Virus record (IMG/VR): IMGVR_UViG_3300002026_000030
Source of the DNA: a virus
Strand: one strand, 5' to 3'
DNA: 60,505 bases
Positions 1 through 60,505 of this stretch are shown piece after piece. The position numbers and the translations under genes are program-made. Position 1 is the stretch's first letter. Every line of letters begins with the position of its first letter. The notes beneath the pieces are model-generated. The model saw only the letters and a list, made by a program, of their open reading frames with translations, did not search any database and was not told the DNA's origin.

Positions 1-91
1 CGTTCGGTACCGCGACCCCCGCAGCGACTGAGACCACAGCGGGTATCGCGGAAATCGCCACGCAGGCGGAGACCGACACGGGCACTGACGA
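1..91. repeat. terminal direct repeat, copy 1 (identical to 60415..60505); circular-closure overlap
   Basis: nt 1-91 (cgttcggtaccgcgacccccgcagcgactgag...ggcactgacga) recur verbatim as the last 91 nt of the window. Confidence 0.95.
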
Positions 92-356
92 TCTCCGCTT
101 CGTCACTCCGCTGAAGTTGGCGACGTACTCGGGGCGGAAGCAGAAGGGCGGGTTGACCTTCGGCGACGGCTCGCAGACGCAGTTCGACTTCACGCACAAC
201 TTCAACACCCAAGATGTTGTGGTGTTAGTCCGTCGTACGTCGGGCGCGTTCGACGAAGTGCTCTGCGACGTGGAGATCATCAGCGTCAACGTGGTGCGCG
301 TGCGGTTCGCTGTCGCGCCTGCATCCAACGCTTTCCGCGTCATTGTGATCGCGTAA
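1..356 (+). CDS. tail fibre protein, 3' part of the gene that starts at 59979 and crosses the circular junction (263 aa in total)
   Basis: frame of the open ORF 59979.. is preserved across the overlap (offset 60414 is a multiple of 3) and runs to TAA 354-356; track ORF 117..356 is its tail. Confidence 0.8.
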   Translation, partial: FGTATPAATETTAGIAEIATQAETDTGTDDLRFVTPLKLATYSGRKQKGGLTFGDGSQTQFDFTHNFNTQDVVVLVRRTSGAFDEVLCDVEIISVNVVRVRFAVAPASNAFRVIVIA

Positions 357-404
357 GCCATGAACCCGATACGCAGATTTTTTCTGCGGATACTTGGAGC
401 AGAC

Positions 405-1616
405 ATGAACTTTCTCTCTGGCTTCCGCGCCCCCGTGGTGTCGGTGCTACCCAACGTCGCTACGTTTGTTGGGCAGATTTTTGAGCAGGGGAACCAACTG
501 TGGTTCTCCAATGGATCGGCGTGGATTCGCCTCGACAACGTCCCCGGCGGCGCGGGTACCGTAACCAGCGTGGGGATGACCGTGCCGTCCGGTATGACGG
601 TCAGCGGGAGTCCAGTGACCGGTTCCGGCACGCTGGCGGTGACTATCAGTGACGCTGCTGCGTTCCGTACAGCGATCGGCGCGGGGACTGGCAACGGAAA
701 CGGCTCGGTCACTAGCGTCGGACTGTCGGTACCGTCGCAGTTCACCGTGTCGGGCTCGCCGGTGACGGGCTCCGGTACGCTTGGTTTTAGCTGGAACAGT
801 CAGACTGCAAACTTTGTGCTCGCCGCGCCCAACGGCAGTGCAGGGGCACCTACGTTCCGCGCACTTGTTGCCGCGGATATTCCCGCGCTCGACGCCAGTA
901 AGGTCACGACTGGAGTGTTCTCGGGCTCACTTCTCGCGAGCCTCGGAAGTCCATCTATCGGTACGGTGCTCACGGTTGGCGCGCTGGGAGCCCGAGAGTG
1001 GCGCAACCTCACTACTGGGGACATCGTTAGTGGCACGCTTGCGGTCGCTCGCGGCGGCACGGGCGTAACGACCAGTACTGGTTCTGGTAACAACGTGTTG
1101 AGTGCTAGCCCGACGTTCTCTGGTACGGCGGTGTTCGCGACTGCTACCGCAACACTTATCGGATGTTCCGGTGCTGGCGGTGCGTTAGAAGTCGCGTCGC
1201 GCACTGGTGGGCAACCGTGGTACGTGTACTCGTCGAGCGGGTTGTTCCGCGTGTTCGAGAACAGCACTGGCGACCGCATGACGATCGACGCGTCGGGTAA
1301 CACCGTTATCGCTGGTACCCTGACGCAGAACTCTGACTCACGACTTAAAGCCGACGTAGCGGAGGTAACCTTGCCGCTTGAGGGTATCCTATCGGTGCGC
1401 GCTGTCGAATACACCATGATCGCAGACGGTGCGCGCGGGGTGGGCGTACTCGCCCAAGAGCTACAGCAACTGCTACCCGCCGCGGTGAAGCGGGACACAG
1501 AAACCGACATGTTGTCGGTGGCGTACGGTAACGCGGCGATTACCATTGCGCTTTCGCTGGCGAAGCACCTAGAGGCTGCGTTAGCACGTATTGAAGCGCT
1601 GGAGTCCAAGTCATGA
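405..1616 (+). CDS. tail fibre protein with C-terminal peptidase S74 / intramolecular chaperone autoprocessing domain
   Basis: ORF 360..1616; ATG 405 preferred (GGAG 5 nt upstream); two ~30-aa repeats G.VTSVG..VPS..TVSGSPVTGSGTL; C-terminus SDSRLKADV..AVEY..GVLAQELQQLLPAAV..LSVAYGN..IEALE matches the S74 chaperone signature. Confidence 0.85.
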   Translation: MNFLSGFRAPVVSVLPNVATFVGQIFEQGNQLWFSNGSAWIRLDNVPGGAGTVTSVGMTVPSGMTVSGSPVTGSGTLAVTISDAAAFRTAIGAGTGNGNGSVTSVGLSVPSQFTVSGSPVTGSGTLGFSWNSQTANFVLAAPNGSAGAPTFRALVAADIPALDASKVTTGVFSGSLLASLGSPSIGTVLTVGALGAREWRNLTTGDIVSGTLAVARGGTGVTTSTGSGNNVLSASPTFSGTAVFATATATLIGCSGAGGALEVASRTGGQPWYVYSSSGLFRVFENSTGDRMTIDASGNTVIAGTLTQNSDSRLKADVAEVTLPLEGILSVRAVEYTMIADGARGVGVLAQELQQLLPAAVKRDTETDMLSVAYGNAAITIALSLAKHLEAALARIEALESKS

Positions 1617-1629
1617 CCGGAGACACCGT

Positions 1630-2349
1630 ATGAACCTGATCTTTGCAAACGACCAAACTTCCGCGCCTTTTCAGTACGCCACTTGGTCGCGCACGCGCCC
1701 TGATGACTGGCTACTGCGTCACACCGGCACTCTGTTTATGGGCACTCCCGGCAAGCCGCTGGGCGCGAGCCTGATCGAACTTCGCTTGCGCGAAGGTGAG
1801 TGGCACGAAGACCTCATCGTCAGCGGCGGGCGTCAGACGAACCGCACGGACAAGTCGATCTTCATTGCCGTAACCGACCATTTCAACGCCACCGACTTCA
1901 AGGTCAACCTGACCAAGATCACCGGCCACGAGCGCGTCGGTACGCCGATCATCATGGATGTGTTTGCAGACCAGCAGCTTGTCCGGTCGATCACACTGGG
2001 CTACATCGGAGGCGTGACCACGGCAGTGGTTCCGTTCTTCAACCCGCCCACGAACCCGCGCCAGCAGACCGTTCTGGTGCTGAACAACCACGAGAACGAC
2101 AACACCGTGATGGCCCTTGCCGTTGACGTTGACGGCCACGTCTTTCACGGCGTACTCCACGACAACCTGCCTGCGGGCCATCAGCACATCATCGAAGCCG
2201 ACGAGGTATACAAGCAGGTTGGTGCCGATCCTGCCGCAGGCAACAAGCTGCGCCTCATCATCTGTTCGTCCGCTCCGCTCACCGTCGTGAGCAAGGTGCG
2301 AGACCAAGACAGCGGCCTCATGTGCGACAACGCGGTCACGGCGGCCTGA
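1630..2349 (+). CDS. hypothetical virion-module protein
   Basis: ORF 1591..2349; ATG 1630 with GGAG 7 nt upstream; balanced composition; no motif recognised. Confidence 0.6.
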   Translation: MNLIFANDQTSAPFQYATWSRTRPDDWLLRHTGTLFMGTPGKPLGASLIELRLREGEWHEDLIVSGGRQTNRTDKSIFIAVTDHFNATDFKVNLTKITGHERVGTPIIMDVFADQQLVRSITLGYIGGVTTAVVPFFNPPTNPRQQTVLVLNNHENDNTVMALAVDVDGHVFHGVLHDNLPAGHQHIIEADEVYKQVGADPAAGNKLRLIICSSAPLTVVSKVRDQDSGLMCDNAVTAA

Positions 2350-2783
2350 TGAGCTACGTGGCCCCCGGACGCCGTCTTTGCGAGCAGCTGGCGGCGTCAG
2401 CGGTGCGGCTCGGGTTCGACCCCCCGGCGGACGTCATGGCGTTGGCCGACGACCCCGAGACCGAATTCTGGGCGGTGGGCGAGGGCGTGCTGGCACTTAC
2501 CACCCGTTCGTGGGGGGTGAAGTACGTCAACCTGTACCTTCCTCCGGGGGATGTTCGGGCCAGCGTCACCGCATACCGAAAGTTCCAGCGGTTGCTGATG
2601 GATCGCGGTACGCTTACGGCGGTGATCCACCCCATGAATCTGGCATCTGTTAGGCTTACTTTGCGGCTGGGGGGGACCCCTGTCGGGCTAGACCCGGAAG
2701 GGTTCATCCACTACGACATCGTGCACAGTAGGTACACCCATGCGAAGCCCTCCCAAGCCACCGGATCTCAAGCCGATCTCTGA
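2349..2783 (+). CDS. hypothetical protein
   Basis: ORF 2322..2783; ATG 2349 overlaps upstream stop (TGATG); no motif recognised. Confidence 0.55.
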   Translation: MSYVAPGRRLCEQLAASAVRLGFDPPADVMALADDPETEFWAVGEGVLALTTRSWGVKYVNLYLPPGDVRASVTAYRKFQRLLMDRGTLTAVIHPMNLASVRLTLRLGGTPVGLDPEGFIHYDIVHSRYTHAKPSQATGSQADL

Positions 2784-4167
2784 TGCACAGCTTGAGCTAG
2801 GCCGACAGTCTACTGAGCTTGCACGCGAGCAGCTGGGCCTGTCGCGAGAGCAGTTCGCGTTCTTCCGGGATCAGTCTGCTACGGAGTTAGAGTTCGCCCG
2901 AGAACAGGCTAGCGCGATGCTGGGCCTGCAGGGGCGCTCAATCGCAGCGGGCGAGGCGGCGAACGCGATTTCTGGGCGTGTCGCAGAGTCGCAGATCGGT
3001 TTGATGGATCAAGCTCGCGACTTCGCGGGCCGTGACCGCGCCCGCTACGAACGCACGTTTATCCCGCTACAAGATCGTTTCATCAGCGACGCAGAGGCGT
3101 TCGACACCGAAGCCCGTCGTGAGATGGAAGCCGGTCGCGCCATGGTGGATGTCCAGCGGCAGGCAGAAGCGCAGCGCACCAACGCCGACGCACGCCTGTC
3201 GTCCATGGGCCTCGATCCGTCGCAGTTCCGGTCCGCGTCGATCTCCAGCATGATCGGTGCGCAGACCGCAGCCGCGGGCGCACTACAGGGCAACAACGCA
3301 CGCCGTGGCGTGGAAGACAAAGGCCGCGCTCTCCGCGCCGACGCGATCAATCTCGGTATGGGCTTGCCCGCGCAGGCGACGCAGTCAATCGGTGTGGCAT
3401 CCGGGGCAGGCGCAAACGCGTCCAACGCCGCAGCGCAGGGCGCGGGCTCGGCGATGGGAGGCTACGGGCAGGCCGCGGGCATGGCATCCGGTGCGGCGAA
3501 TTTGCGCAGCGGCGCGCTGGGCCAGATGGGCGCACTCACTGGCTCGCCGATGCAGTGGGCGCAGATGGGCAGCGGCAACATGGGCCAAGCGGGCAACATG
3601 TTCAACAACGCTGGCTCCACCATGACGCAGAACTTCTCCAACCAGATGACGCGCCACAACGCGCAGCAACAGCAGATCTCGGGAATGATGTCGATGGCGG
3701 GCGGCGTCATGGGCATGTTCGCCGGTGGTGGCGCGGTACCGTCGCGGGCGCACTTGGCCAGCGGTGGCGTGCCGTCGCTCGACGAGATGGGCATGGGCCT
3801 GCAGCGCGACACGCTCGAAGTGGATCGTGGTTACCTGCGTGACCCCGGGCGTGGGTTGGCGCCGAAGGCGAAGGCTAAGCCGTCGCTGGGCGAGCGCTTC
3901 TCTGCAGGTATGGATCGCTTCGAGGCCGGTCGCTCCCGCTTCGGTGAACCGCAGGAGTACAACACCGAGGTGCAGCAGATTCTCCGTCCCGTTGCGATGG
4001 CCGGCGGCGGTCGTGTCCGCGGCGCGCTTCCGGTGCGGCAGGTGCGCGACATGATCCCGGCGATGTTGTCCGAGGGTGAATACGTGATCCCGGCTGACGT
4101 ACATCGCGCGGTCGGTACCGAGAAATTAGACAAGCTGGTTGCGAAGTATCACCGCGAGGGTTCCTGA
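2740..4167 (+). CDS. internal virion protein (Gly/Ala/Met/Gln-rich)
   Basis: 475-aa ORF in virion block; coiled N-terminus, long G/A/M/Q low-complexity core, C-terminal PVAMAGGGRVRG and GEYVIPADV motifs. Confidence 0.6.
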   Translation: MRSPPKPPDLKPISDAQLELGRQSTELAREQLGLSREQFAFFRDQSATELEFAREQASAMLGLQGRSIAAGEAANAISGRVAESQIGLMDQARDFAGRDRARYERTFIPLQDRFISDAEAFDTEARREMEAGRAMVDVQRQAEAQRTNADARLSSMGLDPSQFRSASISSMIGAQTAAAGALQGNNARRGVEDKGRALRADAINLGMGLPAQATQSIGVASGAGANASNAAAQGAGSAMGGYGQAAGMASGAANLRSGALGQMGALTGSPMQWAQMGSGNMGQAGNMFNNAGSTMTQNFSNQMTRHNAQQQQISGMMSMAGGVMGMFAGGGAVPSRAHLASGGVPSLDEMGMGLQRDTLEVDRGYLRDPGRGLAPKAKAKPSLGERFSAGMDRFEAGRSRFGEPQEYNTEVQQILRPVAMAGGGRVRGALPVRQVRDMIPAMLSEGEYVIPADVHRAVGTEKLDKLVAKYHREGS

Positions 4168-4168
4168 C

Positions 4169-6451
4169 ATGACTGATCTATTTGGCGCGTTCGCGCGTGG
4201 CCACGAACAAGGCGACGCTCTCGGTGACCGCATGGCGGCCCGTGGCCTCCGCCGCCGTGTCGAGCAGGCAGAGTCAGACTTCCGTGCGGGCAAGATCAAC
4301 GCCGACCAGTACGAGCAGTCGCTCCGTGACGCGCAGGCCCGCGGCATGGCGCGGTATCGCGACACCAGCCAAGTCGCCGAGGGGCTGCGCACTCGCGCGC
4401 ATGACGACCTGAATCGCCGAGATGACCGCCATATCGCTGGCGCCGCGGCGGATGGGCGCATGGTCGACGCGTGGCAGGTGATGCGGAACCGCGTGGGCCG
4501 CACAGGTGACGTCGATGGCGGCATGCAGGTGCGCAAGGGGCTCGACTCGCTGGACGAGGCAGGACAGGTCACAAATGTCGGCGGGCAGAACAACTACGCC
4601 CCGGTAGCGGCGCAGCAGGAAAAAAACTTACTGCGGCTGGGCGACACCGCGGGGGCGCAAGCCGCCGGTGCCGCGTCGCGCACGCAGATGGACGACTGGG
4701 CGGGGCGCGTGTTTAGCGACGCCACTCAGCGGTATCAATCAGGTGATCAGGGCGGCGCGCTGGCAGCGGTCAACAGCGTCATCGACGAGCTTGGCTTGCC
4801 GTTCGATTTCCAACTGGATGGCGCGAACGGCGAAGGCGAGGTCCCGGCGATCGCCATGGTACCGAAAGGCGGCGAAGGTCAGGCGTTGATCATGGGGGAG
4901 CGCGAGTTCTTCCAGCAGTTGGGTAGCATCGCCGACGGCAGTAACTCGCTTAAAAACCTGCTCTCCGAACTCACCAAGCAAGACGACGCCAGCGACGCTC
5001 GCGCAGCGGATCTGACTAAGCGCATCGAAGACGGTGTCATCGACATCTTGACCGAGAGTGGGGCCAACCCCGCCGCGGCAGGGCGCTTGTCGGCTGCGAT
5101 TCAGGGCGCGCAAAGCGCGGGTATTCAGACGATCGAGACGGCGGAAGACGGCACGCTACTGCTGAGCATCGGCGGGCAAATGGTGATGGCGAAGCCCCCG
5201 GTCGCGGGCGCAGACGGTCGCGAAGGGCAGAGGGGGTGGCAGTTCCTCGACGCAGAGTCTGGAAACCCAGTCGAGACCGACCCTCGCGTTGCCGGTGCGG
5301 TGCAGGCGTTCACGTTGGCGGAGCGCATGGCGTTCGACCAAGGGCAGTACCGCATCAACGCCGAAGACCGCAACATGCGCATCGCGCAACTCATGCAGTT
5401 CGGCCACTCGCAACTGGGTCGCCCCGGTGTGGCCCCGGCCGCGGCGGGCATGCTGCTCGACGCCACAACGGCTCAGATGGACGACACAGACGCCATCGAG
5501 CAGTTTGCTTCGACGGTTGACCAACTTGAAGGGACTGGAAAGAACGGGGCGAGCACCGCCGAAGGGCGGGGGCAGTTTATCGACTCGACGATGCTGGGCA
5601 TCGCCCGTAAGTATTTCCCCGAAGCCGTGGCGGAGATGGACGACGCCCAGATCCTGCAGTTGCGGCAAAACCCGGAGTTCATGGGCAACATGATCCGCGC
5701 GTATGCGCAAGACAACATCGAGGTGCTCCGCCGCAACGATGTGCCGGTTAACCCCGTCACGCTGTACATGGGGCATCACTTCGGCGGCGAGCGTGCGGTC
5801 GAGTTGTTCGGCGACATGCAGGCAAATCCGCAGATGTCCGTGGCCGAAGCGTTTACGCCGCGGGAGCTACGTTCAAACCCCTATCTGGCTGACCCCGAGC
5901 GCAACCCCACCGGGACGCTTGGCGGCGTGCTGGGCGACTGGCAGCAGCGGCAGTCGGCGTTGTTCGACGGCCTTACTGGGCGTCAGGCAGCGAGTCTTTT
6001 GGGGCCGCAGGCTACGGCTAGTGCTCCGCAGCCCGCTGCGGGGGCTCAGCGCCCCGGGGCGGCACCGGCGCCTACAGGGACTCCACAGGTTGCCGCCGCG
6101 CCGGAAGCACAGCGGCTCGCCGCGCTCCAGCAGCGGCAGGCGCAGTTGGAGAAGTTCGTGCGGTTGAGCGAAGCGCAGGCAGCGCCGGACCGCCGTACGC
6201 CCGCTGCGGGGCTCGGCGGCGTCGCGGTGGTTCCGTCGGCTCTGCCGGGGGAAGGCTTGTCGCGCGAAGACCGCGAGGCGTTGGTACAAGCCCGGGAAGA
6301 TTTGCAGCTAGTCAAGAGCGAGATCCAAGCCGCGCAACTAGCTGCGCGCGCCGCGGAGCAACGCGCACGCCTAGAGAGTTCGTTGACCGCGATGCGCAGT
6401 GCGGGTGCGGCTGCCGGCCTGCCGCCTCGCAACCCTAACGGAGCCCCGTAA
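4169..6451 (+). CDS. internal virion protein with putative lytic transglycosylase-like segment
   Basis: ATG 4169, one nt after upstream TGA, GAGGG 8 nt upstream; segment LEGTGKNGASTAEGRGQFIDSTM...AYAQDNIEVL...LYMGHHFGGERAV resembles the E...GxxQF...T / Y motifs of SLT-type domains. Confidence 0.55.
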   Translation: MTDLFGAFARGHEQGDALGDRMAARGLRRRVEQAESDFRAGKINADQYEQSLRDAQARGMARYRDTSQVAEGLRTRAHDDLNRRDDRHIAGAAADGRMVDAWQVMRNRVGRTGDVDGGMQVRKGLDSLDEAGQVTNVGGQNNYAPVAAQQEKNLLRLGDTAGAQAAGAASRTQMDDWAGRVFSDATQRYQSGDQGGALAAVNSVIDELGLPFDFQLDGANGEGEVPAIAMVPKGGEGQALIMGEREFFQQLGSIADGSNSLKNLLSELTKQDDASDARAADLTKRIEDGVIDILTESGANPAAAGRLSAAIQGAQSAGIQTIETAEDGTLLLSIGGQMVMAKPPVAGADGREGQRGWQFLDAESGNPVETDPRVAGAVQAFTLAERMAFDQGQYRINAEDRNMRIAQLMQFGHSQLGRPGVAPAAAGMLLDATTAQMDDTDAIEQFASTVDQLEGTGKNGASTAEGRGQFIDSTMLGIARKYFPEAVAEMDDAQILQLRQNPEFMGNMIRAYAQDNIEVLRRNDVPVNPVTLYMGHHFGGERAVELFGDMQANPQMSVAEAFTPRELRSNPYLADPERNPTGTLGGVLGDWQQRQSALFDGLTGRQAASLLGPQATASAPQPAAGAQRPGAAPAPTGTPQVAAAPEAQRLAALQQRQAQLEKFVRLSEAQAAPDRRTPAAGLGGVAVVPSALPGEGLSREDREALVQAREDLQLVKSEIQAAQLAARAAEQRARLESSLTAMRSAGAAAGLPPRNPNGAP

Positions 6452-9400
6452 TGGCAATGCGTCCACTTGGATTCGGTCGCCCTGCTGCGCCCCAGCCGGA
6501 AGGTGATTGGGAGGCGTACAACGCTGTCTCGCAGGCGGGGCAGGCGCGCGTCGTCGGCGCTATCGAAGACCGTTACCGCGCCGTAGCAGGGCTCGCTGCG
6601 CCGCGGGCGGCTCGCGCTCCGCAGATGGCGCAGGTCGGATATAACCCGCGCACGGGCAAGTACGTGGTGGGTGCCGAGGAGTTCGACGCGGATGACCCCG
6701 CCGTCATCAAGATGTTCGCCGAACTCGAAGACCTCCCGGCGATGCCGCTGGCGACGGGCCTCGAAGGTCGCTCCCTCGATGAGCTAAAGGCGCGCTGGCA
6801 GGACTTGTACAACAACGCCGAGGTGGACAATAGCCTCGGGTCGATCGGTCGCGGCATGCTGGAGGGTATCGCTGGCATCCCGCGCGGTATCGCATCAGTG
6901 TTCGGCGCAGACGTCGCTAACCCCTACGAGGGTGGCGCAGACGCATGGCGTCGCGACAACACGACGCTGTACGAGCAGGTGGGCCGCACGATGCGCCCGA
7001 CCGAGTCACTGGTCGGCCTCGGCCAAGCGGGTATCCAAGCGATTGAGTCCGGCTTGCCGGTCCTCGCCGCGGGCGCTGCCGGTACGGCGGTGGCTGGCCC
7101 GGGCGGCGGCATTGCCGCCGGTGCGGCGGTCGCTGGTGGCATGGCTGCGGAGTCGCAGGGGGATGAGGCGCAAGCCCGTCTGATGCAGCAGTTCGCCCGG
7201 ATGGCCCCCGAAGATTTTACGTCCAACCCGGAATACATGACCTTGCGTCGTGCGGGTAACGACCACCCCACCGCAGTCGATGAGCTTGTACGTCGTGGCC
7301 GCGTATCGGCTGCGCGTGGTGGCTTCGCCATCGGCGGCATCTCAGGTGCGCTCGCGCCCGCAGCGAGCCGGTTCGCCGGTCGCGCCCTCGGACTGGGTGG
7401 CGCTGCCGGTTCGCGTGCCGACGACGCCATCGGTGACGCCATGCTGCGCATGATGCGCGGAGGTTCCACTGGCTTGACCGCGACGGCTCGCGGTGCGGGC
7501 GGATCTGCCATGGTCGGTGGCACGGTCGAGGGCGGACAAGAATACTTCGAGACGGATATTTCGCAGGGTCTTGCCGACGTCTCGGCGGGCCAGAGCGACC
7601 GCTACCGCATGGGCCAGTACGGCACCGCGGACGACTTCGTGGGCGGCTTCGTGGGCGGTGCACCGTTCGGTGCGCTCGGCGGGCTCCGTACCCCACCTGC
7701 CGCGCCAAGTCCGCAGCCGCGCGCCGAGCAGGGCGGCACTCAAGATCCAACGCTCAACGCTGCGATGGCCGGTGTCGTCGCACCCCCCGCTCCCGACACG
7801 TCGGGCGCCATGGGTGGCAACCGTCAGATGGTCCCGCAGCCGGGAGGCCCGACAGGTCCCTCTGGTGGCGGCTTGCGTCCGCTCGGAACCAACTGGACCG
7901 GCGGCCCCACCGGCGCTCCGGCGCAGGGCGAGGAGATCGTCGATGGCGAGTTCACCGAAGTCCCCCGGCAGCTTCCGGCTCCGGGCATGCGCGCGCTTCC
8001 CCCGCCGCAGCGTCAGCTGGGTAGCCGCATGGATGACCAGCGCGCCGAAGCCGAAGCGCTAGAGGTCGAACGCGTCCAGTTGCAGGCCATGCTCGACTCG
8101 TACACGCAGAGCGGCGTCCCCGTACCGCCGAATGTCGCGGACGGTGTCGGCGCGCGCCTCGCGGAGATCGACCAGATTCAATCCCAGATGATCATGCCGC
8201 AAGTGGATCTGCCGCCTGAGCGTCCGATGCCACAGCAGCAGCAGTTGGTCGACGGGCTGGACTCCAGCTTCGCCCAGAACGCAGATCCGCGCTCTCCGCA
8301 GGGTGAGCCGGCGCCCGCAGCGCCGACGCAGCCGGGGATGTTTGGTCCCGCTGGCGGCGTGACGCAGGCCGGTCGCCGCAACGACACGCTCAAGGAATCG
8401 CAGCGCGACATCGCAGCGCAGATCACCGCGATGCTCGACCCCGCTGCGGAGAAAGACTCGGTGTGGGTGCCGTTCGGTACCCGCATGCCGGACGTCACCC
8501 TGCCGGACAACGTGCAGGTGGTGCCGACGCCGGTGGGGACGTTCCTCACCACGGAGATGCCGAAAGCACGCGCCCTGCGTCGTAACCCCAAGCAGGCGGA
8601 AAACGCTGACTTTATGTCGCAGTTGCTCGGCTACACCGCGGGCAAGAGCGAAGTCGCCGCAGCGGGTACGCCGCCGGTGGCGCTCGAAGCGACGACCCCG
8701 GACGGTGCCGTTGCTGACAGTGAACTCACTACGCAAGCCGCCGCGCCGGTCGCCGCGCAAAATATGCAGCGCCGTGTCGGCAAGACGGCGAAGGTCGCCG
8801 CCACCACACCGGAAGCCGCGCTCGCCGGTCGCACCGCCCGCGTTGAAGCGGAAGCGGCGCCGAAGGCTGAGCCGACTCCCGCCCGTCCGCCGAACCCCGA
8901 TCAGGCCGCAGGTGCGGTCAGCGTCGAGGTCGCCCCCGGGCGTCCGCCGGAGGAGCGCCGTCAGATCATCACTGAGATGCTCGCTCCCCTGCAGCGGAAG
9001 ATCCAGAGCAAGACGACGAGCAAGTCCGAGAAAGCAAAGGCGCAGGCCGAAGCAGACCAGTTGCTCGCGCAGCTTGATGCGATCGAAGCGCCGGCCGCCA
9101 CCCCTCAAACGGGCGGGCGCGGCCCGTCGAAGGGGCCGGATCGGCAACCGTCAACCGAAGAAGCTGGACGTGACCGGACTAGCGATACCGAAGGACGCTC
9201 GCCGGAAGATGAAGCCGAAGCCGTCTTCGCCCGGGAAGAAGCCAACGCCCAAGCCGCGCGAGACCTCGCCGAAGCGTTAGAGGCTGAGCGCCGCGACGAC
9301 GAGCCGCTGGATCTCGATGTCGCGCCCACCGCCGCACCCCCGGACCTCCGGGTGGACGGCGTTGACGCGCCGGTGCTCAAGGCCGCGGAGATGACGGTCG

Positions 9401-9504
9401 AGGTGGAGGATGGCGAGGCGCAAGTCAAGCCGAGTGCTATGCTCGACTGGTACCGCAAGCGCATCGAAAACCTCAACCGCCTGTTGGCCTGCGTGCTGAA
9501 ATGA
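6451..9504 (+). CDS. large internal virion / ejection protein (low-complexity, Ala/Gly/Pro-rich)
   Basis: 1017-aa ORF, start overlaps upstream stop (TAATG); position after two other internal-protein genes; no catalytic motif seen. Confidence 0.55.
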   Translation: MAMRPLGFGRPAAPQPEGDWEAYNAVSQAGQARVVGAIEDRYRAVAGLAAPRAARAPQMAQVGYNPRTGKYVVGAEEFDADDPAVIKMFAELEDLPAMPLATGLEGRSLDELKARWQDLYNNAEVDNSLGSIGRGMLEGIAGIPRGIASVFGADVANPYEGGADAWRRDNTTLYEQVGRTMRPTESLVGLGQAGIQAIESGLPVLAAGAAGTAVAGPGGGIAAGAAVAGGMAAESQGDEAQARLMQQFARMAPEDFTSNPEYMTLRRAGNDHPTAVDELVRRGRVSAARGGFAIGGISGALAPAASRFAGRALGLGGAAGSRADDAIGDAMLRMMRGGSTGLTATARGAGGSAMVGGTVEGGQEYFETDISQGLADVSAGQSDRYRMGQYGTADDFVGGFVGGAPFGALGGLRTPPAAPSPQPRAEQGGTQDPTLNAAMAGVVAPPAPDTSGAMGGNRQMVPQPGGPTGPSGGGLRPLGTNWTGGPTGAPAQGEEIVDGEFTEVPRQLPAPGMRALPPPQRQLGSRMDDQRAEAEALEVERVQLQAMLDSYTQSGVPVPPNVADGVGARLAEIDQIQSQMIMPQVDLPPERPMPQQQQLVDGLDSSFAQNADPRSPQGEPAPAAPTQPGMFGPAGGVTQAGRRNDTLKESQRDIAAQITAMLDPAAEKDSVWVPFGTRMPDVTLPDNVQVVPTPVGTFLTTEMPKARALRRNPKQAENADFMSQLLGYTAGKSEVAAAGTPPVALEATTPDGAVADSELTTQAAAPVAAQNMQRRVGKTAKVAATTPEAALAGRTARVEAEAAPKAEPTPARPPNPDQAAGAVSVEVAPGRPPEERRQIITEMLAPLQRKIQSKTTSKSEKAKAQAEADQLLAQLDAIEAPAATPQTGGRGPSKGPDRQPSTEEAGRDRTSDTEGRSPEDEAEAVFAREEANAQAARDLAEALEAERRDDEPLDLDVAPTAAPPDLRVDGVDAPVLKAAEMTVEVEDGEAQVKPSAMLDWYRKRIENLNRLLACVLK

Positions 9505-9806
9505 CTCTACGACTTCCATCCGCCGCCGTGAAAGACTTGGGCATTAAACCCAAGGCTGCCCCTGCGCCCATGGCGGAGGTCAAGGTCATTGACGCAAAGC
9601 CGGCCGAAGCCGCTACCCCCGAAGTCCGGGTGGTGGAGGTCAAGGTCGGCGAGGGCCTCGCGAACGCTGTCGAGGCGTTGCGTGAGGCAGTCCAAAAGAT
9701 GCAACCTCCCGCACCCCCGAAGCGCCCCACTGGCATGGACATGGTCCCGCAGCGCAACGCCAAGGGTCAGATCACCAGCGTTGCGATCACCTTCAACTGG
9801 AACTAA
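9501..9806 (+). CDS. hypothetical virion-module protein
   Basis: 101-aa ORF, ATGA overlap with upstream stop. Confidence 0.55.
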   Translation: MTLRLPSAAVKDLGIKPKAAPAPMAEVKVIDAKPAEAATPEVRVVEVKVGEGLANAVEALREAVQKMQPPAPPKRPTGMDMVPQRNAKGQITSVAITFNWN

Positions 9807-9818
9807 CAGGAGCCCGCC

Positions 9819-10199
9819 ATGGCCGCCAACTACAACGTCACCGTTAAGAACGCTCGCCTCACCGTCGTCCGCGACGCCATCGACCAAGGCGCCGGCCCCG
9901 GCGTGCTAGAGATCGGCACCGCAGGCTTCGCCTCCGTGCTGGCGCAAGTCACGCTTGGAGATCCGTGTGGCACCGTCGCCACTGGCGTGCTGACACTCAG
10001 CGGTTTCCCGCGCAGCGACACCTCGGCCAACGCGTCAGGCGCTGCCGCCGTCGCGCGCATCCGCGACTCGAACAGCGTGGACATCGTCACGGGGCTCACC
10101 GTAGGTACGTCGGGGTCAGACATCAACCTCGACACCACGACGATCACTGCCGGCCAGCAGGTCCAGATCAATAGCGCCGCGATCACCCACGCGCCGTAA
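9819..10199 (+). CDS. hypothetical virion-module protein
   Basis: 126-aa ORF, AGGAG 6 nt upstream of ATG. Confidence 0.65.
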   Translation: MAANYNVTVKNARLTVVRDAIDQGAGPGVLEIGTAGFASVLAQVTLGDPCGTVATGVLTLSGFPRSDTSANASGAAAVARIRDSNSVDIVTGLTVGTSGSDINLDTTTITAGQQVQINSAAITHAP

Positions 10200-10208
10200 G
10201 GAGCCGTC

Positions 10209-11015
10209 ATGGCAATCACGACTCTTGACGGCTTGTGGGCCGCAGCCAAGCAACCCGCCGACATCAAGAAGACCGCATCGCGCACTGCGAGAGCGAACAC
10301 TTGGTACTCGATCTTCGACCTCGCAGGCAGCCCCGGCGCTGGCGTCCTTGCTGGTACGAGCGTGGCGGCAGGCGTTGTGCCCACCGATGCCACTGCCGGT
10401 TGCCCAACGATCAACGCCTTCGGCGGGTCGAATCAGGGCTACCTGTCCTCGGTCGAATTCGGTAGCTCTGTCGCGTGCCGTATCCGCTTGTTCGATCTGC
10501 TGTGGAAGGGCGGCGCGTATCCGTTCAACGCAGCGCAAGCACTGACCGGCCAACCGTCGTACCTCTCTCGCATCCCCGGCGGCGCGGCGATCAACACCGC
10601 AGGCGAGACGGAGATTTGGGTGGAGCAAGTCACGGCGGCGACGGGCAACCAAGCGGTCAACGTGACGTACACCAACCAAGCGGGCGCGACCACGCAGACC
10701 ACGGGTATCGTCGGTGTCGGTGCTGCCCCGGCTGTTGGTCGCTGCTGGCAGCTTCCGCTTGCCGCTGGCGACCGTGGCGTGGCGCAGATCAACAACGTGG
10801 CGGGCAGCACGGCAACGGTGGGCACGTTCAACGTGCTGGTCTTGCGCCCGCTGTGGACGGGCCGCGTGGTCATCGCCAACTCCGGCGACATTCACGACTG
10901 GTTCCGCACGAACGGCAAGCGGGTGTACGAGGACTCGGCACTGTTCGCGCTGATCTCGCCTGACAGCACAGCGACCGGCATCCCCGACATTCGCCCGATC
11001 ATCGCGGCGGGCTAA
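10209..11015 (+). CDS. hypothetical virion-module protein
   Basis: 268-aa ORF, AAGGAG 5 nt upstream of ATG. Confidence 0.65.
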   Translation: MAITTLDGLWAAAKQPADIKKTASRTARANTWYSIFDLAGSPGAGVLAGTSVAAGVVPTDATAGCPTINAFGGSNQGYLSSVEFGSSVACRIRLFDLLWKGGAYPFNAAQALTGQPSYLSRIPGGAAINTAGETEIWVEQVTAATGNQAVNVTYTNQAGATTQTTGIVGVGAAPAVGRCWQLPLAAGDRGVAQINNVAGSTATVGTFNVLVLRPLWTGRVVIANSGDIHDWFRTNGKRVYEDSALFALISPDSTATGIPDIRPIIAAG

Positions 11016-11018
11016 TCA

Positions 11019-12953
11019 ATGGCCGTTGGTCGGCCAAGTGGTATCGGCCCACAGGGTAGCGTCAGTCTCCGACCGCTAACGTCGGACAGTGCCCCCGGCG
11101 CGTCGAGCGTTCTCAATGATTACCTGTTTGGGCCTGCGGCTGCTCCTGCAATCAACGCGCCTACTGTTGGCGTGTCCACTGTTCAGGGCGGCGCGACTGC
11201 GGATAGCACGACCACTGCTGGCATCGCGACCACCACGGGTCGAACTCTGCTGGTGTTCGTCCACTGGCAGGACACCTCCGGTGTTCCGACGATCACGGAC
11301 AGCAACGCGAACGCTTGGTCGCAAGTCGGCGCGACCGTCGCACCGAGCGGAGGGTCGTTCTCTCAGTTCTTCACCGTGTTCAAGTGCGAGAACGCGACCG
11401 GCGGCGCGGGACACACGTTTACCGCCAGTAAGACCAACGGCTTCACCTCGATGTATGTCGTCGAGCTAACGGCTTCGACGGTTACTTTCGGAAGTTCCGC
11501 GACGCAAACCACGGGCCCGTACTTGTCGGGCAACGTGTCGCCCGCTGGCGACGCACTGCTGATCGCGCTCGGTGCCGTAGAAGGCACCGGCGTCACGAAC
11601 TTCGCGGCAGGCAATAGCTTCACCGCGATTGGAACGATCAACGATTTTGCGTTCTGGCAGGGCCAGACCGCTCAGCGAGCGGTAGCGGCTGGCACCTACG
11701 AAGCCAGCTTCACGACGCCAAACGCGTTGGACGGTGGTGCGCTTGTTGTCATCGCCACGATACCCGCCGGCGGCGCGGTTACTGGCACGCTGGCCGTCAC
11801 GGAGGGCGCTGACACATTCGCTGCCACCGGCGTGTCGATCAACCGCGGCACGCTGGCCGTCACTGAGGGCGCTGACACATTCGCTGCCACCGGCGTGTCG
11901 ATCAACCGCGGCACGCTGGCGGTCACCGAGGGTGCCGACACACTGGCCGCTACGGGCGTGTCGATCGAGCGCGGCACGCTGGCCGTCACGGAGGGCGCTG
12001 ACACTTTCGCTGCCACCGGCACGGTCTCAGGCGGTGCCGGAGTTACCGGTACGCTAGCCGTTACCGAGGAGGCGGATACATTCGCTGCCACCGGCGTGTC
12101 GATCAACCGCGCCACCATGGCGGTCACCGAGGGTGCCGACACACTGGTCGCTACGGGCGTGTCCATCGAGCGCGGCACACTGGCCGTTACCGAAGGCGCG
12201 GATACCCTCGCGGCTACGGGCGTGTCCATCGAGCGCGGCACACTGGCCGTTACCGAAGGCGCGGATACCCTCGCGGCTACGGGCGTGTCGATCAACCGCG
12301 GTGCACTGGCCGTCACCGAAGGGGCCGACACGCTAGCGGCCACCGGCGTGTCCATCGAGCGCGGCGCGCTGGCCGTTACCGAGGGGGCGGATACTTTCGC
12401 CGCCACCGGTGCGGTACTCATCACGGGCACCATGGCGGTCACTGAGGGCGCGGATACCCTCGCGGCTACGGGCGTGTCCATCGAGCGCGGCACGCTGGCC
12501 GTCACGGAGGGCGCTGACACACTCGCCGCTACGGGCGTGGTCACGGACCCCGGGATCTCCGGTGACCTCGCCGTTACTGAGGGGGCGGACACGGTTGCCG
12601 CTACGGGTGTGGTCGGCGGGGCGTACACCGTCACCCCGTCGCAGGCGCTACTGCTGCGCAAGCTGTACCAACTCCACGGACTTGATCGCTCCGCCCCACT
12701 GGCCGTGAGCGCCGGTGGCCGCGCGACGGGCGATGTGATCCAAGCCACCAGCATCGTCGGCAGTGACGTTACCCTGACCACGACGGCTGGCCACGACACG
12801 TTCTATGGGGACGTGGGTACGATGATCGAAGAACTCGCCGCGCTGCATGCGCTGGCTGGGCCCATGACCGTTACGCCGACCGAGCGTCTCGCCCCGGGCA
12901 TCACCCAGTCGCTCGCCACCGTCGGGGGCGTCACCACGGTTATCCGCCAGTGA
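11019..12953 (+). CDS. structural (fibre/shaft-like) protein with 13 tandem 21-aa repeats
   Basis: 644-aa ORF; aa 256-534 are repeats of G(T/A)LAVTEGADT(F/L)AATGVSI(N/E)R between non-repetitive N- and C-terminal domains. Confidence 0.7.
   Translation: MAVGRPSGIGPQGSVSLRPLTSDSAPGASSVLNDYLFGPAAAPAINAPTVGVSTVQGGATADSTTTAGIATTTGRTLLVFVHWQDTSGVPTITDSNANAWSQVGATVAPSGGSFSQFFTVFKCENATGGAGHTFTASKTNGFTSMYVVELTASTVTFGSSATQTTGPYLSGNVSPAGDALLIALGAVEGTGVTNFAAGNSFTAIGTINDFAFWQGQTAQRAVAAGTYEASFTTPNALDGGALVVIATIPAGGAVTGTLAVTEGADTFAATGVSINRGTLAVTEGADTFAATGVSINRGTLAVTEGADTLAATGVSIERGTLAVTEGADTFAATGTVSGGAGVTGTLAVTEEADTFAATGVSINRATMAVTEGADTLVATGVSIERGTLAVTEGADTLAATGVSIERGTLAVTEGADTLAATGVSINRGALAVTEGADTLAATGVSIERGALAVTEGADTFAATGAVLITGTMAVTEGADTLAATGVSIERGTLAVTEGADTLAATGVVTDPGISGDLAVTEGADTVAATGVVGGAYTVTPSQALLLRKLYQLHGLDRSAPLAVSAGGRATGDVIQATSIVGSDVTLTTTAGHDTFYGDVGTMIEELAALHALAGPMTVTPTERLAPGITQSLATVGGVTTVIRQ
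11784..12620 (+). repeat. 13 in-frame tandem repeats, 63-bp unit (two units expanded to 75 and 72 bp, last 60 bp)
   Basis: units start 11784, 11847, 11910, 11973, 12048, 12111, 12174, 12237, 12300, 12363, 12426, 12489, 12561; units 1/2 differ at 1 nt; units 7/8 identical over first 51 nt. Confidence 0.95.
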
Positions 12954-13183
12954 TCAACCCCCTCGCCATCGTGCTGCAGGGGATTGGGTTCGGTACCGCA
13001 CAGACGGTCGCCCAAGGACTGCTCGACGTTCCGGTTACGGTGATCGACACCCCTGTGGGCGGCGGGGCCACGCACAAGAACGTCCGGCTGGTCCGGGACA
13101 TGGTCACGTCGGACGACGATGACGTCATGGAGTTGGGCCTGCTAGCGGTGCTGGCACTAGAAGCTGCGGGCGTCTGGGATTAG
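12950..13183 (+). CDS. hypothetical protein
   Basis: 77-aa ORF, GTG start overlapping upstream stop (GTGA). Confidence 0.45.
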   Translation: MINPLAIVLQGIGFGTAQTVAQGLLDVPVTVIDTPVGGGATHKNVRLVRDMVTSDDDDVMELGLLAVLALEAAGVWD

Positions 13184-13218
13184 TGCGACACTGACGGGGC
13201 CCACTCTGGAGCCCGATC

Positions 13219-13752
13219 ATGAACGACCCCTATCTCAACAAGTACGCCACCTACGGCGCACTCATCGACAACTCGGCCGCGGTCAACGCGAAGTACCACG
13301 CATGGCTGCGAAACGACGCGAACTCCGGCCGTCGCCTGTTCCTGCTCGGCCTCAAGGTCATCAACCTGCAGAGCGCAGCGGTCACTGGTGTTGTTGCGCG
13401 CTTCGACCTGTTGCGCACCACTGGCAACCCGACTGGCGGCGCCAACGGTCAGATTTTCCAGTACGACAGCTTGACCCCTGCGATCACCACCGGCACGACG
13501 TTCCTGACGGCGCCGACTGGGTTTACCGATGGCCAGATCCTGCAGCCGATGATTAAGTCCACTGACGAGCATCTCGCCACTGCCGCCAACGTCGCGGAGT
13601 TGACCAACATGATCGACTACTTGAAGCCACCTCACGAGTTCGCGCGGCCGATCGTACTTAACCCCGGCGAAGCGGTCGCGGTGAAGCAAGTCACCAACAC
13701 TGCCGTTGGATTGTTTGCGTTCGAGTTCGTCTTGGGCGCTAGCCAGAACTAA
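13219..13752 (+). CDS. hypothetical virion-module protein
   Basis: 177-aa ORF, TGGAG upstream of ATG. Confidence 0.65.
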   Translation: MNDPYLNKYATYGALIDNSAAVNAKYHAWLRNDANSGRRLFLLGLKVINLQSAAVTGVVARFDLLRTTGNPTGGANGQIFQYDSLTPAITTGTTFLTAPTGFTDGQILQPMIKSTDEHLATAANVAELTNMIDYLKPPHEFARPIVLNPGEAVAVKQVTNTAVGLFAFEFVLGASQN

Positions 13753-13761
13753 GGAGCCGCC

Positions 13762-16700
13762 ATGGGCAGCTTGACCTCGTGCCTGACCAAGGCCGCTAAG
13801 ACTGTTTCCCGCGACGACGCGGACGCCATGCAGGCGACCGCAGAGAACTTCCGCCGCGAGGGGGTGGCTCCTGATGCTGCTGGCGTGCAGGCCATCGAGG
13901 CGCAACTGCAGACGGCGGTGGATGAAGCCAACGAGTTCGCTGGCAAGGTGAACGAGCAGTTCGGTACGAAAGTGTCGTTCGAGTTGAATCGCCCTGCACC
14001 GGAGACACGCGCCGACAGTAACGAGCGACTGGCCACCACGGCGGAGCGCGCGGGCAAGACGATGCGTGTCGGGCGCGTGGTCATCGTCGGCTCCGTGCCG
14101 ACGGACTTCGCGAACCTGATCAACGGCTGGCTGGACAAGCTCGGCGCAGACACCACCAAGGCGGCCGAAGCGGGCATCCCCTCCGAGGTGATGCTGGTGG
14201 ATCTCCCCGAGTTCCGTGCACGCACGGGCAGCACGATCGGAGTGAACGCGCAGGGCGTGGCGTCGCACTACTACACCAAGGCCGACGGCGTCCGCGTGGC
14301 GTTTATCGGCATCGACATGGACGGCGTCCGTGCGCGTGCGGCGGAAGCGTTCCTGATCGACGGCGAGCAACAGGGCGAGACCGCACTGATCGAAACCGTT
14401 GCGCATGAGCTTGGCCACGTCATCGAGCGGTCGATGTTCTCGAAGCTCCCGGAGGCCGACCAGCAGCAAGTCATCGACGCGTATATGCGCTGGCTTGCGC
14501 GTGTCGAAGGCATGCCCAACTCCAAGGCGGCACTGGAGCGTCTGACGAAAGTGCGTGGCGCCATGCTGGCTAACGCCAAGCGACAGGGCGACATGAACCC
14601 CGGCTGGGATCAACTGACGTACTCGAAGGGGTGGCGTGAGTGGAGCGCGGATAACATCGCACGCTGGCTCCTGTCTGATGCCGAACCGCAAGGCGTGGTG
14701 GATCGTTTCTTCTCGCGTGTCGCCGCGGAGATCCGCAAGGTCTTCGCACGTCTCACCGGCGCACCGATGCCAAACCCCGACATCGCCGATGTTATGCGTC
14801 GCATGGTGGCGCGCGCCACGGCGTGGCGTGAGGGCGCGGATCTCGGCGGTGTCGGCACGATGAACGCGAAGGCGTACCAAGCGCGCATGGCCCGGGTGCT
14901 GGGGGGTAACGACACAGAGGTGGACGCCAGCCTCGACCCCAAAACCGTCGAGGAACTCGACCTCAACGCCGAGCCCGCACGGCGTGCCATCGAGGAGATG
15001 GACGCTGCGATCAAGCGCGCGGATAACAGCACGTTCTCGCTGACACGCGGGTTGGCCAACCTGCTGCGTGGTAAGAGTGACAATCGACTCAAGCAAGCTG
15101 GTGAGGTCGCCCGCGATTCGCTGGTCGGCACGAAGTGGGACGAACTCAAGTTCGCACTCATGTCGCGCCTGCAGATCGCTACGTTATTCGACGACCGCAA
15201 AGACGTCGCGTTCGCCACTGCAGCGCGTCTACTCAACGACGCAGACCGCCGCGCGGAGCAGTTGTCGGCGGAGCAGCGCGCGCCGTTCGACGAGATCTTC
15301 CGTCGCATCGACGCGCTCGCACCACGCGCTCGTGCGATCTTGAACCTGCTCATGCACGACTCGACGATGGTCAAGATCCGTCCTGACGTGCCGTTCGATC
15401 ATCCGGCCAACAAACATCTCGGTAAGAGCGAGGCTAAGCGCAAGCAACACGCCGCGCTGGCGATGAAGTTCCGTCTCGCGACGGACCCTAAGTACGGCGG
15501 CGAGCCAGAAATCGCGAAGCTCTACCGTGAGTTGCTCGCGAAATCGACGCGCCTGAATCGCCGCATCGCACGCAAGCAGATCAAGTTGGCAGAGAACGAG
15601 ATCAAGCAGATTGAGCGCGACGCTGGTCCCGAGGGTTTGAGTAAGGCGAAGCAGGCGGAGATCAACGCGCTACGTGGCCAGATCAAACAACTCGCAACGC
15701 AACGACTGGAGTCGAGCCGCGGCCCATGGTTCCCACTGCGGCGACGTGGCGACTTCATCGTCAAGGTCCCGTTGCCCGAGGACATCATCAAGGATAAGGG
15801 CGACGTAGACTTCGTGACCGAGGAAGCCGCCGAGCGTGCAGCGAAGCGCGCCCGAACTGCGAACCCCAACGACAGTGTGCGCGTGAACAAGCGCGTCGGG
15901 GACAACGGGGAGTTGCTCGGGTACGACGTTCGCGTGTCGCGCAACGGCGTGTTCTTCTTCGAGTCTCTGGCAGCAGCGCGTGCGTCGAAGGACGACATGA
16001 TCGCTACCGTTAAGTCGCTATGGGAAGAACTGGGGACGGCCGCGGGGTCGTTCGACGAGTGGTACGAAAAGAACGGCGACACCGCGTTCAACGCGAAGAA
16101 AGTCTCAGACACCTACTTCTCGGACAAAGAAGTCCCGGGCAGCGTGTTGGAGAAGATGCGCAAGCTCAAGGGCGAGGGTCTGCCGCCATCAGTGGTGGAA
16201 GCGTTCCAGACCATGGCGCTCGAAGCCGATGCACAGTACACGCTCAATGCGTCCGCGCTCCCACGCCGCAATGTCATCGGCGCCAGCCACGACATGACCA
16301 CCGCGATGGCGGAGTGGGTCTACGGTGCGTCGTACAACTACGGCAACATCACCGAGGCTAAGGGCCGTCGTGATGCGTGGAAGACGCTCAACAAGTTAGC
16401 AAACGACATCAGCGATGACCGTCGTTCGGCGTTGCGTCGTTCGGCGTACAACGCGCTGGCGGCGAACGATAAGCTCACCGCGGAGCGCCGCGCCCTGACG
16501 GGGTACAACACAGCGGCGAACTTCGTGTCGCGCCTGTCGAGCCTGATGTCACTGGCGTTTTCCCCGGCGTATGTCGCGATCAACGCCACGCAGCCTCACG
16601 TGGTCGGCACCCCACTGCTGGCCGCACAGACAATCAAAAATGCCGACGGTACCTACAGCACGCTCGGTATCGCCGAAGCTGGTCGCTTCATGCTCGACGC

Positions 16701-18237
16701 CATGCGCGGTAACAAGGGCGTGGGGTATGGCCTCTGGGCGACGACTCGCAACGGTGGACGCGACTTCGTGCAGCACCTGCGGTCGTTCGCCGGCAAAGAG
16801 ACCAAGGGCGTCGTGACGCCTGAGCAGATGTTCGAGCAGATCCTTACGACGTACGCGCGGGGGCCGCAGGAAGAAGCGCTGCTGAAAACGCTGCGTGATC
16901 AGGGCGACCTCGACTTCGGGCATCTCGCCGCGCTGCAGGACACGCTCGCGTCAAGCAAGGTGGAGCGCAAGTGGAACGACGCACTCCGCATGGGTATGGC
17001 GTTCGCGCAACACGTGGAGACGATGAACCGCACGGTCACTGCGCTGGCGGCGTACCGTGCTGCGACTGAGCGACTGGGTTATGACAAGGTCATCAACCTC
17101 AACGGTGCGGCCGCGTCGCTAGATCCGCCGAACAAAACGCTCCGGTTCGTCACCGACTTCGTCAACGAGTCGATGATCAACTACTCGATGGTCAACCGAC
17201 CCAACGTGTTCAAGTACCAGTTCATGGGTCCGATCCTGCAGTTCAAGATGTACGTGCAGGGTATCTACGCCATGTTCATCCGCCACGGCGCGCTCGCACT
17301 TTCGGGCGACGCTGAGCAGCGCGCGAAAGGCTGGGCCGCGATGCGTAACCTGCTGGCCACGCACGCCGTGATGGCTGGCGCTATCGGTCTAGGCCCTCTC
17401 GCTGCGGTCGCGAAGATGACGCTGTGGGCTGGCGCCATGGCGTTCGGCGACGACGAGGACAAGTGGAAGGACGACGAGACGCTTCTCCACGAGTTCGTCA
17501 AGGATCACTTCGGTGACGGGGTGCTTGGCACTGCCGTCGAGCGTGGCGTTCCCGCTGCGCTGCTGAACATGGATCTGTCGAGCCGTGCTGGCCTGCCGAA
17601 CTTGCTCGACACGCGGTTCCTTAACCTGCGCGAAGACGACACCCCCAAGGGCACGGTGGACAAGGTCGCGCTCTACGCGCTCGGTCCGGTCTACGGCTCG
17701 ATCTCGCGTCTGCTGGGGCACGGCACCGCCACGCTCGGCGAGTCGATCGACTTCTTGCAGGGGGAAAGCGACAGCGATGATGTGCTGCGCGAGTTCGCTA
17801 AGGCATCGCCGACTGGGCTACGCAGCCTGATCGACGCGGTCCAGTACACGCGCAACGGCGTGATGGAGACGGACGGTGATCGCTTCATCCAGCCCGACGA
17901 CCTGTCGAGCTACGACGTGTTCGTCCGTGCGTTGGGCCTGACCCCGACGGAAGTCGGCAAGTCCTACGAGCGCCGCTCGCGGGAGTTCTCGACCATGGGC
18001 AACATCACCAAGGAGCGCGAGGACGTCATGAGCCAGTACAACATGGCGAAGAACCGTGGCACGCCGGACGACATGATCCGCGCACGCCAGCGCATCCGCG
18101 ACTTCAACCGTGTCGCCCCGGACGAGTTCAAGATCCGTCCAGACCAAGCGTCGCAGTCGGCGGCTAGCCAGCGCGAGCGCGAGTCGGGTGTTGTGGACAA
18201 GCGCCGACAGGCGGTTCGCGACGACGTGCTCGAATAA
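13762..18237 (+). CDS. large (1491 aa) virion-module protein with HExxH zinc-metallopeptidase motif; polyvalent / ejected-effector candidate
   Basis: AAGGAG 5 nt upstream; HELGH at aa 215-219 (nt 14404-14418); WFPLRRRGDF (PLxRxG-type) at aa 656-665; hydrophobic segment MAGAIGLGPLAAVAKMTLWAGAMAF around aa 1200-1225; last gene of the rightward block. Confidence 0.7.
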   Translation: MGSLTSCLTKAAKTVSRDDADAMQATAENFRREGVAPDAAGVQAIEAQLQTAVDEANEFAGKVNEQFGTKVSFELNRPAPETRADSNERLATTAERAGKTMRVGRVVIVGSVPTDFANLINGWLDKLGADTTKAAEAGIPSEVMLVDLPEFRARTGSTIGVNAQGVASHYYTKADGVRVAFIGIDMDGVRARAAEAFLIDGEQQGETALIETVAHELGHVIERSMFSKLPEADQQQVIDAYMRWLARVEGMPNSKAALERLTKVRGAMLANAKRQGDMNPGWDQLTYSKGWREWSADNIARWLLSDAEPQGVVDRFFSRVAAEIRKVFARLTGAPMPNPDIADVMRRMVARATAWREGADLGGVGTMNAKAYQARMARVLGGNDTEVDASLDPKTVEELDLNAEPARRAIEEMDAAIKRADNSTFSLTRGLANLLRGKSDNRLKQAGEVARDSLVGTKWDELKFALMSRLQIATLFDDRKDVAFATAARLLNDADRRAEQLSAEQRAPFDEIFRRIDALAPRARAILNLLMHDSTMVKIRPDVPFDHPANKHLGKSEAKRKQHAALAMKFRLATDPKYGGEPEIAKLYRELLAKSTRLNRRIARKQIKLAENEIKQIERDAGPEGLSKAKQAEINALRGQIKQLATQRLESSRGPWFPLRRRGDFIVKVPLPEDIIKDKGDVDFVTEEAAERAAKRARTANPNDSVRVNKRVGDNGELLGYDVRVSRNGVFFFESLAAARASKDDMIATVKSLWEELGTAAGSFDEWYEKNGDTAFNAKKVSDTYFSDKEVPGSVLEKMRKLKGEGLPPSVVEAFQTMALEADAQYTLNASALPRRNVIGASHDMTTAMAEWVYGASYNYGNITEAKGRRDAWKTLNKLANDISDDRRSALRRSAYNALAANDKLTAERRALTGYNTAANFVSRLSSLMSLAFSPAYVAINATQPHVVGTPLLAAQTIKNADGTYSTLGIAEAGRFMLDAMRGNKGVGYGLWATTRNGGRDFVQHLRSFAGKETKGVVTPEQMFEQILTTYARGPQEEALLKTLRDQGDLDFGHLAALQDTLASSKVERKWNDALRMGMAFAQHVETMNRTVTALAAYRAATERLGYDKVINLNGAAASLDPPNKTLRFVTDFVNESMINYSMVNRPNVFKYQFMGPILQFKMYVQGIYAMFIRHGALALSGDAEQRAKGWAAMRNLLATHAVMAGAIGLGPLAAVAKMTLWAGAMAFGDDEDKWKDDETLLHEFVKDHFGDGVLGTAVERGVPAALLNMDLSSRAGLPNLLDTRFLNLREDDTPKGTVDKVALYALGPVYGSISRLLGHGTATLGESIDFLQGESDSDDVLREFAKASPTGLRSLIDAVQYTRNGVMETDGDRFIQPDDLSSYDVFVRALGLTPTEVGKSYERRSREFSTMGNITKEREDVMSQYNMAKNRGTPDDMIRARQRIRDFNRVAPDEFKIRPDQASQSAASQRERESGVVDKRRQAVRDDVLE

Positions 18238-18296
18238 AAAAACCCCCGGAGAGAGGGGTCAGTTCTCTCCGGGGGTTGCCGCATCCGCCGATGCGG
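18236..18296. terminator. intrinsic terminator pair at the convergence of the virion and replication blocks
   Basis: 12-bp stem CCCCCGGAGAGA(18243-18254)/TCTCTCCGGGGG(18264-18275) flanked by A7 (18236-18242), i.e. U7 on the minus strand; second hairpin CCGCAT/ATGCGG 18279-18296. Confidence 0.8.
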
Positions 18297-18334
18297 GGGT
18301 GTCAGCGCCTCTCGTCACGCTGGCACCGGCGAAA

Positions 18335-21298
18335 CTAACCAATCGCTGTCTTTGCGTCAACGATTGTCTCTGCACTCACTGACTGGATCTGCCCGAGCAA
18401 ACCTGCGCGGAACGTTACGAGCGGTGCGCGCATCGCTTGCACTTGGCCTGCCATGAACGTCCTGCGACCAACAAACTGGACGATACCTCCAGCCTGCATG
18501 TCGGCCTTCATCCACTCTTGAATCGCCTTGAAGTTGCCGTTCTGTTTGGTGACGAACTCACGCAGCGGGTCGAGGGGGATGTTCACCGTGCTCCGTACGA
18601 ACTTCCCGTTGACGGTTTGTCCGCGGATCTCGCCGAGGTACCTGCGCGTGCCGGTGGTCAGTAGGTCGTTACCCGACATACCGCCGATAACCGCGAAGTC
18701 ACCAAGGTTCTCGGTGATGTACGAGACGATGAAGTCTTCCGGCGAGCGGCGGACTTCCTCGAACTCTTGCGCCTGCCGCTTCCACTGCTCCATGACGGCG
18801 TGCTTGATCGCTTCGATGTCGAACGGCAGGCCCATGGCCTTACCGATGACGGCACCGAGTTCGATCAGCGCGGCACACGCAGAGCGGAAACGGTCACCCG
18901 TGCCCGTGGCGGCGTGCTGGTCCCACCATGCGATGCGCGTGTTGACCGCTTTGGTCCAGTACGCCACATCGCGCGATAGGTACATCTGCACCAGCTTGCC
19001 GCCCATGTGACCGAAGTGGTCACGGAGTTCCATCAGCTTGAGCTTCGCTTCCGACATCGCCGCCGGGGACATCGACAGGGGAGACAGGCGAAGCTCGAAC
19101 ACGCGGGCCGCTTCGGCCGTCGCATCGGAGCGGTAATTCAACAGCTTCTCGTGGATCGAGTTGTTCGCCGTCGTGATCATCGCCAGTCGCCACCGGTTCG
19201 ACCCCGCGTTCAACTGAGCGCTGGAGTTGAGACGGTGCTTCTCGCGGCCCTGAGTGACGGTGTACACGTAGTCGGAGAGCGACTTGCCGTCGATGTTCGT
19301 GAACTCATCGACCACCATGGGGAGATTGCCGATGGTGCTGGCCAGCTTCCACGTGGCGTTGGCGGTGTCGCGGTAGTCCTTTCGCAGCTTGTCGGGGTTG
19401 CCCCACACGGCGAGCGCCGCGTTGCACAGGGTGGACTTGCCGACGCCGGACTCTGGCGACCACGCGTTGAGGATGACGCCGTCGACGCCGGTGAACTCCA
19501 TCAGCGGGGTGGCGATCGACAGGGCGACAACCGCCTGCCGCTCTGCTGATCCCGCCATGGCCAGTGCGATGGCCGCCATACTGATCGACTCGTCGCCCTG
19601 CTCGTGGTACCCCTGCATTTCCGCAGCGGCAGCGCTGTCGTGCATCGCGTGGATGTGCTCGACGCCCTTGGCGGTGTACAGCCGAGTGCCGAGCACGAAC
19701 CCACTGTGGTCGTCGGTCCAGCCGCACTTCGCGGCGATGGTGTTGGCGGCACGGAGCCGCTGTAACTGTGTAAGGAACTCCGGCATAAATTTGTCCTGCA
19801 GCTGCTTGGCTTGCACCGAATTGAGTGACAGGCCAGACCCCGCCATGGTCTGGGCAAACGCCTTGCCGTCGTGCAGCGTGGCGTTGGTGAGCGCTACCCG
19901 CCGCAACGCGTCGGTGAACGCGTCGAACGTGAGGTTCACGATCATCTGCCGACCGTTGGCCTCCAGTAGCCGCTCAACCTCGACGATCTTGTAGGGGATG
20001 ATCGGCACCCAGAGGTCTTGCTTCTTGACGTTGCCCTCGGCGTCGGTCACATCGGTCAGGACCAACTGGTGGGGGATACCGCCCCGGATCGACAGGCGGG
20101 CCGTGAGCAGCCCGTCGATGACCCGGATACCCGACGTCGGGCCTAGCATGAAGACGCCGTGCTGTTGGTAGACTGGCTGCGCCGGTGCCGCCCCTGCGGG
20201 GACTGGTTGGGGGACTAGGGTCGGGGGCGGCGCCGGTGTTGGTTGGACCGCTAGATTGGCCGCCGACACCCGCGTCAGGCTCACCGGTGACTTGATGGCC
20301 GCCCGCATCGGGCAAGTCGCACACGCCGTCATCCCCAGCCCCGCCATCTTCGCGCACGTCGGGGGGTGGTAATCCTGCGACTCGACCTGCGCCCACTTCT
20401 GCTCCAGCACGCCGGGGCTATAGGACGGATGCCCTGCCGAGATGGCGTGCGCCACCCGCATTTTAACTTCGCGGGAATCGTCAGCCTTGTTGACGAGGTC
20501 CAGTGCCGCTTTCCACAGGGGCTCGCTAGTACCCGCGCCACCGGTCTGGAGCATCGCCTTCATGCCGGGGCAACCGATCAGGACGTCGCGCAGCACGTAC
20601 TGGGGATACCGCCCCGCGGAAAGCTCGTCGTTCACTCCCACGCGCGCCGGACCACCGGCACCGAACACTGGTCCGGCGTAAGGTAGGCGGGGGGACAGCG
20701 TGGCGACGTCGTACGCCGGTCCGATGTGCAGGATCTGCACGGGACGGGGCGTGCCGGTCTTGAGGTTCGGCGTGCCCGGAAGCCGGAGGATACGCGCCGC
20801 GTCCATGGTGACGACGGGGTCGGCAGCGAAGTGGAGCCGCTCGCACGCTTGCTTGAGGCCCCCCGCGAGAGGCAGCCACCGATCCTGCGGGAGGTCTTCG
20901 GTGAACGGCCAGTACACGTGGAGGCCACCGCCCGAGTCAACGATCGTGGGCTCGGGTAACCCCGCGGCCTGCATGAACGCGACGAGCGCCTGCCAGCCGT
21001 CCCGCTTGGTCGGGTAGGGCTTGCCGGGGCCACAGTCAACGTCGAGGCGGAGGCAGCGGTGGAACAGGGCGCAGGCGGCAGTGCGGCGGGGTTCGCCGTC
21101 CGCCCCCGGCACGTAGCCGGCGACGCCGAAATAGGCGTTGGCGCCTTTCTGGACACCCCACTGGGAAAAGCCCAGAAGGTTGTGGGTATCGCCTGCGTTG
21201 AAGAACTTATGAACTGGCTTCCCATCGGGCATGAACAGGGCAGCGGCCCAGTAGCCAACGGAGGGGAGCACCAACGAGAGGAACTGCGGTGTATTCAT
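18335..21298 (-). CDS. bifunctional DNA primase-polymerase (AEP) / SF3 (D5-like) replicative helicase
   Basis: AEP motifs LRLDVD, SGGGLHVYW, ILRLPGTPN in N-terminal third; Walker A SPESGVGKST and Walker B MVVDEF in C-terminal half; ATG 21298 preferred over track start 21337. Confidence 0.85.
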   Translation of the reverse strand: MNTPQFLSLVLPSVGYWAAALFMPDGKPVHKFFNAGDTHNLLGFSQWGVQKGANAYFGVAGYVPGADGEPRRTAACALFHRCLRLDVDCGPGKPYPTKRDGWQALVAFMQAAGLPEPTIVDSGGGLHVYWPFTEDLPQDRWLPLAGGLKQACERLHFAADPVVTMDAARILRLPGTPNLKTGTPRPVQILHIGPAYDVATLSPRLPYAGPVFGAGGPARVGVNDELSAGRYPQYVLRDVLIGCPGMKAMLQTGGAGTSEPLWKAALDLVNKADDSREVKMRVAHAISAGHPSYSPGVLEQKWAQVESQDYHPPTCAKMAGLGMTACATCPMRAAIKSPVSLTRVSAANLAVQPTPAPPPTLVPQPVPAGAAPAQPVYQQHGVFMLGPTSGIRVIDGLLTARLSIRGGIPHQLVLTDVTDAEGNVKKQDLWVPIIPYKIVEVERLLEANGRQMIVNLTFDAFTDALRRVALTNATLHDGKAFAQTMAGSGLSLNSVQAKQLQDKFMPEFLTQLQRLRAANTIAAKCGWTDDHSGFVLGTRLYTAKGVEHIHAMHDSAAAAEMQGYHEQGDESISMAAIALAMAGSAERQAVVALSIATPLMEFTGVDGVILNAWSPESGVGKSTLCNAALAVWGNPDKLRKDYRDTANATWKLASTIGNLPMVVDEFTNIDGKSLSDYVYTVTQGREKHRLNSSAQLNAGSNRWRLAMITTANNSIHEKLLNYRSDATAEAARVFELRLSPLSMSPAAMSEAKLKLMELRDHFGHMGGKLVQMYLSRDVAYWTKAVNTRIAWWDQHAATGTGDRFRSACAALIELGAVIGKAMGLPFDIEAIKHAVMEQWKRQAQEFEEVRRSPEDFIVSYITENLGDFAVIGGMSGNDLLTTGTRRYLGEIRGQTVNGKFVRSTVNIPLDPLREFVTKQNGNFKAIQEWMKADMQAGGIVQFVGRRTFMAGQVQAMRAPLVTFRAGLLGQIQSVSAETIVDAKTAIG

Positions 21299-21364
21299 GG
21301 AGACCCCTGCTGAGACGCTTAGGGGGTGCGGTTGCACCCCCGCCCGTGTTGCCCTCTACGGGGC

Positions 21365-22549
21365 TTACTGCGGAAGCGTACCCAGCAGGTTATCGACCTG
21401 CGACAGGAACCCCGGGTCCAGTGGGATCGCGCCGACAGGTTGTGCAGCCGGGGCAGGCGCCGCGTACGCAGCGGCCGGGATCACGGCGACTTGCGGGATC
21501 GGCGGCGGTGCAGGTGGAGCCGGAGGGGCCGGGGGTGCTACGGGAACCGGCGGGGCCAAGCGCTCGCGCAACTGGGCTTCGGTCAGGACTTCCTGCCCCT
21601 TGTAGAAATAGCCCGACGCGTCCGGGTGGGCCGTCCAGTCCGGCGGCGGGAACGCAGGCGGGGCCGGAGGAGCGGCAGGTGCAGGCGGGGCCACCGGAGC
21701 CGGGGGAGTCGGCAGGATGGGGGCCGGGGCCTGCATGGGCACGTGCTGCTGGACTGGAGCCGGGGCGGGCTCGGGGACGAACGCGAGTGCGGGCAGGGCG
21801 GCCGGAGCGGTGGTCGAGGAGCCGGTGATGATGGTGGCCACACGGTCCGAGTTCCGCATGGTCAGCACGTCTGCGGCTTCGCTGTCGTTCAGCATGCGCA
21901 CCGCTTGGGCCTGCAGCTTCGGGTATGCCGCCGAGGGGTCGAACTGGATGCGGGTCACGACCGCGAAGAACGGCACGCCCGCTTGGTTCAGCGCCTTGGA
22001 GTAGTCGGCGATGGGGCCGAGCGACGCCGCTGGGACGCGCATCAGCATCGCGCCGCCATACGGCTCGTTGACGAGGTCGTGTGCCGGGACGACGATCAGC
22101 TTGCGGCTATCACTGCAGGCTTTCATCTTCTGGCCGGCGGGGCCGATCTTCGAGCCAAACACGTTCATCGGGCAGATGGCGCACTGGCCGCACACGGGCG
22201 TGGGGGCGGCGGGGCGGATGCCGTCTTCGGACCAGCAGTCCGGCGAGGCGTCGGAGCCATCAACGTAGCCATCCTTGTAGTAAGTCTTCGTCAGGTTCGC
22301 CGAGGCGGCGACGATGACCACATCAAAGAACGGAGCGGCGAAGGTTGCGCCGTTGGCGTTGACCATGAGCGGGTGATCCGTACCACCGTGCTTGATGGTG
22401 AAGGTCTTGCCCTTGATCGAGACAACGGCAAACGACGCGCCGATGCCCTGTTGCATTTCATCGCTGACACCGTACTGGCGGATCGCTGCGGGGAGTGCTG
22501 CTGCGGACAGGTTGAAGCCCGGAACAAATGGGGAAATAGCCGTGGACAT
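21365..22549 (-). CDS. putative ssDNA-binding / replication accessory protein with Cys cluster and Pro-rich C-terminal region
   Basis: 394 aa; CWSEDG..CGQCAICP..KAC cluster; about 140 aa of PAPP-type repeats ending DPGFLSQVDNLLGTLPQ; lies between primase-helicase and SNF2 genes. Confidence 0.35.
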   Translation of the reverse strand: MSTAISPFVPGFNLSAAALPAAIRQYGVSDEMQQGIGASFAVVSIKGKTFTIKHGGTDHPLMVNANGATFAAPFFDVVIVAASANLTKTYYKDGYVDGSDASPDCWSEDGIRPAAPTPVCGQCAICPMNVFGSKIGPAGQKMKACSDSRKLIVVPAHDLVNEPYGGAMLMRVPAASLGPIADYSKALNQAGVPFFAVVTRIQFDPSAAYPKLQAQAVRMLNDSEAADVLTMRNSDRVATIITGSSTTAPAALPALAFVPEPAPAPVQQHVPMQAPAPILPTPPAPVAPPAPAAPPAPPAFPPPDWTAHPDASGYFYKGQEVLTEAQLRERLAPPVPVAPPAPPAPPAPPPIPQVAVIPAAAYAAPAPAAQPVGAIPLDPGFLSQVDNLLGTLPQ

Positions 22550-22569
22550 GAGTGACTCCGAGAGGTGAG

Positions 22570-22959
22570 TTATTTACGGAACTGCGCAGCGATGTCGGCA
22601 GTGGTGCCGAGACCGGGAGGGAGAGCATTACCTGCCTCGACGTACTCGTCAATCGCGCTTTTGGCGGGGCGAGCTTCGAGGAAGTCGGTGCGACCATTCA
22701 CTTCACACCACGAGCGGAACGCCTCGCGGTCTTCGATCTTGTAGTTGCGCCGAGTGACGAGGTACACGGTACCCGTTTCGGTCGCCATTGACGTCATCTG
22801 GTTGCCCTGCAGGTGCTGCATTGCCATGATCTCAAGCTGGTCCATGGCGTCGATGATGGGGCGAAGCTCGTCTTTGTGTTTCTGTTCCAGCGCTTTCTTG
22901 CGGTCGCGCAACTTGATGAACGTTTCGGTGAGTTGGGCGGCGGTCCAATTCGTACTCAT
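22570..22959 (-). CDS. hypothetical protein (Gam/Gp157-like architecture: N-terminal coiled coil plus small globular domain)
   Basis: 129-aa ORF, start overlaps SNF2 stop; assignment from overall pattern only. Confidence 0.35.
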   Translation of the reverse strand: MSTNWTAAQLTETFIKLRDRKKALEQKHKDELRPIIDAMDQLEIMAMQHLQGNQMTSMATETGTVYLVTRRNYKIEDREAFRSWCEVNGRTDFLEARPAKSAIDEYVEAGNALPPGLGTTADIAAQFRK

Positions 22960-24521
22960 GGGTCAATTCCTAAATGATCTTGTCCGGCAAAAAGTTCAAG
23001 CAGCAGGCCCTGCCGTTCGGACCTGCGCTCGTACCGCTTGTAGATCGCGGCTTCGACGCGTGACGACACCAGCATGAGGATAAGCTGGCTGTGCTTCTGG
23101 CCCGGGCGGGTGATCCGTGCGTTCGCTTGCTCGAAAGTCTCAAGCGAGTTGGGCGGACCGAACCACACCACGGTACTTGCTTCCGTCAGCGTCAGCCCAT
23201 GCGACATGCAGTCCGGGTGAGCGATGATGACGTGGGGGTCGGGCGAGTGACGAAACGCGGTGAACACTTGCTCGCGACGGTTGGGGCTAACATCCCCAGA
23301 CACTATAGCATGTGACCACCTCTTAGCAACATGTTCCTGTAACAGTGATAGTGACGCCTTGAACGGGGTAAATACAATGACCTTGCTCGCCGACTGCTCG
23401 ATGGCTTCGTCCAGCGCAGCGAGCCGATGCGCACAGTCAACAAACGACGCATTGTGCTGGGTGTCGTACGCGAAGCCCGTGCAGATCTGCACCAGCTTGT
23501 TGATACGGTCCGCCTCGTTCACCGCCTTGATCGTGCCGCAGGCAATCTCCGCTGCGCACTCCGCGGATAACTGCCTGTACAACTTCGCCTGCTGATGCGT
23601 CATCTCCACCTCGCGGCGGATGTACTGCGCCGGGGGCAAGTCGAAGCAATCGGAGCGAGCGAACCGGACGGACGGCTGCATGAACTTGTACACCGTCTCC
23701 ACGTGGTCCACCTTGGGCAACCACTTGAACGCGGTGAGCTTGCTCATGACCGTGTCGCGGAAGTCCGTGAAGCTACGACCGGCACGGGTGGGGTCAACGA
23801 GCTTGACTTGCCCGTAGACGTCCGTGGGGTCTTTCGCCATGGGCGAACCCGTCATGCCCACCACGCGGGACATCCTGCGTGCGAGCTTGTTGGTCACCTT
23901 CCACATGTCTGACTTAGTGTTCTTGTACTCGGTTAGTTCATCGAGCGCGAGCATGTCGATGTCTTTGCGCGCGAGGAGGTCGTCGAGAATAATCTTCACG
24001 CCATCGTGGTTAATGATGTAGATGTCCGCGGGGATAGCGAGTTGCTCCCTGCGCCACGCTGGTGACTTACTGCCTTTGTGCAGCACGACGGAAGTCAGGT
24101 GCGGGAAGTGCAGCAGTTCCGCCTGCCACGTTTGGCGCAGTGTGGACAGCGGTGCCGTCACCACCATGCGGTTGACGATCCCATGGCGCTTCAAGAAGTC
24201 GAACGCGTACAACAGTGCGCGCGTCTTGCCGGTGCCCATGCCGTTCAGTACGAAGCAGCGGGGGTGTTGCGTGATGTGCGCCGCGGTGATGCGCTGCGCG
24301 TCGAACGGTGTTGGCCCCGGCCACTGATACTGCGACAGGATCGGCGGCGGAACTTTGATGCCGAGGTTGTGCAGCACCTTCGTTTCATCCAGCGAGTGCG
24401 GGATGATGACGTACTCCTTCCCGTCCGTATGCGTCATGGTCTTCGCATGCGGCAGGAGCGTCGCCAGCCTGCCATCTTTCGGCAGGATGACGTGTTCCCG
24501 GTGAATGACGAAGTCGCTCAC
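22956..24521 (-). CDS. SNF2-family DEAD/DEAH-box helicase
   Basis: motif I LNGMGTGKT, motif II LALDELTEY, motif VI-like QANARITRPGQ; GTG start overlaps VRR-NUC stop (GTGA). Confidence 0.85.
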   Translation of the reverse strand: MSDFVIHREHVILPKDGRLATLLPHAKTMTHTDGKEYVIIPHSLDETKVLHNLGIKVPPPILSQYQWPGPTPFDAQRITAAHITQHPRCFVLNGMGTGKTRALLYAFDFLKRHGIVNRMVVTAPLSTLRQTWQAELLHFPHLTSVVLHKGSKSPAWRREQLAIPADIYIINHDGVKIILDDLLARKDIDMLALDELTEYKNTKSDMWKVTNKLARRMSRVVGMTGSPMAKDPTDVYGQVKLVDPTRAGRSFTDFRDTVMSKLTAFKWLPKVDHVETVYKFMQPSVRFARSDCFDLPPAQYIRREVEMTHQQAKLYRQLSAECAAEIACGTIKAVNEADRINKLVQICTGFAYDTQHNASFVDCAHRLAALDEAIEQSASKVIVFTPFKASLSLLQEHVAKRWSHAIVSGDVSPNRREQVFTAFRHSPDPHVIIAHPDCMSHGLTLTEASTVVWFGPPNSLETFEQANARITRPGQKHSQLILMLVSSRVEAAIYKRYERRSERQGLLLELFAGQDHLGIDP

Positions 24522-24877
24522 TCGAAGTTACTCCAGTCGAAGTACACCGACGACAGGGGGAAGTGCAGTCGCGAGATGAGGAAGTTCTCAAGCAACTGGA
24601 GCGAGCTTTCCGCCGCCAGCACCATGGCCACTGCGCCCGCCTCGCGGTACTCGCGGAGATCCGCTAGCTGGCGTGCGGTTAGCTTGCCCTTACCGTCAAA
24701 GCGCTTGACCTCGAACGCGACAGCGATGCCGCTGATCACGCCGGTGCAGTCCACCGTGGCGCTGCCGTAGGACGCACCTGCGTTCCACGTCAGTTTCATC
24801 TTGACGCCTTGCGCCTCGTACCGCTTGAGCAGCGCTTGGATCTGATGCTTGGCTTTTGTCTCTGGGGTAGCGGCCAT
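24518..24877 (-). CDS. VRR-NUC domain nuclease
   Basis: 119 aa; TVDCTGV..GIAVAFEVKRFDGKGKLTARQ fits the D..(E/D)xK..Q core of VRR-NUC; typical partner of phage SNF2 helicases. Confidence 0.65.
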   Translation of the reverse strand: MAATPETKAKHQIQALLKRYEAQGVKMKLTWNAGASYGSATVDCTGVISGIAVAFEVKRFDGKGKLTARQLADLREYREAGAVAMVLAAESSLQLLENFLISRLHFPLSSVYFDWSNFE

Positions 24878-24880
24878 GGG

Positions 24881-25552
24881 TTACGCCTTCGGGTTCTTGT
24901 TGTGGGGGCACTTCTTCACTGGGCACCAGCCGCACAACGGGTTGGGGGTTGCGGGCCACTCGTTCTTTTTCACGGCGGCCTCTAGCTTCTTGACCTTCTC
25001 CAGCCAGCCGCCCCACATGCGCGCGATGTTGGCGCGATAGAACGTGTGCGGCAGGACTTGGTTGTGTCGCAAGAACGCGTACAGAAACGTCACTGAGGTG
25101 ACTTTCTCGTGGTACTGGAAAATCGACAGCGCCGTGAGTTCACCTTGCTGCTCGTCATCGCGGGGCTTGCCGAACTTCCAATCCACCGACAGCGCGTGGT
25201 GACCATTGACCTTGACGTAATCCGCACGGTTGCGGAACCACGCGTTGTTCCAGTCGTTGGTCTTACACGGCACGAAGTCTTTGCGCAGCGTTAGATCCGT
25301 CTCGACGTACTGCTCCCCGGGCAGGGCCTTGAACTTGTCGAGCAGCGGCTGGAACGGCACGTTGATTTCGGACAGCGGCTTACCCATCTTGAAGTAAGCC
25401 TCGAACTCTTTGTGCTGCAGGTCACCGTCCTTCGCCTCATCCCCTTGCACATACGGGATGCTCTTAGCGATGTTGAGTTCCCAGAACTTGCGAGGGCAGT
25501 TCTCGAAGGCGCTGATGCGCGAGTACGACCACGCGATCTCAGGCTTGCTCAT
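24881..25552 (-). CDS. PD-(D/E)xK exonuclease, Cas4/RecB-like with four-Cys cluster
   Basis: N-terminal Cys (FENCPRKF), ADYVKV and SVDWKFGK nuclease motifs, C-terminal CGWCPVKKC. Confidence 0.7.
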   Translation of the reverse strand: MSKPEIAWSYSRISAFENCPRKFWELNIAKSIPYVQGDEAKDGDLQHKEFEAYFKMGKPLSEINVPFQPLLDKFKALPGEQYVETDLTLRKDFVPCKTNDWNNAWFRNRADYVKVNGHHALSVDWKFGKPRDDEQQGELTALSIFQYHEKVTSVTFLYAFLRHNQVLPHTFYRANIARMWGGWLEKVKKLEAAVKKNEWPATPNPLCGWCPVKKCPHNKNPKA

Positions 25553-27429
25553 TTACATTCTCCGTATGTCTCACCGCACTCCACCTCCGCCGCGAGCGGC
25601 ATGCCCGCGAAGAAACTGCGGAGTTGGGGGTTCTTGGGTTGGGTCAGTGCTTCCATGACGATGGCCTTCGCCTCATCGTGGGGCACGTCGTTGTGCCACA
25701 GCGTCACCACTTCATCGTGCACGGTGAACACGGGGCGGCACCACTGGGCGTGCGTGATCCACAGGTGCTCGATGGCGTCGCACATCGGCAGGCGTGACGC
25801 GGCCTGCGTGATGTTCTCCACCAGCTTCGGACCGTAGATCCGCGTGGTGATGGTCGCGCGCCCCTTGCGCTTGTCGTAGACCCACTCAGGGCGATTATTC
25901 AGCGCCGCTTCGGGGGTCGCACGACGGAGGTTCGGGTAGTACAAGAACTGGCCGTTCGGCAGCATGATGCGCCCGCCGATGATGGGGTACGGACCGAGTG
26001 AACCGGTCTCTCCCATCGCCAGCCGCACGATGGCTTCCTGCGCGGAATCCCACATCTTCTTGATGAGCGGATACTTGTCACGATACGCGTAGACCACCTT
26101 CTTCGCGAAGTCGATGGACTCATCAGGCAACACGATCTTGTCACGGCGTGCCGCCACTTTGAGCATCGTCTGGAACTTCGGAGGTCCGCAGCCGTAGCCG
26201 CAGCCGAGCACCGCGGTCTTACCGACGAAGCGCTCGACGGGGTGTGACTTCTTCTGCACGGTGAACCCGTAGATGTCCGTCGCCATGGCGGAGTACGTGT
26301 CGCCCCCGGGCTTAGTCAATTCGTCGAGGATCTCTTGCTGCCCCGCCTGCCACGCGTTAGCGCGGAGTTCGATCTGCGACAAGTCGCCGACCACCATGAA
26401 GTAACCCTTGGGTGCGCGGATCGACGAGCGGATACTTCCTTTCTTCGGGAAGTTCTGCATGTTGATCTTGTCCGTGCCGCCCCACCGCTTCGTCGTCATC
26501 GCCCCGGCGTAAGCCAACGGCACGGGCAACTTCCCACGCTCACCGATGCCGATGAGGCGCGTGAACCGTGACTCGTTGATGCTGGTCTTGTTGCCTAGAC
26601 GCGCCTCGATCAGTGCGACCACATTCGGGTCATCGTGTTCGAGGAGATCCATGAACTCGACGTCTTGCTTCGAGAAAGCCCACGCTTCCTCGCCAGTGGC
26701 GGGGCTGATCTTGACCGGGGGTGCGACGCCCCGGAGGATCAGCGCCTCGGCGAACGCCGCGTCGGAGCGCAGCGCGGCTTGCGTCATACCGACCGACTGA
26801 CGCGCTAGCTCCAGTGACGCCTGCAACTGACTCAGACCTCCACGCAACATGGGCAGGTCAAGCTCCAGCACGGGGTTGGCGAACTGCTCCACCGTCCACG
26901 CGATCATGTTGCGCTCAGTCGGTGGCACCGTCGGCCACAGCAGCTTCCACGCCTTGAACGTCAACTCGGTGTCGTTGCAGCAGTAGCGACCGTACGCGTC
27001 CAACTCCGTCGGGGTAAAGTTCTCCAGTCGCTTCCCGTCGGCGTGCACCACCTCGTTACCCTTGACGCCTAGCCCCAGCCGCTCAGCGATGGACGCCAGC
27101 GACATGCTGGAGTCCAGACCGAACAGCGAGCGCGCCGCCTTGAGCGTGCAGAACCAACGCGCCGGCTTATGGCCGAAGCGCCAACTCAGCACCGCCGCGT
27201 CGAACAGTGCGTTGTGCGCAACAGCGATCGTCTTGCTCCAGTCAATCGACATCAGCACCGCGGCCGCACCAGCACCGGAGTACCAGTTGGTCGGGCCATC
27301 GTCGATCTTGATGGACACACCGATGGTCTGGAACCGTGGGTCCCGGACGTATTCCTCAGTGGTCATCTTCGATAGCGAGAACGTCTTGCTGCAGTAGTAC
27401 GTTTCAAAGTCCAGTGTGACGAGAGGCAT
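25549..27429 (-). CDS. family A DNA polymerase with 3'-5' exonuclease domain
   Basis: Exo I VTLDFETYY; motif A DLSQIELR; motif B RFVGKTAVLGCGYG; motif C TVHDEV; ATG 27429 (AAGGTGGG upstream, 1 nt after upstream TGA) preferred over GTG 27438. Confidence 0.9.
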   Translation of the reverse strand: MPLVTLDFETYYCSKTFSLSKMTTEEYVRDPRFQTIGVSIKIDDGPTNWYSGAGAAAVLMSIDWSKTIAVAHNALFDAAVLSWRFGHKPARWFCTLKAARSLFGLDSSMSLASIAERLGLGVKGNEVVHADGKRLENFTPTELDAYGRYCCNDTELTFKAWKLLWPTVPPTERNMIAWTVEQFANPVLELDLPMLRGGLSQLQASLELARQSVGMTQAALRSDAAFAEALILRGVAPPVKISPATGEEAWAFSKQDVEFMDLLEHDDPNVVALIEARLGNKTSINESRFTRLIGIGERGKLPVPLAYAGAMTTKRWGGTDKINMQNFPKKGSIRSSIRAPKGYFMVVGDLSQIELRANAWQAGQQEILDELTKPGGDTYSAMATDIYGFTVQKKSHPVERFVGKTAVLGCGYGCGPPKFQTMLKVAARRDKIVLPDESIDFAKKVVYAYRDKYPLIKKMWDSAQEAIVRLAMGETGSLGPYPIIGGRIMLPNGQFLYYPNLRRATPEAALNNRPEWVYDKRKGRATITTRIYGPKLVENITQAASRLPMCDAIEHLWITHAQWCRPVFTVHDEVVTLWHNDVPHDEAKAIVMEALTQPKNPQLRSFFAGMPLAAEVECGETYGECK

Positions 27430-27430
27430 A

Positions 27431-27661
27431 TCACCCACCTTTCTTGCGGTTCGCGCGGCGGCTTAGAACCTGCAGGTTTTCCTTGCTGTTGTTTTTGGGG
27501 TTTCCGTCTTTGTGATCGACTTCCTTCCCGTCCCCTTTCTTCACCGTCCCCTTCTTTTCGAGGTGGTACCGAGCGCGCTTGCGAGCGTTGTTGTTCTCGC
27601 GTTGCTCCGGCGTACCGTGGTAGGTGTCGTACTCTTTGCGGTAGTCCCGCTTCCGCGTCAT
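27431..27661 (-). CDS. small basic protein with minimal HNH-like motif
   Basis: 76 aa; VDHKDGNPKNNSKENLQVLSRRANR resembles the HNH_3 core DH.DGN..NN...NL....N; GGAGAG upstream of ATG; visibly A/T-richer codons (aaa/aag runs). Confidence 0.5.
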   Translation of the reverse strand: MTRKRDYRKEYDTYHGTPEQRENNNARKRARYHLEKKGTVKKGDGKEVDHKDGNPKNNSKENLQVLSRRANRKKGG

Positions 27662-27690
27662 GGCGGTGCTCTCCGTGGTGGCGTGGGCTT

Positions 27691-27705
27691 TTAACTCGTG
27701 ATTAA
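27691..27705. promoter_or_regulatory. TTAA-N7-TTAA palindromic box (CtrA-box format)
   Basis: TTAACTCGTGATTAA; abuts stop of 27706..28122, 29 nt upstream of ATG 27661. Confidence 0.5.
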
Positions 27706-28122
27706 TTACTTGACACGATAGTGGTACAGCCCGCCCTCGCGGATCTCGATGGCCAGTTTACGCTTCGCCACCATGTTCTGGAGGTGCCGACGGATGGTGC
27801 TGTCGGACAAGCCCGTCGCTGCGATGAGTTGCTTCGCGGTGTGCCACTTCTTCTGGCAGAGTTCGGCGATCATGAACGCGCCACGGCCACGCCCGCTGAC
27901 GAACGCGGGGGTGTTCGCTGCACCGCGTGCGGTGTAGGTCATGCGGCCTTCGCGGATCGCGCCGCGGCGCACTACGTCCTTACGGAGCCAGCGGCCCACC
28001 AGCACGCGAGCGTAGTCGGGGTCAACGCCGGTCATCTCCACGATCTCGTTGATCGACAGGCTGCGGGAGCGCATGGCGTCGTACGTCATTTTGGCGAGGC
28101 TGCGAAAGTCATTCTTTTTCAT
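27706..28122 (-). CDS. winged-helix DNA-binding protein (tandem wHTH, MarR/ArsR-like)
   Basis: 138 aa; SINEIVEMTGVDPDYARVLV.. and HTAKQLIAATGLSDSTIRRHLQNMVAKRKL.. helix-turn-helix segments; AGGGA upstream. Confidence 0.55.
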   Translation of the reverse strand: MKKNDFRSLAKMTYDAMRSRSLSINEIVEMTGVDPDYARVLVGRWLRKDVVRRGAIREGRMTYTARGAANTPAFVSGRGRGAFMIAELCQKKWHTAKQLIAATGLSDSTIRRHLQNMVAKRKLAIEIREGGLYHYRVK

Positions 28123-28161
28123 GGTAGTTCCCTAATGAGTGTTTGGGGGTGCAACGTTGTA

Positions 28162-28437
28162 TCACGATTGGATCATGGTGGCAAGGGAAGACTGGGGGTC
28201 TTCCTCGGCTTCCTCGGCGGGTTCATCGTACGGCCACGGCCTGCAGAAGTACCGCAGTTCGCCGTCGTGGAAACGCTCGTACTTGTTGCACTGGGCGACG
28301 ATGTGGTTGTGCGCGACGTTACGGCCGACCACCAGCGAGATCCAAATGGCGACAACTAAGATGATGGCGAACTTGATCAGCGTCGGAAACGTCGGCGGTT
28401 CGGGGTCAGTCCGAATGTGTGGAGGCATCATGAGCAT
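28162..28437 (-). CDS. small membrane protein
   Basis: ORF 28162..28491; internal ATG 28437/28431/28428 preferred; TM segment LIKFAIILVVAIWISLVV, acidic C-terminus. Confidence 0.4.
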   Translation of the reverse strand: MLMMPPHIRTDPEPPTFPTLIKFAIILVVAIWISLVVGRNVAHNHIVAQCNKYERFHDGELRYFCRPWPYDEPAEEAEEDPQSSLATMIQS

Positions 28438-28756
28438 TGTCCAGTAGGGTTGAGGGGCATCCGGTCTTTCGCAGTGCGAACAACACGGCACGATTGATCT
28501 CGATGTAACGCGCCATGACCTGCCACGCCGGCATCATGATGGCGGGGGTCACCGCGGGAGCGAGCTTGATCTGCAGGCTTCCGTCATACGACGTCTGCGC
28601 GTCTAACTTACGTGCGCCGAACTGCTCCCACCCGTTGGGCAAGATCGGCATGGGGGTGTCGGGGTGAATACCCAGTTGCTCACACGCGATGCGGGCAGCA
28701 GTCTCATAGTTAACTACTTGCCCGGGCACAAACGCGGTTTGAGGTAGAACGATCAT
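28406..28756 (-). CDS. hypothetical protein
   Basis: ORF 28406..28930; ATG 28756 forms an ATGA overlap with upstream stop and follows GAAGGGA; upstream part of track ORF is Arg/His-rich junk. Confidence 0.55.
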   Translation of the reverse strand: MIVLPQTAFVPGQVVNYETAARIACEQLGIHPDTPMPILPNGWEQFGARKLDAQTSYDGSLQIKLAPAVTPAIMMPAWQVMARYIEINRAVLFALRKTGCPSTLLDNAHDASTHSD

Positions 28757-29046
28757 GGTACGTATCCCTTCGTGTAAGTAAACGCTAAGACAAATGGGCA
28801 GATGGCTTTCATGCGTACGCCGTGATGCACCTCGATGCTCCGGTCCTGCATGCCCAGCCGTGCGGGGGTGACGACGATGTAGGCTTCGCGTAGCGTCACG
28901 CGCCCCACTCGCGTCGAGAGCACTTCCCATACAAGGATCTGCCCCTGCTGCGCCTCGGCGGTAGGTTCCACCCAGAGTTGGCCGACCTCGACACCCAACT
29001 GCGCGGGGTCGAACTCGGCGGTGGTTAGTGCGTCGGCGGTACTCAT
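28753..29046 (-). CDS. hypothetical protein
   Basis: 97-aa ORF, ATGA overlaps at both ends. Confidence 0.55.
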   Translation of the reverse strand: MSTADALTTAEFDPAQLGVEVGQLWVEPTAEAQQGQILVWEVLSTRVGRVTLREAYIVVTPARLGMQDRSIEVHHGVRMKAICPFVLAFTYTKGYVP

Positions 29047-29357
29047 AACGGTCCTACGTAGTGGAGGAGGATGTGTTGCACGGTGCCTTTCGACAGGCCG
29101 GTTTCTTTCATGATTGTGGGGTAACGCTTCCCCTTGGTTCGGAGTCGCATCACCTCATCCCACTGCGCGTGCGTGTGCTTGGCACGGTGGTGGTCGGGGC
29201 CACGCTTGCGTAGCGACACGCCCATCTTTCTGGCGGCGTGGATAACGCCGTGTACGCTGCGCCCCGGCAACAGTGCGGAGATCTGCTTGCTGGTCATCGT
29301 GCGTGCGCTCTTGCGGACTAACGACTTCTCTGCCCGGGTCCACGGATTACCCCTCAT
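29043..29357 (-). CDS. GcrA-like / Myb-type HTH DNA-binding protein
   Basis: N-terminus WTRAEKSLV..MTSKQISALLPGRSVHGVIHAARKMGVS parallels the GcrA N-terminal pattern WT.E....L...LSASQIA..LG.V.RNAVIGK.HRLGLS; second HTH YPTIMKETGLSKGTVQHIL. Confidence 0.5.
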   Translation of the reverse strand: MRGNPWTRAEKSLVRKSARTMTSKQISALLPGRSVHGVIHAARKMGVSLRKRGPDHHRAKHTHAQWDEVMRLRTKGKRYPTIMKETGLSKGTVQHILLHYVGPL

Positions 29358-29622
29358 TGGCGTACCTCACGGCACGACGGTCAGTTTGGGTGTACACCAG
29401 CAGGAGCACTTCGGGCGATAGCGTCATCTCTAGTGGGCCACCGAATGGACAAACGTTGTCATACGTTTGCGGGCTCCGAACAGTCTCATTCGCAACAAGG
29501 ACCACAGCCTCACCTGAGACCGACCGTACGAACCACTCTTTGCGCCGACGTTTTTCTGCGTCGTGCGCGTGGAACCAGATACTACCTAGTGGGATTAGTT
29601 GTTTAGCGTCGATGCTGAACAT
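29347..29622 (-). CDS. hypothetical protein
   Basis: ORF 29347..29796; only the part from ATG 29622 (or 29634) has protein-like composition and avoids long overlap with 29603..29878. Confidence 0.45.
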   Translation of the reverse strand: MFSIDAKQLIPLGSIWFHAHDAEKRRRKEWFVRSVSGEAVVLVANETVRSPQTYDNVCPFGGPLEMTLSPEVLLLVYTQTDRRAVRYANEG

Positions 29623-29878
29623 GGGAGTCACCATTCTTTGTGCCCGCCAACTTGATCTCGGCGATGCTGCGGCGGTGGATGTACCCCGCGTTCTCGAACT
29701 CGATGTGCTTACCGAGCACGCCCTTAACGACATCAGTGCGGGGGAAGATGTACCCACGGCCAGACTTGTCGATCCCACCGTGCAGCAGGTAGTCAACTTC
29801 TTTACCGATGAGCTTCTGCGCTTCGACTTTTGTACCGAATGGGAGCGCCTCGCCTGTCATGTACTGGCACTCACTCAT
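29603..29878 (-). CDS. hypothetical protein
   Basis: 91-aa ORF, ATGA overlap with upstream stop. Confidence 0.55.
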   Translation of the reverse strand: MSECQYMTGEALPFGTKVEAQKLIGKEVDYLLHGGIDKSGRGYIFPRTDVVKGVLGKHIEFENAGYIHRRSIAEIKLAGTKNGDSHVQHRR

Positions 29879-30066
29879 GGGGATTCCCTCCGCTTTAACT
29901 CGTGGCCATCAGGGAGTGCGGCTTGCCACTCCATGAACTGCGCGCGCTGCGGGCACCAACTCATGTGGGGGTCCATGGGTGGACGCCCGTTGAATGTGTA
30001 CGCGTAGCCGCCGCAGGTGCAGCGGTGATCGAACGTCTTTAACTCCAAGGCTTCCCCGGGGGTCAT
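29875..30066 (-). CDS. hypothetical Cys/His-containing small protein
   Basis: ATG 30066 forms ATGA overlap with upstream stop; HRCTCGG...WCPQ. Confidence 0.45.
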   Translation of the reverse strand: MTPGEALELKTFDHRCTCGGYAYTFNGRPPMDPHMSWCPQRAQFMEWQAALPDGHELKRRESP

Positions 30067-30272
30067 GGCAGATGCCTCCACAGCGCGAGCAACACGAGGA
30101 CGAACGCGACGAGGACGAACGCCATCCCGATACACAGCCCCCATATCACGACTGCGCGGTACGTCGGGTCACGGACGACGCGGATCTTCCCTTCGGGGGT
30201 TCCATTCGCGCCGCGGATAATAACGATCAACGCCGTACCAATTACGAGGAAAAACACTGCTAATGCGATCAT
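30063..30272 (-). CDS. small two-TM membrane protein
   Basis: 69 aa; MIALAVFFLVIGTALIVII and VVIWGLCIGMAFVLVAFVLVLLAL hydrophobic spans; ATGA overlaps at both ends. Confidence 0.6.
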   Translation of the reverse strand: MIALAVFFLVIGTALIVIIRGANGTPEGKIRVVRDPTYRAVVIWGLCIGMAFVLVAFVLVLLALWRHLP

Positions 30273-30505
30273 GACTTTTGCTCCGGTGGTGGTGGTGGTG
30301 TAGGCATCCAGTGGGTAGGTGGCCTGCTGCGACTTACGGTGACTTGCTGGAGGGCGTCAGTCCGGTTCCAAAAAGGTCGTGGCCTTTTGGAGTAAGCGTC
30401 TTCATCCCACCTAGCGCAACTCACAACGCCGTTCCATGTTGGTGGATAGACGGTGATGTACGTTCCGTCCTTCGGCGCGGTCTCTATCGGCTGCCAGTCA
30501 TTCAT
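30269..30505 (-). CDS. DUF551-like small protein
   Basis: N-terminal W.PIETAPKDG motif common in small phage proteins of this type. Confidence 0.45.
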   Translation of the reverse strand: MNDWQPIETAPKDGTYITVYPPTWNGVVSCARWDEDAYSKRPRPFWNRTDALQQVTVSRSRPPTHWMPTPPPPPEQKS

Positions 30506-31337
30506 TACCCACCCCCGCTGCGGCTAGTGCTTTGCGGATGCGCTCTTGCGTCAGCCTCGTCGCCTCTCCGGTGTACGCCTCAAGTCCGGCCAGAGCCTCC
30601 CGCAACGCCTCCACCAACTGCGCCTGCCGTTTCTCAAGCTCGCGGACTCGCGTGTAAACGTCGCCTTTTGGATTTTCTTGGGGAACGTCCGCGCTGGCCT
30701 GCGGCTGCGGGGCTTCGTGAGGCGCTCTCAATTCAACCTCTACGCCGCCGTCTCTCCAGCTTTTCGCGTAGAGCTGAGCCTGAGATTCATTGGCAAAGGT
30801 AGACCAGCCCGACCACCTGCCGTCTGAGAGTCTGTTTCGCAATTGCCAAGCCACCGGCTCGGCCTGCGGCTGCGGCTGCGGGGCGTCGATGTTGTCCGGC
30901 CACGACACATCACGGCCGTACGCGGTGCCGTCCCATGTGCCCATGTACTTCGGTAGTGACTCGATGCGCGGCAGGTCCTTCGGACCCATGTGCCATGACA
31001 CCTGACCAACGCCCGGGACATCCACGTACACGACGTTGCGCCACTCCGGGTCCCAGTCTTTCTCTGGGGTGTCGTCGTACCCACGGCCAGCGCTGCCACC
31101 ATGGAGCAGCGTGACTTTCGCCAACGCTACGGCGAGCGCGTTGCGCTGCGAGTACACATCGTCCAGCGATTGCTGCAGCGCTGCGGTCTTGAGTTCGAGC
31201 GTGTTGACCTTCCCTTCGATGGTGTCGAGGTCGTACGTCGCTTCGCCGATCATGGTGTCGCGGATCTCCGCCAGCTGCGCCATGTTGAGCCAGCCGCGGG
31301 TCATACATTTCTCGATGAGGCCAAGTGTTGCTTGCAT
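30498..31337 (-). CDS. hypothetical protein with N-terminal coiled coil
   Basis: 279 aa; AGGAGA upstream of ATG 31337. Confidence 0.6.
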   Translation of the reverse strand: MQATLGLIEKCMTRGWLNMAQLAEIRDTMIGEATYDLDTIEGKVNTLELKTAALQQSLDDVYSQRNALAVALAKVTLLHGGSAGRGYDDTPEKDWDPEWRNVVYVDVPGVGQVSWHMGPKDLPRIESLPKYMGTWDGTAYGRDVSWPDNIDAPQPQPQAEPVAWQLRNRLSDGRWSGWSTFANESQAQLYAKSWRDGGVEVELRAPHEAPQPQASADVPQENPKGDVYTRVRELEKRQAQLVEALREALAGLEAYTGEATRLTQERIRKALAAAGVGNE

Positions 31338-31355
31338 GTCGAATCTCCTAAGTGG

Positions 31356-32372
31356 TTAGAGCACCGCGCCCCAGTCCATCGCGACAGGGTGTGCCTCTCG
31401 CCAGAACGCGGTGATGTTGCGAACCTTGCGGATGTACGAGCCTTGCGAGTGCGCCGTGATCATCTGGATCAGCGGCACCGCCGGGAGGTCGCGCGACACG
31501 TAGACCATGCGCTGGTCGTCGATGTTGGCCGGACTCACCACCTCGTCGGGGTCCAACGCTGCGCGTAGCCCACGCTGGAACTGCTGACACCACGGCTGCG
31601 TGCCGAACATCAGGTGGTTGACTAGCCGCGCCCACCCTTCGTCACCAACACCGGGGAGCGCAACGATCGCGTCCGTGATCTTCGTGCGGCCAGCGATCTG
31701 CAGCATGGGTAACGTCTGGGGTAGCGACTGGTCACACTGCACCGCCGTGTACGCCAGCCGCATCAGCCATGCGACGTGCAGTGGATCGACACCCAACACG
31801 AGCGCGGAGCCACCGTGCACCGCTACGGCGTCGGTGCGGAGGATCATGCCGAACTCCTCCGCGAGGGTGCACCCGACGGGAACTTCGGGGAACTTGTTTG
31901 ACGATAGATCCTCGTCGTCGCCGACCGGCTTGGTCTCGATACTGCACACGTACTGCTCGTCGTAATGCTGGACGATAGGGAACGGTCGGAACAGCGGCGG
32001 TGTCTTCATGGGGTGCGGGGGTGCCTTGTAGGTGAATTGGTCACGAGCGATGTTCGGCGAGCCGCGCCACATGCGTGACGCAAACTGCGCTTGCATGGCA
32101 GCGCCGGACGCTGCGCTACTCGCGCCTTGCATGCCGGAGATCGAGCCCAGAATGTGGGCGTTCATGCTGTCGACCATGCCCTGATACACCGACCCGGACA
32201 TGGCTTTCTGTCGGTCGTACGTGGCCTGCGCATACCTCATAGCATCCAGCGTGTCCTGACTGGTGACGTCGCGGATGGTGATGCCGCTGGACAACTTCAT
32301 CGTCCCATCGGGCGCCGGGGGGTCCGGCGCCTTAGCACGAATGAACTTGACGAACTTGGCAGTGAAACTCAT
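31356..32372 (-). CDS. hypothetical protein (last gene of the MoxR-VWA-DUF3150 transcription unit)
   Basis: ORF 31356..32489; ATG 32372 lies 5 nt after the upstream TAA with GGGGAG upstream. Confidence 0.6.
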   Translation of the reverse strand: MSFTAKFVKFIRAKAPDPPAPDGTMKLSSGITIRDVTSQDTLDAMRYAQATYDRQKAMSGSVYQGMVDSMNAHILGSISGMQGASSAASGAAMQAQFASRMWRGSPNIARDQFTYKAPPHPMKTPPLFRPFPIVQHYDEQYVCSIETKPVGDDEDLSSNKFPEVPVGCTLAEEFGMILRTDAVAVHGGSALVLGVDPLHVAWLMRLAYTAVQCDQSLPQTLPMLQIAGRTKITDAIVALPGVGDEGWARLVNHLMFGTQPWCQQFQRGLRAALDPDEVVSPANIDDQRMVYVSRDLPAVPLIQMITAHSQGSYIRKVRNITAFWREAHPVAMDWGAVL

Positions 32373-32377
32373 GGCGA

Positions 32378-33256
32378 TTACTCCCCAAGCAGACCGAGCA
32401 TGTCGTTGACCAGCGTCTGTGCCTTGTCGGCCACTTCGCTGCGGGCGGTGTCCATGGTGCGCAACGTCGTCGGGCTGTAGAGGCAGCACTCGGCCAGCAC
32501 GCGCTGACGGATCGCTTCCAACTCAGCGTGGCCGAACACGTTGAGCGGACCCAACGCCTCGGCCGTAGCCCGTACGTTGTCCACGGTGGTGTCGCGGAAG
32601 ATCGGGAACTTGCCGTCATCGCCGCGGCGCAACTTCTCGGCCAGATGCTTGACGTCCGTCAGCAAGCGCTCGATGGCCGTACGCAATGCGTTCTCCACCA
32701 GTTCACGTGCGCGGCTCTCGCCCGCTGCTTCAAGTGCAGCCACCTGCTCATCGGTGAGACCGTAGCGCACGTCGTCGGTGAAGCCCGCCGGCAGGGGCGA
32801 GAACGTCACGCGGAAGCTGAACCGCGGACGCACCTGATCGGTCGGGGGGTAGTCGGACGTATCGGCCAGATCACCGAGCGAGGCGAGCGCCTGCTGGCGC
32901 AGGATCGGATACTCCTCGACGAACGCATCGACCGCCGTGTTGAACTCGGCGCGGAACTCCGCGATCTTCGCCATGACAGCGAACGCCTTGGTGTTAGGGA
33001 GCAGGCGGTTACCCGCGTCGTCCCACGGCAGGGTCTCGGCGTCGAGGTAACGGCGAACGTTGGTGTCAATGCGGCGGATAGCCGTCAGCAACGTGTCGGC
33101 ACCGGCGAGCAGGCGCTTGTTGACGCGAGCGCTGTCGGCGATGGCACCGGCGTCGCCAGTGACCTTGGTGCTCGCCTTGCGGTCGAGCTTCATACCCGAC
33201 CACGACGAGATGGAGACGTACGCCAGCATGGCGCGTTGTGCGATGTTAGTGCTCAT
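32378..33256 (-). CDS. DUF3150-like protein
   Basis: 292 aa; N-terminus LAYVSISSWSGMKLDRKAST..ARVNKRLL...TLPWDDAGNRLLP recalls DUF3150 proteins, which co-occur with MoxR/VWA pairs; from memory, needs HMM confirmation. Confidence 0.5.
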   Translation of the reverse strand: MSTNIAQRAMLAYVSISSWSGMKLDRKASTKVTGDAGAIADSARVNKRLLAGADTLLTAIRRIDTNVRRYLDAETLPWDDAGNRLLPNTKAFAVMAKIAEFRAEFNTAVDAFVEEYPILRQQALASLGDLADTSDYPPTDQVRPRFSFRVTFSPLPAGFTDDVRYGLTDEQVAALEAAGESRARELVENALRTAIERLLTDVKHLAEKLRRGDDGKFPIFRDTTVDNVRATAEALGPLNVFGHAELEAIRQRVLAECCLYSPTTLRTMDTARSEVADKAQTLVNDMLGLLGE

Positions 33257-33259
33257 GAA

Positions 33260-33274
33260 TTAACCCCTGATTAA
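33260..33274. promoter_or_regulatory. TTAA-N7-TTAA box enclosing the Shine-Dalgarno of 32378..33256
   Basis: minus-sense TTAATCAGGGGTTAA then TTC-ATG; first TTAA contains the VWA gene stop. Confidence 0.5.
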
Positions 33275-34482
33275 ATGTGGCCCTTGAGGGCGATGGTGGA
33301 ACCGTAGGGAGCAACTTGCGAGGTGGTCATGGCCCAGATGACCGGGAACTTCGGGCGCTTGTTGTACGGGGTGTAGCCGTCGGTGAACACGACCACGAGG
33401 TCGCAGCGGCCGAGGTCGTCGTACGCCACTTCGAGATCCGTGCCACCACCGGCGCGCACACCCTTGCCGAACGCTTGCTTGAGTTGCGACATGTCCTTGA
33501 TCGAATCGAGGCGATGCACATGCGTGTCGGTCCATGCGATGCGCACCTCGCGCGGCTTGTACTCCTGCAGGATCAGCGCCAAGTGCCCGCCGAACACATC
33601 AAGCTCGCGCTGCCCGATGGAGCCGGACAAGTCCACGACCACGCCCACGGTGCCAAGACGGTAGCCGTCACGCCCGGGAGCACCGATGCCCCGGACGATG
33701 AGCTTGCGGTTGAGCTTGCGGCAGGACGTCGCGTCCTTGCCGTTAGCCACCTGCGACACGCGCTTGCGCAAGACCTTCCATGGATCATGCGGAGGCTTAG
33801 TCAACTCTTTGATCATGCGCTCGACCGACGGGGGTACCGCACCGCCGAGTGCCTTGGCCACGCGCGCCGCGTTGATCACGGCACCGGGGGTGATCGCAGG
33901 CTCGACGTCGTCATCGAGCATGTCGAAGTCTTCTTCGAGGCCATGCTCATCGAGCGCCTGCTGTTGCGCCTTGCCGCTGGTCGGCGACTGTTGCTGCTGG
34001 TTCTCCAGCTTGATGTAGATTTCCTGCGGCGTCATCGACGTCGGGAACTTGACGGTGTCGCAGAACCAAGTCGGCTGTACCACGCCCACGCCAGCTTCCT
34101 TGATCTGGCCGTTGACGCAGTAGTCGATCGCTTCCATCCAGCGGTTACGGTCGAACGCCTTGCCGTCTGGGCCGACGTTGGTGCGGTAATACTCGGCCTG
34201 CATCGGCACGTGTTGGAACACGCCGTGCATGACCTCGTGGGCGAACGCAGCGAGACGGCCCTCGGGCGGCAGACTCTTGAGGAACGCGGGGTTGTACATG
34301 AAGGTGCGGACACCGACGGCCAGCGTCGGGATGCTGTCGGTGGCCACGTGCTTGTAACGCATGAACAAGCTGGCGAAGAACGGAGCGTTCATCATCAGGA
34401 CGGCGGCGGTGTCCTTGTACTCGGTCGAGTGCAAGAGCTTGCCGTTGGGGTGCGGGGTCTTGGCAAACATGGCGGTGCTCAC
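33271..34482 (-). CDS. VWA-domain protein with N-terminal HExxH metallopeptidase-like domain (DUF2201 type)
   Basis: FAHEVMHGVFQH (HExxH); VWA/MIDAS-like VVVDLSGSI ... GGGTD ... VVVFTDGYT. Confidence 0.75.
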   Translation of the reverse strand: MSTAMFAKTPHPNGKLLHSTEYKDTAAVLMMNAPFFASLFMRYKHVATDSIPTLAVGVRTFMYNPAFLKSLPPEGRLAAFAHEVMHGVFQHVPMQAEYYRTNVGPDGKAFDRNRWMEAIDYCVNGQIKEAGVGVVQPTWFCDTVKFPTSMTPQEIYIKLENQQQQSPTSGKAQQQALDEHGLEEDFDMLDDDVEPAITPGAVINAARVAKALGGAVPPSVERMIKELTKPPHDPWKVLRKRVSQVANGKDATSCRKLNRKLIVRGIGAPGRDGYRLGTVGVVVDLSGSIGQRELDVFGGHLALILQEYKPREVRIAWTDTHVHRLDSIKDMSQLKQAFGKGVRAGGGTDLEVAYDDLGRCDLVVVFTDGYTPYNKRPKFPVIWAMTTSQVAPYGSTIALKGHI

Positions 34483-35540
34483 TTGTTCGCGAACTTGGCG
34501 AGACGGGCGATGACGTCGCTGTTAGCGGCGCCCCATGTGGCGAACTCGGTCGTGTTGCCGAACTTCGTGTCACGACGCAGCAAGCCAGCGACGCCGACCA
34601 TGGCGTAGTTGGCGTCGTAACGGCTCAGGTACTTGATGACGGGGCCAGCGTCTTTGAGCGCGGCGCGGGTCACGCAGAGCATGATCGCGGCGTACTGCTG
34701 GTCCAACTCGGACGGTACCTTCGCGCGCTCCGGGTCGGTCACAATTTCCGCATAGGACGGCAGCTTGCCGAACATCTCGACGGCCGCACGGAACTCCACC
34801 GCTGCACCGGTGCCGATCAGACCGCACGCCAGCGCAAACGCAGCGCCATCCGTAGCGAAGTCCGAGCGACCTCCGGGCCACGACTCGATCAGCTTGGCCA
34901 GTGCCTCGGCCGATCGGTGCGTGAAGTACGGGGTGTTGTCCTGCTCAGGGATCTTGCCCAGTAGCTCGCCGCCGCGCAGCTTGAGGAACGTCGGCACTTC
35001 GGGGCCGTACTCCTTGCCGATGAGGTAAGCGACAAGCTCGTCAACGGTCGGGGGTTCCACCTCGACGATGCACAGGCGGTTGACCACGTGCGAGAGGAAC
35101 GAGTTAGCGCCAGCGTTGTCATCGACGCGGTTACCTGCCACGACGACCTGCCAGCCGGGGGGTAGCACGTTGTCACCGATGCGGCGCTCCAGAAGCAGCG
35201 AGGCGATAGCCTTCTGTACTTCCGGTGCAGCCTGCGGCAGTTCGTCGAGGAACAGGATGCCGTGCGTCTGCTCAGGGGTGGGCCAGAACGGCGGCAGGGT
35301 GAAGATGGCCTTGTTGCCATCCGGCACCACGTAGCCGCGCACATCGACCTCAGAGATCGAGGCGAGTTCAACGACCTTGACGAAGTGCTCGATGCCCGTC
35401 TGTGCATACAGGCGGCGGGCTGCCTCATGTACACCAGCGGTCTTGCCGATGCCCGGAGCACCGAGCATGGTGAGCGTGATGTTGGCATTGCGGCAGGCGT
35501 TGATGCAGGCAGCAATGGCGGAGAATTTGATGCTGTTCAT
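34479..35540 (-). CDS. MoxR/CobS-like AAA+ ATPase
   Basis: Walker A GAPGIGKT, Walker B ILFLDELP, sensor-1 VVVAGN; ATG 35540 (AGGAAA upstream) preferred over GTG 35612, which lies at the predicted transcription start. Confidence 0.8.
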   Translation of the reverse strand: MNSIKFSAIAACINACRNANITLTMLGAPGIGKTAGVHEAARRLYAQTGIEHFVKVVELASISEVDVRGYVVPDGNKAIFTLPPFWPTPEQTHGILFLDELPQAAPEVQKAIASLLLERRIGDNVLPPGWQVVVAGNRVDDNAGANSFLSHVVNRLCIVEVEPPTVDELVAYLIGKEYGPEVPTFLKLRGGELLGKIPEQDNTPYFTHRSAEALAKLIESWPGGRSDFATDGAAFALACGLIGTGAAVEFRAAVEMFGKLPSYAEIVTDPERAKVPSELDQQYAAIMLCVTRAALKDAGPVIKYLSRYDANYAMVGVAGLLRRDTKFGNTTEFATWGAANSDVIARLAKFANK

Positions 35541-35560
35541 GAGTAATTTCCTGAGAGTAA

Positions 35561-35575
35561 TTAAACAGTGATTAA
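35561..35575. promoter_or_regulatory. TTAA-N7-TTAA box in the leader of the MoxR operon
   Basis: TTAAACAGTGATTAA, 20 nt upstream of ATG 35540, about 40 nt downstream of the promoter at 35621-35649. Confidence 0.5.
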
Positions 35576-35620
35576 GTCGGTGATCAGTGGGAGGCGATGG
35601 CCGCACTCCCACTGTATAAC

Positions 35621-35649
35621 ATTGTACTACATTTGACGGGGTTTGTCAA
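35621..35649 (-). promoter_or_regulatory. sigma70-type promoter (TTGACA-17-TACAAT)
   Basis: minus strand: TTGACA (35649-35644), 17-nt spacer, TACAAT (35626-35621); in the gap between 35653..35877 and the MoxR gene. Confidence 0.75.
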
Positions 35650-35652
35650 GTG

Positions 35653-35877
35653 TTACGTGCGGGGAAGCGCCGCCGTTGGTACGGGCTGTGTCAAGCGCTC
35701 CAGCCAGTACGACGCTGCCCCATAGCCCGGGGCGATGATGATGGCGAAGTCGTTGCCGTGCATCTCGCAACGCACACTCAAGCTCGTCGTACGGCAGGTG
35801 TCGAGCACCTGCAGCACGCGGTCTTGTAGTTCCTTCGGCTGGCGACGGAAGTCGAACGCGGTGGCTGCGGGGTTCAT
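35653..35877 (-). CDS. hypothetical protein
   Basis: 74-aa ORF, start overlaps upstream stop. Confidence 0.5.
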   Translation of the reverse strand: MNPAATAFDFRRQPKELQDRVLQVLDTCRTTSLSVRCEMHGNDFAIIIAPGYGAASYWLERLTQPVPTAALPRT

Positions 35878-36920
35878 TCCGTATCCCCTTCGCCCGAGTC
35901 AGCGGCGTTGTACTTCACCAGCGACGCCTCGATGGCAGGCCATGCGGGCGACTCCGTGATCTGTGCCCACACATCGTCGAGCCAGTTCTGCACGTCGCCC
36001 ACGGTAGCGCCTTGGTCCAGACTACCGAGCGCACCACGCACCACGTGGACCAACTGGGTGAACGACTCCAGCGTGCCGAGCGTGTTGTCGGGCGGGCAGT
36101 TGGCCGGACCCAGTACGAACAGCCCATGGATCATCGGCTGCATGTCGCGCCAGAACGGCGAGGGACTGCCGACCTTCTTGCGGGGCGGATGCTGCTTGGC
36201 GAACGGCGACAACTTCGGACGGCCCTTGCCGGGGATGCCAGCAGGTGCGATGTCCGCCGGTGCGGGGATGCCGGGGTACCAACGCGTCGGCTCCTGCGCC
36301 ACGACAGCGACCGGCTCGGGGGTGCCAGCGTGTTCTTTCTCGGGCGGCAGGGGCTGGCTCGACACCAGCGTCAAGATCGGCGCCGGCTGCCCCGTCGTCG
36401 GGATGATGACCTCCTCGGCCTCCCGTACGGGGACCACGCCGTCCAGCGCAGCCAGAGCGCTCAGGACCGTGTCCGGCACCGCGATGGTGGCCGGTGCCAC
36501 GGGCGGCTGCGGGATGGCCGGAGGCGCAGGCGGAGCGGGCGGCGGGGGTGGTGCGGCCGGGGCCTTGGGCACGGGCTTAGCCCACGCCACATCAAAGCGT
36601 TCGATGTCCTCCGAGTTGACGGGGATCGAGTCGATGGGCTTCCACGCGTCGGTGTACACCTGCAGTGCAGGGGCAGGCTCACCACGCACGATGCGCAGTA
36701 GGGCCAACGTGTCAGCGATCACGTGGGGGTGGAACGCAGTCACCAGTTCAGTCGGGGCCACCGTGCGTGCCGCACCGGAGTGCTGAACCGCATAGAGACC
36801 CGTGTCCTTCATGGTCAGGGCGAGCGCGTCAGTGAGCACGGCCGTGGGGCCTTGCACCGCTTGGGATGCCTTGAGCGTAGCCAGCAGGTGGGCAATGCCC
36901 GGATTGTTGGGGTTAATCAT
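35874..36920 (-). CDS. hypothetical protein with internal poly-Pro/Ala linker
   Basis: 348 aa; KAPAAPPPPPAPPAPPAIPQPPVAPA linker; GGAGAA upstream of ATG 36920. Confidence 0.6.
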   Translation of the reverse strand: MINPNNPGIAHLLATLKASQAVQGPTAVLTDALALTMKDTGLYAVQHSGAARTVAPTELVTAFHPHVIADTLALLRIVRGEPAPALQVYTDAWKPIDSIPVNSEDIERFDVAWAKPVPKAPAAPPPPPAPPAPPAIPQPPVAPATIAVPDTVLSALAALDGVVPVREAEEVIIPTTGQPAPILTLVSSQPLPPEKEHAGTPEPVAVVAQEPTRWYPGIPAPADIAPAGIPGKGRPKLSPFAKQHPPRKKVGSPSPFWRDMQPMIHGLFVLGPANCPPDNTLGTLESFTQLVHVVRGALGSLDQGATVGDVQNWLDDVWAQITESPAWPAIEASLVKYNAADSGEGDTE

Positions 36921-36934
36921 CGTAGTTCTCCGAA

Positions 36935-36948
36935 TTAATCATGATTAA
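36935..36948. promoter_or_regulatory. TTAA-N6-TTAA variant box (14-bp perfect palindrome TTAATCATGATTAA)
   Basis: overlaps last codons and stop of 36935..38170, 14 nt upstream of ATG 36920. Confidence 0.4.
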
Positions 36949-38170
36949 TGAAACGGCTAAAGTCCTCATCGAAGTCGCCGCAACCTTCGATGCACTCCCA
37001 AATCCCCGCATCTGAGTTCAGGTAGTCAGAGTGTTCTTCGATCTGCTTCGCGTAGCCCTTCAGCAGCCCGCTAACGGCGTCATCGACGTCGGCCATGATG
37101 CTCTGGATCGCGTCGCCCACTTGCTCCGCCTGCGCCTCGGCGCCTTCTTCCTCCAGCATCGCGTCCATGTCGTACGTAGCCTCATGCTCGTACGTCATGC
37201 CCACGCCGCGGTTCCTGCTGGGCTTCATCGTGACGTCCACGAACTGGAACGCAGCGGCGTACAACGGCACGCATAACAGCAGCATCGTCTTCGGCGTCAG
37301 TAGCTCCTTGCGGTAGTCGGCCACGACGTCGGCGAAGTGGGTGTTCTGTGCCACGAACTCATCGACCTTGTCGGACATCGCACCTTCGATCACACCGGCC
37401 AGCGTACTCACACCCAGCGTGCACGCCATCGCAGGCGGGTACGTATCCCACTGCAGTGACTTGTCGTCTGGCTCCAGTCCGAGTGCGGCCATGACCTCCA
37501 TCGCCTCGGAGGTGATATGCTCAAAGTCGTGGACGTCTTGCTGGGTGGGGCGGAACTTCGCGATGGTGGCCGACTGAAACTTGGTCGGGAACGCAGGCGC
37601 CTCCGTCGGGGGGTCAGCCAGTGCGTTCAGGATGCGGCCCAAATAGCTGTCAATGTTCTCGAAGTCGGGCAGTCCACCGACCTCGATGTCAGTGTTCCCT
37701 TCGGACTGATGCGGCTCGAAACACTCCGCGATCCGATCCTCATAGGCCAGCCCGAACGTGTGGCTATCGAGGAACTTTTGCAGGCGTGACTTGTTGGGCG
37801 ACTTGTACGCTTTCCAGTACGCACGGTGGCCACCGAGTGCAAACCACAACTCGGGACACGACACGGACGTCTCGCGGTGCGCGTCGAACTCCGTCACCTT
37901 GTAGTCGAAGCCCACGGTCAGATCGAACACGATCGACGCGTTGTCGGGGGTGCCGGGGTAGCGCTTGCGCGCCTCGGCCAGCACGCGGTTACGCAGTGGG
38001 TTGTTCCCGTAGCGCACGCCCTGCCGGATCACTAGATCGGCGCGCCACTTGTCGTCACCCAGATCAGTCACTTGGTACGCGGCCGGCGTGCGCCACGTGG
38101 GGTACTTGAGCGTGTCCGCAACGTCGAACAGCACGGGCCGCTTGCCGATTCTCAATTCGATAGTGTTCAT
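36935..38170 (-). CDS. hypothetical acidic protein
   Basis: 411-aa ORF; AGGAG in the preceding box; very acidic C-terminal third. Confidence 0.65.
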   Translation of the reverse strand: MNTIELRIGKRPVLFDVADTLKYPTWRTPAAYQVTDLGDDKWRADLVIRQGVRYGNNPLRNRVLAEARKRYPGTPDNASIVFDLTVGFDYKVTEFDAHRETSVSCPELWFALGGHRAYWKAYKSPNKSRLQKFLDSHTFGLAYEDRIAECFEPHQSEGNTDIEVGGLPDFENIDSYLGRILNALADPPTEAPAFPTKFQSATIAKFRPTQQDVHDFEHITSEAMEVMAALGLEPDDKSLQWDTYPPAMACTLGVSTLAGVIEGAMSDKVDEFVAQNTHFADVVADYRKELLTPKTMLLLCVPLYAAAFQFVDVTMKPSRNRGVGMTYEHEATYDMDAMLEEEGAEAQAEQVGDAIQSIMADVDDAVSGLLKGYAKQIEEHSDYLNSDAGIWECIEGCGDFDEDFSRFINHD

Positions 38171-38174
38171 GAAT

Positions 38175-38189
38175 TTAACTCCTGATTAA
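38175..38189. promoter_or_regulatory. TTAA-N7-TTAA box enclosing the Shine-Dalgarno of 36935..38170
   Basis: minus-sense TTAATCAGGAGTTAA then ATTC-ATG. Confidence 0.5.
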
Positions 38190-38392
38190 TTGATGGTCAC
38201 CAACATCACACTACAACTTTCGTCCACGTTAGGATCATTGAAGCACACGGGACAATACAGGTCAACCGCGATCGTTGGTTGGGGGGTTGCAGTAACCCCG
38301 CAGTCCTGACACAGGACGGCCCGCCGTTTCCAGCACAGCGTCGAGCGTTTGGATGAGGACTTTGCGCTTTTGGTCTCTGGCGGCGTTGTCAC
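38186..38392 (-). CDS. possible zinc-ribbon segment (CxxC...CxxC), likely the frameshifted C-terminus of 38262..38549 rather than an independent gene
   Basis: LCQDCGV...LYCPVCF in the +1 frame relative to 38262..38549; the only in-frame start is GTG 38392, giving a 131-nt overlap. Confidence 0.3.
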   Translation of the reverse strand: MTTPPETKSAKSSSKRSTLCWKRRAVLCQDCGVTATPQPTIAVDLYCPVCFNDPNVDESCSVMLVTIN

Positions 38393-38549
38393 GTGGGTGC
38401 CCCGTGTGGTTGTAGGGTCGCGAGGTCACGATCTCCCACCGGCATGCCTCGATCAAGTCGAGGATGGTCTGGTCTTTCTTTTCGTACAGCGCCAAGATCT
38501 CCTTGACGTTGGTCGCGAGTGCGAGCAGGCGCGGGTCTACATCGGCCAT
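38262..38549 (-). CDS. hypothetical protein
   Basis: 95-aa ORF starting ATG 38549; helical-looking sequence until about aa 80, then an unnatural tail. Confidence 0.5.
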   Translation of the reverse strand: MADVDPRLLALATNVKEILALYEKKDQTILDLIEACRWEIVTSRPYNHTGHPRDNAARDQKRKVLIQTLDAVLETAGRPVSGLRGYCNPPTNDRG

Positions 38550-38698
38550 GACCAGCCCCTCCCCGGTTCGACAGCGAACACTGCCCAGAGCAGCATCACC
38601 ATGAGCAGCACAAACACCGCATAGGCCAGCACTTGTAGTGCCGCGAGCGCCATGCGGATGAGGGTGTACACGAATACGATCGTCTGGGGGTCACGCAT
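38537..38698 (-). CDS. small (53 aa) two-TM membrane protein
   Basis: MRDPQTIVFVYTLIRMALAALQVLAYAVFVLLMVMLLWAVFAV...; ATG 38698 overlaps upstream stop by 8 nt; below the 60-aa track cutoff from this start. Confidence 0.5.
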   Translation of the reverse strand: MRDPQTIVFVYTLIRMALAALQVLAYAVFVLLMVMLLWAVFAVEPGRGWSWPM

Positions 38699-39296
38699 AT
38701 TGAAACTCCTCATCGTGCGTAGCTCGTGCTTCGAGCCAGTCCACTGGGGTGTCGTACGCCGGCATGGGCCACGCGATGCCCGATGGGTGCACGTACACGC
38801 GGTGTGGGTCGATGGGCATGTTCCCACAATACTGGGTGCCCTTGCTCTGGTAGAACGACATGCCCGTGAGCGCACTCAGGCGGTTGCGGGTTGTGCTGGT
38901 GTCGAACCCGCCCATGCACGTCGCCCATCCAAGGGCGCCACCATGCTGCGCGGCGATGACTGTCGAGTGCAGGATGTACGCGGCGCCGACGTAGCGTGGC
39001 GAACATAACCAGTAGCCATCACCGTGCTCGGGCCGCACGACACGACATACGAACAGGCACCGCACGTGGTCGTTCTTCGTGCTCGGCACGGTGCCGTACG
39101 AATCGACCAGCGCGCGGTCCCGGCCGAGCGGCGTCATCACCCTGTAGCCGAGCCGCCCATGCGGCTGCGCCGCGGTACGACGGAGCATCTCGCGAGTGAA
39201 TGGGTACTCGTGTTCCAGCACCTGCAGCCCATGGGCGACCTGCCGTGCGACTTGCCTGTGGATGTAGCCGACGATGTTCTTGCTGTTGGCTCTCAT
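38691..39296 (-). CDS. hypothetical protein
   Basis: 201-aa ORF; GAGGA within the preceding box. Confidence 0.6.
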   Translation of the reverse strand: MRANSKNIVGYIHRQVARQVAHGLQVLEHEYPFTREMLRRTAAQPHGRLGYRVMTPLGRDRALVDSYGTVPSTKNDHVRCLFVCRVVRPEHGDGYWLCSPRYVGAAYILHSTVIAAQHGGALGWATCMGGFDTSTTRNRLSALTGMSFYQSKGTQYCGNMPIDPHRVYVHPSGIAWPMPAYDTPVDWLEARATHDEEFQYA

Positions 39297-39299
39297 GAA

Positions 39300-39314
39300 T
39301 TAATCCTCGATTAA
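39300..39314. promoter_or_regulatory. TTAA-N7-TTAA box enclosing the Shine-Dalgarno of 38691..39296
   Basis: minus-sense TTAATCGAGGATTAA then TTC-ATG; overlaps last codons and stop of 39300..39716. Confidence 0.5.
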
Positions 39315-39716
39315 TTGGATGGGGTGGTACTGGACGATCTTGCATGCCCACTGTGCAGCGTGGACGTTCTCGCCGTTCATCTTGCCGTACGGCTTCATGT
39401 CGATGACTGCCGCACACTCCAGCATGAGGTGGTCGCTGAGTGACTGCACGGCGGGGTGGCCCTTATCGCAGAGGATGTCCTCGGCGAGTCTCACGAACTG
39501 AGCGGTCACCACGAACTCGGCGATGGTCGCGTTGCCCGTGATGCCTAGCTTGTCGCAGATCAGGGGGCCTTGCCCGATCATGGTGGCCCAGTCTCCCTTG
39601 GCGAGCAGCCCGCGGTAGATCGGCACCACCATGAGCGCAAACGCACTGGGGTCTTTTGGTTGTGGTCGCATGGTGGTTATCCGAAGGTTAGGACGAGTCG
39701 GTGGTGAGCGCCCCAT
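39300..39716 (-). CDS. hypothetical protein
   Basis: 138-aa ORF; ATG 39716 is 3 nt after upstream stop; alternative ATG 39671. Confidence 0.5.
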   Translation of the reverse strand: MGRSPPTRPNLRITTMRPQPKDPSAFALMVVPIYRGLLAKGDWATMIGQGPLICDKLGITGNATIAEFVVTAQFVRLAEDILCDKGHPAVQSLSDHLMLECAAVIDMKPYGKMNGENVHAAQWACKIVQYHPIQLIED

Positions 39717-39719
39717 AGG

Positions 39720-40049
39720 TCACACCACCTGCGACACTTGCATGTAGTGCGCTTGCAGGTCGCTCGCCGCATCGAGGATGAGGTCGATCTGCTCGTTGAG
39801 TGATTGTCGGCGCGTGTCTACCTCGTTGTAGTAGAACGCGTGCTTTAGTACGCCCTTGCGGCGCACGTTGAGAAAGCCGTAGCTCACCTCGATGGTGTGG
39901 TTCTGCAGGTTGAACTGCTTGAGGTGCTTACGCATAAGCGTGAGGATGCGCTCATCGTTGCGCTCATTCGCCTTGTCCAGTGCGTCATCGCGCGCCTTGA
40001 TGATGGCGGTGAGCTTCGCCTCCGACACGTGGTTAAAGATTCTTCTCAT
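39720..40049 (-). CDS. hypothetical protein
   Basis: 109-aa ORF with balanced composition. Confidence 0.55.
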   Translation of the reverse strand: MRRIFNHVSEAKLTAIIKARDDALDKANERNDERILTLMRKHLKQFNLQNHTIEVSYGFLNVRRKGVLKHAFYYNEVDTRRQSLNEQIDLILDAASDLQAHYMQVSQVV

Positions 40050-40323
40050 GGTTAAACGCCTTCAATACTGATTCGAGAATGGATCGGGCCTCGCGCATGT
40101 ACTCCGCCTCGCAGCCGGGGGAGTTCATCGCTCGGTACACTCGGGTAGCGAACCACGTGCCGGGGAAGTTAAGGCCGTAAATCTCTTTCGTTGCGTTCAC
40201 GACCGTGCGCAGCGCTATCTGGTAGTCCCACATGCCGCACGCCACCATGGATGGCACCAGCTTCTCGTCGCCAGTGCGTATCCATGCCGTGAGCAGCGCG
40301 TGGAACAAGAGGTCGTGGCTCAT
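40033..40323 (-). CDS. hypothetical protein
   Basis: 96-aa ORF. Confidence 0.55.
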   Translation of the reverse strand: MSHDLLFHALLTAWIRTGDEKLVPSMVACGMWDYQIALRTVVNATKEIYGLNFPGTWFATRVYRAMNSPGCEAEYMREARSILESVLKAFNHEKNL

Positions 40324-40448
40324 GACCCGATCCTCATGTAGTACCTCCAGCCCCGCCGGTACTGCCGGAAACAGCGGGGGTTAGCGAACCCACCAGCGGC
40401 GTACCACTGGCGTTTAGCGAGTCTCGCGGCACCGAGCGTGGCGTACAT
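40320..40448 (-). CDS. small basic/aromatic protein (42 aa), not in ORF track
   Basis: my translation MYATLGAARLAKRQWYAAGGFANPRCFRQYRRGWRYYMRIGS; ATG 2 nt after upstream TGA, own TGA overlaps next ATG (ATGA). Confidence 0.4.
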   Translation of the reverse strand: MYATLGAARLAKRQWYAAGGFANPRCFRQYRRGWRYYMRIGS

Positions 40449-40450
40449 AC

Positions 40451-40612
40451 TCAGTCCCCCTCGTCTTCGTTGGCGATCTTGTTCGACACCCACTCCCAGT
40501 AGCCAAGGCGGGTGTCGTTGTTGGCGGCTTCGTACTGCCAGTCCGCGACGGGGTACACGGGGTGCTCGCCCCAGTGGCCGTACTCATCTTCGAGTTCGAG
40601 TGCAGTAGTCAT
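40451..40612 (-). CDS. small acidic protein (53 aa)
   Basis: MTTALELEDEYGHWGEHPVYPVADWQYEAANNDTRLGYWEWV...; ATG 40612 overlaps upstream stop (TGATG); rest of track ORF 40451..40756 is Arg-rich junk. Confidence 0.5.
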   Translation of the reverse strand: MTTALELEDEYGHWGEHPVYPVADWQYEAANNDTRLGYWEWVSNKIANEDEGD

Positions 40613-41154
40613 CAGAGTTCTGCCTCGCCACGGGCACGCGACGCGAGCCACTCCACCGACGCGTTGTAGATCGACGAGTGCGGGTAAGCCTCCATCAGCC
40701 CGAGCACAGCGGTGACGGGGTCGTTGCCCAGCACCTTGGCGCGGTTCACGTGCCACAGTACGACGCCCACGCCGGTCAGCGTCTGCCCCGGTGCGGCGTT
40801 GATCAGCAGGGTGTCGGTCGTCAGGCGTGCAGTGCGTAACTGCTCAAGCTCGGCGCGCAGAAGATCGCCTCGACCAGTGGTGTCCTCGCTCACCTCTGGG
40901 GCTTGGTCGGGTGTCGGGGTCTCGCTCACCTCTCGGGCGTCGTCGATGTCTCCGATCACGATAGCCTGCGCGTTGAAGTACACGTTGATGTACTCGGTGG
41001 GGTGCAGGGGTGCGACTGCGTGGATGTGGACCATGTCGGGGAGCAGCATGCGGAGACGGGCGACGGCCGCTTTACGGTTCAACGCCACGATGTTGGCAGA
41101 GCAACCGATGCCACCGTCGGTGCTGTTCCCGATGTTGAAGTGATAAGCGTACAT
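40612..41154 (-). CDS. hypothetical protein
   Basis: 180-aa ORF, AAGGAAA upstream of ATG 41154. Confidence 0.6.
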   Translation of the reverse strand: MYAYHFNIGNSTDGGIGCSANIVALNRKAAVARLRMLLPDMVHIHAVAPLHPTEYINVYFNAQAIVIGDIDDAREVSETPTPDQAPEVSEDTTGRGDLLRAELEQLRTARLTTDTLLINAAPGQTLTGVGVVLWHVNRAKVLGNDPVTAVLGLMEAYPHSSIYNASVEWLASRARGEAEL

Positions 41155-41166
41155 GTGGATTTCCTT

Positions 41167-41181
41167 TTAGTTGATGATTAA
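41167..41181. promoter_or_regulatory. TTAA-N7-TTAA-type box, one half degenerate (TTAG)
   Basis: plus TTAGTTGATGATTAA; 12 nt upstream of ATG 41154, directly 5' of its SD. Confidence 0.4.
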
Positions 41182-41489
41182 TTGCCGTACGGCATGCAGC
41201 CGATGAGGTACTTGTGCCCGTCGTACGTGTGCAGGGCGGGCGTGCCTGCGCCATCGCCCATCAGGGCGAGGATCGCATCGAGGTCGCTGTCGCCGCCGTC
41301 CGTGGTGCCGGTGTACTCGATCCAGCCCTCGTCGTTGACGGTCACGCGCAGGACCACCACGTGCATGGTGACGGAGCCAATCTGGATGGCACCAACGGCG
41401 TAGCCCTCCTCGGACAGGGCCTTGAGGTCGAACCCGCCTAGCGCGTGGAGGAACGGCACGCTGGGGGTTTTGGGGGTGCGCTTGCTCAT
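41178..41489 (-). CDS. hypothetical protein
   Basis: 103-aa ORF, ATGA overlap with upstream small ORF. Confidence 0.55.
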   Translation of the reverse strand: MSKRTPKTPSVPFLHALGGFDLKALSEEGYAVGAIQIGSVTMHVVVLRVTVNDEGWIEYTGTTDGGDSDLDAILALMGDGAGTPALHTYDGHKYLIGCMPYGN

Positions 41490-41647
41490 GGCACGGACTC
41501 GAGCAGTGTGTCGAGGCGGATGGCACCGCCACGCAGGCCAAGCTCACGCTCAGCCCGACGGATGGCGCGGTGCGCGCCTGCAGTGCCACCCCATAGGAGC
41601 GCAAGCAGCGCACGGTGGACGAGGTTGTCAAACGCGGAAGCAGTCAT
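41486..41647 (-). CDS. first gene of the leftward operon, small protein (53 aa), not in ORF track
   Basis: my translation MTASAFDNLVHRALLALLWGGTAGAHRAIRRAERELGLRGGAIRLDTLLESVP; AAGGA 9 nt upstream; TGA overlaps next ATG. Confidence 0.45.
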   Translation of the reverse strand: MTASAFDNLVHRALLALLWGGTAGAHRAIRRAERELGLRGGAIRLDTLLESVP

Positions 41648-41662
41648 GACGGTGATCCTTTA

Positions 41663-41677
41663 TTAATTGGTGATTAA
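41663..41677. promoter_or_regulatory. TTAA-N7-TTAA box in the leader of the main leftward operon
   Basis: TTAATTGGTGATTAA, 15 nt upstream of ATG 41647, about 90 nt downstream of promoter 41775-41803. Confidence 0.5.
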
Positions 41678-41774
41678 ATGGCGGTATCGCGACAATTCAA
41701 CCGATGAGGGGTGCAGCGCGTCGCTAGGTGCAGCACCCGTGAGCAGCGGACGCATTTGTCCCTGTCACAAGAGC

Positions 41775-41803
41775 AGTATACCAGAAATAGATCGAGTTGT
41801 CAA
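41775..41803 (-). promoter_or_regulatory. sigma70-type promoter (TTGACA-17-TATACT), main leftward early promoter
   Basis: minus strand: TTGACA (41803-41798), 17-nt spacer, TATACT (41780-41775). Confidence 0.75.
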
Positions 41804-42060
41804 GGCGTAGTCGAACGTCATTTTATTAAACAAAACATAACACTTGTCCGATTCAAAATACAACGTTAGAAAGTGACATCTCAGTTGTTACGTGCCAACG
41901 GCGCGGGTTGTAGCGGGTCTAAGTGCGGCACGGTCACGGCATGGGTCGAATATGTCACATTTCACATTAGGCGGATGTTATGCGCTGACAGGGCCGCAGG
42001 CAAGGCGTTTTAGCGATCTAGGGCAAGTTATTAAATGGAGAGAGGGTTCGGGGGTTCGGT

Positions 42061-42075
42061 TTAATCGCTGATTAA
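42061..42075. promoter_or_regulatory. TTAA-N7-TTAA box, near-perfect 7-1-7 palindrome
   Basis: TTAATCGCTGATTAA inside the non-coding region. Confidence 0.5.
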
Positions 42076-42270
42076 GTCGTGTGGGATTTTTGTGTAGACG
42101 GTTTCATGCCGATGTTATGCGCTGCCCGCTGCCCGAGGTAAAAAACGAGAGCCCCCCATGGGGTGAGGGGGTTTCATCTCAAAACATATCTGCTAGCTTG
42201 TTCCGCCCCTCGCGTGAGGCTCTTGTTTGGCGTAGTCATGGATGTTACATCGGGCACTGCCCAATATGGG

Positions 42271-42310
42271 GTTATTATTAATTACTAGATAAGAATAAGT
42301 AATAATAATA
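42271..42310. other. extreme AT-rich tract (possible DNA-unwinding element)
   Basis: gttattattaattactagataagaataagtaataataata: 5 G/C in 40 nt within a GC-rich genome; internal AATAAG and AATAATAATA repeats. Confidence 0.5.
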
Positions 42311-42545
42311 CCCCCAATTCGGGCTTTCCCTGCATACGCTGCCGCTATTAGCGGCACCCCCAAACGCTAAAACCGTCAAACCTCTGCCCGATTGAACGGG
42401 CAGCGTATACCAAGTTACTACGATTGCCACACCCCAAAACCCCCTATTTATTGGGCGTGCCGTGGCCTCACCCCACTTAGCTCCCCGCAAACCGGCCTTG
42501 CCTGCATGGGGTGAGTTACCATACCGCAGTACCATGATCCATAAA

Positions 42546-42560
42546 TTAATTGGCGTTTAA
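42546..42560. promoter_or_regulatory. TTAA-N7-TTAA box
   Basis: TTAATTGGCGTTTAA inside the non-coding region. Confidence 0.45.
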
Positions 42561-42707
42561 ATCGTATACGGCGACGCCATCCAGTAGCCATTAGCCGATC
42601 CTATGAGGAAAAACCCCTCAACCGTGTGAAGGGTTTTCACATCAGGATGTTTCCCCCCAGCTTGTTACGTGGCGGGAAGTCCGCCGGATGTCACGAGCCC
42701 TAGACGC

Positions 42708-42737
42708 AAAAAACCCCGCCACCTTTCGGCAGCGGGG
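42708..42737 (-). terminator. rho-independent terminator of the Ala/Lys-rich gene
   Basis: minus strand CCCCGCUGCC-GAAA-GGUGGCGGGG (10-bp stem incl. two G.U pairs, GNRA loop) followed by U6; 22 nt after the stop. Confidence 0.85.
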
Positions 42738-42759
42738 TCGCGGGGTCTCGCCTTGCGAC

Positions 42760-43617
42760 TTATTCGCCCTTGCCAACGCTGGCTGCGCTGGTGGCCTCGT
42801 CAATCGCGCCGACCATGTTGCGCGTCATGGTCTCAACGTTAGCCAGCGCTCCGGCAATCGCGCCCCGGAGGATGGGGTCCGCGGCGCAACGCGTGGCCAG
42901 AGCCGCCAGCTGGTGGGCGACATCCTGCGCAATCTTGCGCGCATTGGTGCGCTCCGCTTGGGTCGCGGCCTTGGGCGCGGTGCTGGTGGGGCCTGCCTTT
43001 TCGGCCTTCGCTTTCATCGCGTCCGCCTTTGCAGTGTCCGCCGCGGCCTTCGCGACCTTGGCAGCCTCCGCCTTGGCCAGCGCCGCGGCAATAGCAGCAT
43101 CAGCCTCCGCCGTGGCCTTCGCGGCCTTCGCCTTATCCGCGGCCTTCGCGCCTTGCACGGCCGCGACGAACTGGGCGCTTTCGGCCTTCGCTGCCGCGGC
43201 CTTCGCCGTGAGCATGGCGGCCTTGGAAGCCTCCGCCGCGGCCTTCGCCGCCTCACGTGCTGCAGCATCCGCGCCAACGGGGGCACCCTTCGCAGACTTA
43301 AGTCCGGCGGCCTTGTACGCGCTATCAACCGCGTCCTGCACCTGCCGCGCCGACGTAAGGCCGGTCAAGTCGGGGAGCGGCTTCTTTGCTTTCGCCAGCT
43401 TGAAGGCTTGCGCCAGCTTCGAGGAATAAACCCCCCACGCGCTTTCCTTCAATTCGGCGCCGCCTTCCTTCCATACGGCGCCCACGTCTGCAGGGGTGGG
43501 CTCCCAACCTGCGAAAGCGGCCTTGAACAAGGCAACCCACGCGATGGCCGTGGCCGTGGAAAGGGTGCGCACTGCTTCAACGGCCAGAACGCGGGGGGCT
43601 TTTTTGGTGGTGGTCAT
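42760..43617 (-). CDS. Ala/Lys-rich low-complexity protein (histone H1/AlgP-like composition), stand-alone early gene
   Basis: ATG 43617 (GAAGGA 9-10 nt upstream) preferred over ATG 43626; about 120 aa of AKAAA-type repeats between globular ends. Confidence 0.65.
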   Translation of the reverse strand: MTTTKKAPRVLAVEAVRTLSTATAIAWVALFKAAFAGWEPTPADVGAVWKEGGAELKESAWGVYSSKLAQAFKLAKAKKPLPDLTGLTSARQVQDAVDSAYKAAGLKSAKGAPVGADAAAREAAKAAAEASKAAMLTAKAAAAKAESAQFVAAVQGAKAADKAKAAKATAEADAAIAAALAKAEAAKVAKAAADTAKADAMKAKAEKAGPTSTAPKAATQAERTNARKIAQDVAHQLAALATRCAADPILRGAIAGALANVETMTRNMVGAIDEATSAASVGKGE

Positions 43618-43638
43618 GGCATTCATCCTTCTAAGGAA

Positions 43639-43653
43639 TTAATCACTGACTAA
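43639..43653. promoter_or_regulatory. TTAA-N7-CTAA box in the leader of the Ala/Lys-rich gene
   Basis: TTAATCACTGACTAA; 21 nt upstream of ATG 43617; near-identical to the box at 43744. Confidence 0.45.
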
Positions 43654-43689
43654 GTCAGAGGCGGCAGGCAAGACGCCCGACGCAGTGCA

Positions 43690-43718
43690 AGTATCGCACA
43701 AGCTGGTGGAAATGTCAA
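43690..43718 (-). promoter_or_regulatory. sigma70-type promoter (TTGACA-17-GATACT)
   Basis: minus strand: TTGACA (43718-43713), 17-nt spacer, GATACT (43695-43690). Confidence 0.65.
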
Positions 43719-43743
43719 GGTTTAACCCCACAACGTGGTGGAT

Positions 43744-43758
43744 TTAATCACCGACTAA
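43744..43758. promoter_or_regulatory. TTAA-N7-CTAA box upstream of promoter 43690-43718
   Basis: TTAATCACCGACTAA, 25 nt upstream of the -35 hexamer. Confidence 0.45.
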
Positions 43759-43952
43759 TTACGGTCACGGGGTGGGGGGGTACTGGACCACGACCCGACC
43801 CCCCGGTGGCCCCCCCTTTACCTCAACCAGAAATATTTTTCCCCGAAAATACTTAATACGATAAAACCCCCGTACCCCATTAAATGCTAGGCCCTCGCAC
43901 CCCATAAAGTTCTGCGCTACCCTCCCCCCGCACCCCACCGCGGAGTTACCCC

Positions 43953-44948
43953 ATGTTCACTCGCATACGCGCGTTCGTACGCCAGAACGTTGAAGTCACC
44001 GTGTGGCTTCCCGTCATCGCGGCGCTGCTGTCCGCCGGCTGGTTCTTTACATGGTGGAGCGGGCTCGCCGTTGTCGAGCTTGGCCCCATCTTGATGGACT
44101 TCGCGATCCGCGCGCTTGGTGTGATTGGCGTGCTGTGGATCACGTGGTTTGCGAAGAAAGCCTACTGGAGCGATCTCTCGGAAAACGAGGAGAAAGCCCA
44201 CTCTGCGATCATCGACAACGAACCCTTTGGTGTCGACGCAGAGAACAGCTGGCGCAAACTGATCTTCGATCGCGCGCAGTTCGTCGTGATGTTCTTACTC
44301 GTACTGCTCGCTGCGAACTACGCGCAGGCCGCACCCCATGAAGCGCAGTGCATCCGCGATCTGATCGTGCGATGGGAGGTCGGCTCGAAGGCGCAGTACG
44401 ACCGCAAGTATCAAAGCCCGATCTGGCCCGGGGGCGCGTCAGGCGTCACGTGGGGTCTGGGCTACGACGGTGGTCACCAGCCGGTCCATGTCATCCGGGA
44501 AGACTGGGCGCAGCACCCCGACAACGTACGGCTTTCCGCCAGTTCGGGGGTGACGGGGCAAGCCGCGCGTGGGCTGGTGCCGTACTACCGCGGAGTGGTC
44601 GTGCACTGGGCCTTGGCCACCGAGGTCTTCGACGCAAGCTCCGCGCCGCGCTACATGCGGCTGGCCCGACAAGCGTACGGGCGGGGGTTTGACCGAGCGC
44701 CCATTGGGGTGCGGTGTGCCCTGACGGTGGAGACTTACAACCGCGGGCCCGCGATGACCGGGGATCGGAGGCTGGAGCGACGTGCGATCCGCGATGTATG
44801 CTTGACCTCAGAGCCGGTCGATGCGGCCTGCGTCGCGCGACAACTTGAAGCCAGCTGCCGAGTCTGGGCCAACGACAAACAAAACGGGACGGGACTATGC
44901 AACAGGCGGCGGGACGAGGCGCGAGTCGCGCGGGAGATAACGACATGA
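43953..44948 (+). CDS. membrane-anchored endolysin: holin-like two-TM N-terminus plus signal/SAR-like segment fused to a lysozyme-type (T4L/pesticin-like) muramidase
   Basis: GGAG 7 nt upstream; TM1 VTVWLPVIAALLSAGWFFTWW, TM2 ILMDFAIRALGVIGVLWITWFA, then FVVMFLLVLLAANYAQA|AP; catalytic-type pattern RWEVG..YD..SGVTWGLGYDGG. Confidence 0.6.
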   Translation: MFTRIRAFVRQNVEVTVWLPVIAALLSAGWFFTWWSGLAVVELGPILMDFAIRALGVIGVLWITWFAKKAYWSDLSENEEKAHSAIIDNEPFGVDAENSWRKLIFDRAQFVVMFLLVLLAANYAQAAPHEAQCIRDLIVRWEVGSKAQYDRKYQSPIWPGGASGVTWGLGYDGGHQPVHVIREDWAQHPDNVRLSASSGVTGQAARGLVPYYRGVVVHWALATEVFDASSAPRYMRLARQAYGRGFDRAPIGVRCALTVETYNRGPAMTGDRRLERRAIRDVCLTSEPVDAACVARQLEASCRVWANDKQNGTGLCNRRRDEARVAREITT

Positions 44949-45250
44949 GTATCGACCAGCGGTTGCACAACATGGAGTCATCCATACAGAGCGTGCAGGA
45001 GACGAATACCCGCATCGCTGACGCGCTGGAGCGACTCGTGATCCTCGAAACGCAGCACAGCGAGACGCGTGCCGCCATGGAGCGTGCGTTCAAGGCCATC
45101 GAGAAGTTGACCGACAAGATGACCGAGTACGAGAAGCGCATGCCCATGATCGACTACGTGCTCAAGGGTGCGGGTCTCGGCGTGCTGGGCCTGCTGGGCC
45201 TGATCGGCACCGCGCTGTGGTCGCTACTCTCTAAGGTGCCCGCGCCATGA
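44945..45250 (+). CDS. holin/antiholin candidate (coiled coil plus C-terminal TM)
   Basis: ATGA overlap with endolysin stop; 101 aa; C-terminal GAGLGVLGLLGLIGTALWSLL. Confidence 0.45.
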   Translation: MSIDQRLHNMESSIQSVQETNTRIADALERLVILETQHSETRAAMERAFKAIEKLTDKMTEYEKRMPMIDYVLKGAGLGVLGLLGLIGTALWSLLSKVPAP

Positions 45251-45609
45251 TCGACCTCAAGCTAATCGTCGGGCTGGGCATCGCCCTGTTCGCCAGCGTC
45301 GGTGCGAATTTGTGGCTCGCCCACAAAGTGCTCACGGGTAAGCTGGAGTGCGCGCACGCTGCGCAGGTCGCCCGAGTCGAGGGCATCGCGTCGGCATACG
45401 AGGGGCGCACCGACCTGCTCGGCGCCCAGATCGCGCTCGCCGGTGCCGACCGTGCCACGCTGCTCGCCAGCATCAACGAGATCCACAACCGCGAGAAAGC
45501 GACGCTGGCCCGACTCAGCGGCCTGATCGCTAAGCTCCCCACCCCCACATGTGCCCCGGGCGCGGACCGCGTCGAGGCATGGAACAGTATCGGACGAGGT
45601 GACCCATGA
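45247..45609 (+). CDS. i-spanin (Rz-like)
   Basis: ATGA overlap; N-terminal TM LIVGLGIALFASVGANLWLA followed by Ala/Leu-rich helical periplasmic domain; position in lysis cassette. Confidence 0.6.
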   Translation: MIDLKLIVGLGIALFASVGANLWLAHKVLTGKLECAHAAQVARVEGIASAYEGRTDLLGAQIALAGADRATLLASINEIHNREKATLARLSGLIAKLPTPTCAPGADRVEAWNSIGRGDP

Positions 45610-45700
45610 TCGCGAGCGTGCGTGAGCCAGACTTGAAGCGGGTCCTGAACCCCCTGTACGCGGCGTGCATCCGGGGCCTCATCAGTTGGGGCATCAAGCC

Positions 45701-46018
45701 GTGAACCGCATCGCGCTGATCATCGTCGCGTGCCTCCCGCTGTTCGGGTTCACGTCGTGTCGGAACCCTAAGCCGGAGCTACCCCCGGCGGTGCTCGACG
45801 TTGACCCCGCGTGCTGGCAGGCGTGCGTCACCGACGTGCCCGAGTGGGCTCCCGAGAACCCCGACGACCCCGGCGTGTGGGATACGTACCCCGTGCAGGT
45901 CACGGTACCGATGAAGGCGGAGTTGGACCGCTGCAGCGCCGTGAACCACCGCGCGTGCCAGCAGGCCCTACGTCGAGGAGTCGAGTTAAAGCTGTACACG
46001 ATCCCGTCAGATGATTGA
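45701..46018 (+). CDS. o-spanin (Rz1-like outer-membrane lipoprotein), separate (non-embedded) arrangement
   Basis: GTG 45701 (track start GTG 45665 also possible); signal plus lipobox-like LFGFTS|C; Pro-rich mature part with several Cys. Confidence 0.55.
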   Translation: MNRIALIIVACLPLFGFTSCRNPKPELPPAVLDVDPACWQACVTDVPEWAPENPDDPGVWDTYPVQVTVPMKAELDRCSAVNHRACQQALRRGVELKLYTIPSDD

Positions 46019-46517
46019 CGTCCACATCGTCTACACCCCGGGGCACGACCCCCCGATCGAAGGGATCATGCTGGTCCTGCGCCACGAGCCGGTGCGGGTC
46101 CGCGTCGTCATCGGTGGTAAGGGCCGCCTCGGGTTCTGTCGGGCCAAGGCCATCGCCGAGTCGCGAGCGCAGTGGGTTAGCTGGGTAGATCCAGACGACC
46201 GCATCGAGCCGGGGCTGTACCGCATCCTCGAGGAAGCCATCACGCCCGAGGCGCGCATGGTCCACACGTGGGAGTGGGAACACCCCGCCGACGGCAGTGC
46301 GCCGAAGATCAACAAGTTCGCACACCACGGCATCATCGTCCGCCGGGACGCAGCCCTGCCGTATTTGAACGAGATCAGCCTCCGGGGCGACAAGCACCCG
46401 GAGTTACCCCTGCAGGCGCTACGCCCGTGCGTGACCGTGCCGTGGCCCGGGTACCACTGGCACCGCCGCGAAGGGTCACTCACCCTGCCGCTTGAGCGCC
46501 ACGTCGCGCAGGGATAG
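46011..46517 (+). CDS. short GT2-like glycosyltransferase-fold protein
   Basis: 168 aa; VHIVYTPGH ... GFCRAKAIAESRAQWVSWVDPDDRIEP resembles the GT-A N-terminal half with DxD (DPDD). Confidence 0.4.
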   Translation: MIDVHIVYTPGHDPPIEGIMLVLRHEPVRVRVVIGGKGRLGFCRAKAIAESRAQWVSWVDPDDRIEPGLYRILEEAITPEARMVHTWEWEHPADGSAPKINKFAHHGIIVRRDAALPYLNEISLRGDKHPELPLQALRPCVTVPWPGYHWHRREGSLTLPLERHVAQG

Positions 46518-46547
46518 CATGGCGGCTCCAACCCCGGAGTAACGACC

Positions 46548-46982
46548 ATGCCCAAGGGCACCCGTCCAAAGAACAACGTCCGCGTCGGCTTCGACGCGCC
46601 CATGGGCCGCGACTCCGCCATGCTCAACGGCCGACCCGTCTCCGACGGTCGCGCCCGCGTCGCTGTGGGTGATCGCGCGCTCGCCGCGGCGAAGAACCAG
46701 CGTGGGGCGCAGGTGGCCTCCCGCGCACCGCGTCCGACCCCGCGTCCCGCAGCGCCCGCTGCTGGCCCGTCGCGCGTTGGCCCACTGTCGGTGAATGGTC
46801 GCGAGCGCGACAAGCAGTACGACCAGATCGTCGACGACGCCGTCAACGGCAAGCCGAAGCCGACCACGACCCCGCAGCCCCGAAACATGGCAGGCGGTGG
46901 CGCCGTAAAAGGTAAAGCCGGTAAGTGCGCGAAATGCGGTAAAGCCGCAGGATCTTGCGCCATGTGTAAGGCGAAGAAGTGA
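46548..46982 (+). CDS. basic protein with C-terminal CxxC-x6-CxxC knuckle
   Basis: GGAG 8 nt upstream; Arg/Pro-rich; ...NMAGGGAVKGKAGKCAKCGKAAGSCAMCKAKK. Confidence 0.55.
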   Translation: MPKGTRPKNNVRVGFDAPMGRDSAMLNGRPVSDGRARVAVGDRALAAAKNQRGAQVASRAPRPTPRPAAPAAGPSRVGPLSVNGRERDKQYDQIVDDAVNGKPKPTTTPQPRNMAGGGAVKGKAGKCAKCGKAAGSCAMCKAKK

Positions 46983-47221
46983 GCCACTTCCTCCTCTACC
47001 CGCCGCCGCTCGCTGCGCGCCGTAAGGCGTTGCAGTTGTCCGGTGATGCACCCAACGGGTTTGAGGGGGACGCTTACGCCTACCAGTACGCACTGACTGG
47101 GGGCAAAGGACCATACGCCGTGACCGTCATCAGTGGTGAGCTACCCGGAGGAGTGACGGTGTCGCCCACCGTCCCCGATGGCGGCCGGCCGCAGCTGACC
47201 GGCACGTTGCCGACCGTTTGA
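46979..47221 (+). CDS. small Ig-like (He_PIG-type) domain protein
   Basis: GTG start in GTGA overlap; YAYQYALTGGKGPYAVTVISGELPGGVTVS...LTGT fits the putative-Ig-domain pattern Y.Y....GG..PY.....G.LP.G. Confidence 0.4.
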   Translation: MSHFLLYPPPLAARRKALQLSGDAPNGFEGDAYAYQYALTGGKGPYAVTVISGELPGGVTVSPTVPDGGRPQLTGTLPTV

Positions 47222-48634
47222 TCATGTCCAGCCGCGAGTGGGTGGCGCAGCCGTGCGCGCTTCCGAGTAGGACTGCCCATGGCGACGCATTGCGCGGTCG
47301 ACCACGCGACCGTAGTGCGTACCGCCTGCTTGGAGCGCGGCGTACTGCAGCGCGTCCTGTAGGTCGCTGATCGGATGGCGCTTCTCCGGCCGGTCCTCCG
47401 GCTCGCCGTTCGTCTTGAGCTTGAAACGGTAGCTGTTCGCGAGGCCGTCGATCGTCTTCGGGCAATGGGTAGGGCAGGCGAGGAAGCCTTCGTGGGTCAA
47501 CAGGAAACGCTCCACCGCCTCGATTCGGCGCTCGACATCGTTCGTCGGTGCCGTGATGACTTTGAAGCCTGCCTGCAGCAGGATGTCGTACGGAGTGACG
47601 TCGTTGACGTCGTTCTTGGTTCGGCCGGCGGGGTCGATGACCGCGAGGATCGGCATGCCCGCGAAGCGCGAGACAACGTAAGGGCGGATGTACTGCCGCG
47701 CGAACTTCTCCATACCGCAGTCGCTCGCAAATATTTCGCCGAGTAAGCGCAAGCGCCCGCTCGCGTCGACCTGAGAGAAGATTGCCGCTGGGTTGCGCCC
47801 CTGATCCACGCCCATCAACACGAGCGTGTTGGGCATCGGCCGCAGCGTCGACGGCGCAACATGGCGACTTGACTCGAAACTCTGGCCATACACGGCCTTG
47901 CCGTCGAGCGAGTCCGGGTATTCGCACGTGATATGCGCCTGCACCCATCGCGGCGTCGCACTGTCGAGCAGCGCGCTGTAATAGTCCGCAGGCAGGAACT
48001 CGGTGTTCTCCGCCGCAGGCGACAGTGCGCTGGGCTGCTTGAGCACGATGCAGTTGCTGGGGCGGTCGAGTTCGAGGTAGTTGAACCACTCCGAGCCCCG
48101 GACGGGCATGTTCGACTCGCCCATCACGCCGTGCCACGTGGCTCCACCGTCCGTCTTGCTCGGGTAACGACCGGTACGCGAGAGCGCATCGGTGAGCAGC
48201 TGGAGGGGGATCTCGCGGAACTCCGACAACCAGATGCCGGTGTATTCCACCGACAGCAGGCGCTGTGCGTCCTCCGCGGTATCGAGCGGGCGGAACAAAT
48301 ACTCGCTGCGTACCACCGTGCCGTCGGGCAGCGGGAAGTTCAGCAGCAACGACATGTCGCTCTCGCGCCAGATGATCCGCTTGCCGTCAGGCGGGAGCCA
48401 GTCGAACACGGTCTTGAGTACGGAGTCGCGCAACTGTGGTCGTGTGTTACGTGCCACACCCCAGCGCGTCTTGCGCTCACCGTTGGCGTTAGGCGTCTGC
48501 TCGTGCGCGAGCTTGAGCGTCTTCATCAAAACGCCGGTGGTCTTGCCGCCACCGATGGGGCCGAGCAGCAGCTGGATTCGCGAGTCAAGCGCCGCGAATT
48601 GGCTAATGGTGCGTGCTGCGTTGTAGACCTTCAT
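47222..48634 (-). CDS. terL: terminase large subunit
   Basis: Walker A LLGPIGGGKTT, Walker B-like GIWLSEF, C-terminal nuclease-size domain; ATGA overlap with upstream small-subunit candidate. Confidence 0.85.
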   Translation of the reverse strand: MKVYNAARTISQFAALDSRIQLLLGPIGGGKTTGVLMKTLKLAHEQTPNANGERKTRWGVARNTRPQLRDSVLKTVFDWLPPDGKRIIWRESDMSLLLNFPLPDGTVVRSEYLFRPLDTAEDAQRLLSVEYTGIWLSEFREIPLQLLTDALSRTGRYPSKTDGGATWHGVMGESNMPVRGSEWFNYLELDRPSNCIVLKQPSALSPAAENTEFLPADYYSALLDSATPRWVQAHITCEYPDSLDGKAVYGQSFESSRHVAPSTLRPMPNTLVLMGVDQGRNPAAIFSQVDASGRLRLLGEIFASDCGMEKFARQYIRPYVVSRFAGMPILAVIDPAGRTKNDVNDVTPYDILLQAGFKVITAPTNDVERRIEAVERFLLTHEGFLACPTHCPKTIDGLANSYRFKLKTNGEPEDRPEKRHPISDLQDALQYAALQAGGTHYGRVVDRAMRRHGQSYSEARTAAPPTRGWT

Positions 48635-49116
48635 GCGTCAGATCCATCAGTCGTGCCCACGGTGATCGACTTGGTTGGCGTGTTGTCGCCGAAGTTGATC
48701 TGGATGATCGGGCCAGAGACGCCAGCGGCGCCGGCCTGCGTGGCGTTCTTCGTCAGCCCCGCTAGTTCCTTGAGTTCCGAGAACGCCTCCAGCCGGAGCG
48801 ACGCGCTGGCTTGCGGGTTCACCATGATGCCGACGACATCGACTATCCCGCTGTCCACCGCCAGCGCTGCCTTGCGGCGGATCTTCTCGGCGAGGCCATC
48901 AGGCGAGGCCAGTTCTTCCGTCGCCCGCCGGACCATATCGGTAAACACGGGCATGGACGTCAGCGCGGACCACTGGGCCGACGTCAACCCCCAGTGCGCG
49001 GCGAGGTCTTCGCCGCTGCCTAACTGCATCGCGAGGTCGCGGGCAAGTATCGGGGCTTTATGCCGGAGGAAATCCACCGGGATGTCACAAGAGACTAGCG
49101 GAAGTGGCGTGTACAT
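48631..49116 (-). CDS. terminase small subunit candidate
   Basis: position immediately upstream of terL with ATGA coupling; ATG 49116 preferred, track start GTG 49152 possible; no motif. Confidence 0.45.
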   Translation of the reverse strand: MYTPLPLVSCDIPVDFLRHKAPILARDLAMQLGSGEDLAAHWGLTSAQWSALTSMPVFTDMVRRATEELASPDGLAEKIRRKAALAVDSGIVDVVGIMVNPQASASLRLEAFSELKELAGLTKNATQAGAAGVSGPIIQINFGDNTPTKSITVGTTDGSDA

Positions 49117-49177
49117 GCGGATTACCCCATACTCGAAATTGCGGCGTACCACGCCACGATAGCTGGAGATCGCCCTC

Positions 49178-51244
49178 GTGTCTTTGCCTACTCAAAAAGT
49201 TACGCCGTTTTTGCGAGCGGCGCTCACCAATCAACCCGCGGAGTCTGTGCTCCCGGGCTACGCACCGCAGGCCATGGCGCTACCGCCGCCTGCCCCAGCC
49301 GACCCGTTCCCCGGGCTGGCCGGATACGTGCGCAAGTGCTTCGACGCTGCGAAGACGTCACGCCAGACCAACGGCATCGACGACCGCATGCTGACCGCGA
49401 TGCGCGCGATGCGCGGCGAATACGACAACCAGACGCTGGCGGCGATCAAAGAGTTTGGTGGCTCCGAAGTGTATGCCCGCATCACGGCGAGCAAAGTTCG
49501 CGGTACCGGCGCGCTACTGCGCGAGATCTACACCTCGACCGACCGCCCGTACGCGCTAGAGCCCTCCCCCGTGCCGTCGCTCCCGGGTGACGACGCCATG
49601 GCCGCCGTCGAGACGCTGATCGCGGCGGAAGTCTCCGAAGCGCAGTTGTCCGGTGCACCGGTGCCGGAAGAAGTCATCGCGAAGCGGCGCACCGACTTGC
49701 GCGCCCAGATCATGGAAGCGCAGCACAAACTCGCCATGGACGCCCTGCGCACGCGCGAGGCCGCCATCGACGACATCCTCTGGGAAGGCGGGTTCTACAA
49801 CGCGCTCTGGGACTTCCTCGGCGACGTTGCTTGCTTCCCGTTCGCAGTGCTCAAGGGCCCCATCGTCCGCATGCAGAGCGTCATGCGGTGGGAGGGCGGT
49901 AAGCCGACGGCAGTGGAGCAGCCCACCATGCAGTGGGAGCGGTGCTCGCCGTTCGACGTGTTCTTCGCCCCATGGGCGCAGAACCCGCAAGACGGCTACA
50001 TCATCCATCGCTACCCCATCGCCCCGGTGGCGCTGCGTGCCCTGCGCGACCTGCCGAACTACAACGCGGCGAAGATCGACGAGGTGCTTGAACTCAACCC
50101 GGACGCCATGTCTGAGTGGTTCGACTACGTGGAATCGGAGCGTGCTGAGTACGAGCAGCGCGACAGTCGCCCACTGGGCGATCAGTCCGGCTCAAGCTCG
50201 CGTCCGTTCCCGATGCTGGAGCTACACGACACGATCAAGGGTCAGCTACTGATCGACTGGGGCATGACGACCGAAGACGTGCCGGACCCCGGTGGCTTCT
50301 TCAACTGCACCGTGTACATGGTCGGTAACCATGTGGTCGGCGTACGCAAGAACCCGCACCCCACGGGCCGCAAGCCGTTCTACGTGGACAGCTTCGAGCG
50401 CATCCCGGGATCGCCGTATGGCCATGGCATCCCCGACCTGATCGACGACATCCAGAGCGTGGCCAACGCAGCGCTGCGCGCGCTGTGCAACAACCTCGCT
50501 ATCGCCTCTGGTCCGATGGGCTTCATCAACGAAGACCAGTTGGCGGAGAACGACCAGAACGCGACGCGCCTCTGGCCGTGGAAGATGTTTCGCACCACCG
50601 ACAGCATGGTGGGATCGACGGTCAAACCGGTCGAGTTCTTCCAACCCAACAGCAACGCGCAAGAGCTTTTCGGCGTGTACGAGCGCTTCGCGCAGATGGC
50701 CGACGAGATGTCGAGCCTCCCGCGCTACATGCAGGGCAACGCGACTGGATCTGGCGGTGCTGCGCGCACTGCGTCCGGCCTGTCGATGCTCATGGAAGCG
50801 TCGAACCGCACCATCAAACAGACCGTGGCGTCGATCGACCAGAACGTCATCGAACTCACGGTGCAAGACCTGAACGTGTACCTCGCACTGACGCGCCCGG
50901 ACATCGTGATCGAAGGCGACCTGACGGTCCGCGCTCGCGGTGCGGTCGAGCTTGTTCAGCGCGAAACGCTGCGCATGCGTCGTCTGGAGTTCCTGCAGAT
51001 CACGACCAATCCGGTGGATATGCAACTCACTGGCCTGCAGGGTCGTCAGACGATCCTCAAGGAAATTGCTCGAGACCTCGGCCTGCCGACCGCGCAGACC
51101 CTGCCGAACGACGCCAAGGCGATCGAAGCCGCGCAACAGGCGTCCATGGCCATGCCGCAGGCTGGCCCGGGCGGCGGACCCTCTAACGGCAACCCCGCGC
51201 AAGGGATGGCCCGCCCCGCGGCCAACAACCCCGGAATGTCCTGA
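49178..51244 (+). CDS. portal protein
   Basis: 688 aa; GTG start with TGGAGA 9 nt upstream; size and position (divergent from terminase, upstream of scaffold and capsid). Confidence 0.7.
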   Translation: MSLPTQKVTPFLRAALTNQPAESVLPGYAPQAMALPPPAPADPFPGLAGYVRKCFDAAKTSRQTNGIDDRMLTAMRAMRGEYDNQTLAAIKEFGGSEVYARITASKVRGTGALLREIYTSTDRPYALEPSPVPSLPGDDAMAAVETLIAAEVSEAQLSGAPVPEEVIAKRRTDLRAQIMEAQHKLAMDALRTREAAIDDILWEGGFYNALWDFLGDVACFPFAVLKGPIVRMQSVMRWEGGKPTAVEQPTMQWERCSPFDVFFAPWAQNPQDGYIIHRYPIAPVALRALRDLPNYNAAKIDEVLELNPDAMSEWFDYVESERAEYEQRDSRPLGDQSGSSSRPFPMLELHDTIKGQLLIDWGMTTEDVPDPGGFFNCTVYMVGNHVVGVRKNPHPTGRKPFYVDSFERIPGSPYGHGIPDLIDDIQSVANAALRALCNNLAIASGPMGFINEDQLAENDQNATRLWPWKMFRTTDSMVGSTVKPVEFFQPNSNAQELFGVYERFAQMADEMSSLPRYMQGNATGSGGAARTASGLSMLMEASNRTIKQTVASIDQNVIELTVQDLNVYLALTRPDIVIEGDLTVRARGAVELVQRETLRMRRLEFLQITTNPVDMQLTGLQGRQTILKEIARDLGLPTAQTLPNDAKAIEAAQQASMAMPQAGPGGGPSNGNPAQGMARPAANNPGMS

Positions 51245-51246
51245 TC

Positions 51247-51612
51247 ATGATGAAGCCCCCGATGAACCGCGCACGCAACGCGATGAGCGCCATGAAGACG
51301 GCGGTAAAGCGCCCGACGCAGATCGCCCTGAACAACCCCGTGGCCGCGCCGAAGACCATGGCGCCGAGCGGCAATCGCCCCATGGGCGTGTCGCCACCTC
51401 CGCTTACCAACCCCATGCCGATGTCCGGCGCGGAAGCCGCAAGTCGCGTCAAGACGGCCGCACAGCGGGGCGCTCCGATGCCCCAGCAGGCGATCCGTCC
51501 AGCGGTAGAGACGCAGCCCGGGTTTCGCAGCGAACCCACTCCTGTCGCCATGGCTGGCGGCGGGAAAGTGCGTAAGCCGGTGAAGAAAGCCACGAAGGCG
51601 AAGCGCAAATGA
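51247..51612 (+). CDS. small basic Pro/Ala/Met-rich head-module protein
   Basis: 121 aa; ends ...PVAMAGGGKVRKPVKKATKAKRK. Confidence 0.55.
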   Translation: MMKPPMNRARNAMSAMKTAVKRPTQIALNNPVAAPKTMAPSGNRPMGVSPPPLTNPMPMSGAEAASRVKTAAQRGAPMPQQAIRPAVETQPGFRSEPTPVAMAGGGKVRKPVKKATKAKRK

Positions 51613-51830
51613 AGCGCACCAAAGAAGTTGAAGCGAAACGGCGTACACAGCTTCAACGGCTCAGGAATCTTCCTGAGTTCGAGGCGTTGTTGGAATGGCT
51701 CGATGCTCGGGCCAAAGACCACTCACACGCCACCGTGTACACCACCCAGCCCACCCAGATGCACGTGTCGCAAGGCCGTGCGCAGGAGGCTGAATCTATC
51801 CTCAATGATCTAAAGGAACTTACAAAATGA
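51609..51830 (+). CDS. hypothetical head-module protein
   Basis: 73 aa, ATGA overlaps at both ends. Confidence 0.5.
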   Translation: MKRTKEVEAKRRTQLQRLRNLPEFEALLEWLDARAKDHSHATVYTTQPTQMHVSQGRAQEAESILNDLKELTK

Positions 51831-52810
51831 GCCGCGCCGAACGCATCCGTGAAGAAGCCAGTCTTGCCGAAGCTACCCTGTTGAAGTTGGCCCAGAACAG
51901 CGCGGATCTCCCCGCCCCGCCCGTGCAAGACGCCCCAGTGGTGGCTAACGAGAGCACCGTGGTAGAGGTCGAGCCAGTCGCTGCCCCGACGCCGTCGGCG
52001 CTGGAGCGCGACTACAAAGAGCTTGAGCACAAACACAACACGCTGCAGGGGATGTTTGCGCGCCAAGGCGCGGAAGTCGGCGTCCTCCGCCAGCAGATGG
52101 ATGAGCTTGCGCGCCGCGTGAGTTCCGCCCCGGCACCTGCCGCGGCTCCAGTGACCACCGCCGTCGGCAAGCTCACGGCCAAAGATCGTGAGGAGTACGG
52201 CGAGGAGTTGATCGGCGTGATCCGCCGCGCGGCCCACGACACGTTAAGCCTGCCGCTCCAGACCATCGTTGCGCGCCTTGACCGTCTGGAAAAGGGCCTC
52301 AACGAAACCACCGCTACGGCGACGTCAGCGGTTAAAACCGCCGCGGCCACGGCTCAGGACAAATTCTACGCCACGGTTAGCGAGCGCCATGCTGACTGGG
52401 AAAAGATTAATGCCACCTCCGAGTGGTTGACATGGCTTGCTGAAACTGATCCGATGACGGGCATGCGGCGCGATGACCTCTTGCAGGACGCGCACCGTAA
52501 CTTGGACGCAGGGCGAGTCATCGCGATTTTCTCAGCGTTTAAGCGTGAAACCGGCAAATCGGACACGGCCTCTGGTGGGGCCAAAAGCGATGCTGGCCGA
52601 ATCGACCCCAAAACTCTCGTTGCGCCGTCAAGTTCCGCGTCGCCCCAGCCCGTCCCATCTGCCGCTCGGCCGAAGGGGAAGATCTGGAAACAGGCGGAAG
52701 CGGCCAAGGTGTACGACGATTTTGCTAAGGGGAAGATCGACGCTCCCACTTTCCGGGAGCTAGAAGCCGACATCATGGCTGCAGCGATCGAGGGTCGCGT
52801 GCAGCAATAA
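51827..52810 (+). CDS. scaffolding protein
   Basis: 327 aa, helical/charged, directly upstream of the capsid gene. Confidence 0.6.
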   Translation: MSRAERIREEASLAEATLLKLAQNSADLPAPPVQDAPVVANESTVVEVEPVAAPTPSALERDYKELEHKHNTLQGMFARQGAEVGVLRQQMDELARRVSSAPAPAAAPVTTAVGKLTAKDREEYGEELIGVIRRAAHDTLSLPLQTIVARLDRLEKGLNETTATATSAVKTAAATAQDKFYATVSERHADWEKINATSEWLTWLAETDPMTGMRRDDLLQDAHRNLDAGRVIAIFSAFKRETGKSDTASGGAKSDAGRIDPKTLVAPSSSASPQPVPSAARPKGKIWKQAEAAKVYDDFAKGKIDAPTFRELEADIMAAAIEGRVQQ

Positions 52811-52828
52811 CCCCACTAGGAGCCCATC

Positions 52829-53770
52829 ATGGCTGTTTTCCCGCTTAACCCCGGCGCTACGCCGGCAATGGTTGACACGTCCGGCACGCTGATCCCGACC
52901 CTCTGGTCGAAAAAGCTGCTGGAGCGTTTCTACGACGCTTCCATCCTGCCGCAGATCTCGAACACCGAGTACGAAGGTGAGATCCGCAACATGGGTGACA
53001 AGGTCATCATGAACCGTGTCCCCGCAATCTCGATCTCGAACTACCGCATGGGCGACACGCTGACCTATCAGCGTCCGACCACGGAAACGACCGAGTTGCT
53101 GATCGACCAAGGTCACTACTGGGCTTTCCAGCTGGATGACGTGCAGGACGTTCAGCAGTTCATGAGCATGATGGGCCCATGGGCGGAAGATGCCTCTGAG
53201 CGCCTCAAGATCACGGTCGATACCAACGGTCTCGCGTTCTTGCTCGGTAAGGCCATCGCGGCTAACCGCGGCCTGACCGCCGGTCGCATCTCGACCAACA
53301 TCAGCCTCGGTACCTCGGCTGCCCCCCTGCAGGTCGGTAACGGCGCAGGTCAGGTCAACCCGATCAACCTCATCGTTGACCTCGGCACCGTGCTCGACGA
53401 GCAGAACATCCCGGAGTCCGGCCGCAAGCTGGTCGTCCCGGCATGGTTCGCTGGCTTGATCAAGAAGTCGGAACTCAAGGACGCATCGCTCGCGGGCGAC
53501 TCGACCTCGATCGTCCGTAACGGCCGCATCGGTACGATCGACCGCTTCGAGATCTACACCTCGAACTTGCTGCCGTCCCCGGGCAACGCGGCCAACAAGG
53601 CGATCTACGCGATCCACCCGAAGGCCATGACGTTCGCTACCCAGCTGACGAAGACCGAGAAGCTCCGTGCGGAGTCCACCTTCGGTGATCTGATGCGCGG
53701 CCTGCTGGTCTACGGCCGTCAGGTGGTGTACCCGGAAGCCCTCGCCGAAGCGATCATCGTCAAGGCGTAA
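52829..53770 (+). CDS. major capsid protein
   Basis: 313 aa; AGGAG 6 nt upstream; followed by a strong terminator; position after scaffold. Confidence 0.8.
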   Translation: MAVFPLNPGATPAMVDTSGTLIPTLWSKKLLERFYDASILPQISNTEYEGEIRNMGDKVIMNRVPAISISNYRMGDTLTYQRPTTETTELLIDQGHYWAFQLDDVQDVQQFMSMMGPWAEDASERLKITVDTNGLAFLLGKAIAANRGLTAGRISTNISLGTSAAPLQVGNGAGQVNPINLIVDLGTVLDEQNIPESGRKLVVPAWFAGLIKKSELKDASLAGDSTSIVRNGRIGTIDRFEIYTSNLLPSPGNAANKAIYAIHPKAMTFATQLTKTEKLRAESTFGDLMRGLLVYGRQVVYPEALAEAIIVKA

Positions 53771-53798
53771 CGCAACCAGCGGTACTTGGTGTAACCTG

Positions 53799-53833
53799 AA
53801 ACCCCCGAGCGTCCTTGCCGGGGGTTTCTTCTT
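53799..53833 (+). terminator. rho-independent terminator after the capsid gene
   Basis: AAACCCCCG (53799-53807) / CGGGGGTTT (53819-53827), 11-nt loop, followed by CTTCTT. Confidence 0.8.
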
Positions 53834-53845
53834 GGAGGTTTCCCC

Positions 53846-54145
53846 ATGTCCGGCTCCAAACACCAGTTCTACCGTTCGCTCTCGAACGGCGTTATTTACC
53901 CCGCGATGCAGTCCATCGGCGAAGGCCCCGACGGTCGTTCGATCTACTATCAGGACGAGCACCCGACCGAGTGGCAGCCGGTGTCTGAGACCGAGTACAG
54001 CGAACAGAATCGCCGCGAGGCCCTGTTGGCGCGTCGTAACGACGTGATCGACTTGACCCCGACTACGGTTGAAACCGTGCCTGCTCCTCCGGCGCCGCCT
54101 TCGGGTCTGGTTCCGCCTCCGCCGGCTGGCGAGATCGAGGCGTAA
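53846..54145 (+). CDS. hypothetical head/neck protein with Pro-rich C-terminus
   Basis: 99 aa; GGAGG upstream. Confidence 0.55.
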   Translation: MSGSKHQFYRSLSNGVIYPAMQSIGEGPDGRSIYYQDEHPTEWQPVSETEYSEQNRREALLARRNDVIDLTPTTVETVPAPPAPPSGLVPPPPAGEIEA

Positions 54146-54148
54146 GCC

Positions 54149-54490
54149 ATGGCTTACACCGGCCAGCGCGCGCTTGATCGCGCATACGAGATCCTGCAGG
54201 ACAACGGTACTCGCTACCTGCGTCCGCAGCTTATCGGGTTCCTCAATGAGGGCATTGCCGCCGTTCGGCGCGTGCGGCCGGATCTTTTTATCGGGCAATA
54301 CACCGCGCCGCTGCCACAGGTCACGGAGGGTACGATCAACAACGCGCTGCCCACCCCGGATTCGATCTTTGAAGGGCTCGCGCATTACATCGCTGGCCGT
54401 GCCGAACTCCGCGACGATGAGTTCGCAGTGGACGGTCGCGCGATGACCATGAAATCACAGTTGACCCAGACCCTACTGCAGGGAGTGTGA
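54149..54490 (+). CDS. putative head-tail adaptor / head completion protein
   Basis: 113 aa; position only. Confidence 0.4.
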   Translation: MAYTGQRALDRAYEILQDNGTRYLRPQLIGFLNEGIAAVRRVRPDLFIGQYTAPLPQVTEGTINNALPTPDSIFEGLAHYIAGRAELRDDEFAVDGRAMTMKSQLTQTLLQGV

Positions 54491-54491
54491 C

Positions 54492-55700
54492 GTGGCGAAC
54501 CGCGATTTCAACGAACTCTACGACCTGATCCTGCCGTATGTACCGGCGGTGGAAACACCACTGGTCGATTACCACATCCGTCGGGTCACGCGTGAGTTCT
54601 GCCGTCGTACAACGTTATGGCGCAAGCGCGTAACGATCACGACCGAAGCAGGTGTCAACGACTACTTGCTCTCGCCATACGACGCGACCGAAGGTGTGAT
54701 CGGTGGAGGTGGCGGTGGGCCTCCGGGCGACACGTGGCAGCCCGCCGGGGCGGCCGTGTCACTCGGCAACGTGTCGGGTAACGGCGACGAGACCGTGTCG
54801 TACAACCCCACTACAAGCATCTGGTCACTTACGTCATCGGGGGAGTACACCGACTCCACCAACTCGATGTCGGCGACACTCAACATCGGCACCATAGGTG
54901 TCGGTGCGCGAGTGCGACTCACACCGCTACCACTGTATTTTTTTGGTGACAGTTCCGAGTGGAGAGAACTGTCTTACATCAGCGGTGTCTACTACACCGT
55001 AACGACGCAGTCCACGTTCTCGGCGTTCCCCGGTGGCACTCCCGTGTCGTACGCGAACACGACGGGACCGGACCTCGACAACTTAATTCGCCAGTACACG
55101 CCGACGCCTATCGTGATCACCAACGGCGTTACGGCCGATCCCGTGGCGGTTGACGCGGTGCAGTTCAATCAAGGTAGCGCGAATGAAACTCCGTCCACGG
55201 TGGCGTTCAACCTGCTCGTAGAAATACTGCCCGCCCCCGTCGCGGCCGACCCCGAAATTTGCGACCCGTACTCGATCATCTCGGTCACCTGCGACGGCCG
55301 CCCCATCGGCGCGCTCCCCGAAGACGCGAGGGCGCCTTACGGTGCTCGGCCGCCCGCCGGAACGCCCACGCGCTGGTACTCGCCGTCGGCGCGCGTGGTG
55401 CACTTGTACCCGACTCCGAACGCGGTGCACACCGTCGAGGTGGATGTCGTCTGCGCGCTCACGATGACCAACGATAATCCGGTGATGCCCGAATTCTTGT
55501 TCGTGGATTACCGCGAGATCATCGCTGACGGTGTGATCGCCAGCCTCAAAGTGCTCGGTAACAAGCCATGGTACGACCCCGAAGGCGCTTCCCAGTACGC
55601 GCGTAGGTACGCCAACGCTGTACAGGGCATCCGTGGAAAACTCCGCGACGCCAATCAACCCAACATCAGCACCGCGCGTGGCCCGCGCTTCGGGAGGTAA
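54492..55700 (+). CDS. virion structural protein
   Basis: 402 aa; GTG start with GGAG upstream. Confidence 0.6.
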   Translation: MANRDFNELYDLILPYVPAVETPLVDYHIRRVTREFCRRTTLWRKRVTITTEAGVNDYLLSPYDATEGVIGGGGGGPPGDTWQPAGAAVSLGNVSGNGDETVSYNPTTSIWSLTSSGEYTDSTNSMSATLNIGTIGVGARVRLTPLPLYFFGDSSEWRELSYISGVYYTVTTQSTFSAFPGGTPVSYANTTGPDLDNLIRQYTPTPIVITNGVTADPVAVDAVQFNQGSANETPSTVAFNLLVEILPAPVAADPEICDPYSIISVTCDGRPIGALPEDARAPYGARPPAGTPTRWYSPSARVVHLYPTPNAVHTVEVDVVCALTMTNDNPVMPEFLFVDYREIIADGVIASLKVLGNKPWYDPEGASQYARRYANAVQGIRGKLRDANQPNISTARGPRFGR

Positions 55701-55703
55701 TCC

Positions 55704-56558
55704 ATGCCCTGCCTATATGCCAACAACGTAGTGGGCACCTTGTCGATCGCCGTAGGCACCATCGACACCGTGCTGCAGCTGACCCCCGGGCATGGCATCA
55801 GCTTCCCGACGATCAGTCTTGACCAGTGGTTCTACGTCACCCTGATCAACCCCGCGACCGGCGCGCTCGAGATCTGCCGCGTTACGGAGCGCACGGGCGA
55901 CACGCTCGTGGTGTCGCGTGGCGTCGATGGAACTTTGCCGCTGGCGTGGTCCTCGGGGACGATTATCGAGATGCGGCTCACGGCGCAAATGTTGCGCGAG
56001 TTGCAGGATGTTGACTTCGACGAGGACGCGTACCTCCAGCGTGCAGGCGGCAACGTGTTTGGTCCTGTCCGCTGGCTGGAGACCGACACGGCGCTCGAAG
56101 GCTGGACGCAAGATGTGATCGGTGGTGGCGCGCTCTTGATCGACCATCCAGACCCCAATCAGCTGCTTTATTTGTACCCGCGTGGAACCGACGGTAACGG
56201 TCGCGTCATCGCGTTCCGCCTGCAGCACAGCATGCCCGTGAAGGTGGAGCCCGCGGCTACGCTTGACTTGTTCTCGGGCAATACAGGCGTCGCCAGCTTT
56301 CTGATGGCGTACAGCGGCGCAGGCGCCGGCGCGTGGCGACTCACCACCGGCGTCGGCAACACTAGCTGGCGGCAGGGTAACTTCTTCCATGTCATGTGGT
56401 ACGGCGTGGGGCAGCCCACGGTGACTGCGGGTCCCGGCATCACGCTGCGCATCCCGGCGGGCCTGCAGGCTAAGCCGCGTGCGCGCTACTCGGTGATGAC
56501 GTTCACCGCGGTGACCCCGACAGAGTGGGTGGCGTCAGGCGACTTGGCCGAGGTCTGA
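55704..56558 (+). CDS. virion structural protein (tail-fibre/spike-type N-terminal domain)
   Basis: GGAGG upstream; N-terminus TLSIAVGTIDTVLQL..FPT....F.VTLIN...GALEICRVTERTGDTLVVSRGVDGT resembles the common receptor-binding-protein N-terminal fold. Confidence 0.5.
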   Translation: MPCLYANNVVGTLSIAVGTIDTVLQLTPGHGISFPTISLDQWFYVTLINPATGALEICRVTERTGDTLVVSRGVDGTLPLAWSSGTIIEMRLTAQMLRELQDVDFDEDAYLQRAGGNVFGPVRWLETDTALEGWTQDVIGGGALLIDHPDPNQLLYLYPRGTDGNGRVIAFRLQHSMPVKVEPAATLDLFSGNTGVASFLMAYSGAGAGAWRLTTGVGNTSWRQGNFFHVMWYGVGQPTVTAGPGITLRIPAGLQAKPRARYSVMTFTAVTPTEWVASGDLAEV

Positions 56559-56559
56559 T

Positions 56560-57510
56560 ATGCCGACCCAGACGTTCTCGTTCACCCTGCAGGTCGTTGA
56601 CTCGGAAGGGCGTGTCGCCACGATAGCGGACTCCATTCAAGTGGCGGACGCACCGGTGGGCGTGACCCCCGTGATCTCCCTACAGCCGCGCACGATCTTC
56701 GCCACCGGCGAGACCACGCAAGGTGCGTCGCGCACGATCAGCGCCAGCTTCACTCTGGCGGCCAGTGGCCGTCTGTCCACGAGCGAGGGCGTCACCTCGG
56801 CGTCGGAGTGGGGCATCAACGTGGCCGGGGCCGACTACGAGGCACGGTTCACCCCGTTGTCCGGGGCGACGTTCACCGGGACGGCGACTGGGGCATGGAC
56901 CGCGATCAACGCTCTGTCGTGGGCGGACGACCTCACCACGACGGCGGCGAACGGGCAGCCCGTGTCGCAGCTGACCAGCGGCACGCTTGAGATCCGTGAC
57001 GTGGCCACCCAGACGGTGCAGGCCACGGCGGTGATTAGTTTCGACCTTCGGATCACGGTGATCACTAGCGCGGTTAGCCTGTCTGACCAGACGTTCAGTA
57101 CCTACGCGCTTGGCCTCGACCCGTCGCCGTTGTACAACTTCAACTCGATCACTCTGTTTTCGGATGGCCGGTTGGCTGGGTATGGTGGCCCGTTCTCGGA
57201 GAACGAACTGCGGTTCGTCCCCAACGAATGGGGCCCCAACCAGAACGCGAGCGCGTACGAGGCGCGGTTCACTCTACTGGTGAAAGACCCGCAGCACTCT
57301 ATCGCCCCGGGCACGGTGTTCGGGACATGGCAGAACCTCGCGTTCTACACTGGGTATATGCTGGAAATGAACTTCACCGGCATCGGTGAGTACGAATCGG
57401 AGTCCACCGTCAGGGTGGAGATCCGCCCCATCGGCGGCGCGGTCATTGCGTCCGCGGTACATACTATCGCGATGCGGGGCGCTCGATACCCCACTGGCAT
57501 CATTCCGTAA
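56560..57510 (+). CDS. virion structural protein
   Basis: 316-aa ORF 1 nt after upstream stop. Confidence 0.55.
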   Translation: MPTQTFSFTLQVVDSEGRVATIADSIQVADAPVGVTPVISLQPRTIFATGETTQGASRTISASFTLAASGRLSTSEGVTSASEWGINVAGADYEARFTPLSGATFTGTATGAWTAINALSWADDLTTTAANGQPVSQLTSGTLEIRDVATQTVQATAVISFDLRITVITSAVSLSDQTFSTYALGLDPSPLYNFNSITLFSDGRLAGYGGPFSENELRFVPNEWGPNQNASAYEARFTLLVKDPQHSIAPGTVFGTWQNLAFYTGYMLEMNFTGIGEYESESTVRVEIRPIGGAVIASAVHTIAMRGARYPTGIIP

Positions 57511-57521
57511 GCGAGAACCTC

Positions 57522-59321
57522 ATGGCGCAGCTTCGCATCACCAACTTCGGCGGCGTGGTGCCCCGGCTCGGCGCTAAGAACTTGCCGGACACCAACGCGC
57601 AGGTCTCCAAGAACACGAAGCTCTACTCCGGGGAGCTTCGCGCGTGGAACCGCGGCCGCACGGTGGCGACTAGCCAGATCCAGAACCCCCGCACCGTCTA
57701 CCGGTATGACTACAACGGCGCGCTGCGCGTGCTGTCGTTCCCAGAGGACACGTGGGTCGTCAAGGCCCCGCTGCTCAACGAGACGCTGGGGCGGCTTTAC
57801 TGGGCAGGTTCTGACGGCGTCAAGATCAACACCATGGCGCGCATCGAGGGTGGTGACCCCGCGTTCAATCTCGGCGTGCCGACCCCAGAGTTCACCGGCG
57901 TGGCAGTCACGCCCACCGGGGGCGTCAGTACGATCACCGTCACCCGCGTGTACATCTGCTCGTTGGTCACGTCGTACGGCGAGGAGGGGCCGGTGTCGGC
58001 GACGTTCGTTGCCTCTGGCAAGATTGACGGCACGTGGACCATCGACGCGCTCGACACCCTGACGTACGACACGGTGAAGTGGGCCAACGTCACCAAGCTC
58101 CGGCTGTACCGGACCATCACCTCCGACACCGGCGTGGATTACCGCCTCGTCAAGGAGTGGGAGGTGGACGAGGTCCCGGCCAGCTACGTGGACGCGCTCC
58201 CCGACGCGGACGGTGCGTCTGCGCCGGTGTACGAGGCGTTCGAGTGGACGCCACCCCCGGACGACCTGACGGGCATCATCTCGGTCGCTGGCGGCTTCCT
58301 CGCGGGCTTCCGCGGGCGCGAGTTGTGGTTCACCCCGGCCTACCGCCCCCACGCGTGGCCGGAGTCGTACAAGCTCGCCACCGAGGACGACATCGTCGCA
58401 CTGGGCACGTTCGGCAACACCGTGGTGGTCACCACCAAGGGCGAGCCGTACGCGGCTACGGGCTCGACCGCAGAGGTCATGACCCTGACTAAGTTCGACA
58501 AGGTCCTCCCATGCGTCTCGGCCAAGGGCCTCGTGGCGACATCCGGGGCGGTGCTGTACCCCAGCTTCGACGGGCTGGTGTCGATCAGTGCCTCCGGGTA
58601 CGACATCATCTCGCTGCCTTACGTGACCAAGGATGAGTGGCTGGTGCGGTTCTCCCCGCGCGGCATCCGGGCGTCGGCGTACCAGAACCGGTACCTTGCG
58701 TTTTACAACTCGCGCTTCGGGTTCAGCATCGGCTTCGATGACCCGAGCACAGGCTTTACCGACATCGAACTCAGTGGCGTGTCGTCGGTGGATCTCGACC
58801 GCACCACGGGCCAGACGCTGGTCACGATCGGTGACCGTGTGCTGGAGTGGGACGACGACCGCGGCGATCGACTGGTCTACCAGTGGAAATCCAAACCGTT
58901 CCTGATCCCGAAGCCGTGCAACTTCGCCGTGCTCCAGCTACGCGGCGATTTCCAGCCCGTGGTTCCCGGGTGGGGCGAGATGACCCCGCCGCCGGTGGAC
59001 CTGCTCGGGCATCGTTTCAACGACTTCCCCATGAACGGCCGAGTCGGAGTGTCCAACGTGGCCGGCCGCCGCTCGCCGGTGGGCTTCCCGATCAACGGCC
59101 CGGGTATCCCGGGGCAAGGCGCCTTGATCGACACGGCGGTCACCGTCCGCATCTGGTGCGACCGCGTGCTGTTCTGGGAAGGGATCGTTAGCAACGAGCA
59201 GCCGTACCGCCTGCCGTCCGACGTCAAGGGCCCGCTGTGGGAGATCGAACTGACCGGCAAGGTGCCGATCTACTCGGCTACCATCGCGACCACCGCTATT
59301 GGGCTCGAGCAAACGCCGTGA
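57522..59321 (+). CDS. virion structural protein (tail tube/nozzle-size)
   Basis: 599-aa ORF; position between adaptor-type and fibre genes. Confidence 0.55.
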   Translation: MAQLRITNFGGVVPRLGAKNLPDTNAQVSKNTKLYSGELRAWNRGRTVATSQIQNPRTVYRYDYNGALRVLSFPEDTWVVKAPLLNETLGRLYWAGSDGVKINTMARIEGGDPAFNLGVPTPEFTGVAVTPTGGVSTITVTRVYICSLVTSYGEEGPVSATFVASGKIDGTWTIDALDTLTYDTVKWANVTKLRLYRTITSDTGVDYRLVKEWEVDEVPASYVDALPDADGASAPVYEAFEWTPPPDDLTGIISVAGGFLAGFRGRELWFTPAYRPHAWPESYKLATEDDIVALGTFGNTVVVTTKGEPYAATGSTAEVMTLTKFDKVLPCVSAKGLVATSGAVLYPSFDGLVSISASGYDIISLPYVTKDEWLVRFSPRGIRASAYQNRYLAFYNSRFGFSIGFDDPSTGFTDIELSGVSSVDLDRTTGQTLVTIGDRVLEWDDDRGDRLVYQWKSKPFLIPKPCNFAVLQLRGDFQPVVPGWGEMTPPPVDLLGHRFNDFPMNGRVGVSNVAGRRSPVGFPINGPGIPGQGALIDTAVTVRIWCDRVLFWEGIVSNEQPYRLPSDVKGPLWEIELTGKVPIYSATIATTAIGLEQTP

Positions 59322-59968
59322 AGGTCCGTAAGGTCGGCATCCCCCGGCTCAACAACGACAATCTCCGCGAGGTGGTTGCGCGACTGCTTGAGTCCGTGGA
59401 CGAGCTACAAGGTGCGGTCGGCAGTCCAGAGCAGCGGGCCGTCCGACTGGGCGAGCTACTGCGTGCGCGCATCGCTCGCGTGGACCCCCGTGGCGACTTG
59501 CTGCTCGAAGAAGATACTTCTGGCGATGGCGGGACGGGTACTGGCGGCGACGTCGAGATCACTGGCCAGCCGGGGCGCATCGTCGTCCAGCAGGGTGGCC
59601 AAGCGTTCGTGCTGGATCTCGCTACGGTCACGCCCAGCCTCGCGGGTGCCCTGCTCGCCCTGCAGATCGACACGTTCGGTCGCGTGGTGGGCACCAAGCC
59701 GGTGGTCCCCGGGGCCAACGTCACCATCGACAACTCTGGCGCGCAGACCGTTATCTCCGCGACGGCGGGGGCGGCTAGCTCGTACACGCACACGCAGGCT
59801 AGCCCAAGCACTAGCTGGACGATCAACCACAACCTTGGGTTTAACCCCACGGTGTCCATCCGCACCGTTGGCGGTGCTGAAATCGAAGCGGAAGTAACGC
59901 ACACTTCCGTTAACCAGACTGTGGTCTCCCTGACCGCGGCACTTGCGGGCACGGCCCGACTCAACTAA
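59318..59968 (+). CDS. tail-fibre-associated protein with C-terminal beta-sandwich-type domain
   Basis: GTG 59318 in GTGA overlap; C-terminus YTHTQASPSTSWTINHNLGFNPTVSIRTVGGAEIEAEVTH.. parallels the C-terminus of the junction-spanning fibre (FDFTHNFNTQDVVVLVRR..). Confidence 0.55.
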   Translation: MKVRKVGIPRLNNDNLREVVARLLESVDELQGAVGSPEQRAVRLGELLRARIARVDPRGDLLLEEDTSGDGGTGTGGDVEITGQPGRIVVQQGGQAFVLDLATVTPSLAGALLALQIDTFGRVVGTKPVVPGANVTIDNSGAQTVISATAGAASSYTHTQASPSTSWTINHNLGFNPTVSIRTVGGAEIEAEVTHTSVNQTVVSLTAALAGTARLN

Positions 59969-59978
59969 GGACACACTC

Positions 59979-60505
59979 ATGGCTCGCACCGTTGGTTCAG
60001 ACCTCGACCTCAACAGCACCAGCCGAATCCTCAACCTGCCAAACCCCACGCTGGCGCAACACGCCGCCACGAAGGCGTACGTGGACAGCGCCGTTGAGGG
60101 CTTGGCATGGAAAGATTCTTGCCGTGTCGCCACGCAGAGCAACACCAGCATTGCATCTCCCGGCGCGTCACTTGACGCCATCACGATGTCGGCAAACGAC
60201 CGCGTGCTGGTGCGGGCGCAGTCCACCCAGACGGAAAATGGCATTTACATCTGGAATGGCGCAGCCACCCCGATGACGCGCGCCGCTGACGCCGACACGT
60301 TCGCAGAGCTTGAGCAAGCGGTCGTCACCATCGAGGAAGGCACCAGCGCGGGCGCGTCGTTCCGTCAGACTGCGATCAACGGCGTAATCGGGACGAACAA
60401 CGTCCTGTGGTCGGCGTTCGGTACCGCGACCCCCGCAGCGACTGAGACCACAGCGGGTATCGCGGAAATCGCCACGCAGGCGGAGACCGACACGGGCACT
60501 GACGA
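59979..60505 (+). CDS. tail fibre protein, 5' part (continues at nt 92 through the circular junction, ends 356)
   Basis: AAGGA upstream of ATG 59979; my translation MARTVGSDLDLNSTSRILNLPNPTLAQHAATKAYVDS... and ...TETTAGIAEIATQAETDTGTDD(LRFVTP) are classic fibre N-terminal motifs; open to window end. Confidence 0.8.
   Translation, partial: MARTVGSDLDLNSTSRILNLPNPTLAQHAATKAYVDSAVEGLAWKDSCRVATQSNTSIASPGASLDAITMSANDRVLVRAQSTQTENGIYIWNGAATPMTRAADADTFAELEQAVVTIEEGTSAGASFRQTAINGVIGTNNVLWSAFGTATPAATETTAGIAEIATQAETDTGTD
60415..60505. repeat. terminal direct repeat, copy 2 (identical to 1..91)
   Basis: verbatim copy of nt 1-91. Confidence 0.95.

Follow-up and report, generated by a model that had tools for sequence, protein, structure and literature searches.

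Palindromic boxes of an uncultured podophage as candidate operators of a phage-encoded early regulator

The window, the whole stretch of 60,505 nucleotides analysed here, is a complete ~60 kb genome of an uncultured podophage, and a TTAA-N7-TTAA box recurs along its leftward early operon. Relatives carry the same box, or a different palindrome of their own, in orthologous positions. We see about an even chance that these boxes are dispersed, stoperator-like operators, read in each lineage by its own phage-encoded DNA-binding regulator.

Boxes and promoters of the leftward early region

Compared with dinucleotide shuffles of the window, in which 0.05 perfect TTAA-N7-TTAA boxes are expected and no shuffle holds more than one, the window holds eight. 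When one core mismatch is allowed, 13 boxes are found against 1.7 expected, all of them inside 27691-43758; these include three verified one-mismatch boxes (41167, 43639 and 43744) and two further degenerate ones (41826-41840 and 42278-42292). The enrichment also holds against the AT-richer intergenic background of the region (6 observed, 0.04 expected), and the spacing is strictly N7, the sole other spacing among TTAA pairs at 0-14 nt being one N6. Along transcription the motif reads A-TTAATCA-S-Y-G-A-TTAA-T-T, an imperfect palindrome of ~19 bp with a weaker downstream half and with half-sites of the form A/T-TTAA-T. Eight of the window boxes are oriented forward, one is ambiguous, and the two at the first promoter are reversed.

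A sequence-only reading of this DNA had listed eight perfect boxes and three with one degenerate half, confined to 16 kb. All of them are found where it had placed them, and clustering by chance is not borne out. Two of its points had to be revised. First, the longer half-site TGATTAA, ascribed to nearly all boxes, stands on one side of the box only. Second, an N6 variant at 36935-36948 had been counted as a member. This site encodes I-N-H-D-stop of the 411-aa protein, recurs only in a relative whose protein has the same C-terminus, and is missing from this junction in two further relatives that carry boxes; it is probably a coding coincidence rather than a box.

The boxes lie in the leaders of three near-consensus sigma-70-type promoters (P1, P2 and P3), upstream of P1, behind terminators, and where genes of the early operon meet:

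43744..43758, minus strand: box upstream of P1, about -75..-61; TTAGTCGGTGATTAA on the minus strand, TTAATCACCGACTAA on the plus strand; near ideal palindrome
43690..43718, minus strand: early promoter P1, TTGACA-17-GATACT with extended -10 TG; drives the first early gene (43617-42760)
43639..43653, minus strand: box in the P1 leader, about +31..+45; start codon 21 nt on
42546..42560, minus strand: box past terminator 42739-42712, where genes are sparse; a conserved 8-codon mini-ORF comes next
42061..42075, minus strand: box ~77 nt downstream of a second terminator (42170-42152)
41826..41840, minus strand: degenerate box TTATGTTTTGTTTAA, 22 nt upstream of the P2 -35; membership uncertain
41775..41803, minus strand: promoter P2, TTGACA-17-TATACT
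41663..41677, minus strand: box in the P2 leader, about +92..+106; ATG (41647) 15 nt on
41167..41181, minus strand: junction box TTAATCATCAACTAA; stop codon of the upstream gene within the first half-site
39300..39314, minus strand: junction box TTAATCGAGGATTAA; Shine-Dalgarno in the spacer, ATG 3 nt downstream
38175..38189, minus strand: junction box TTAATCAGGAGTTAA preceding the 411-aa gene; Shine-Dalgarno in the spacer
35621..35649, minus strand: promoter P3, TTGACA-17-TACAAT; a conserved hairpin (35611-35582) comes next in the leader
35561..35575, minus strand: box in the P3 leader, about +40..+54; precedes an AAA ATPase gene
33260..33274, minus strand: junction box between a DUF2201 gene and a 292-aa (DUF3150-like) gene; includes stop codon and Shine-Dalgarno
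27706..28122, minus strand: predicted 138-aa winged-helix protein; its gene closes the box-bearing block
27691..27705, minus strand: last box, directly past the stop codon of the winged-helix gene

As proposed in the earlier reading, boxes bracket P1, each leader of the other two promoters has one, and three boxes hold a Shine-Dalgarno sequence (GGAG, GGGG or GAGGA) in the spacer with the ATG 3-4 nt on. Its count of 9 of 12 boxes within 30 nt of a start codon becomes 8 of 11, but this closeness is little informative, as intergenic DNA makes up only 7% of the genome.

Conserved slots and changing palindromes in relatives

The boxes are present at orthologous junctions of related phages whose neighbouring proteins are just 42-56% identical, while spacer and flanks vary. 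Judged by sequence comparison, such recurrence in diverged relatives is a phylogenetic footprint, which argues that the boxes are functional. For example, the centres of the two P1 boxes are 105 bp apart, and the spacing is identical in the relative L004 (boxes 5682 and 5787). Box 42546 has orthologues in L004 (7107) and L066 (2435), as has box 41663 (7991 and 3306, respectively); box 42061 recurs as an identical 15-mer at L004 7591, and the degenerate box 41826 is conserved at L004 7828. The L066 orthologue of box 38175 is TTAATCAGTTCTTAA, with its Shine-Dalgarno outside the box. The slot of box 33260 is filled in L004, L066, L061, L063 (TTAAACTTATTTTAA) and L064 (GTTACCGGCCGGTAAC), and a box follows the orthologous winged-helix gene in L004 (17662) and L061 (10255) and was not found there in L066.

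Other relatives carry different recurrent palindromes of ~17 bp in the same slots:

L064: GTTACCG-N2-CGGTAAC, 6 copies
L062: GTAATTCC-C-GGAATTAC
L013: GTTATGCC-N-GGCATAAC
L019: AGTTACCG-N3-CGGTAACT
L010, L063 and L067: TTAAAAC-N-GTTTTAA
Rhizobium phage RHph_TM3_14A: GTTACC-N5/6-GGTAAC, 18 copies

Position relative to the promoter is kept, as the P3 leader slot holds GTTACCGGACGGTAAC at about +44..+59 of the equivalent L064 promoter, against +40..+54 in the window; in L062 this slot holds GTAATTCCCGGAATTAC. In RHph_TM3_14A, one copy begins 2 nt past the stop of a DUF2201-type metallopeptidase gene. A conserved G-run/C-run element precedes the slot orthologous to the box upstream of P1; in L004 this slot is filled by TTAATCGGTGATTAA, and in both L067 and L010 by TTAAAACGGTTTTAA. 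Across lineages this box is altered symmetrically (T5/A11 to A5/T11, and C6/G10 to A6/T10), and in several lineages the dyad symmetry reaches a 1-2 nt centre, which is of no use to a hairpin. Symmetric change and such a dyad therefore point to symmetric protein contact on duplex DNA. The inner bases of the palindromes are constant inside one genome and different across lineages, a pattern that would be expected of a co-evolving pair of reader and site. Box type does not strictly follow phage phylogeny, since L061 is near the window by its proteins, yet has TTAAAC-type boxes resembling those of the distant L063 and L010. Many of the RHph_TM3_14A copies are intragenic, and these fit a simple model of roadblocks at junctions less well.

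Proposed regulation and candidate reader

From these comparisons we infer that a protein binds the boxes. A regulator encoded by the phage would use them as double-stranded DNA operators, and the roughly eleven copies would stand around or just past the three early promoters of host type, behind terminators and in tiny intergenic gaps. Once accumulated, it would fill the sites and block initiation at P1, and when bound it would also block elongation along the early operon. Early expression would thereby be shut down or timed, as by mycobacteriophage repressors at stoperators. The sequence-only reading had named host CtrA as its lead and a phage reader of the longer palindrome as an alternative; we favour the phage reader over CtrA. 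No integrase or lysogeny module was found among the proteins scanned, and why an apparently lytic phage would have a silencing network is a matter of conjecture.

The likeliest reader in the TTAATCA-type clade appears to be the 138-aa winged-helix protein. It matches Pfam HTH_5 at 26.9 bits (cut-off 22) and MarR_2 at 26.5 bits, and the only relatives with an orthologue, L004, L066 and L061, all bear boxes. The model of its C-terminal domain is a winged helix (pLDDT 75-82), with superpositions of 1.1-1.7 A on NolR, SmtB and SqrR. In a low-confidence single-sequence model (mean pLDDT 59), the protein may have two DNA-reading units in one chain, and two such putative units would suit a site made of two unequal halves at a fixed distance. 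The family was undetectable in L063 and L067, which have TTAAAAC-type boxes, and the L010 search covered ~21 kb, possibly too little to include the corresponding gene. Positional counterparts in L062, L063 and L064 showed no homology to the protein (hhalign, probability <1%), and one conserved reader family for the whole phage family was not found among the box-bearing lineages compared. L061 belongs to the winged-helix clade yet has TTAAAC-type boxes, and the putative recognition helices show no obvious co-variation with box type. Of the two HTH candidates suggested earlier, 27706-28122 gains from its conservation in the TTAATCA-type clade; the 104-aa protein at 29043-29357 is excluded as a conserved reader, being present in the window only and absent from box-bearing relatives.

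Operators of ~17 bp with dyad symmetry, whose inner bases vary between phages and whose early-promoter position is kept, are known from lambdoid immunity groups, and the window family shares these features. However, the lambdoid operators occupy two promoter regions, whereas the candidate operators of the window are sprinkled along the operon at junctions and after terminators, and no cI/Cro-type pair or lysogeny genes were identified in the window.

The stoperators of Cluster A mycobacteriophages (L5 gp71, TipsytheTRex repressor) are another close system. A repressor monomer with two DNA-binding domains reads an asymmetric site, and stoperators lie at promoters and short intergenic spaces with their orientation linked to transcription (PMC9283540). 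By analogy, this precedent shows that such a design works. In both systems one short, specific site is repeated many times, at the early promoter as well as in the very short gaps between genes of an operon; its halves are unequal, its orientation is tied to transcription direction, and its sequence varies between related phage lineages. The candidate reader is likewise small and, going by its model, may carry two DNA-reading units. In contrast to Cluster A, the window is a Gram-negative podophage, unrelated in host clade and phage type, and the candidate reader has no match at E<=10 in the PDB, which should include that repressor (PMC9283540). The window site is an imperfect palindrome of 15-19 bp (perfect in sister lineages) rather than a 13-bp fully asymmetric stoperator, and ~11 sites in the early operon only compare with >20 stoperators genome-wide. 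No lysogeny module was seen, and the elongation block is proposed for the window by analogy.

Host factors and RNA as alternatives

Some host DNA-binding protein other than CtrA, for instance a nucleoid protein or a global regulator, is an unlikely reader of the boxes. It would explain lineage differences by different hosts, and it agrees with the box type of L061, which departs from protein relationship, and with the finding that no phage protein family tracks boxes in all box-bearing lineages. However, at least six palindromes in the same slots would mean as many host factors recruited to identical positions, and the motif, compared by hand, does not match the consensus sites of IHF, Fur, DnaA and Xanthomonadales LexA.

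Host CtrA, possibly with SciP, would couple early expression to the alphaproteobacterial cell cycle, similar to the 'lytic deferment' known for phiCbK-like and other phages, and we consider this improbable. The core and spacing are exactly TTAA-N7-TTAA, the 5' half TTAA[T/C]CA is similar to the CtrA half-site and the SciP motif TTAACCAT (PMC3692519, PMC4083442), and L004 has several TTAACCA boxes. Skewed CtrA-site clusters arose repeatedly in phages of Alphaproteobacteria, and those of phiCbK-like phages, vB_BsubS-Delta, MMDA13, Palo and Pasto share with the window the site format, a strongly skewed distribution, and intergenic placement in a GC-rich genome near early or uncharacterised genes (PMC9437464). 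The closest relatives in culture are Rhizobium phages, and Alphaproteobacteria are the hosts of 25 of the 35 portal relatives. Against this, sister lineages swap the box for non-TTAA palindromes in orthologous slots, including the Rhizobium phage, whose host has CtrA. The flanks also differ: the EMSA-tested cluster of phage Delta has G-TTAA-C in both halves, unlike the A/T-TTAA-T of the boxes; C follows the second TTAA in 4 of 6 Delta sites and in 0 of 31 box sites, position 16 is C or G in none of the 31, and G stands at position 0 in four of them. CtrA clusters are packed in one gap or terminal repeat (six boxes in 260 bp in Delta), whereas the window sites are single and dispersed over 16 kb of junctions. 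The inner bases are lineage-conserved, their changes are symmetric, and the palindromes of L010 and L067 are perfect, a pattern not expected of a tandem-binding OmpR-family regulator. The CtrA clusters belong to phages of Alphaproteobacteria; for the window, two weak host hints are gammaproteobacterial (Xanthomonadales): a Silanimonas MAG contains a contig whose TerL is 88% identical, and the closest endolysins belong to phages of Xylella and Xanthomonas. Xanthomonadales are not known to have CtrA.

An action in mRNA near ribosome-binding sites, as a translational operator, enhancer or processing site (for example a site for a RegA-like repressor or an RNase, or an AU-rich S1 enhancer), had also been suggested and seems to us equally improbable. 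In most cases a start codon follows the box after 3-30 nt, three boxes include the Shine-Dalgarno, and 8 of the 10 orientable boxes follow transcription; the RHph_TM3_14A arms (GTTACCTC and GAGGTAAC) could pair and hide a Shine-Dalgarno, and the local RNA shows no structure beyond that of shuffled sequence, which is expected of open ribosome-binding sites. However, the box at 43758-43744 is upstream of P1 and thus absent from P1 transcripts, both P1 boxes are reversed, no stable hairpin is found at window boxes (z -0.7 to +1.3), and an Rfam search gave no matches. A dyad reaching a 1-2 nt centre, the L066 Shine-Dalgarno outside its box, and a start-codon closeness forced by scarce intergenic space also argue against it. 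A conserved intercistronic cassette, proposed as well, leaves the lineage-specific sequence unexplained, although it describes the placement of the boxes.

Distribution and sequence of the boxes

The TTAA-N7-TTAA boxes at 27691-43758 of the window are clearly non-random. Eight perfect copies were observed, compared with 0.05 expected and a maximum of one in 100 shuffles, which bears out the clustering noticed in the sequence-only reading. When up to one mismatch was allowed in the eight core bases, 13 sites were found against 1.7 expected, all 13 of them within 27691-43758, and against a background restricted to the AT-richer intergenic DNA of the region, six boxes were observed where 0.04 were expected. 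TTAA pairs 0 to 14 nt apart are limited to N7 (eight pairs) and N6 (one pair). The N6 string (36935-36948), once counted as a variant box, was dropped because it is the coding string ATT AAT CAT GAT TAA that ends a 411-aa early protein; it is retained only in the relative with the same 411-aa C-terminus and is missing at that junction in two other related contigs (L066 and L061).

The long palindromic core proposed for the boxes holds in its upstream half, which is strong, but the downstream half mirrors it less strongly, and the element is no simple palindrome. Read along transcription, 31 sites from three genomes give the motif A-TTAATCA-S-Y-G-A-TTAA-T-T, in which C at position 6 pairs with G at position 10 in 20 of the 31 sites and A at -1 has its mirror counterpart in T at +17. 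The orientation bias in the window alone is modest (eight forward, two reverse, one ambiguous) and has a simple reason, since the weaker half often must house the Shine-Dalgarno sequence. Both boxes at the first early promoter (P1) are in reverse orientation.

Gene map of the window, from self-trained gene prediction
1-18237, rightward: structural genes
From 43617 down to 18335, leftward: long early-then-replication block
43953-47221, rightward: lysis block
47222-49116, leftward: terminase
49247-59321, rightward: head genes

Early promoters of the window, near-consensus and of the sigma-70 type
43718-43690, minus strand: P1
41803-41775, minus strand: P2
35649-35621, minus strand: P3

The placement of boxes at promoters was confirmed: the leader of each of the three promoters carries one, and a further box lies about 25 nt upstream of the P1 -35. 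Two others come just after the intrinsic terminators at 42739-42712 and 42170-42152, and the remaining ones occupy gaps of a few nt between adjacent genes, where some include the upstream stop codon, the downstream Shine-Dalgarno sequence, or both. Inter-box distances range from 105 to 5569 bp across 16 kb, and the sites lie at intercistronic junctions for the most part. The closeness of the boxes to start codons was also seen, but it is uninformative as evidence because intergenic DNA makes up only 7% of the genome. No other recurrent palindrome was found at the late-gene junctions of the window.

Fixed positions and lineage-specific sequences in relatives

The window is an uncultured tailed phage, and its genome of 60,505 bp is complete or near-complete. 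It encodes an SU10-type portal, a major head protein, a large terminase, a family A DNA polymerase, an SNF2 helicase, a DUF927 primase/helicase, and an AAA ATPase plus DUF2201 pair. An ENA metagenome contig of 60,398 bp is the same genome, and its proteins bear an NCBI WGS project JFJP01 identifier. No close cultured relative was found among 50,697 cultured phage records, and the box region had no near-identical DNA match in cultured phages; the nearest cultured phages are the Rhizobium phages RHph_TM3_14A, TM27A/B and TM29 (about 61 kb, 35-47% protein identity).

Using homologues of the 411-aa early protein, we obtained two syntenic near-complete contigs, L004 (56% identity) and L006/L066 (42% identity). 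In both, boxes occupy equivalent places: the leaders of all three promoters, the DNA following the first terminator, the position ahead of the 411-aa gene, and the junction of the DUF2201 and 292-aa genes. The box upstream of P1 has a counterpart in L004, and the P1 pair is 105 bp apart, centre to centre, in both the window and L004. The comparison with related phages suggested from the sequence alone thus turned out positive, and since the boxes are conserved at orthologous junctions, we take them to be functional. Their spacer and surrounding sequence differ in the relatives. The Shine-Dalgarno sequence of L066 falls outside the box, and the element is thus more than a ribosome-binding cassette.

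Terminase and DUF2201 homologues opened a large uncultured family of 56-64 kb contigs, for many of which the 10-kb flanks were compared; scanning viral contigs with DUF2201, as one protein or as a three-sequence alignment, confirmed no relatives. In this family, L061 keeps the TTAA-N7-TTAA frame with TTAAAC(C/A) at three orthologous junctions, and L010, L063 and L067 carry TTAAAAC-N-GTTTTAA, in many cases as a perfect palindrome. Relatives that first seemed box-less hold other recurrent palindromes in the equivalent slots.

Recurrent palindromes of these relatives
L064: GTTACCG-N2-CGGTAAC, 6 copies, including the P3-equivalent leader (about +44..+59) and the DUF2201/292-aa junction
L062: GTAATTCC-C-GGAATTAC, 2 copies, one within the P3 leader
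L013: GTTATGCC-N-GGCATAAC, 2 copies
L019: AGTTACCG-N3-CGGTAACT, 2 copies
L012: TTAAATCGTTTTAA, 2 copies, in the slot upstream of P1 and after a terminator
RHph_TM3_14A (L001, MN988472): GTTACC-N5/6-GGTAAC, 18 copies, 3597-45675, at junctions and intragenic

An overlap of the L019 and L013 palindromes with promoters was unsupported by promoter scan. In RHph_TM3_14A, TTAA-N7-TTAA is absent from the 50 kb examined, and the features listed in its record include none of the 18 palindromes. Many of these lie just 5' of start codons with the Shine-Dalgarno sequence in the right arm, and several are intragenic.

All lineage palindromes have a common outline, (G/A)TTA...TAA(C/T), of about 16-19 bp, and their inner bases are constant in each genome and different between lineages. 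For example, in the slot upstream of P1, L004 has TTAATCGGTGATTAA and L067 and L010 have TTAAAACGGTTTTAA; the changes between these orthologous boxes are symmetric (position 5 with 11, position 6 with 10). About 11 specific sites keep their positions, both near the early promoters and beyond them along the early operon, and are lineage-specific in sequence. Because the symmetry in several lineages reaches a centre of 1-2 nt, which could not pair in a hairpin, the dyad is best read as a two-fold protein contact on duplex DNA.

Candidate readers of the boxes and comparison with stoperators

The best-supported explanation is that a phage helix-turn-helix protein reads the longer palindrome, and we give it about even chances; the rival readings below share a smaller part, and the rest is assigned to no explanation. 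Of the two candidates named beforehand, the 138-aa protein (27706-28122) is kept and the 104-aa protein (29043-29357) is excluded as the conserved reader, since it was found in the window alone; its HTH_23 and HTH_7 matches are sub-threshold, a GcrA-like identity was rejected with no Pfam GcrA match at E<=1, and under PHROG 323 it is labelled 'transcriptional regulator, D5-like'. The 138-aa protein matches ArsR/MarR-type winged-helix Pfam models at threshold. Its gene forms the distal end of the box block, with a box right after the stop codon in the window, L004 and L061, and among the loci examined only L004, L066 and L061 have an orthologue. In the alignment, putative recognition helix 1 is nearly invariant and helix 2 is variable, and the protein is suggested to have two helix-turn-helix units. 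In a single-sequence AlphaFold (AF2) model of low confidence, the C-terminal part folds as a winged helix (pLDDT 75-82), which can be superposed on NolR, SmtB and SqrR to 1.1-1.7 A, and the N-terminal three-helix unit is weakly modelled (46-59). A bipartite site whose spacing is fixed and whose halves are unequal would suit a chain with two such different reading heads.

The case for the 138-aa protein is incomplete. No homologue is detectable in L063 and L067, which bear boxes. L061 has another box flavour with no obvious matching change in its orthologue. The positional counterparts in L062, L063 and L064 were rejected as remote homologues (hhalign probability <1%), no protein specific to the TTAAAAC-type genomes was found, and the AK-rich first early protein was rejected as a reader because its family is confined to the window, L004 and L066. 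Neither a CtrA-type response regulator nor a sigma factor or an RNA polymerase was seen among the phage proteins scanned.

Reading by a host factor other than CtrA seems unlikely; the consensuses of IHF, Fur, DnaA and Xanthomonadales LexA, compared by hand, do not fit the boxes.

Binding by host CtrA, i.e., hijacking of its regulon, had been the lead interpretation, and we now regard it as improbable in view of the flanks, the layout, the host clues and the family-wide comparison. The boxes do have the core with its strict spacing (8 perfect and 13 near-perfect sites), the 5' half TTAA[T/C]CA resembles the extended CtrA half-site, and Rhizobium is the host of the nearest cultured relatives, at 35-47% identity. 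The full CtrA site is TTAA-N7-TTAAC, with the half-site TTAACCAT and the SciP motif (G/A)TTAACCAT(A/G) (PMC3692519, PMC4083442), and skewed clusters of CtrA sites evolved in several unrelated alphaproteobacterial phages, as supported by EMSA and reporter evidence (PMC9437464). The top-scoring CtrA site of CcrSC is GTTAACGGCGGATTAAC, and in the validated cluster of phage vB_BsubS-Delta both halves are G-TTAA-C (G before in 5/6, C after in 4/6). In contrast, the boxes depart from this flanking preference, with T or A at position 16 in 31/31 sites (C or G in 0/31) and G at position 0 in 4/31 only. They also stand singly over 16 kb, whereas the vB_BsubS-Delta cluster has six perfect boxes in 260 bp, and they are not concentrated in a promoter gap or terminal repeat.

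The host clues lean the same way. The single match among 185,579 species-representative genomes is L065 (JBOFQO010000314.1), a 3.4-kb contig assigned to a Silanimonas (Xanthomonadales) MAG; its terminase shows 88% identity. The endolysin domain, C-terminal in a 331-aa protein with an N-terminal membrane segment (43953-44948), is nearest to its counterparts in phages of Xylella and Xanthomonas (44% identity, E about 1e-37); a Bradyrhizobium phage follows at 32%. Both hints are weak, and they would tilt away from Alphaproteobacteria; the portal neighbourhood is alphaproteobacterial for the most part, and the tail, structural and early proteins of the window are uninformative as host indicators.

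The strongest argument against CtrA is the family-wide comparison. The core is not kept in L064, L062, L013, L019 and RHph_TM3_14A, which hold GTTACC-, GTAATTCC- or GTTATGCC-type palindromes, and in L064 and L062 these occupy slots identical to those of the window's boxes. Differing sequences at equal slots cannot be explained by one conserved host factor such as CtrA, and this case is especially strong for RHph_TM3_14A, whose Rhizobium host bears CtrA. For genome scans, clustered perfect TTAA-N7-TTAA in a GC-rich phage does not suffice as a sign of CtrA regulation; what discriminates is the bases adjoining TTAA and how the orthologous sites look in relatives.

It is also quite unlikely that the boxes work at the RNA level. 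RNAs of 65 nt, one for each box with the box in the middle, showed no stronger folding than shuffled sequences (z -0.7 to +1.3), and an RNA hairpin or RNase III-type processing site was rejected on this ground. One box lies upstream of P1, beyond any P1 transcript, the P1 pair is reverse-oriented, and nearness to start codons carries no information in a genome so poor in intergenic DNA. An Rfam scan of the control region gave nothing credible (a sub-threshold flavivirus match only), and a single-stranded RNA operator is not favoured.

We infer that the boxes are occupied by a candidate phage-encoded DNA-binding regulator. In this clade, the 138-aa winged-helix protein is its probable identity, and its gene stands at the distal end of the box-bearing operon itself. 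The regulator would repress initiation at P1, where the distance between the flanking sites corresponds to exactly ten helical turns (105 bp at 10.5 bp per turn), and would block elongation from P1, P2 and P3. The outcome would be a delayed negative feedback by which the expression of early and replication genes is shut down or timed.

The closest known system is the operator/stoperator network of Cluster A mycobacteriophages, and the boxes may work like that network without being members of it. In these phages, the sites are asymmetric, 13 bp long and located at promoters and in short gaps between genes. A monomeric repressor with two DNA-binding domains binds them and halts RNA polymerase in an orientation-dependent manner, and its second domain differs among immunity groups (PMC9283540). 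First, as with stoperators, many copies of one specific site are found at early promoters and in short intergenic gaps of the operon. Second, the box halves are unequal in the window and mostly share one orientation, but the boxes are imperfect palindromes, and those of sister lineages are perfect ones. Third, variation of the site between lineages is clear, with no obvious co-variation of the candidate reader. Fourth, the 138-aa alignment suggests a two-domain reader, with the N-terminal unit weakly modelled; no homology to L5 gp71-type repressors was seen, a profile of the four orthologues matched no PDB sequence at E<=10, and Pfam places the protein with ArsR/MarR-type winged helices. Also unlike in the stoperator phages, a lysogeny module is not evident in the window.

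We tentatively suggest that this layout may extend to the whole uncultured ~60 kb proteobacterial podophage family, including the cultured Rhizobium phages. Fixed slots (upstream of or just after early promoters, after terminators, and at particular gene junctions) would hold a ~17-bp dyad that diversifies with a fast-evolving regulator, giving stoperator-like silencing in apparently lytic Gram-negative phages. The most interesting part is that the slots are fixed family-wide while the sequence changes, and this diversification would suggest competition in which each phage silences the early operons of co-infecting kin. If confirmed, stoperator-type dispersed control would reach from temperate actinobacteriophages to abundant uncultured Gram-negative podophages, and the family would offer a natural series of matched site variants at fixed positions, suitable for the study of DNA-binding specificity and target co-evolution. 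The cultured Rhizobium phages render the family pattern testable, and the 18 unannotated palindromes of RHph_TM3_14A can be an experimentally tractable entry.

Other features of the control region and virion genes

The divergent region upstream of P1 (43765-43900) contains G-tracts and then C-tracts (gggggg..tcc..cccccc) adjoining the palindrome AAAAATATTT. This element is also present in L004 (5560-5680), L066 (1100-1230), L067 (18700-18810), L010 (17590-17670) and L012 (about 18990-19017), being kept in lineages divergent elsewhere; a genome end, packaging site or origin may lie here.

The first early gene (42760-43617) encodes a 285-aa protein with a long low-complexity Ala/Lys-rich central region, for which no family match was found and which is conserved only in L004 and L066. 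Between this gene and P2 lies a gene-poor stretch of 1.1 kb (41650-42760) with two intrinsic terminators, strong hairpins (including 42384 and 42340) and the repeated words GCGCATAACATC and CGTAACA. Directly after the box at 42560, an 8-codon mini-ORF reads MDHGTAVW* in the window and MERGTVVW* in L004. An Rfam scan of the stretch gave no match; small RNAs or a leader peptide may be encoded there.

In the P3 leader, a hairpin (35582-35611, cagtgggag..ctcccactg) lies between the promoter and the box. Hairpins of differing sequence stand at the equivalent place in L064 (about 8342-8368, ggagatac..gtatctcc) and L062 (about 8290-8320, ctgtcggtcgg..ccgacag), so the structure is kept and the sequence is not.

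Among the virion genes, the tail-fibre-like ORF 11172-12953 carries about a dozen tandem 63-bp (21-aa) units, GTLAVTEGADTFAATGVSINR, at about 11800-12600, visible both as k-mer recurrence every 63 bp and in the translation. The C-terminal third of a 1491-aa virion-region protein (13762-18237) is similar to giant proteins, DarB-like or PLxRFG, from Bcep22-like podophages, whose hosts are Burkholderia, Klebsiella, Erwinia, Ochrobactrum and Sinorhizobium.

Follow-up and report, generated by a model that had tools for sequence, protein, structure and literature searches.

The 1.1-kb gene-free hub at positions 41648-42759 of the window (the whole 60,505-nucleotide stretch analyzed here, IMG/VR virus record IMGVR_UViG_3300002026_000030) is probably, though by no means certainly, the meeting point of the two ends of a linear virion chromosome, as displayed in a circular assembly, together with a leader of ~950 nt; this reading follows from a DNA end that appears to lie inside the hub. 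The phage is new and belongs to an uncultured, poorly annotated group. As a locus, the hub is overall of an ordinary kind, and its conserved core is unexplained.

Results

A preliminary description of the hub had proposed that it was non-coding and might serve as a replication origin and/or encode a structured RNA. All the features it had listed, including every GC-rich hairpin, were found where it had placed them. The hub also proved to be non-coding: codon-position GC periodicity was absent across 41650-42700, no gene was called in the hub of any relative, and, since the spacing of conserved blocks varied by only ±1 nt, we judged coding to be incompatible with the pattern. A gap of ~1.0 to 1.3 kb with unchanged gene order was present in the metagenome relatives L002/L003, L004, L008, L067, and L069, and more distant IMG/VR relatives of the lysozyme-like neighbor (identity ≤51%) were mostly without a comparable non-coding hub. 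Searching 50,697 phage records with the hub DNA gave no match, neither flanking protein retrieved a relative when scanned against IMG/VR, and an invariant 18-mer gave nothing there. A 19-base pattern used in metagenome and genome scans was discarded, as all of its 57 loci were chance matches of 21 to 38 nt. Rhizobium phage RHph_TM3_14A has an analogous AT-rich gap, without boxes and without similarity to the hub. The elements discussed below are, from high to low coordinates:

42712-42739, minus strand: intrinsic terminator T1 of the 288-aa gene (42760-43626, minus strand), with a 12-bp stem, GAAA loop, and T-run
42610-42637, minus strand: GC hairpin and T-run just ahead of the putative genome end (inverted repeat I17)
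42602-42603, no strand: putative physical DNA terminus, minus strand ...GGGGTTTTTCCTCAT / AGGATCGGCTAATGGCTAC, placed by contig ends and an adapter
42584-42602, minus strand: first bases of the early-gene end, AGGATCGGCTAATGGCTAC, with a doubled GGCTA(A/C) motif, from comparison of relatives
42546-42560, no strand: TTAA-N7-TTAA box 3, ~45 nt from the putative genome end
42484-42503, minus strand: near-invariant block AGGCAAGGCCGGTTTGCGGG, a small hairpin needing two G.U pairs on the minus strand
42384-42406, minus strand: hairpin H1, CTGCCCG-TTCAAT-CGGGCAG, invariant in five lineages
42340-42360, minus strand: hairpin H2, GGGGTGCCGC-TAATA-GCGGCA, with its stem in relatives
42271-42310, no strand: AT-rich center, 5 G/C in 40 nt, unique in the window and conserved in six lineages
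42244-42256, minus strand: block TGCCCGATGTAAC, conserved in relatives, previously described as a third, degenerate repeat copy
42141-42229, minus strand: terminator-like T2 from terminator scans, an A-run (AACAAGAG), two hairpins, and a T-run (GGGGGCTCTCGTTTTT)
42111-42137, minus strand: tandem CGGGCAGCG (two copies), then repeat copy CAGCGCATAACATC, from repeat and conservation scans
42061-42075, no strand: box 2, the perfect dyad TTAATC-AGC-GATTAA, from a motif scan
41974-42017, minus strand: conserved block CGCTAAAACGCCTTGCCTGCGG and repeat copy TGTCAGCGCATAACATC, 72-87% identical to relatives
41775-41803, minus strand: major early promoter, TTGACA-17-TATACT with a TG, from a promoter scan
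41648-41771, minus strand: conserved 5'-UTR of the early operon, with a stem-loop (41736-41771) at its start and box 1 plus the Shine-Dalgarno sequence at its end
41663-41677: box 1, at the end of the 5'-UTR with the Shine-Dalgarno sequence

What the preliminary description had missed was the physical genome end inside the hub. The contig of relative L007 reads ...TCTCAT and passes directly into the Illumina TruSeq adapter AGATCGGAAGAGCGTCGTGTAGGGAAAGAGTG, the L009 contig stops at ...TCTCAT, and the L005 and L006 contigs stop at ...TTTTTCGTGATA (homologous ...GTGATA). The ends of L007, L009, and L005/L006 align in register with the window and with L002, L008, and L004; the three lineages they represent, whose samples and flanks differ, end no more than one base apart. 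One defined base pair, as expected of a fixed terminus, was thus reproduced across samples in three lineages, with all observed contig ends approaching the break from the side of the 288-aa gene. Where the hub is complete (L002, L008, L004, and the window), AGGAyCG follows the site, and the bases flanking the break are conserved on both sides. Directly ahead of the site, every relative has a GC hairpin with a T/A run; in L004, this hairpin is T1. On the other side, the doubled GGCTA(A/C) motif is kept in L002 and L008 (AGGATCGGCTACyrGCTAC) and partly in L004 and L067, making it a candidate terminase recognition sequence. The large terminase was set aside as a guide to the end type, having only a generic PHROG 2 match and no PDB sequence match, and the records of Pseudomonas phage Rollin and Rhizobium phage RHph_TM3_14A carry no end information. 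We also rejected a protelomerase-type hairpin telomere for the palindrome, as the larger ORFs scanned had no such domain and the adapter shows a free end, as well as an attP site, there being no integrase among the ORFs scanned; a Rhizobium phage "integrase" annotation sits on a homolog of the primase-helicase. The 288-aa neighbor was not recognizable as a DNA-binding or terminase protein (no Pfam or PHROG match), and its AlphaFold model (pLDDT 80, all-helical) gave no PDB fold match.

Within the leader, a core of ~520 nt (about 41974-42503) is 65-87% identical to relatives, which puts its conservation above that of synonymous sites in the flanking genes (38-68%). Distances from block to block are constant to ±1 nt over the ~520 nt, whereas adjoining stretches vary by 20 to 90 nt. 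These comparisons support the core as a selected non-coding element. This central element of the leader clearly appears functional from its conservation, with replication origin, packaging signal, and RNA as candidate roles. A G-rich arm, the AT center, and a C-rich arm follow one another in six lineages. The hub of distant L069 is homologous as well (local alignment score of 48 versus 27.8±2.8 for shuffles) and forms a degenerate palindrome of ~800 nt centered on its own AT tract; by eye, the block at 42244-42256 is recognizable there as CCGATGTCGTAAAC. In the window, the near-invariant block at 42484-42503 is complementary to 41996-42015 (inverted repeat I2), and the AT center is the apex of a 22-nt imperfect inverted repeat (42259-42280 / 42303-42324) and includes the conserved block TCTAGTAATwAATAATA. 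The tract has 5 G/C, as previously described, and is the sole 40-mer in the window with 5 or fewer.

The repeats differed in how far they could be trusted. The exact 14-mer GATGTTATGCGCTG at 41974 and 42111, with a related copy at 42241, is real and both copies are kept in relatives; by our own estimate ~0.002 such repeats are expected in 1.1 kb, so chance is not the explanation. The 9-mer TGTTACGTG is present at 41886, 42663, and 35651, and a fourth copy at 48445 had been overlooked, but a repeat of this length is expected by chance in 1.1 kb. Similarly, both copies of the 11-mer CATGGGGTGAG exist, but their number is close to chance (~0.1, own estimate) and the pairing partner is not kept in relatives.

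Boxes of the form TTAA-N7-TTAA were confirmed at 41663, 42061, and 42546, and the window has 8 in total against 0.05 expected. All 8 lie between 27.7 and 42.6 kb, with three in the hub and three others enclosing the Shine-Dalgarno sequence of early genes, a significant and position-skewed enrichment of the kind that marks the CtrA-regulated phage regions of Mascolo et al. 2022. The extended consensus is the dyad TTAATC-N3-GATTAA; we call the boxes CtrA-type by motif. Relatives L002, L004, L005, L008, L067, and L147 also have boxes. At or near the place of box 3, one is found in L067, L008, and L002 and a half-site in L004, and in L147 the variable stretch next to it contains three boxes in tandem; box 2 is present in L067 and L004 and absent in L002 and L008. 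The suggestion that a box-binding factor gates the element was not supported as an account of the core, since L069-type relatives keep a homologous hub without any TTAA-N7-TTAA. The core is therefore independent of such a factor, gating by it cannot be the core function, and the boxes, being confined to this clade, were added to an older, box-free element.

The origin idea remains plausible in part: a selected non-coding element, a conserved and unique AT center, conserved 14-mers, and box enrichment were found, whereas an iteron array and DnaA boxes were not. In its classic form, with the core as replication origin, the GATGTTATGCGCTG-type repeats as iterons, the AT tract as unwinding element, and the boxes letting CtrA gate firing, we regard it as possible but on balance doubtful. 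The unique, conserved AT tract at 42271-42310 is what an iteron origin needs for unwinding, the repeats are conserved and restricted to the hub, and the fixed spacing is as expected of a nucleoprotein complex. Moreover, the genes diverge from a point ~1 kb away, so that most would be co-oriented with forks leaving the hub, which holds three boxes. Iteron origins, however, have at least three direct repeats set close together, at intervals of about two helical turns, beside the AT element; in the hub, two 14-mers are exact, the further copies (one or two) are degenerate, and the spacing is 130 to 137 bp, with no array adjoining the AT tract. No TTATCCACA-like DnaA box was found in the hub with up to 1 mismatch, the replication genes lie at 18-27 kb, 15 to 24 kb from the hub, with the initiator candidate, a DUF927 primase-helicase (18335-21337), 21 kb away, and the L069-type hubs have no box for CtrA to act on. 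Cumulative GC skew has a peak rather than a minimum at the hub, opposite to the bacterial origin rule, but since this peak coincides with the switch in gene orientation it is uninformative.

That the core encodes a minus-strand non-coding RNA, a regulator or a replication pre-primer like the PE1 transcript of phage c2 or RNA II of ColE1, seems unlikely to us. Such an RNA could be a transcript of ~380 nt from a box-dependent promoter near 42520-42560 ending at T2 (42141-42174), or one of ~125 nt starting in the AT tract. For it speaks T2, a minus-strand hairpin with T-run that is conserved in six of six members and flagged by the scans in the window and L002. The minus strand also folds better relative to shuffles (z = -4.2 versus -2.0 for the plus strand), hairpin positions common to relatives number seven on the minus and five on the plus strand, and some G.U pairs would be A.C on the plus strand. 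R-loop-primed origins have G-clusters upstream of an AT tract, a layout that the hub resembles. On the other hand, Rfam 15, in which the large phage-associated RNAs should be represented, gave no match at gathering score anywhere in the window, and at E≤10 only chance-level matches to hairpin models. RNAalifold on four to six relatives gave weak consensus folds with positive, i.e., unfavorable, covariation terms on both strands; with so few sequences, this test is low in power. Pairing is kept with changed stems in H2, the hairpin ahead of the AT tract, and the 5'-UTR stem-loop. In L147, the H2 stem is retained with its innermost pair flipped and a larger loop, in L004 it is kept through a U.G pair, and in L067 it is weaker. 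H1, in contrast, is broken in L147, and where blocks change, as here, the changes are mostly uncompensated; otherwise, the sequence itself is conserved. The helix AACAAGAG / CTCTCGTT favors, by eye, the plus strand in some members and the minus strand in another, and the G.U versus A.C asymmetry was abandoned as a strand test because helices gave conflicting answers. Upstream of the AT tract (42700-42310), the scan detected no sigma-70-like promoter; this interval does contain a TTAA-N7-TTAA box and a conserved TATGGT-like element, and T2 lies downstream. A tRNA/tmRNA scan found none, and the conserved blocks, used as antisense seeds against the other phage genes, had no complementary site outside the hub. 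A large structured RNA thus drew no support from Rfam or, among these four to six sequences, from covariation. Still less probable, in our view, is the combined proposal that the core is a transcript-primed (R-loop type) origin or large non-coding RNA that fires, in this clade, under a host cell-cycle regulator acting through the CtrA-type boxes.

We consider it quite improbable, too, that the hub is purely a regulatory and insulating zone, in which T1, the end-proximal hairpin, and T2 shield the early operon against transcription coming from upstream in a circular or concatemeric genome and the conserved blocks are operators at which phage or host regulators act on the early promoter, origin, packaging, and RNA functions all being absent. 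The proposed leftward promoter (TTGACA-17-TATACT with an upstream TG) was confirmed; it has the same consensus and place in L002, L004, and L069 and aligns in L067 and L008. A series of three terminator-like elements does stand upstream of it, the palindromes TGCCCG-N6-CGGGCA and TGCCGC-N5-GCGGCA resemble dimer binding sites, and boxes occur both in the hub and adjoining the ribosome-binding sites of early genes. The 5'-UTR stem-loop is kept with differing stems (GGAC/GTCC, GGGC/GCCC, and CAAGC/GCTTG). However, the blocks reach up to 700 nt upstream of the promoter with ±1 nt spacing, far beyond operator needs, and the half-site spacing of the homologous GGGGTGC... hairpins differs between two clades, which fits hairpins over dimer sites. 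The two terminators also behave differently. T1 is found in all relatives with compensatory stem changes, and thus behaves as an ordinary terminator, whereas T2 is almost invariant in sequence. The first hairpin of T2 is terminator-like on the plus strand, and L069 has, by eye, an analogous AAAAACAGAAG ... CCTCTGTTTTT pair around two unrelated hairpins.

Least likely of all is that there is no terminus and that the coincident ends are assembly artefacts of the GC hairpin with T-run, or of the variable stretch that follows, with the L007 adapter a chance read-through at a low-coverage contig end: six assemblies (the window, L001, L002, L004, L008, and L067) do pass through the site and L007 is short and probably of low coverage, but two further ends within ±1 nt in ~1 kb have a chance of ~1e-5 by our own estimate, an adapter can be ligated only to a double-stranded end, and bases on both sides of the break are conserved. 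Contigs of the group also break elsewhere, at C/G-run palindromes, other hairpin or homopolymer sites, and the AT tract, so the support for the terminus lies in the coincidence of three lineages plus one adapter. Near the lysozyme-like gene, the contigs L070, L148, L149, L008, and L009 start at what look like C/G-run palindrome breaks, and we rejected these starts as ends. The window itself is a circular assembly whose 91-nt overlap lies elsewhere.

Discussion

On the reading we prefer, a chromosome-end junction followed by a leader, the right arm would stop just past the 288-aa gene, T1, and the second GC hairpin with T-run, at ...CCTCAT (window 42603). The other arm would begin with AGGATCGGCTAATGGCTAC (42602 downwards) and run through ~950 nt of non-coding leader to the first early gene. 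This leader would open with a TTAA-N7-TTAA box and the ~520-nt fixed-spacing core (G-rich arm, AT center, C-rich arm with the terminator-like hairpin, and direct CAGCGCATAAC repeats), and continue with the consensus sigma-70-type early promoter and a 5'-UTR having a 5' stem-loop and a box adjoining the ribosome-binding site. Late in infection, terminase would cut concatemers at 42602/42603. Host RNA polymerase would start the early operon at the consensus promoter, and a host CtrA-type factor on the boxes may tune early expression in this clade. The core would work mainly as DNA, most likely as the region where replication starts, with the AT center as unwinding point, possibly primed by a leftward transcript stopping at T2. 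Recognition for packaging, over an extended region, may be an additional or alternative role of the core.

Such an arrangement has counterparts in known systems. As at lambda cos or a T7-type left end, a double-stranded end at a fixed position, with conservation of the bases to either side, would lie in a non-coding stretch, with early promoter(s) within ~1 kb of one end; unlike in lambda, where they are adjacent, the terminase genes are 4.6 to 6.5 kb away. At the Caulobacter chromosomal origin (Cori), a single non-coding region combines TTAA-N7-TTAA boxes with an AT-rich tract. Compared by motifs, the hub has the same combination, but it is without DnaA boxes and box-free relatives keep the core. 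The hub also resembles the c2 origin, the ColE1 RNA II region, and the promoter-plus-AT-tract origins of T7 and T4 in its place directly ahead of the main early promoter, whose orientation it shares, and in its make-up: it is non-coding, with hairpins, an AT-rich tract, and a terminator-like end, and without an ORF or ribosome-binding site. In contrast to these origins, no promoter was detected here for the putative transcript. As recounted in PMC7150918 (citing Schiemann et al. 2004), the origin of lactococcal phage c2 is situated between early promoters one and two and depends on the non-coding PE1 transcript, a precedent that would favor an RNA at the hub. The c2 origin is placed mid-genome between divergent early and late blocks, whereas the core here is 90 to 600 nt from the putative genome end.

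CtrA sites have been reported to concentrate in or just after terminal repeats, or in gap regions of ~1 kb, in phages of Alphaproteobacteria (Mascolo et al. 2022, PMC9437464). The phages rich in CtrA sites described there (vB_BsubS-Delta, Sphingomonas MMDA13, Rhizobium Palo and Pasto, and phiCbK-like phages) resemble ours in that TTAA-N7-TTAA is strongly enriched with a skew in position, that the boxes occupy a large non-coding region beside a genome end and upstream of early genes, and that relatives gain and lose boxes. The present phage differs in its lineage (SU10-like portal, DUF927 primase-helicase), in having three of its eight boxes in the hub and another three around early-gene Shine-Dalgarno sequences, in its dyad consensus, and in a hub core older than the boxes. 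An unrelated lineage would thus be added to the phages with CtrA-type boxes beside their termini.

If the terminus is correct, the chromosome ends of an uncultured phage group have been placed using public assemblies alone, which fixes the orientation of the genome, with the early genes at one end and the 288-aa gene last at the other. The core, more conserved than the neighboring proteins and with nucleotide-fixed spacing over half a kilobase, offers a well-defined target for origin or transcript mapping. Should it prove to be an origin or RNA under a host cell-cycle regulator, phage replication and early expression would be licensed by the stage of the host cell cycle, and a cell-cycle-gated origin would make the idea of "lytic deferment" directly testable at the level of replication.

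A conserved non-coding hub

The hub features listed in the preliminary description were all recovered in place, and its reading of 41648-42759 as non-coding held: codon-position GC periodicity was absent, no gene was called there in any relative, and distances between conserved blocks shifted by single nucleotides. GC content was ~50% in the hub versus 63% in the genome. The TTAA-N7-TTAA box occurred at 8 sites in the window versus 0.05 expected, and the AT tract of the hub was the window's sole 40-mer with at most 5 G/C. By our own estimates, the exact 14-mer repeat was far above chance, the 11-mer repeat marginal, and the 9-mer repeat, which had a fourth copy at 48445, expected by chance. 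On the minus strand, CACGTAACA directly abutted the -35 TTGACA of the 35.6-kb promoter (35640-35665) and was also present at 41884-41894, where the main early promoter follows ~85 nt downstream; RTAACA-form motifs occurred five times on the hub minus strand.

DNA searches and pattern scans for hub relatives gave nothing useful, and relatives with matching gene order were reached via homologues of the 288-aa gene and of the 331-aa lysozyme-like gene. An alignable hub was carried by the metagenome contigs L002/L003, L004, L008 and L067, and in part by L147 (alignments A1 and A5). Between the window and its relatives, identity was 38-68% at synonymous sites of flanking genes and 50-67% for the 288-aa protein. 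For the first hub core, identity was 65-77% across the five lineages whose hubs are full-length, falling to 47% for L147, whose hub is partial and the most diverged of the set; the second core was 72-87% identical to relatives. Long near-invariant blocks were present, and from the AGGCAAGG block to the CATAACA repeat (~520 nt) no block spacing differed by more than ±1 nt among four to five lineages, with length changes of 20-90 nt in the flanking stretches.

The hub of L069 and L071 had the size and layout of the window's and aligned only locally, but significantly (score 48 vs 27.8±2.8 for shuffles); Rhizobium phages had an analogous AT-rich gap without sequence similarity. In 6/6 lineages including L069, the arm preceding the AT tract on the early-gene sense strand was G-rich, with three to six runs of G4+, and the arm following it was C-rich. 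Complementarity of the arms was still recognisable across ~800 nt in L069, and just nested fragments of this symmetry were left in the window, some of which, for instance the 10-mer pair TGGGGTGAGG/CCTCACCCCA, were not kept in relatives. The box-free hub at L069:3660-4882 (also in L071) formed a ~800-nt degenerate palindrome centred on the AT tract (self reverse-complement alignment E = 5e-34; fold z ~ -9 on both strands), with repeated GGGGTGC(G)TTTTTCGCA hairpins in one arm, matched by their complements in the opposite arm.

A DNA terminus within the hub

Several contigs stop soon after the 288-aa gene, and their end sequences were compared. L007 read ...GGGCAATAAATCTCAT and then AGATCGGAAGAGCGTCGTGTAGGGAAAGAGTG, the Illumina TruSeq read-through adapter; no other fetched locus matched an adapter. 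L009 ended in ...TTTTTTCTCAT, and L005 and L006 in ...GGGGGTTTTTCGTGATA. These ends were in register with full hubs (alignment A6), where the sequence across the site (marked by a slash) was ...GGGGTTTTTCCTCAT/AGGATCGG in the window, ...TCTCAT/AGGATCGG in L002 and L008, and ...TTTTTCATGAT/AGGACCG in L004. Since three lineages from separate samples end within one base of one another, one of them with a ligated adapter, we take 42602/42603 (the END site) to be a real double-stranded DNA end, as seen from the 288-aa-gene side. Other assemblies continued through the site, as is expected if the DNA is replicating, if cohesive ends are ligated or if the terminal repeat is short, and C/G-run palindromes and the AT tract were further places at which contigs of this phage group broke. 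Of the new findings, the best supported is that the hub is a junction of chromosome ends, followed by an early leader.

Features of the end junction and leader on the minus strand, in leftward order

1. 43718..43690, consensus promoter of the 288-aa gene, followed by that gene
2. T1, terminator of the 288-aa gene
3. Second hairpin and T-run
4. 42602/42603, END site
5. AGGATCGGCTAATGGCTAC, directly after the END site
6. 42546, box 3
7. G-rich arm: block Y, hairpins H1 (42384..42406) and H2 (42340..42360)
8. AT centre
9. TGCCCGATGTAAC
10. 42141..42229, T2, terminator-like: A-run, two hairpins, T-run
11. CGGGCAGCG in tandem and copy 2 of the 14-mer repeat (42111)
12. 42061, box 2
13. Block CGCTAAAACGCCTTGCC and repeat copy 1 (41974)
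14. Variable spacer
15. Early promoter TTGACA-17-TATACT
16. 5'-UTR: stem-loop of conserved position, box 1 (41663), Shine-Dalgarno
17. First early gene

T1 changed with compensation, like an ordinary terminator, in contrast to T2, whose sequence was almost invariant. In L067 (BBPE01001513.1, 4700-4835), three copies of the terminator unit that follows the 287-aa gene surrounded a stretch of N, suggestive of tandem repetition or of an assembly left unresolved at this place.

Flanking genes and genome layout

The 288-aa gene (42760-43626, minus strand) is the last before the terminus. Its product is all-helical and Ala/Lys-rich, matched no Pfam or PHROG family and no PDB fold, and had only six homologue clusters among 5.8 billion proteins. 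The intergenic stretch upstream (43627-43760) held two near-boxes, TTAATCACTGACTAA and TTAATCACCGACTAA, and the equivalent stretch in L004, L005 and L067 held perfect boxes. The 331-aa lysozyme-like protein (43953-44948, plus strand) has a hydrophobic N-terminal segment and homologues in hundreds, some from Xanthomonadaceae genomes; one homologue of its C-terminal domain was named GH24-family lysozyme by its source. This gene probably opens the lysis cassette.

Because nt 1-91 are identical to 60415-60505, both within a coding region, the contig is a circular assembly cut open at an arbitrary point, with a true length of ~60,414 bp. It encodes an SU10-type portal, large terminase, family-A DNA polymerase, SNF2 helicase, PD-(D/E)XK nuclease and DUF927 primase-helicase. 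The nearest cultured relatives are remote (portal 41% identical to Rhizobium phages RHph_TM3_14A and kin; primase-helicase 27% identical to that of Pseudomonas phage Rollin). Genes run leftward from ~43.6 kb to 18.3 kb, and mainly rightward from 43.95 kb across the window ends to 18.2 kb. The C-terminal third of a 1491-aa ORF (13762-18237, plus strand) matched PHROGs of giant proteins, including a DarB-like antirestriction family, and its product may be an injected anti-defence protein. Consecutive genes of the early region (32378-35612, minus strand) encode a MoxR-like AAA ATPase, a DUF2201 metallopeptidase/VWA protein and a weak DUF3150 match, a trio also called in L002.

The TTAA-N7-TTAA boxes

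All members of the window-type clade carried boxes, and none was found in the L069-type, L075, L148, L149, Rhizobium-phage and IMG/VR relatives examined; they are a clade-specific addition onto an older hub. The pattern agrees with that of phages carrying sites for the regulator CtrA, which are unrelated, have alphaproteobacterial hosts and often gained and lost these sites, the sites clustering within or immediately after terminal repeats, or within gaps of ~1 kb (Mascolo et al. 2022, PMC9437464).

Two observations call for caution on this parallel. The extended box consensus was a dyad, TTAATC-N3-GATTAA, perfect in several copies (e.g., window 42061-42075 and 39300-39314, and the three tandem boxes at L147:577-683). 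CtrA half-sites are direct repeats and do not require a dyad, so the box-binding factor could be a protein other than CtrA. Furthermore, three boxes outside the hub (33260-33274, 38175-38189 and 39300-39314) enclosed a Shine-Dalgarno in the 7-nt spacer and ended 3-4 nt ahead of the ATG of minus-strand genes (e.g., TTAATCAGGAGTTAAattcATG). Such a box with its internal Shine-Dalgarno is a stereotyped ribosome-binding cassette. Instead of working at a -35 position, the motif may serve to block or time transcription or translation where genes start.

Folded RNA, DNA element or origin

Several results speak against a large structured RNA. The hub had no Rfam match. RNAalifold gave weak consensus folds whose covariation terms were unfavourable on either strand (4-6 sequences, too few for strong structure tests); in a column-pair search, conserved complementary segments were invariant and few covaried, and H1 was disrupted in L147 without compensating change. 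In favour of some RNA or single-strand structure, the window core folded better than shuffles (z = -4.2 on the minus strand, -2.0 on the plus strand), more shared hairpin positions lay on the minus strand, some requiring G.U pairs, and a few hairpins retained pairing despite changed sequence. On balance, hub conservation looks like that of primary-sequence sites at fixed distances, so a nucleoprotein assembly on DNA, as in an origin or packaging complex, would be a somewhat better match to the core than a folded RNA.

The hub could include a replication origin: its AT centre, its repeats, which are conserved, the fixed layout of the core and the fact that gene orientation diverges close by are all consistent with one. 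A classic iteron type is at odds with how widely the repeats are spaced, with the lack of DnaA boxes in the hub and with the distance to the replication genes. The earlier interpretation holds in part: the hub is a non-coding element under selection that could include an origin, and neither an iteron origin nor a structured RNA was demonstrated. A reasonable analogue is the transcript-dependent origin of lactococcal c2-type phages, which is located between the first and second early promoters and depends on the non-coding PE1 transcript (PMC7150918). Three hub features carry the analogy: a putative leftward non-coding unit with T2 at its end, G-clusters on the upstream side of the AT tract, and the position of the main early promoter further downstream. 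The promoter scan detected no promoter for the T2-terminated unit; by analogy, we infer that the hub may hold a transcript-dependent origin. With a conserved core that is unusually rigid and unexplained, the hub represents a known kind of locus, a chromosome-end junction with an early leader.
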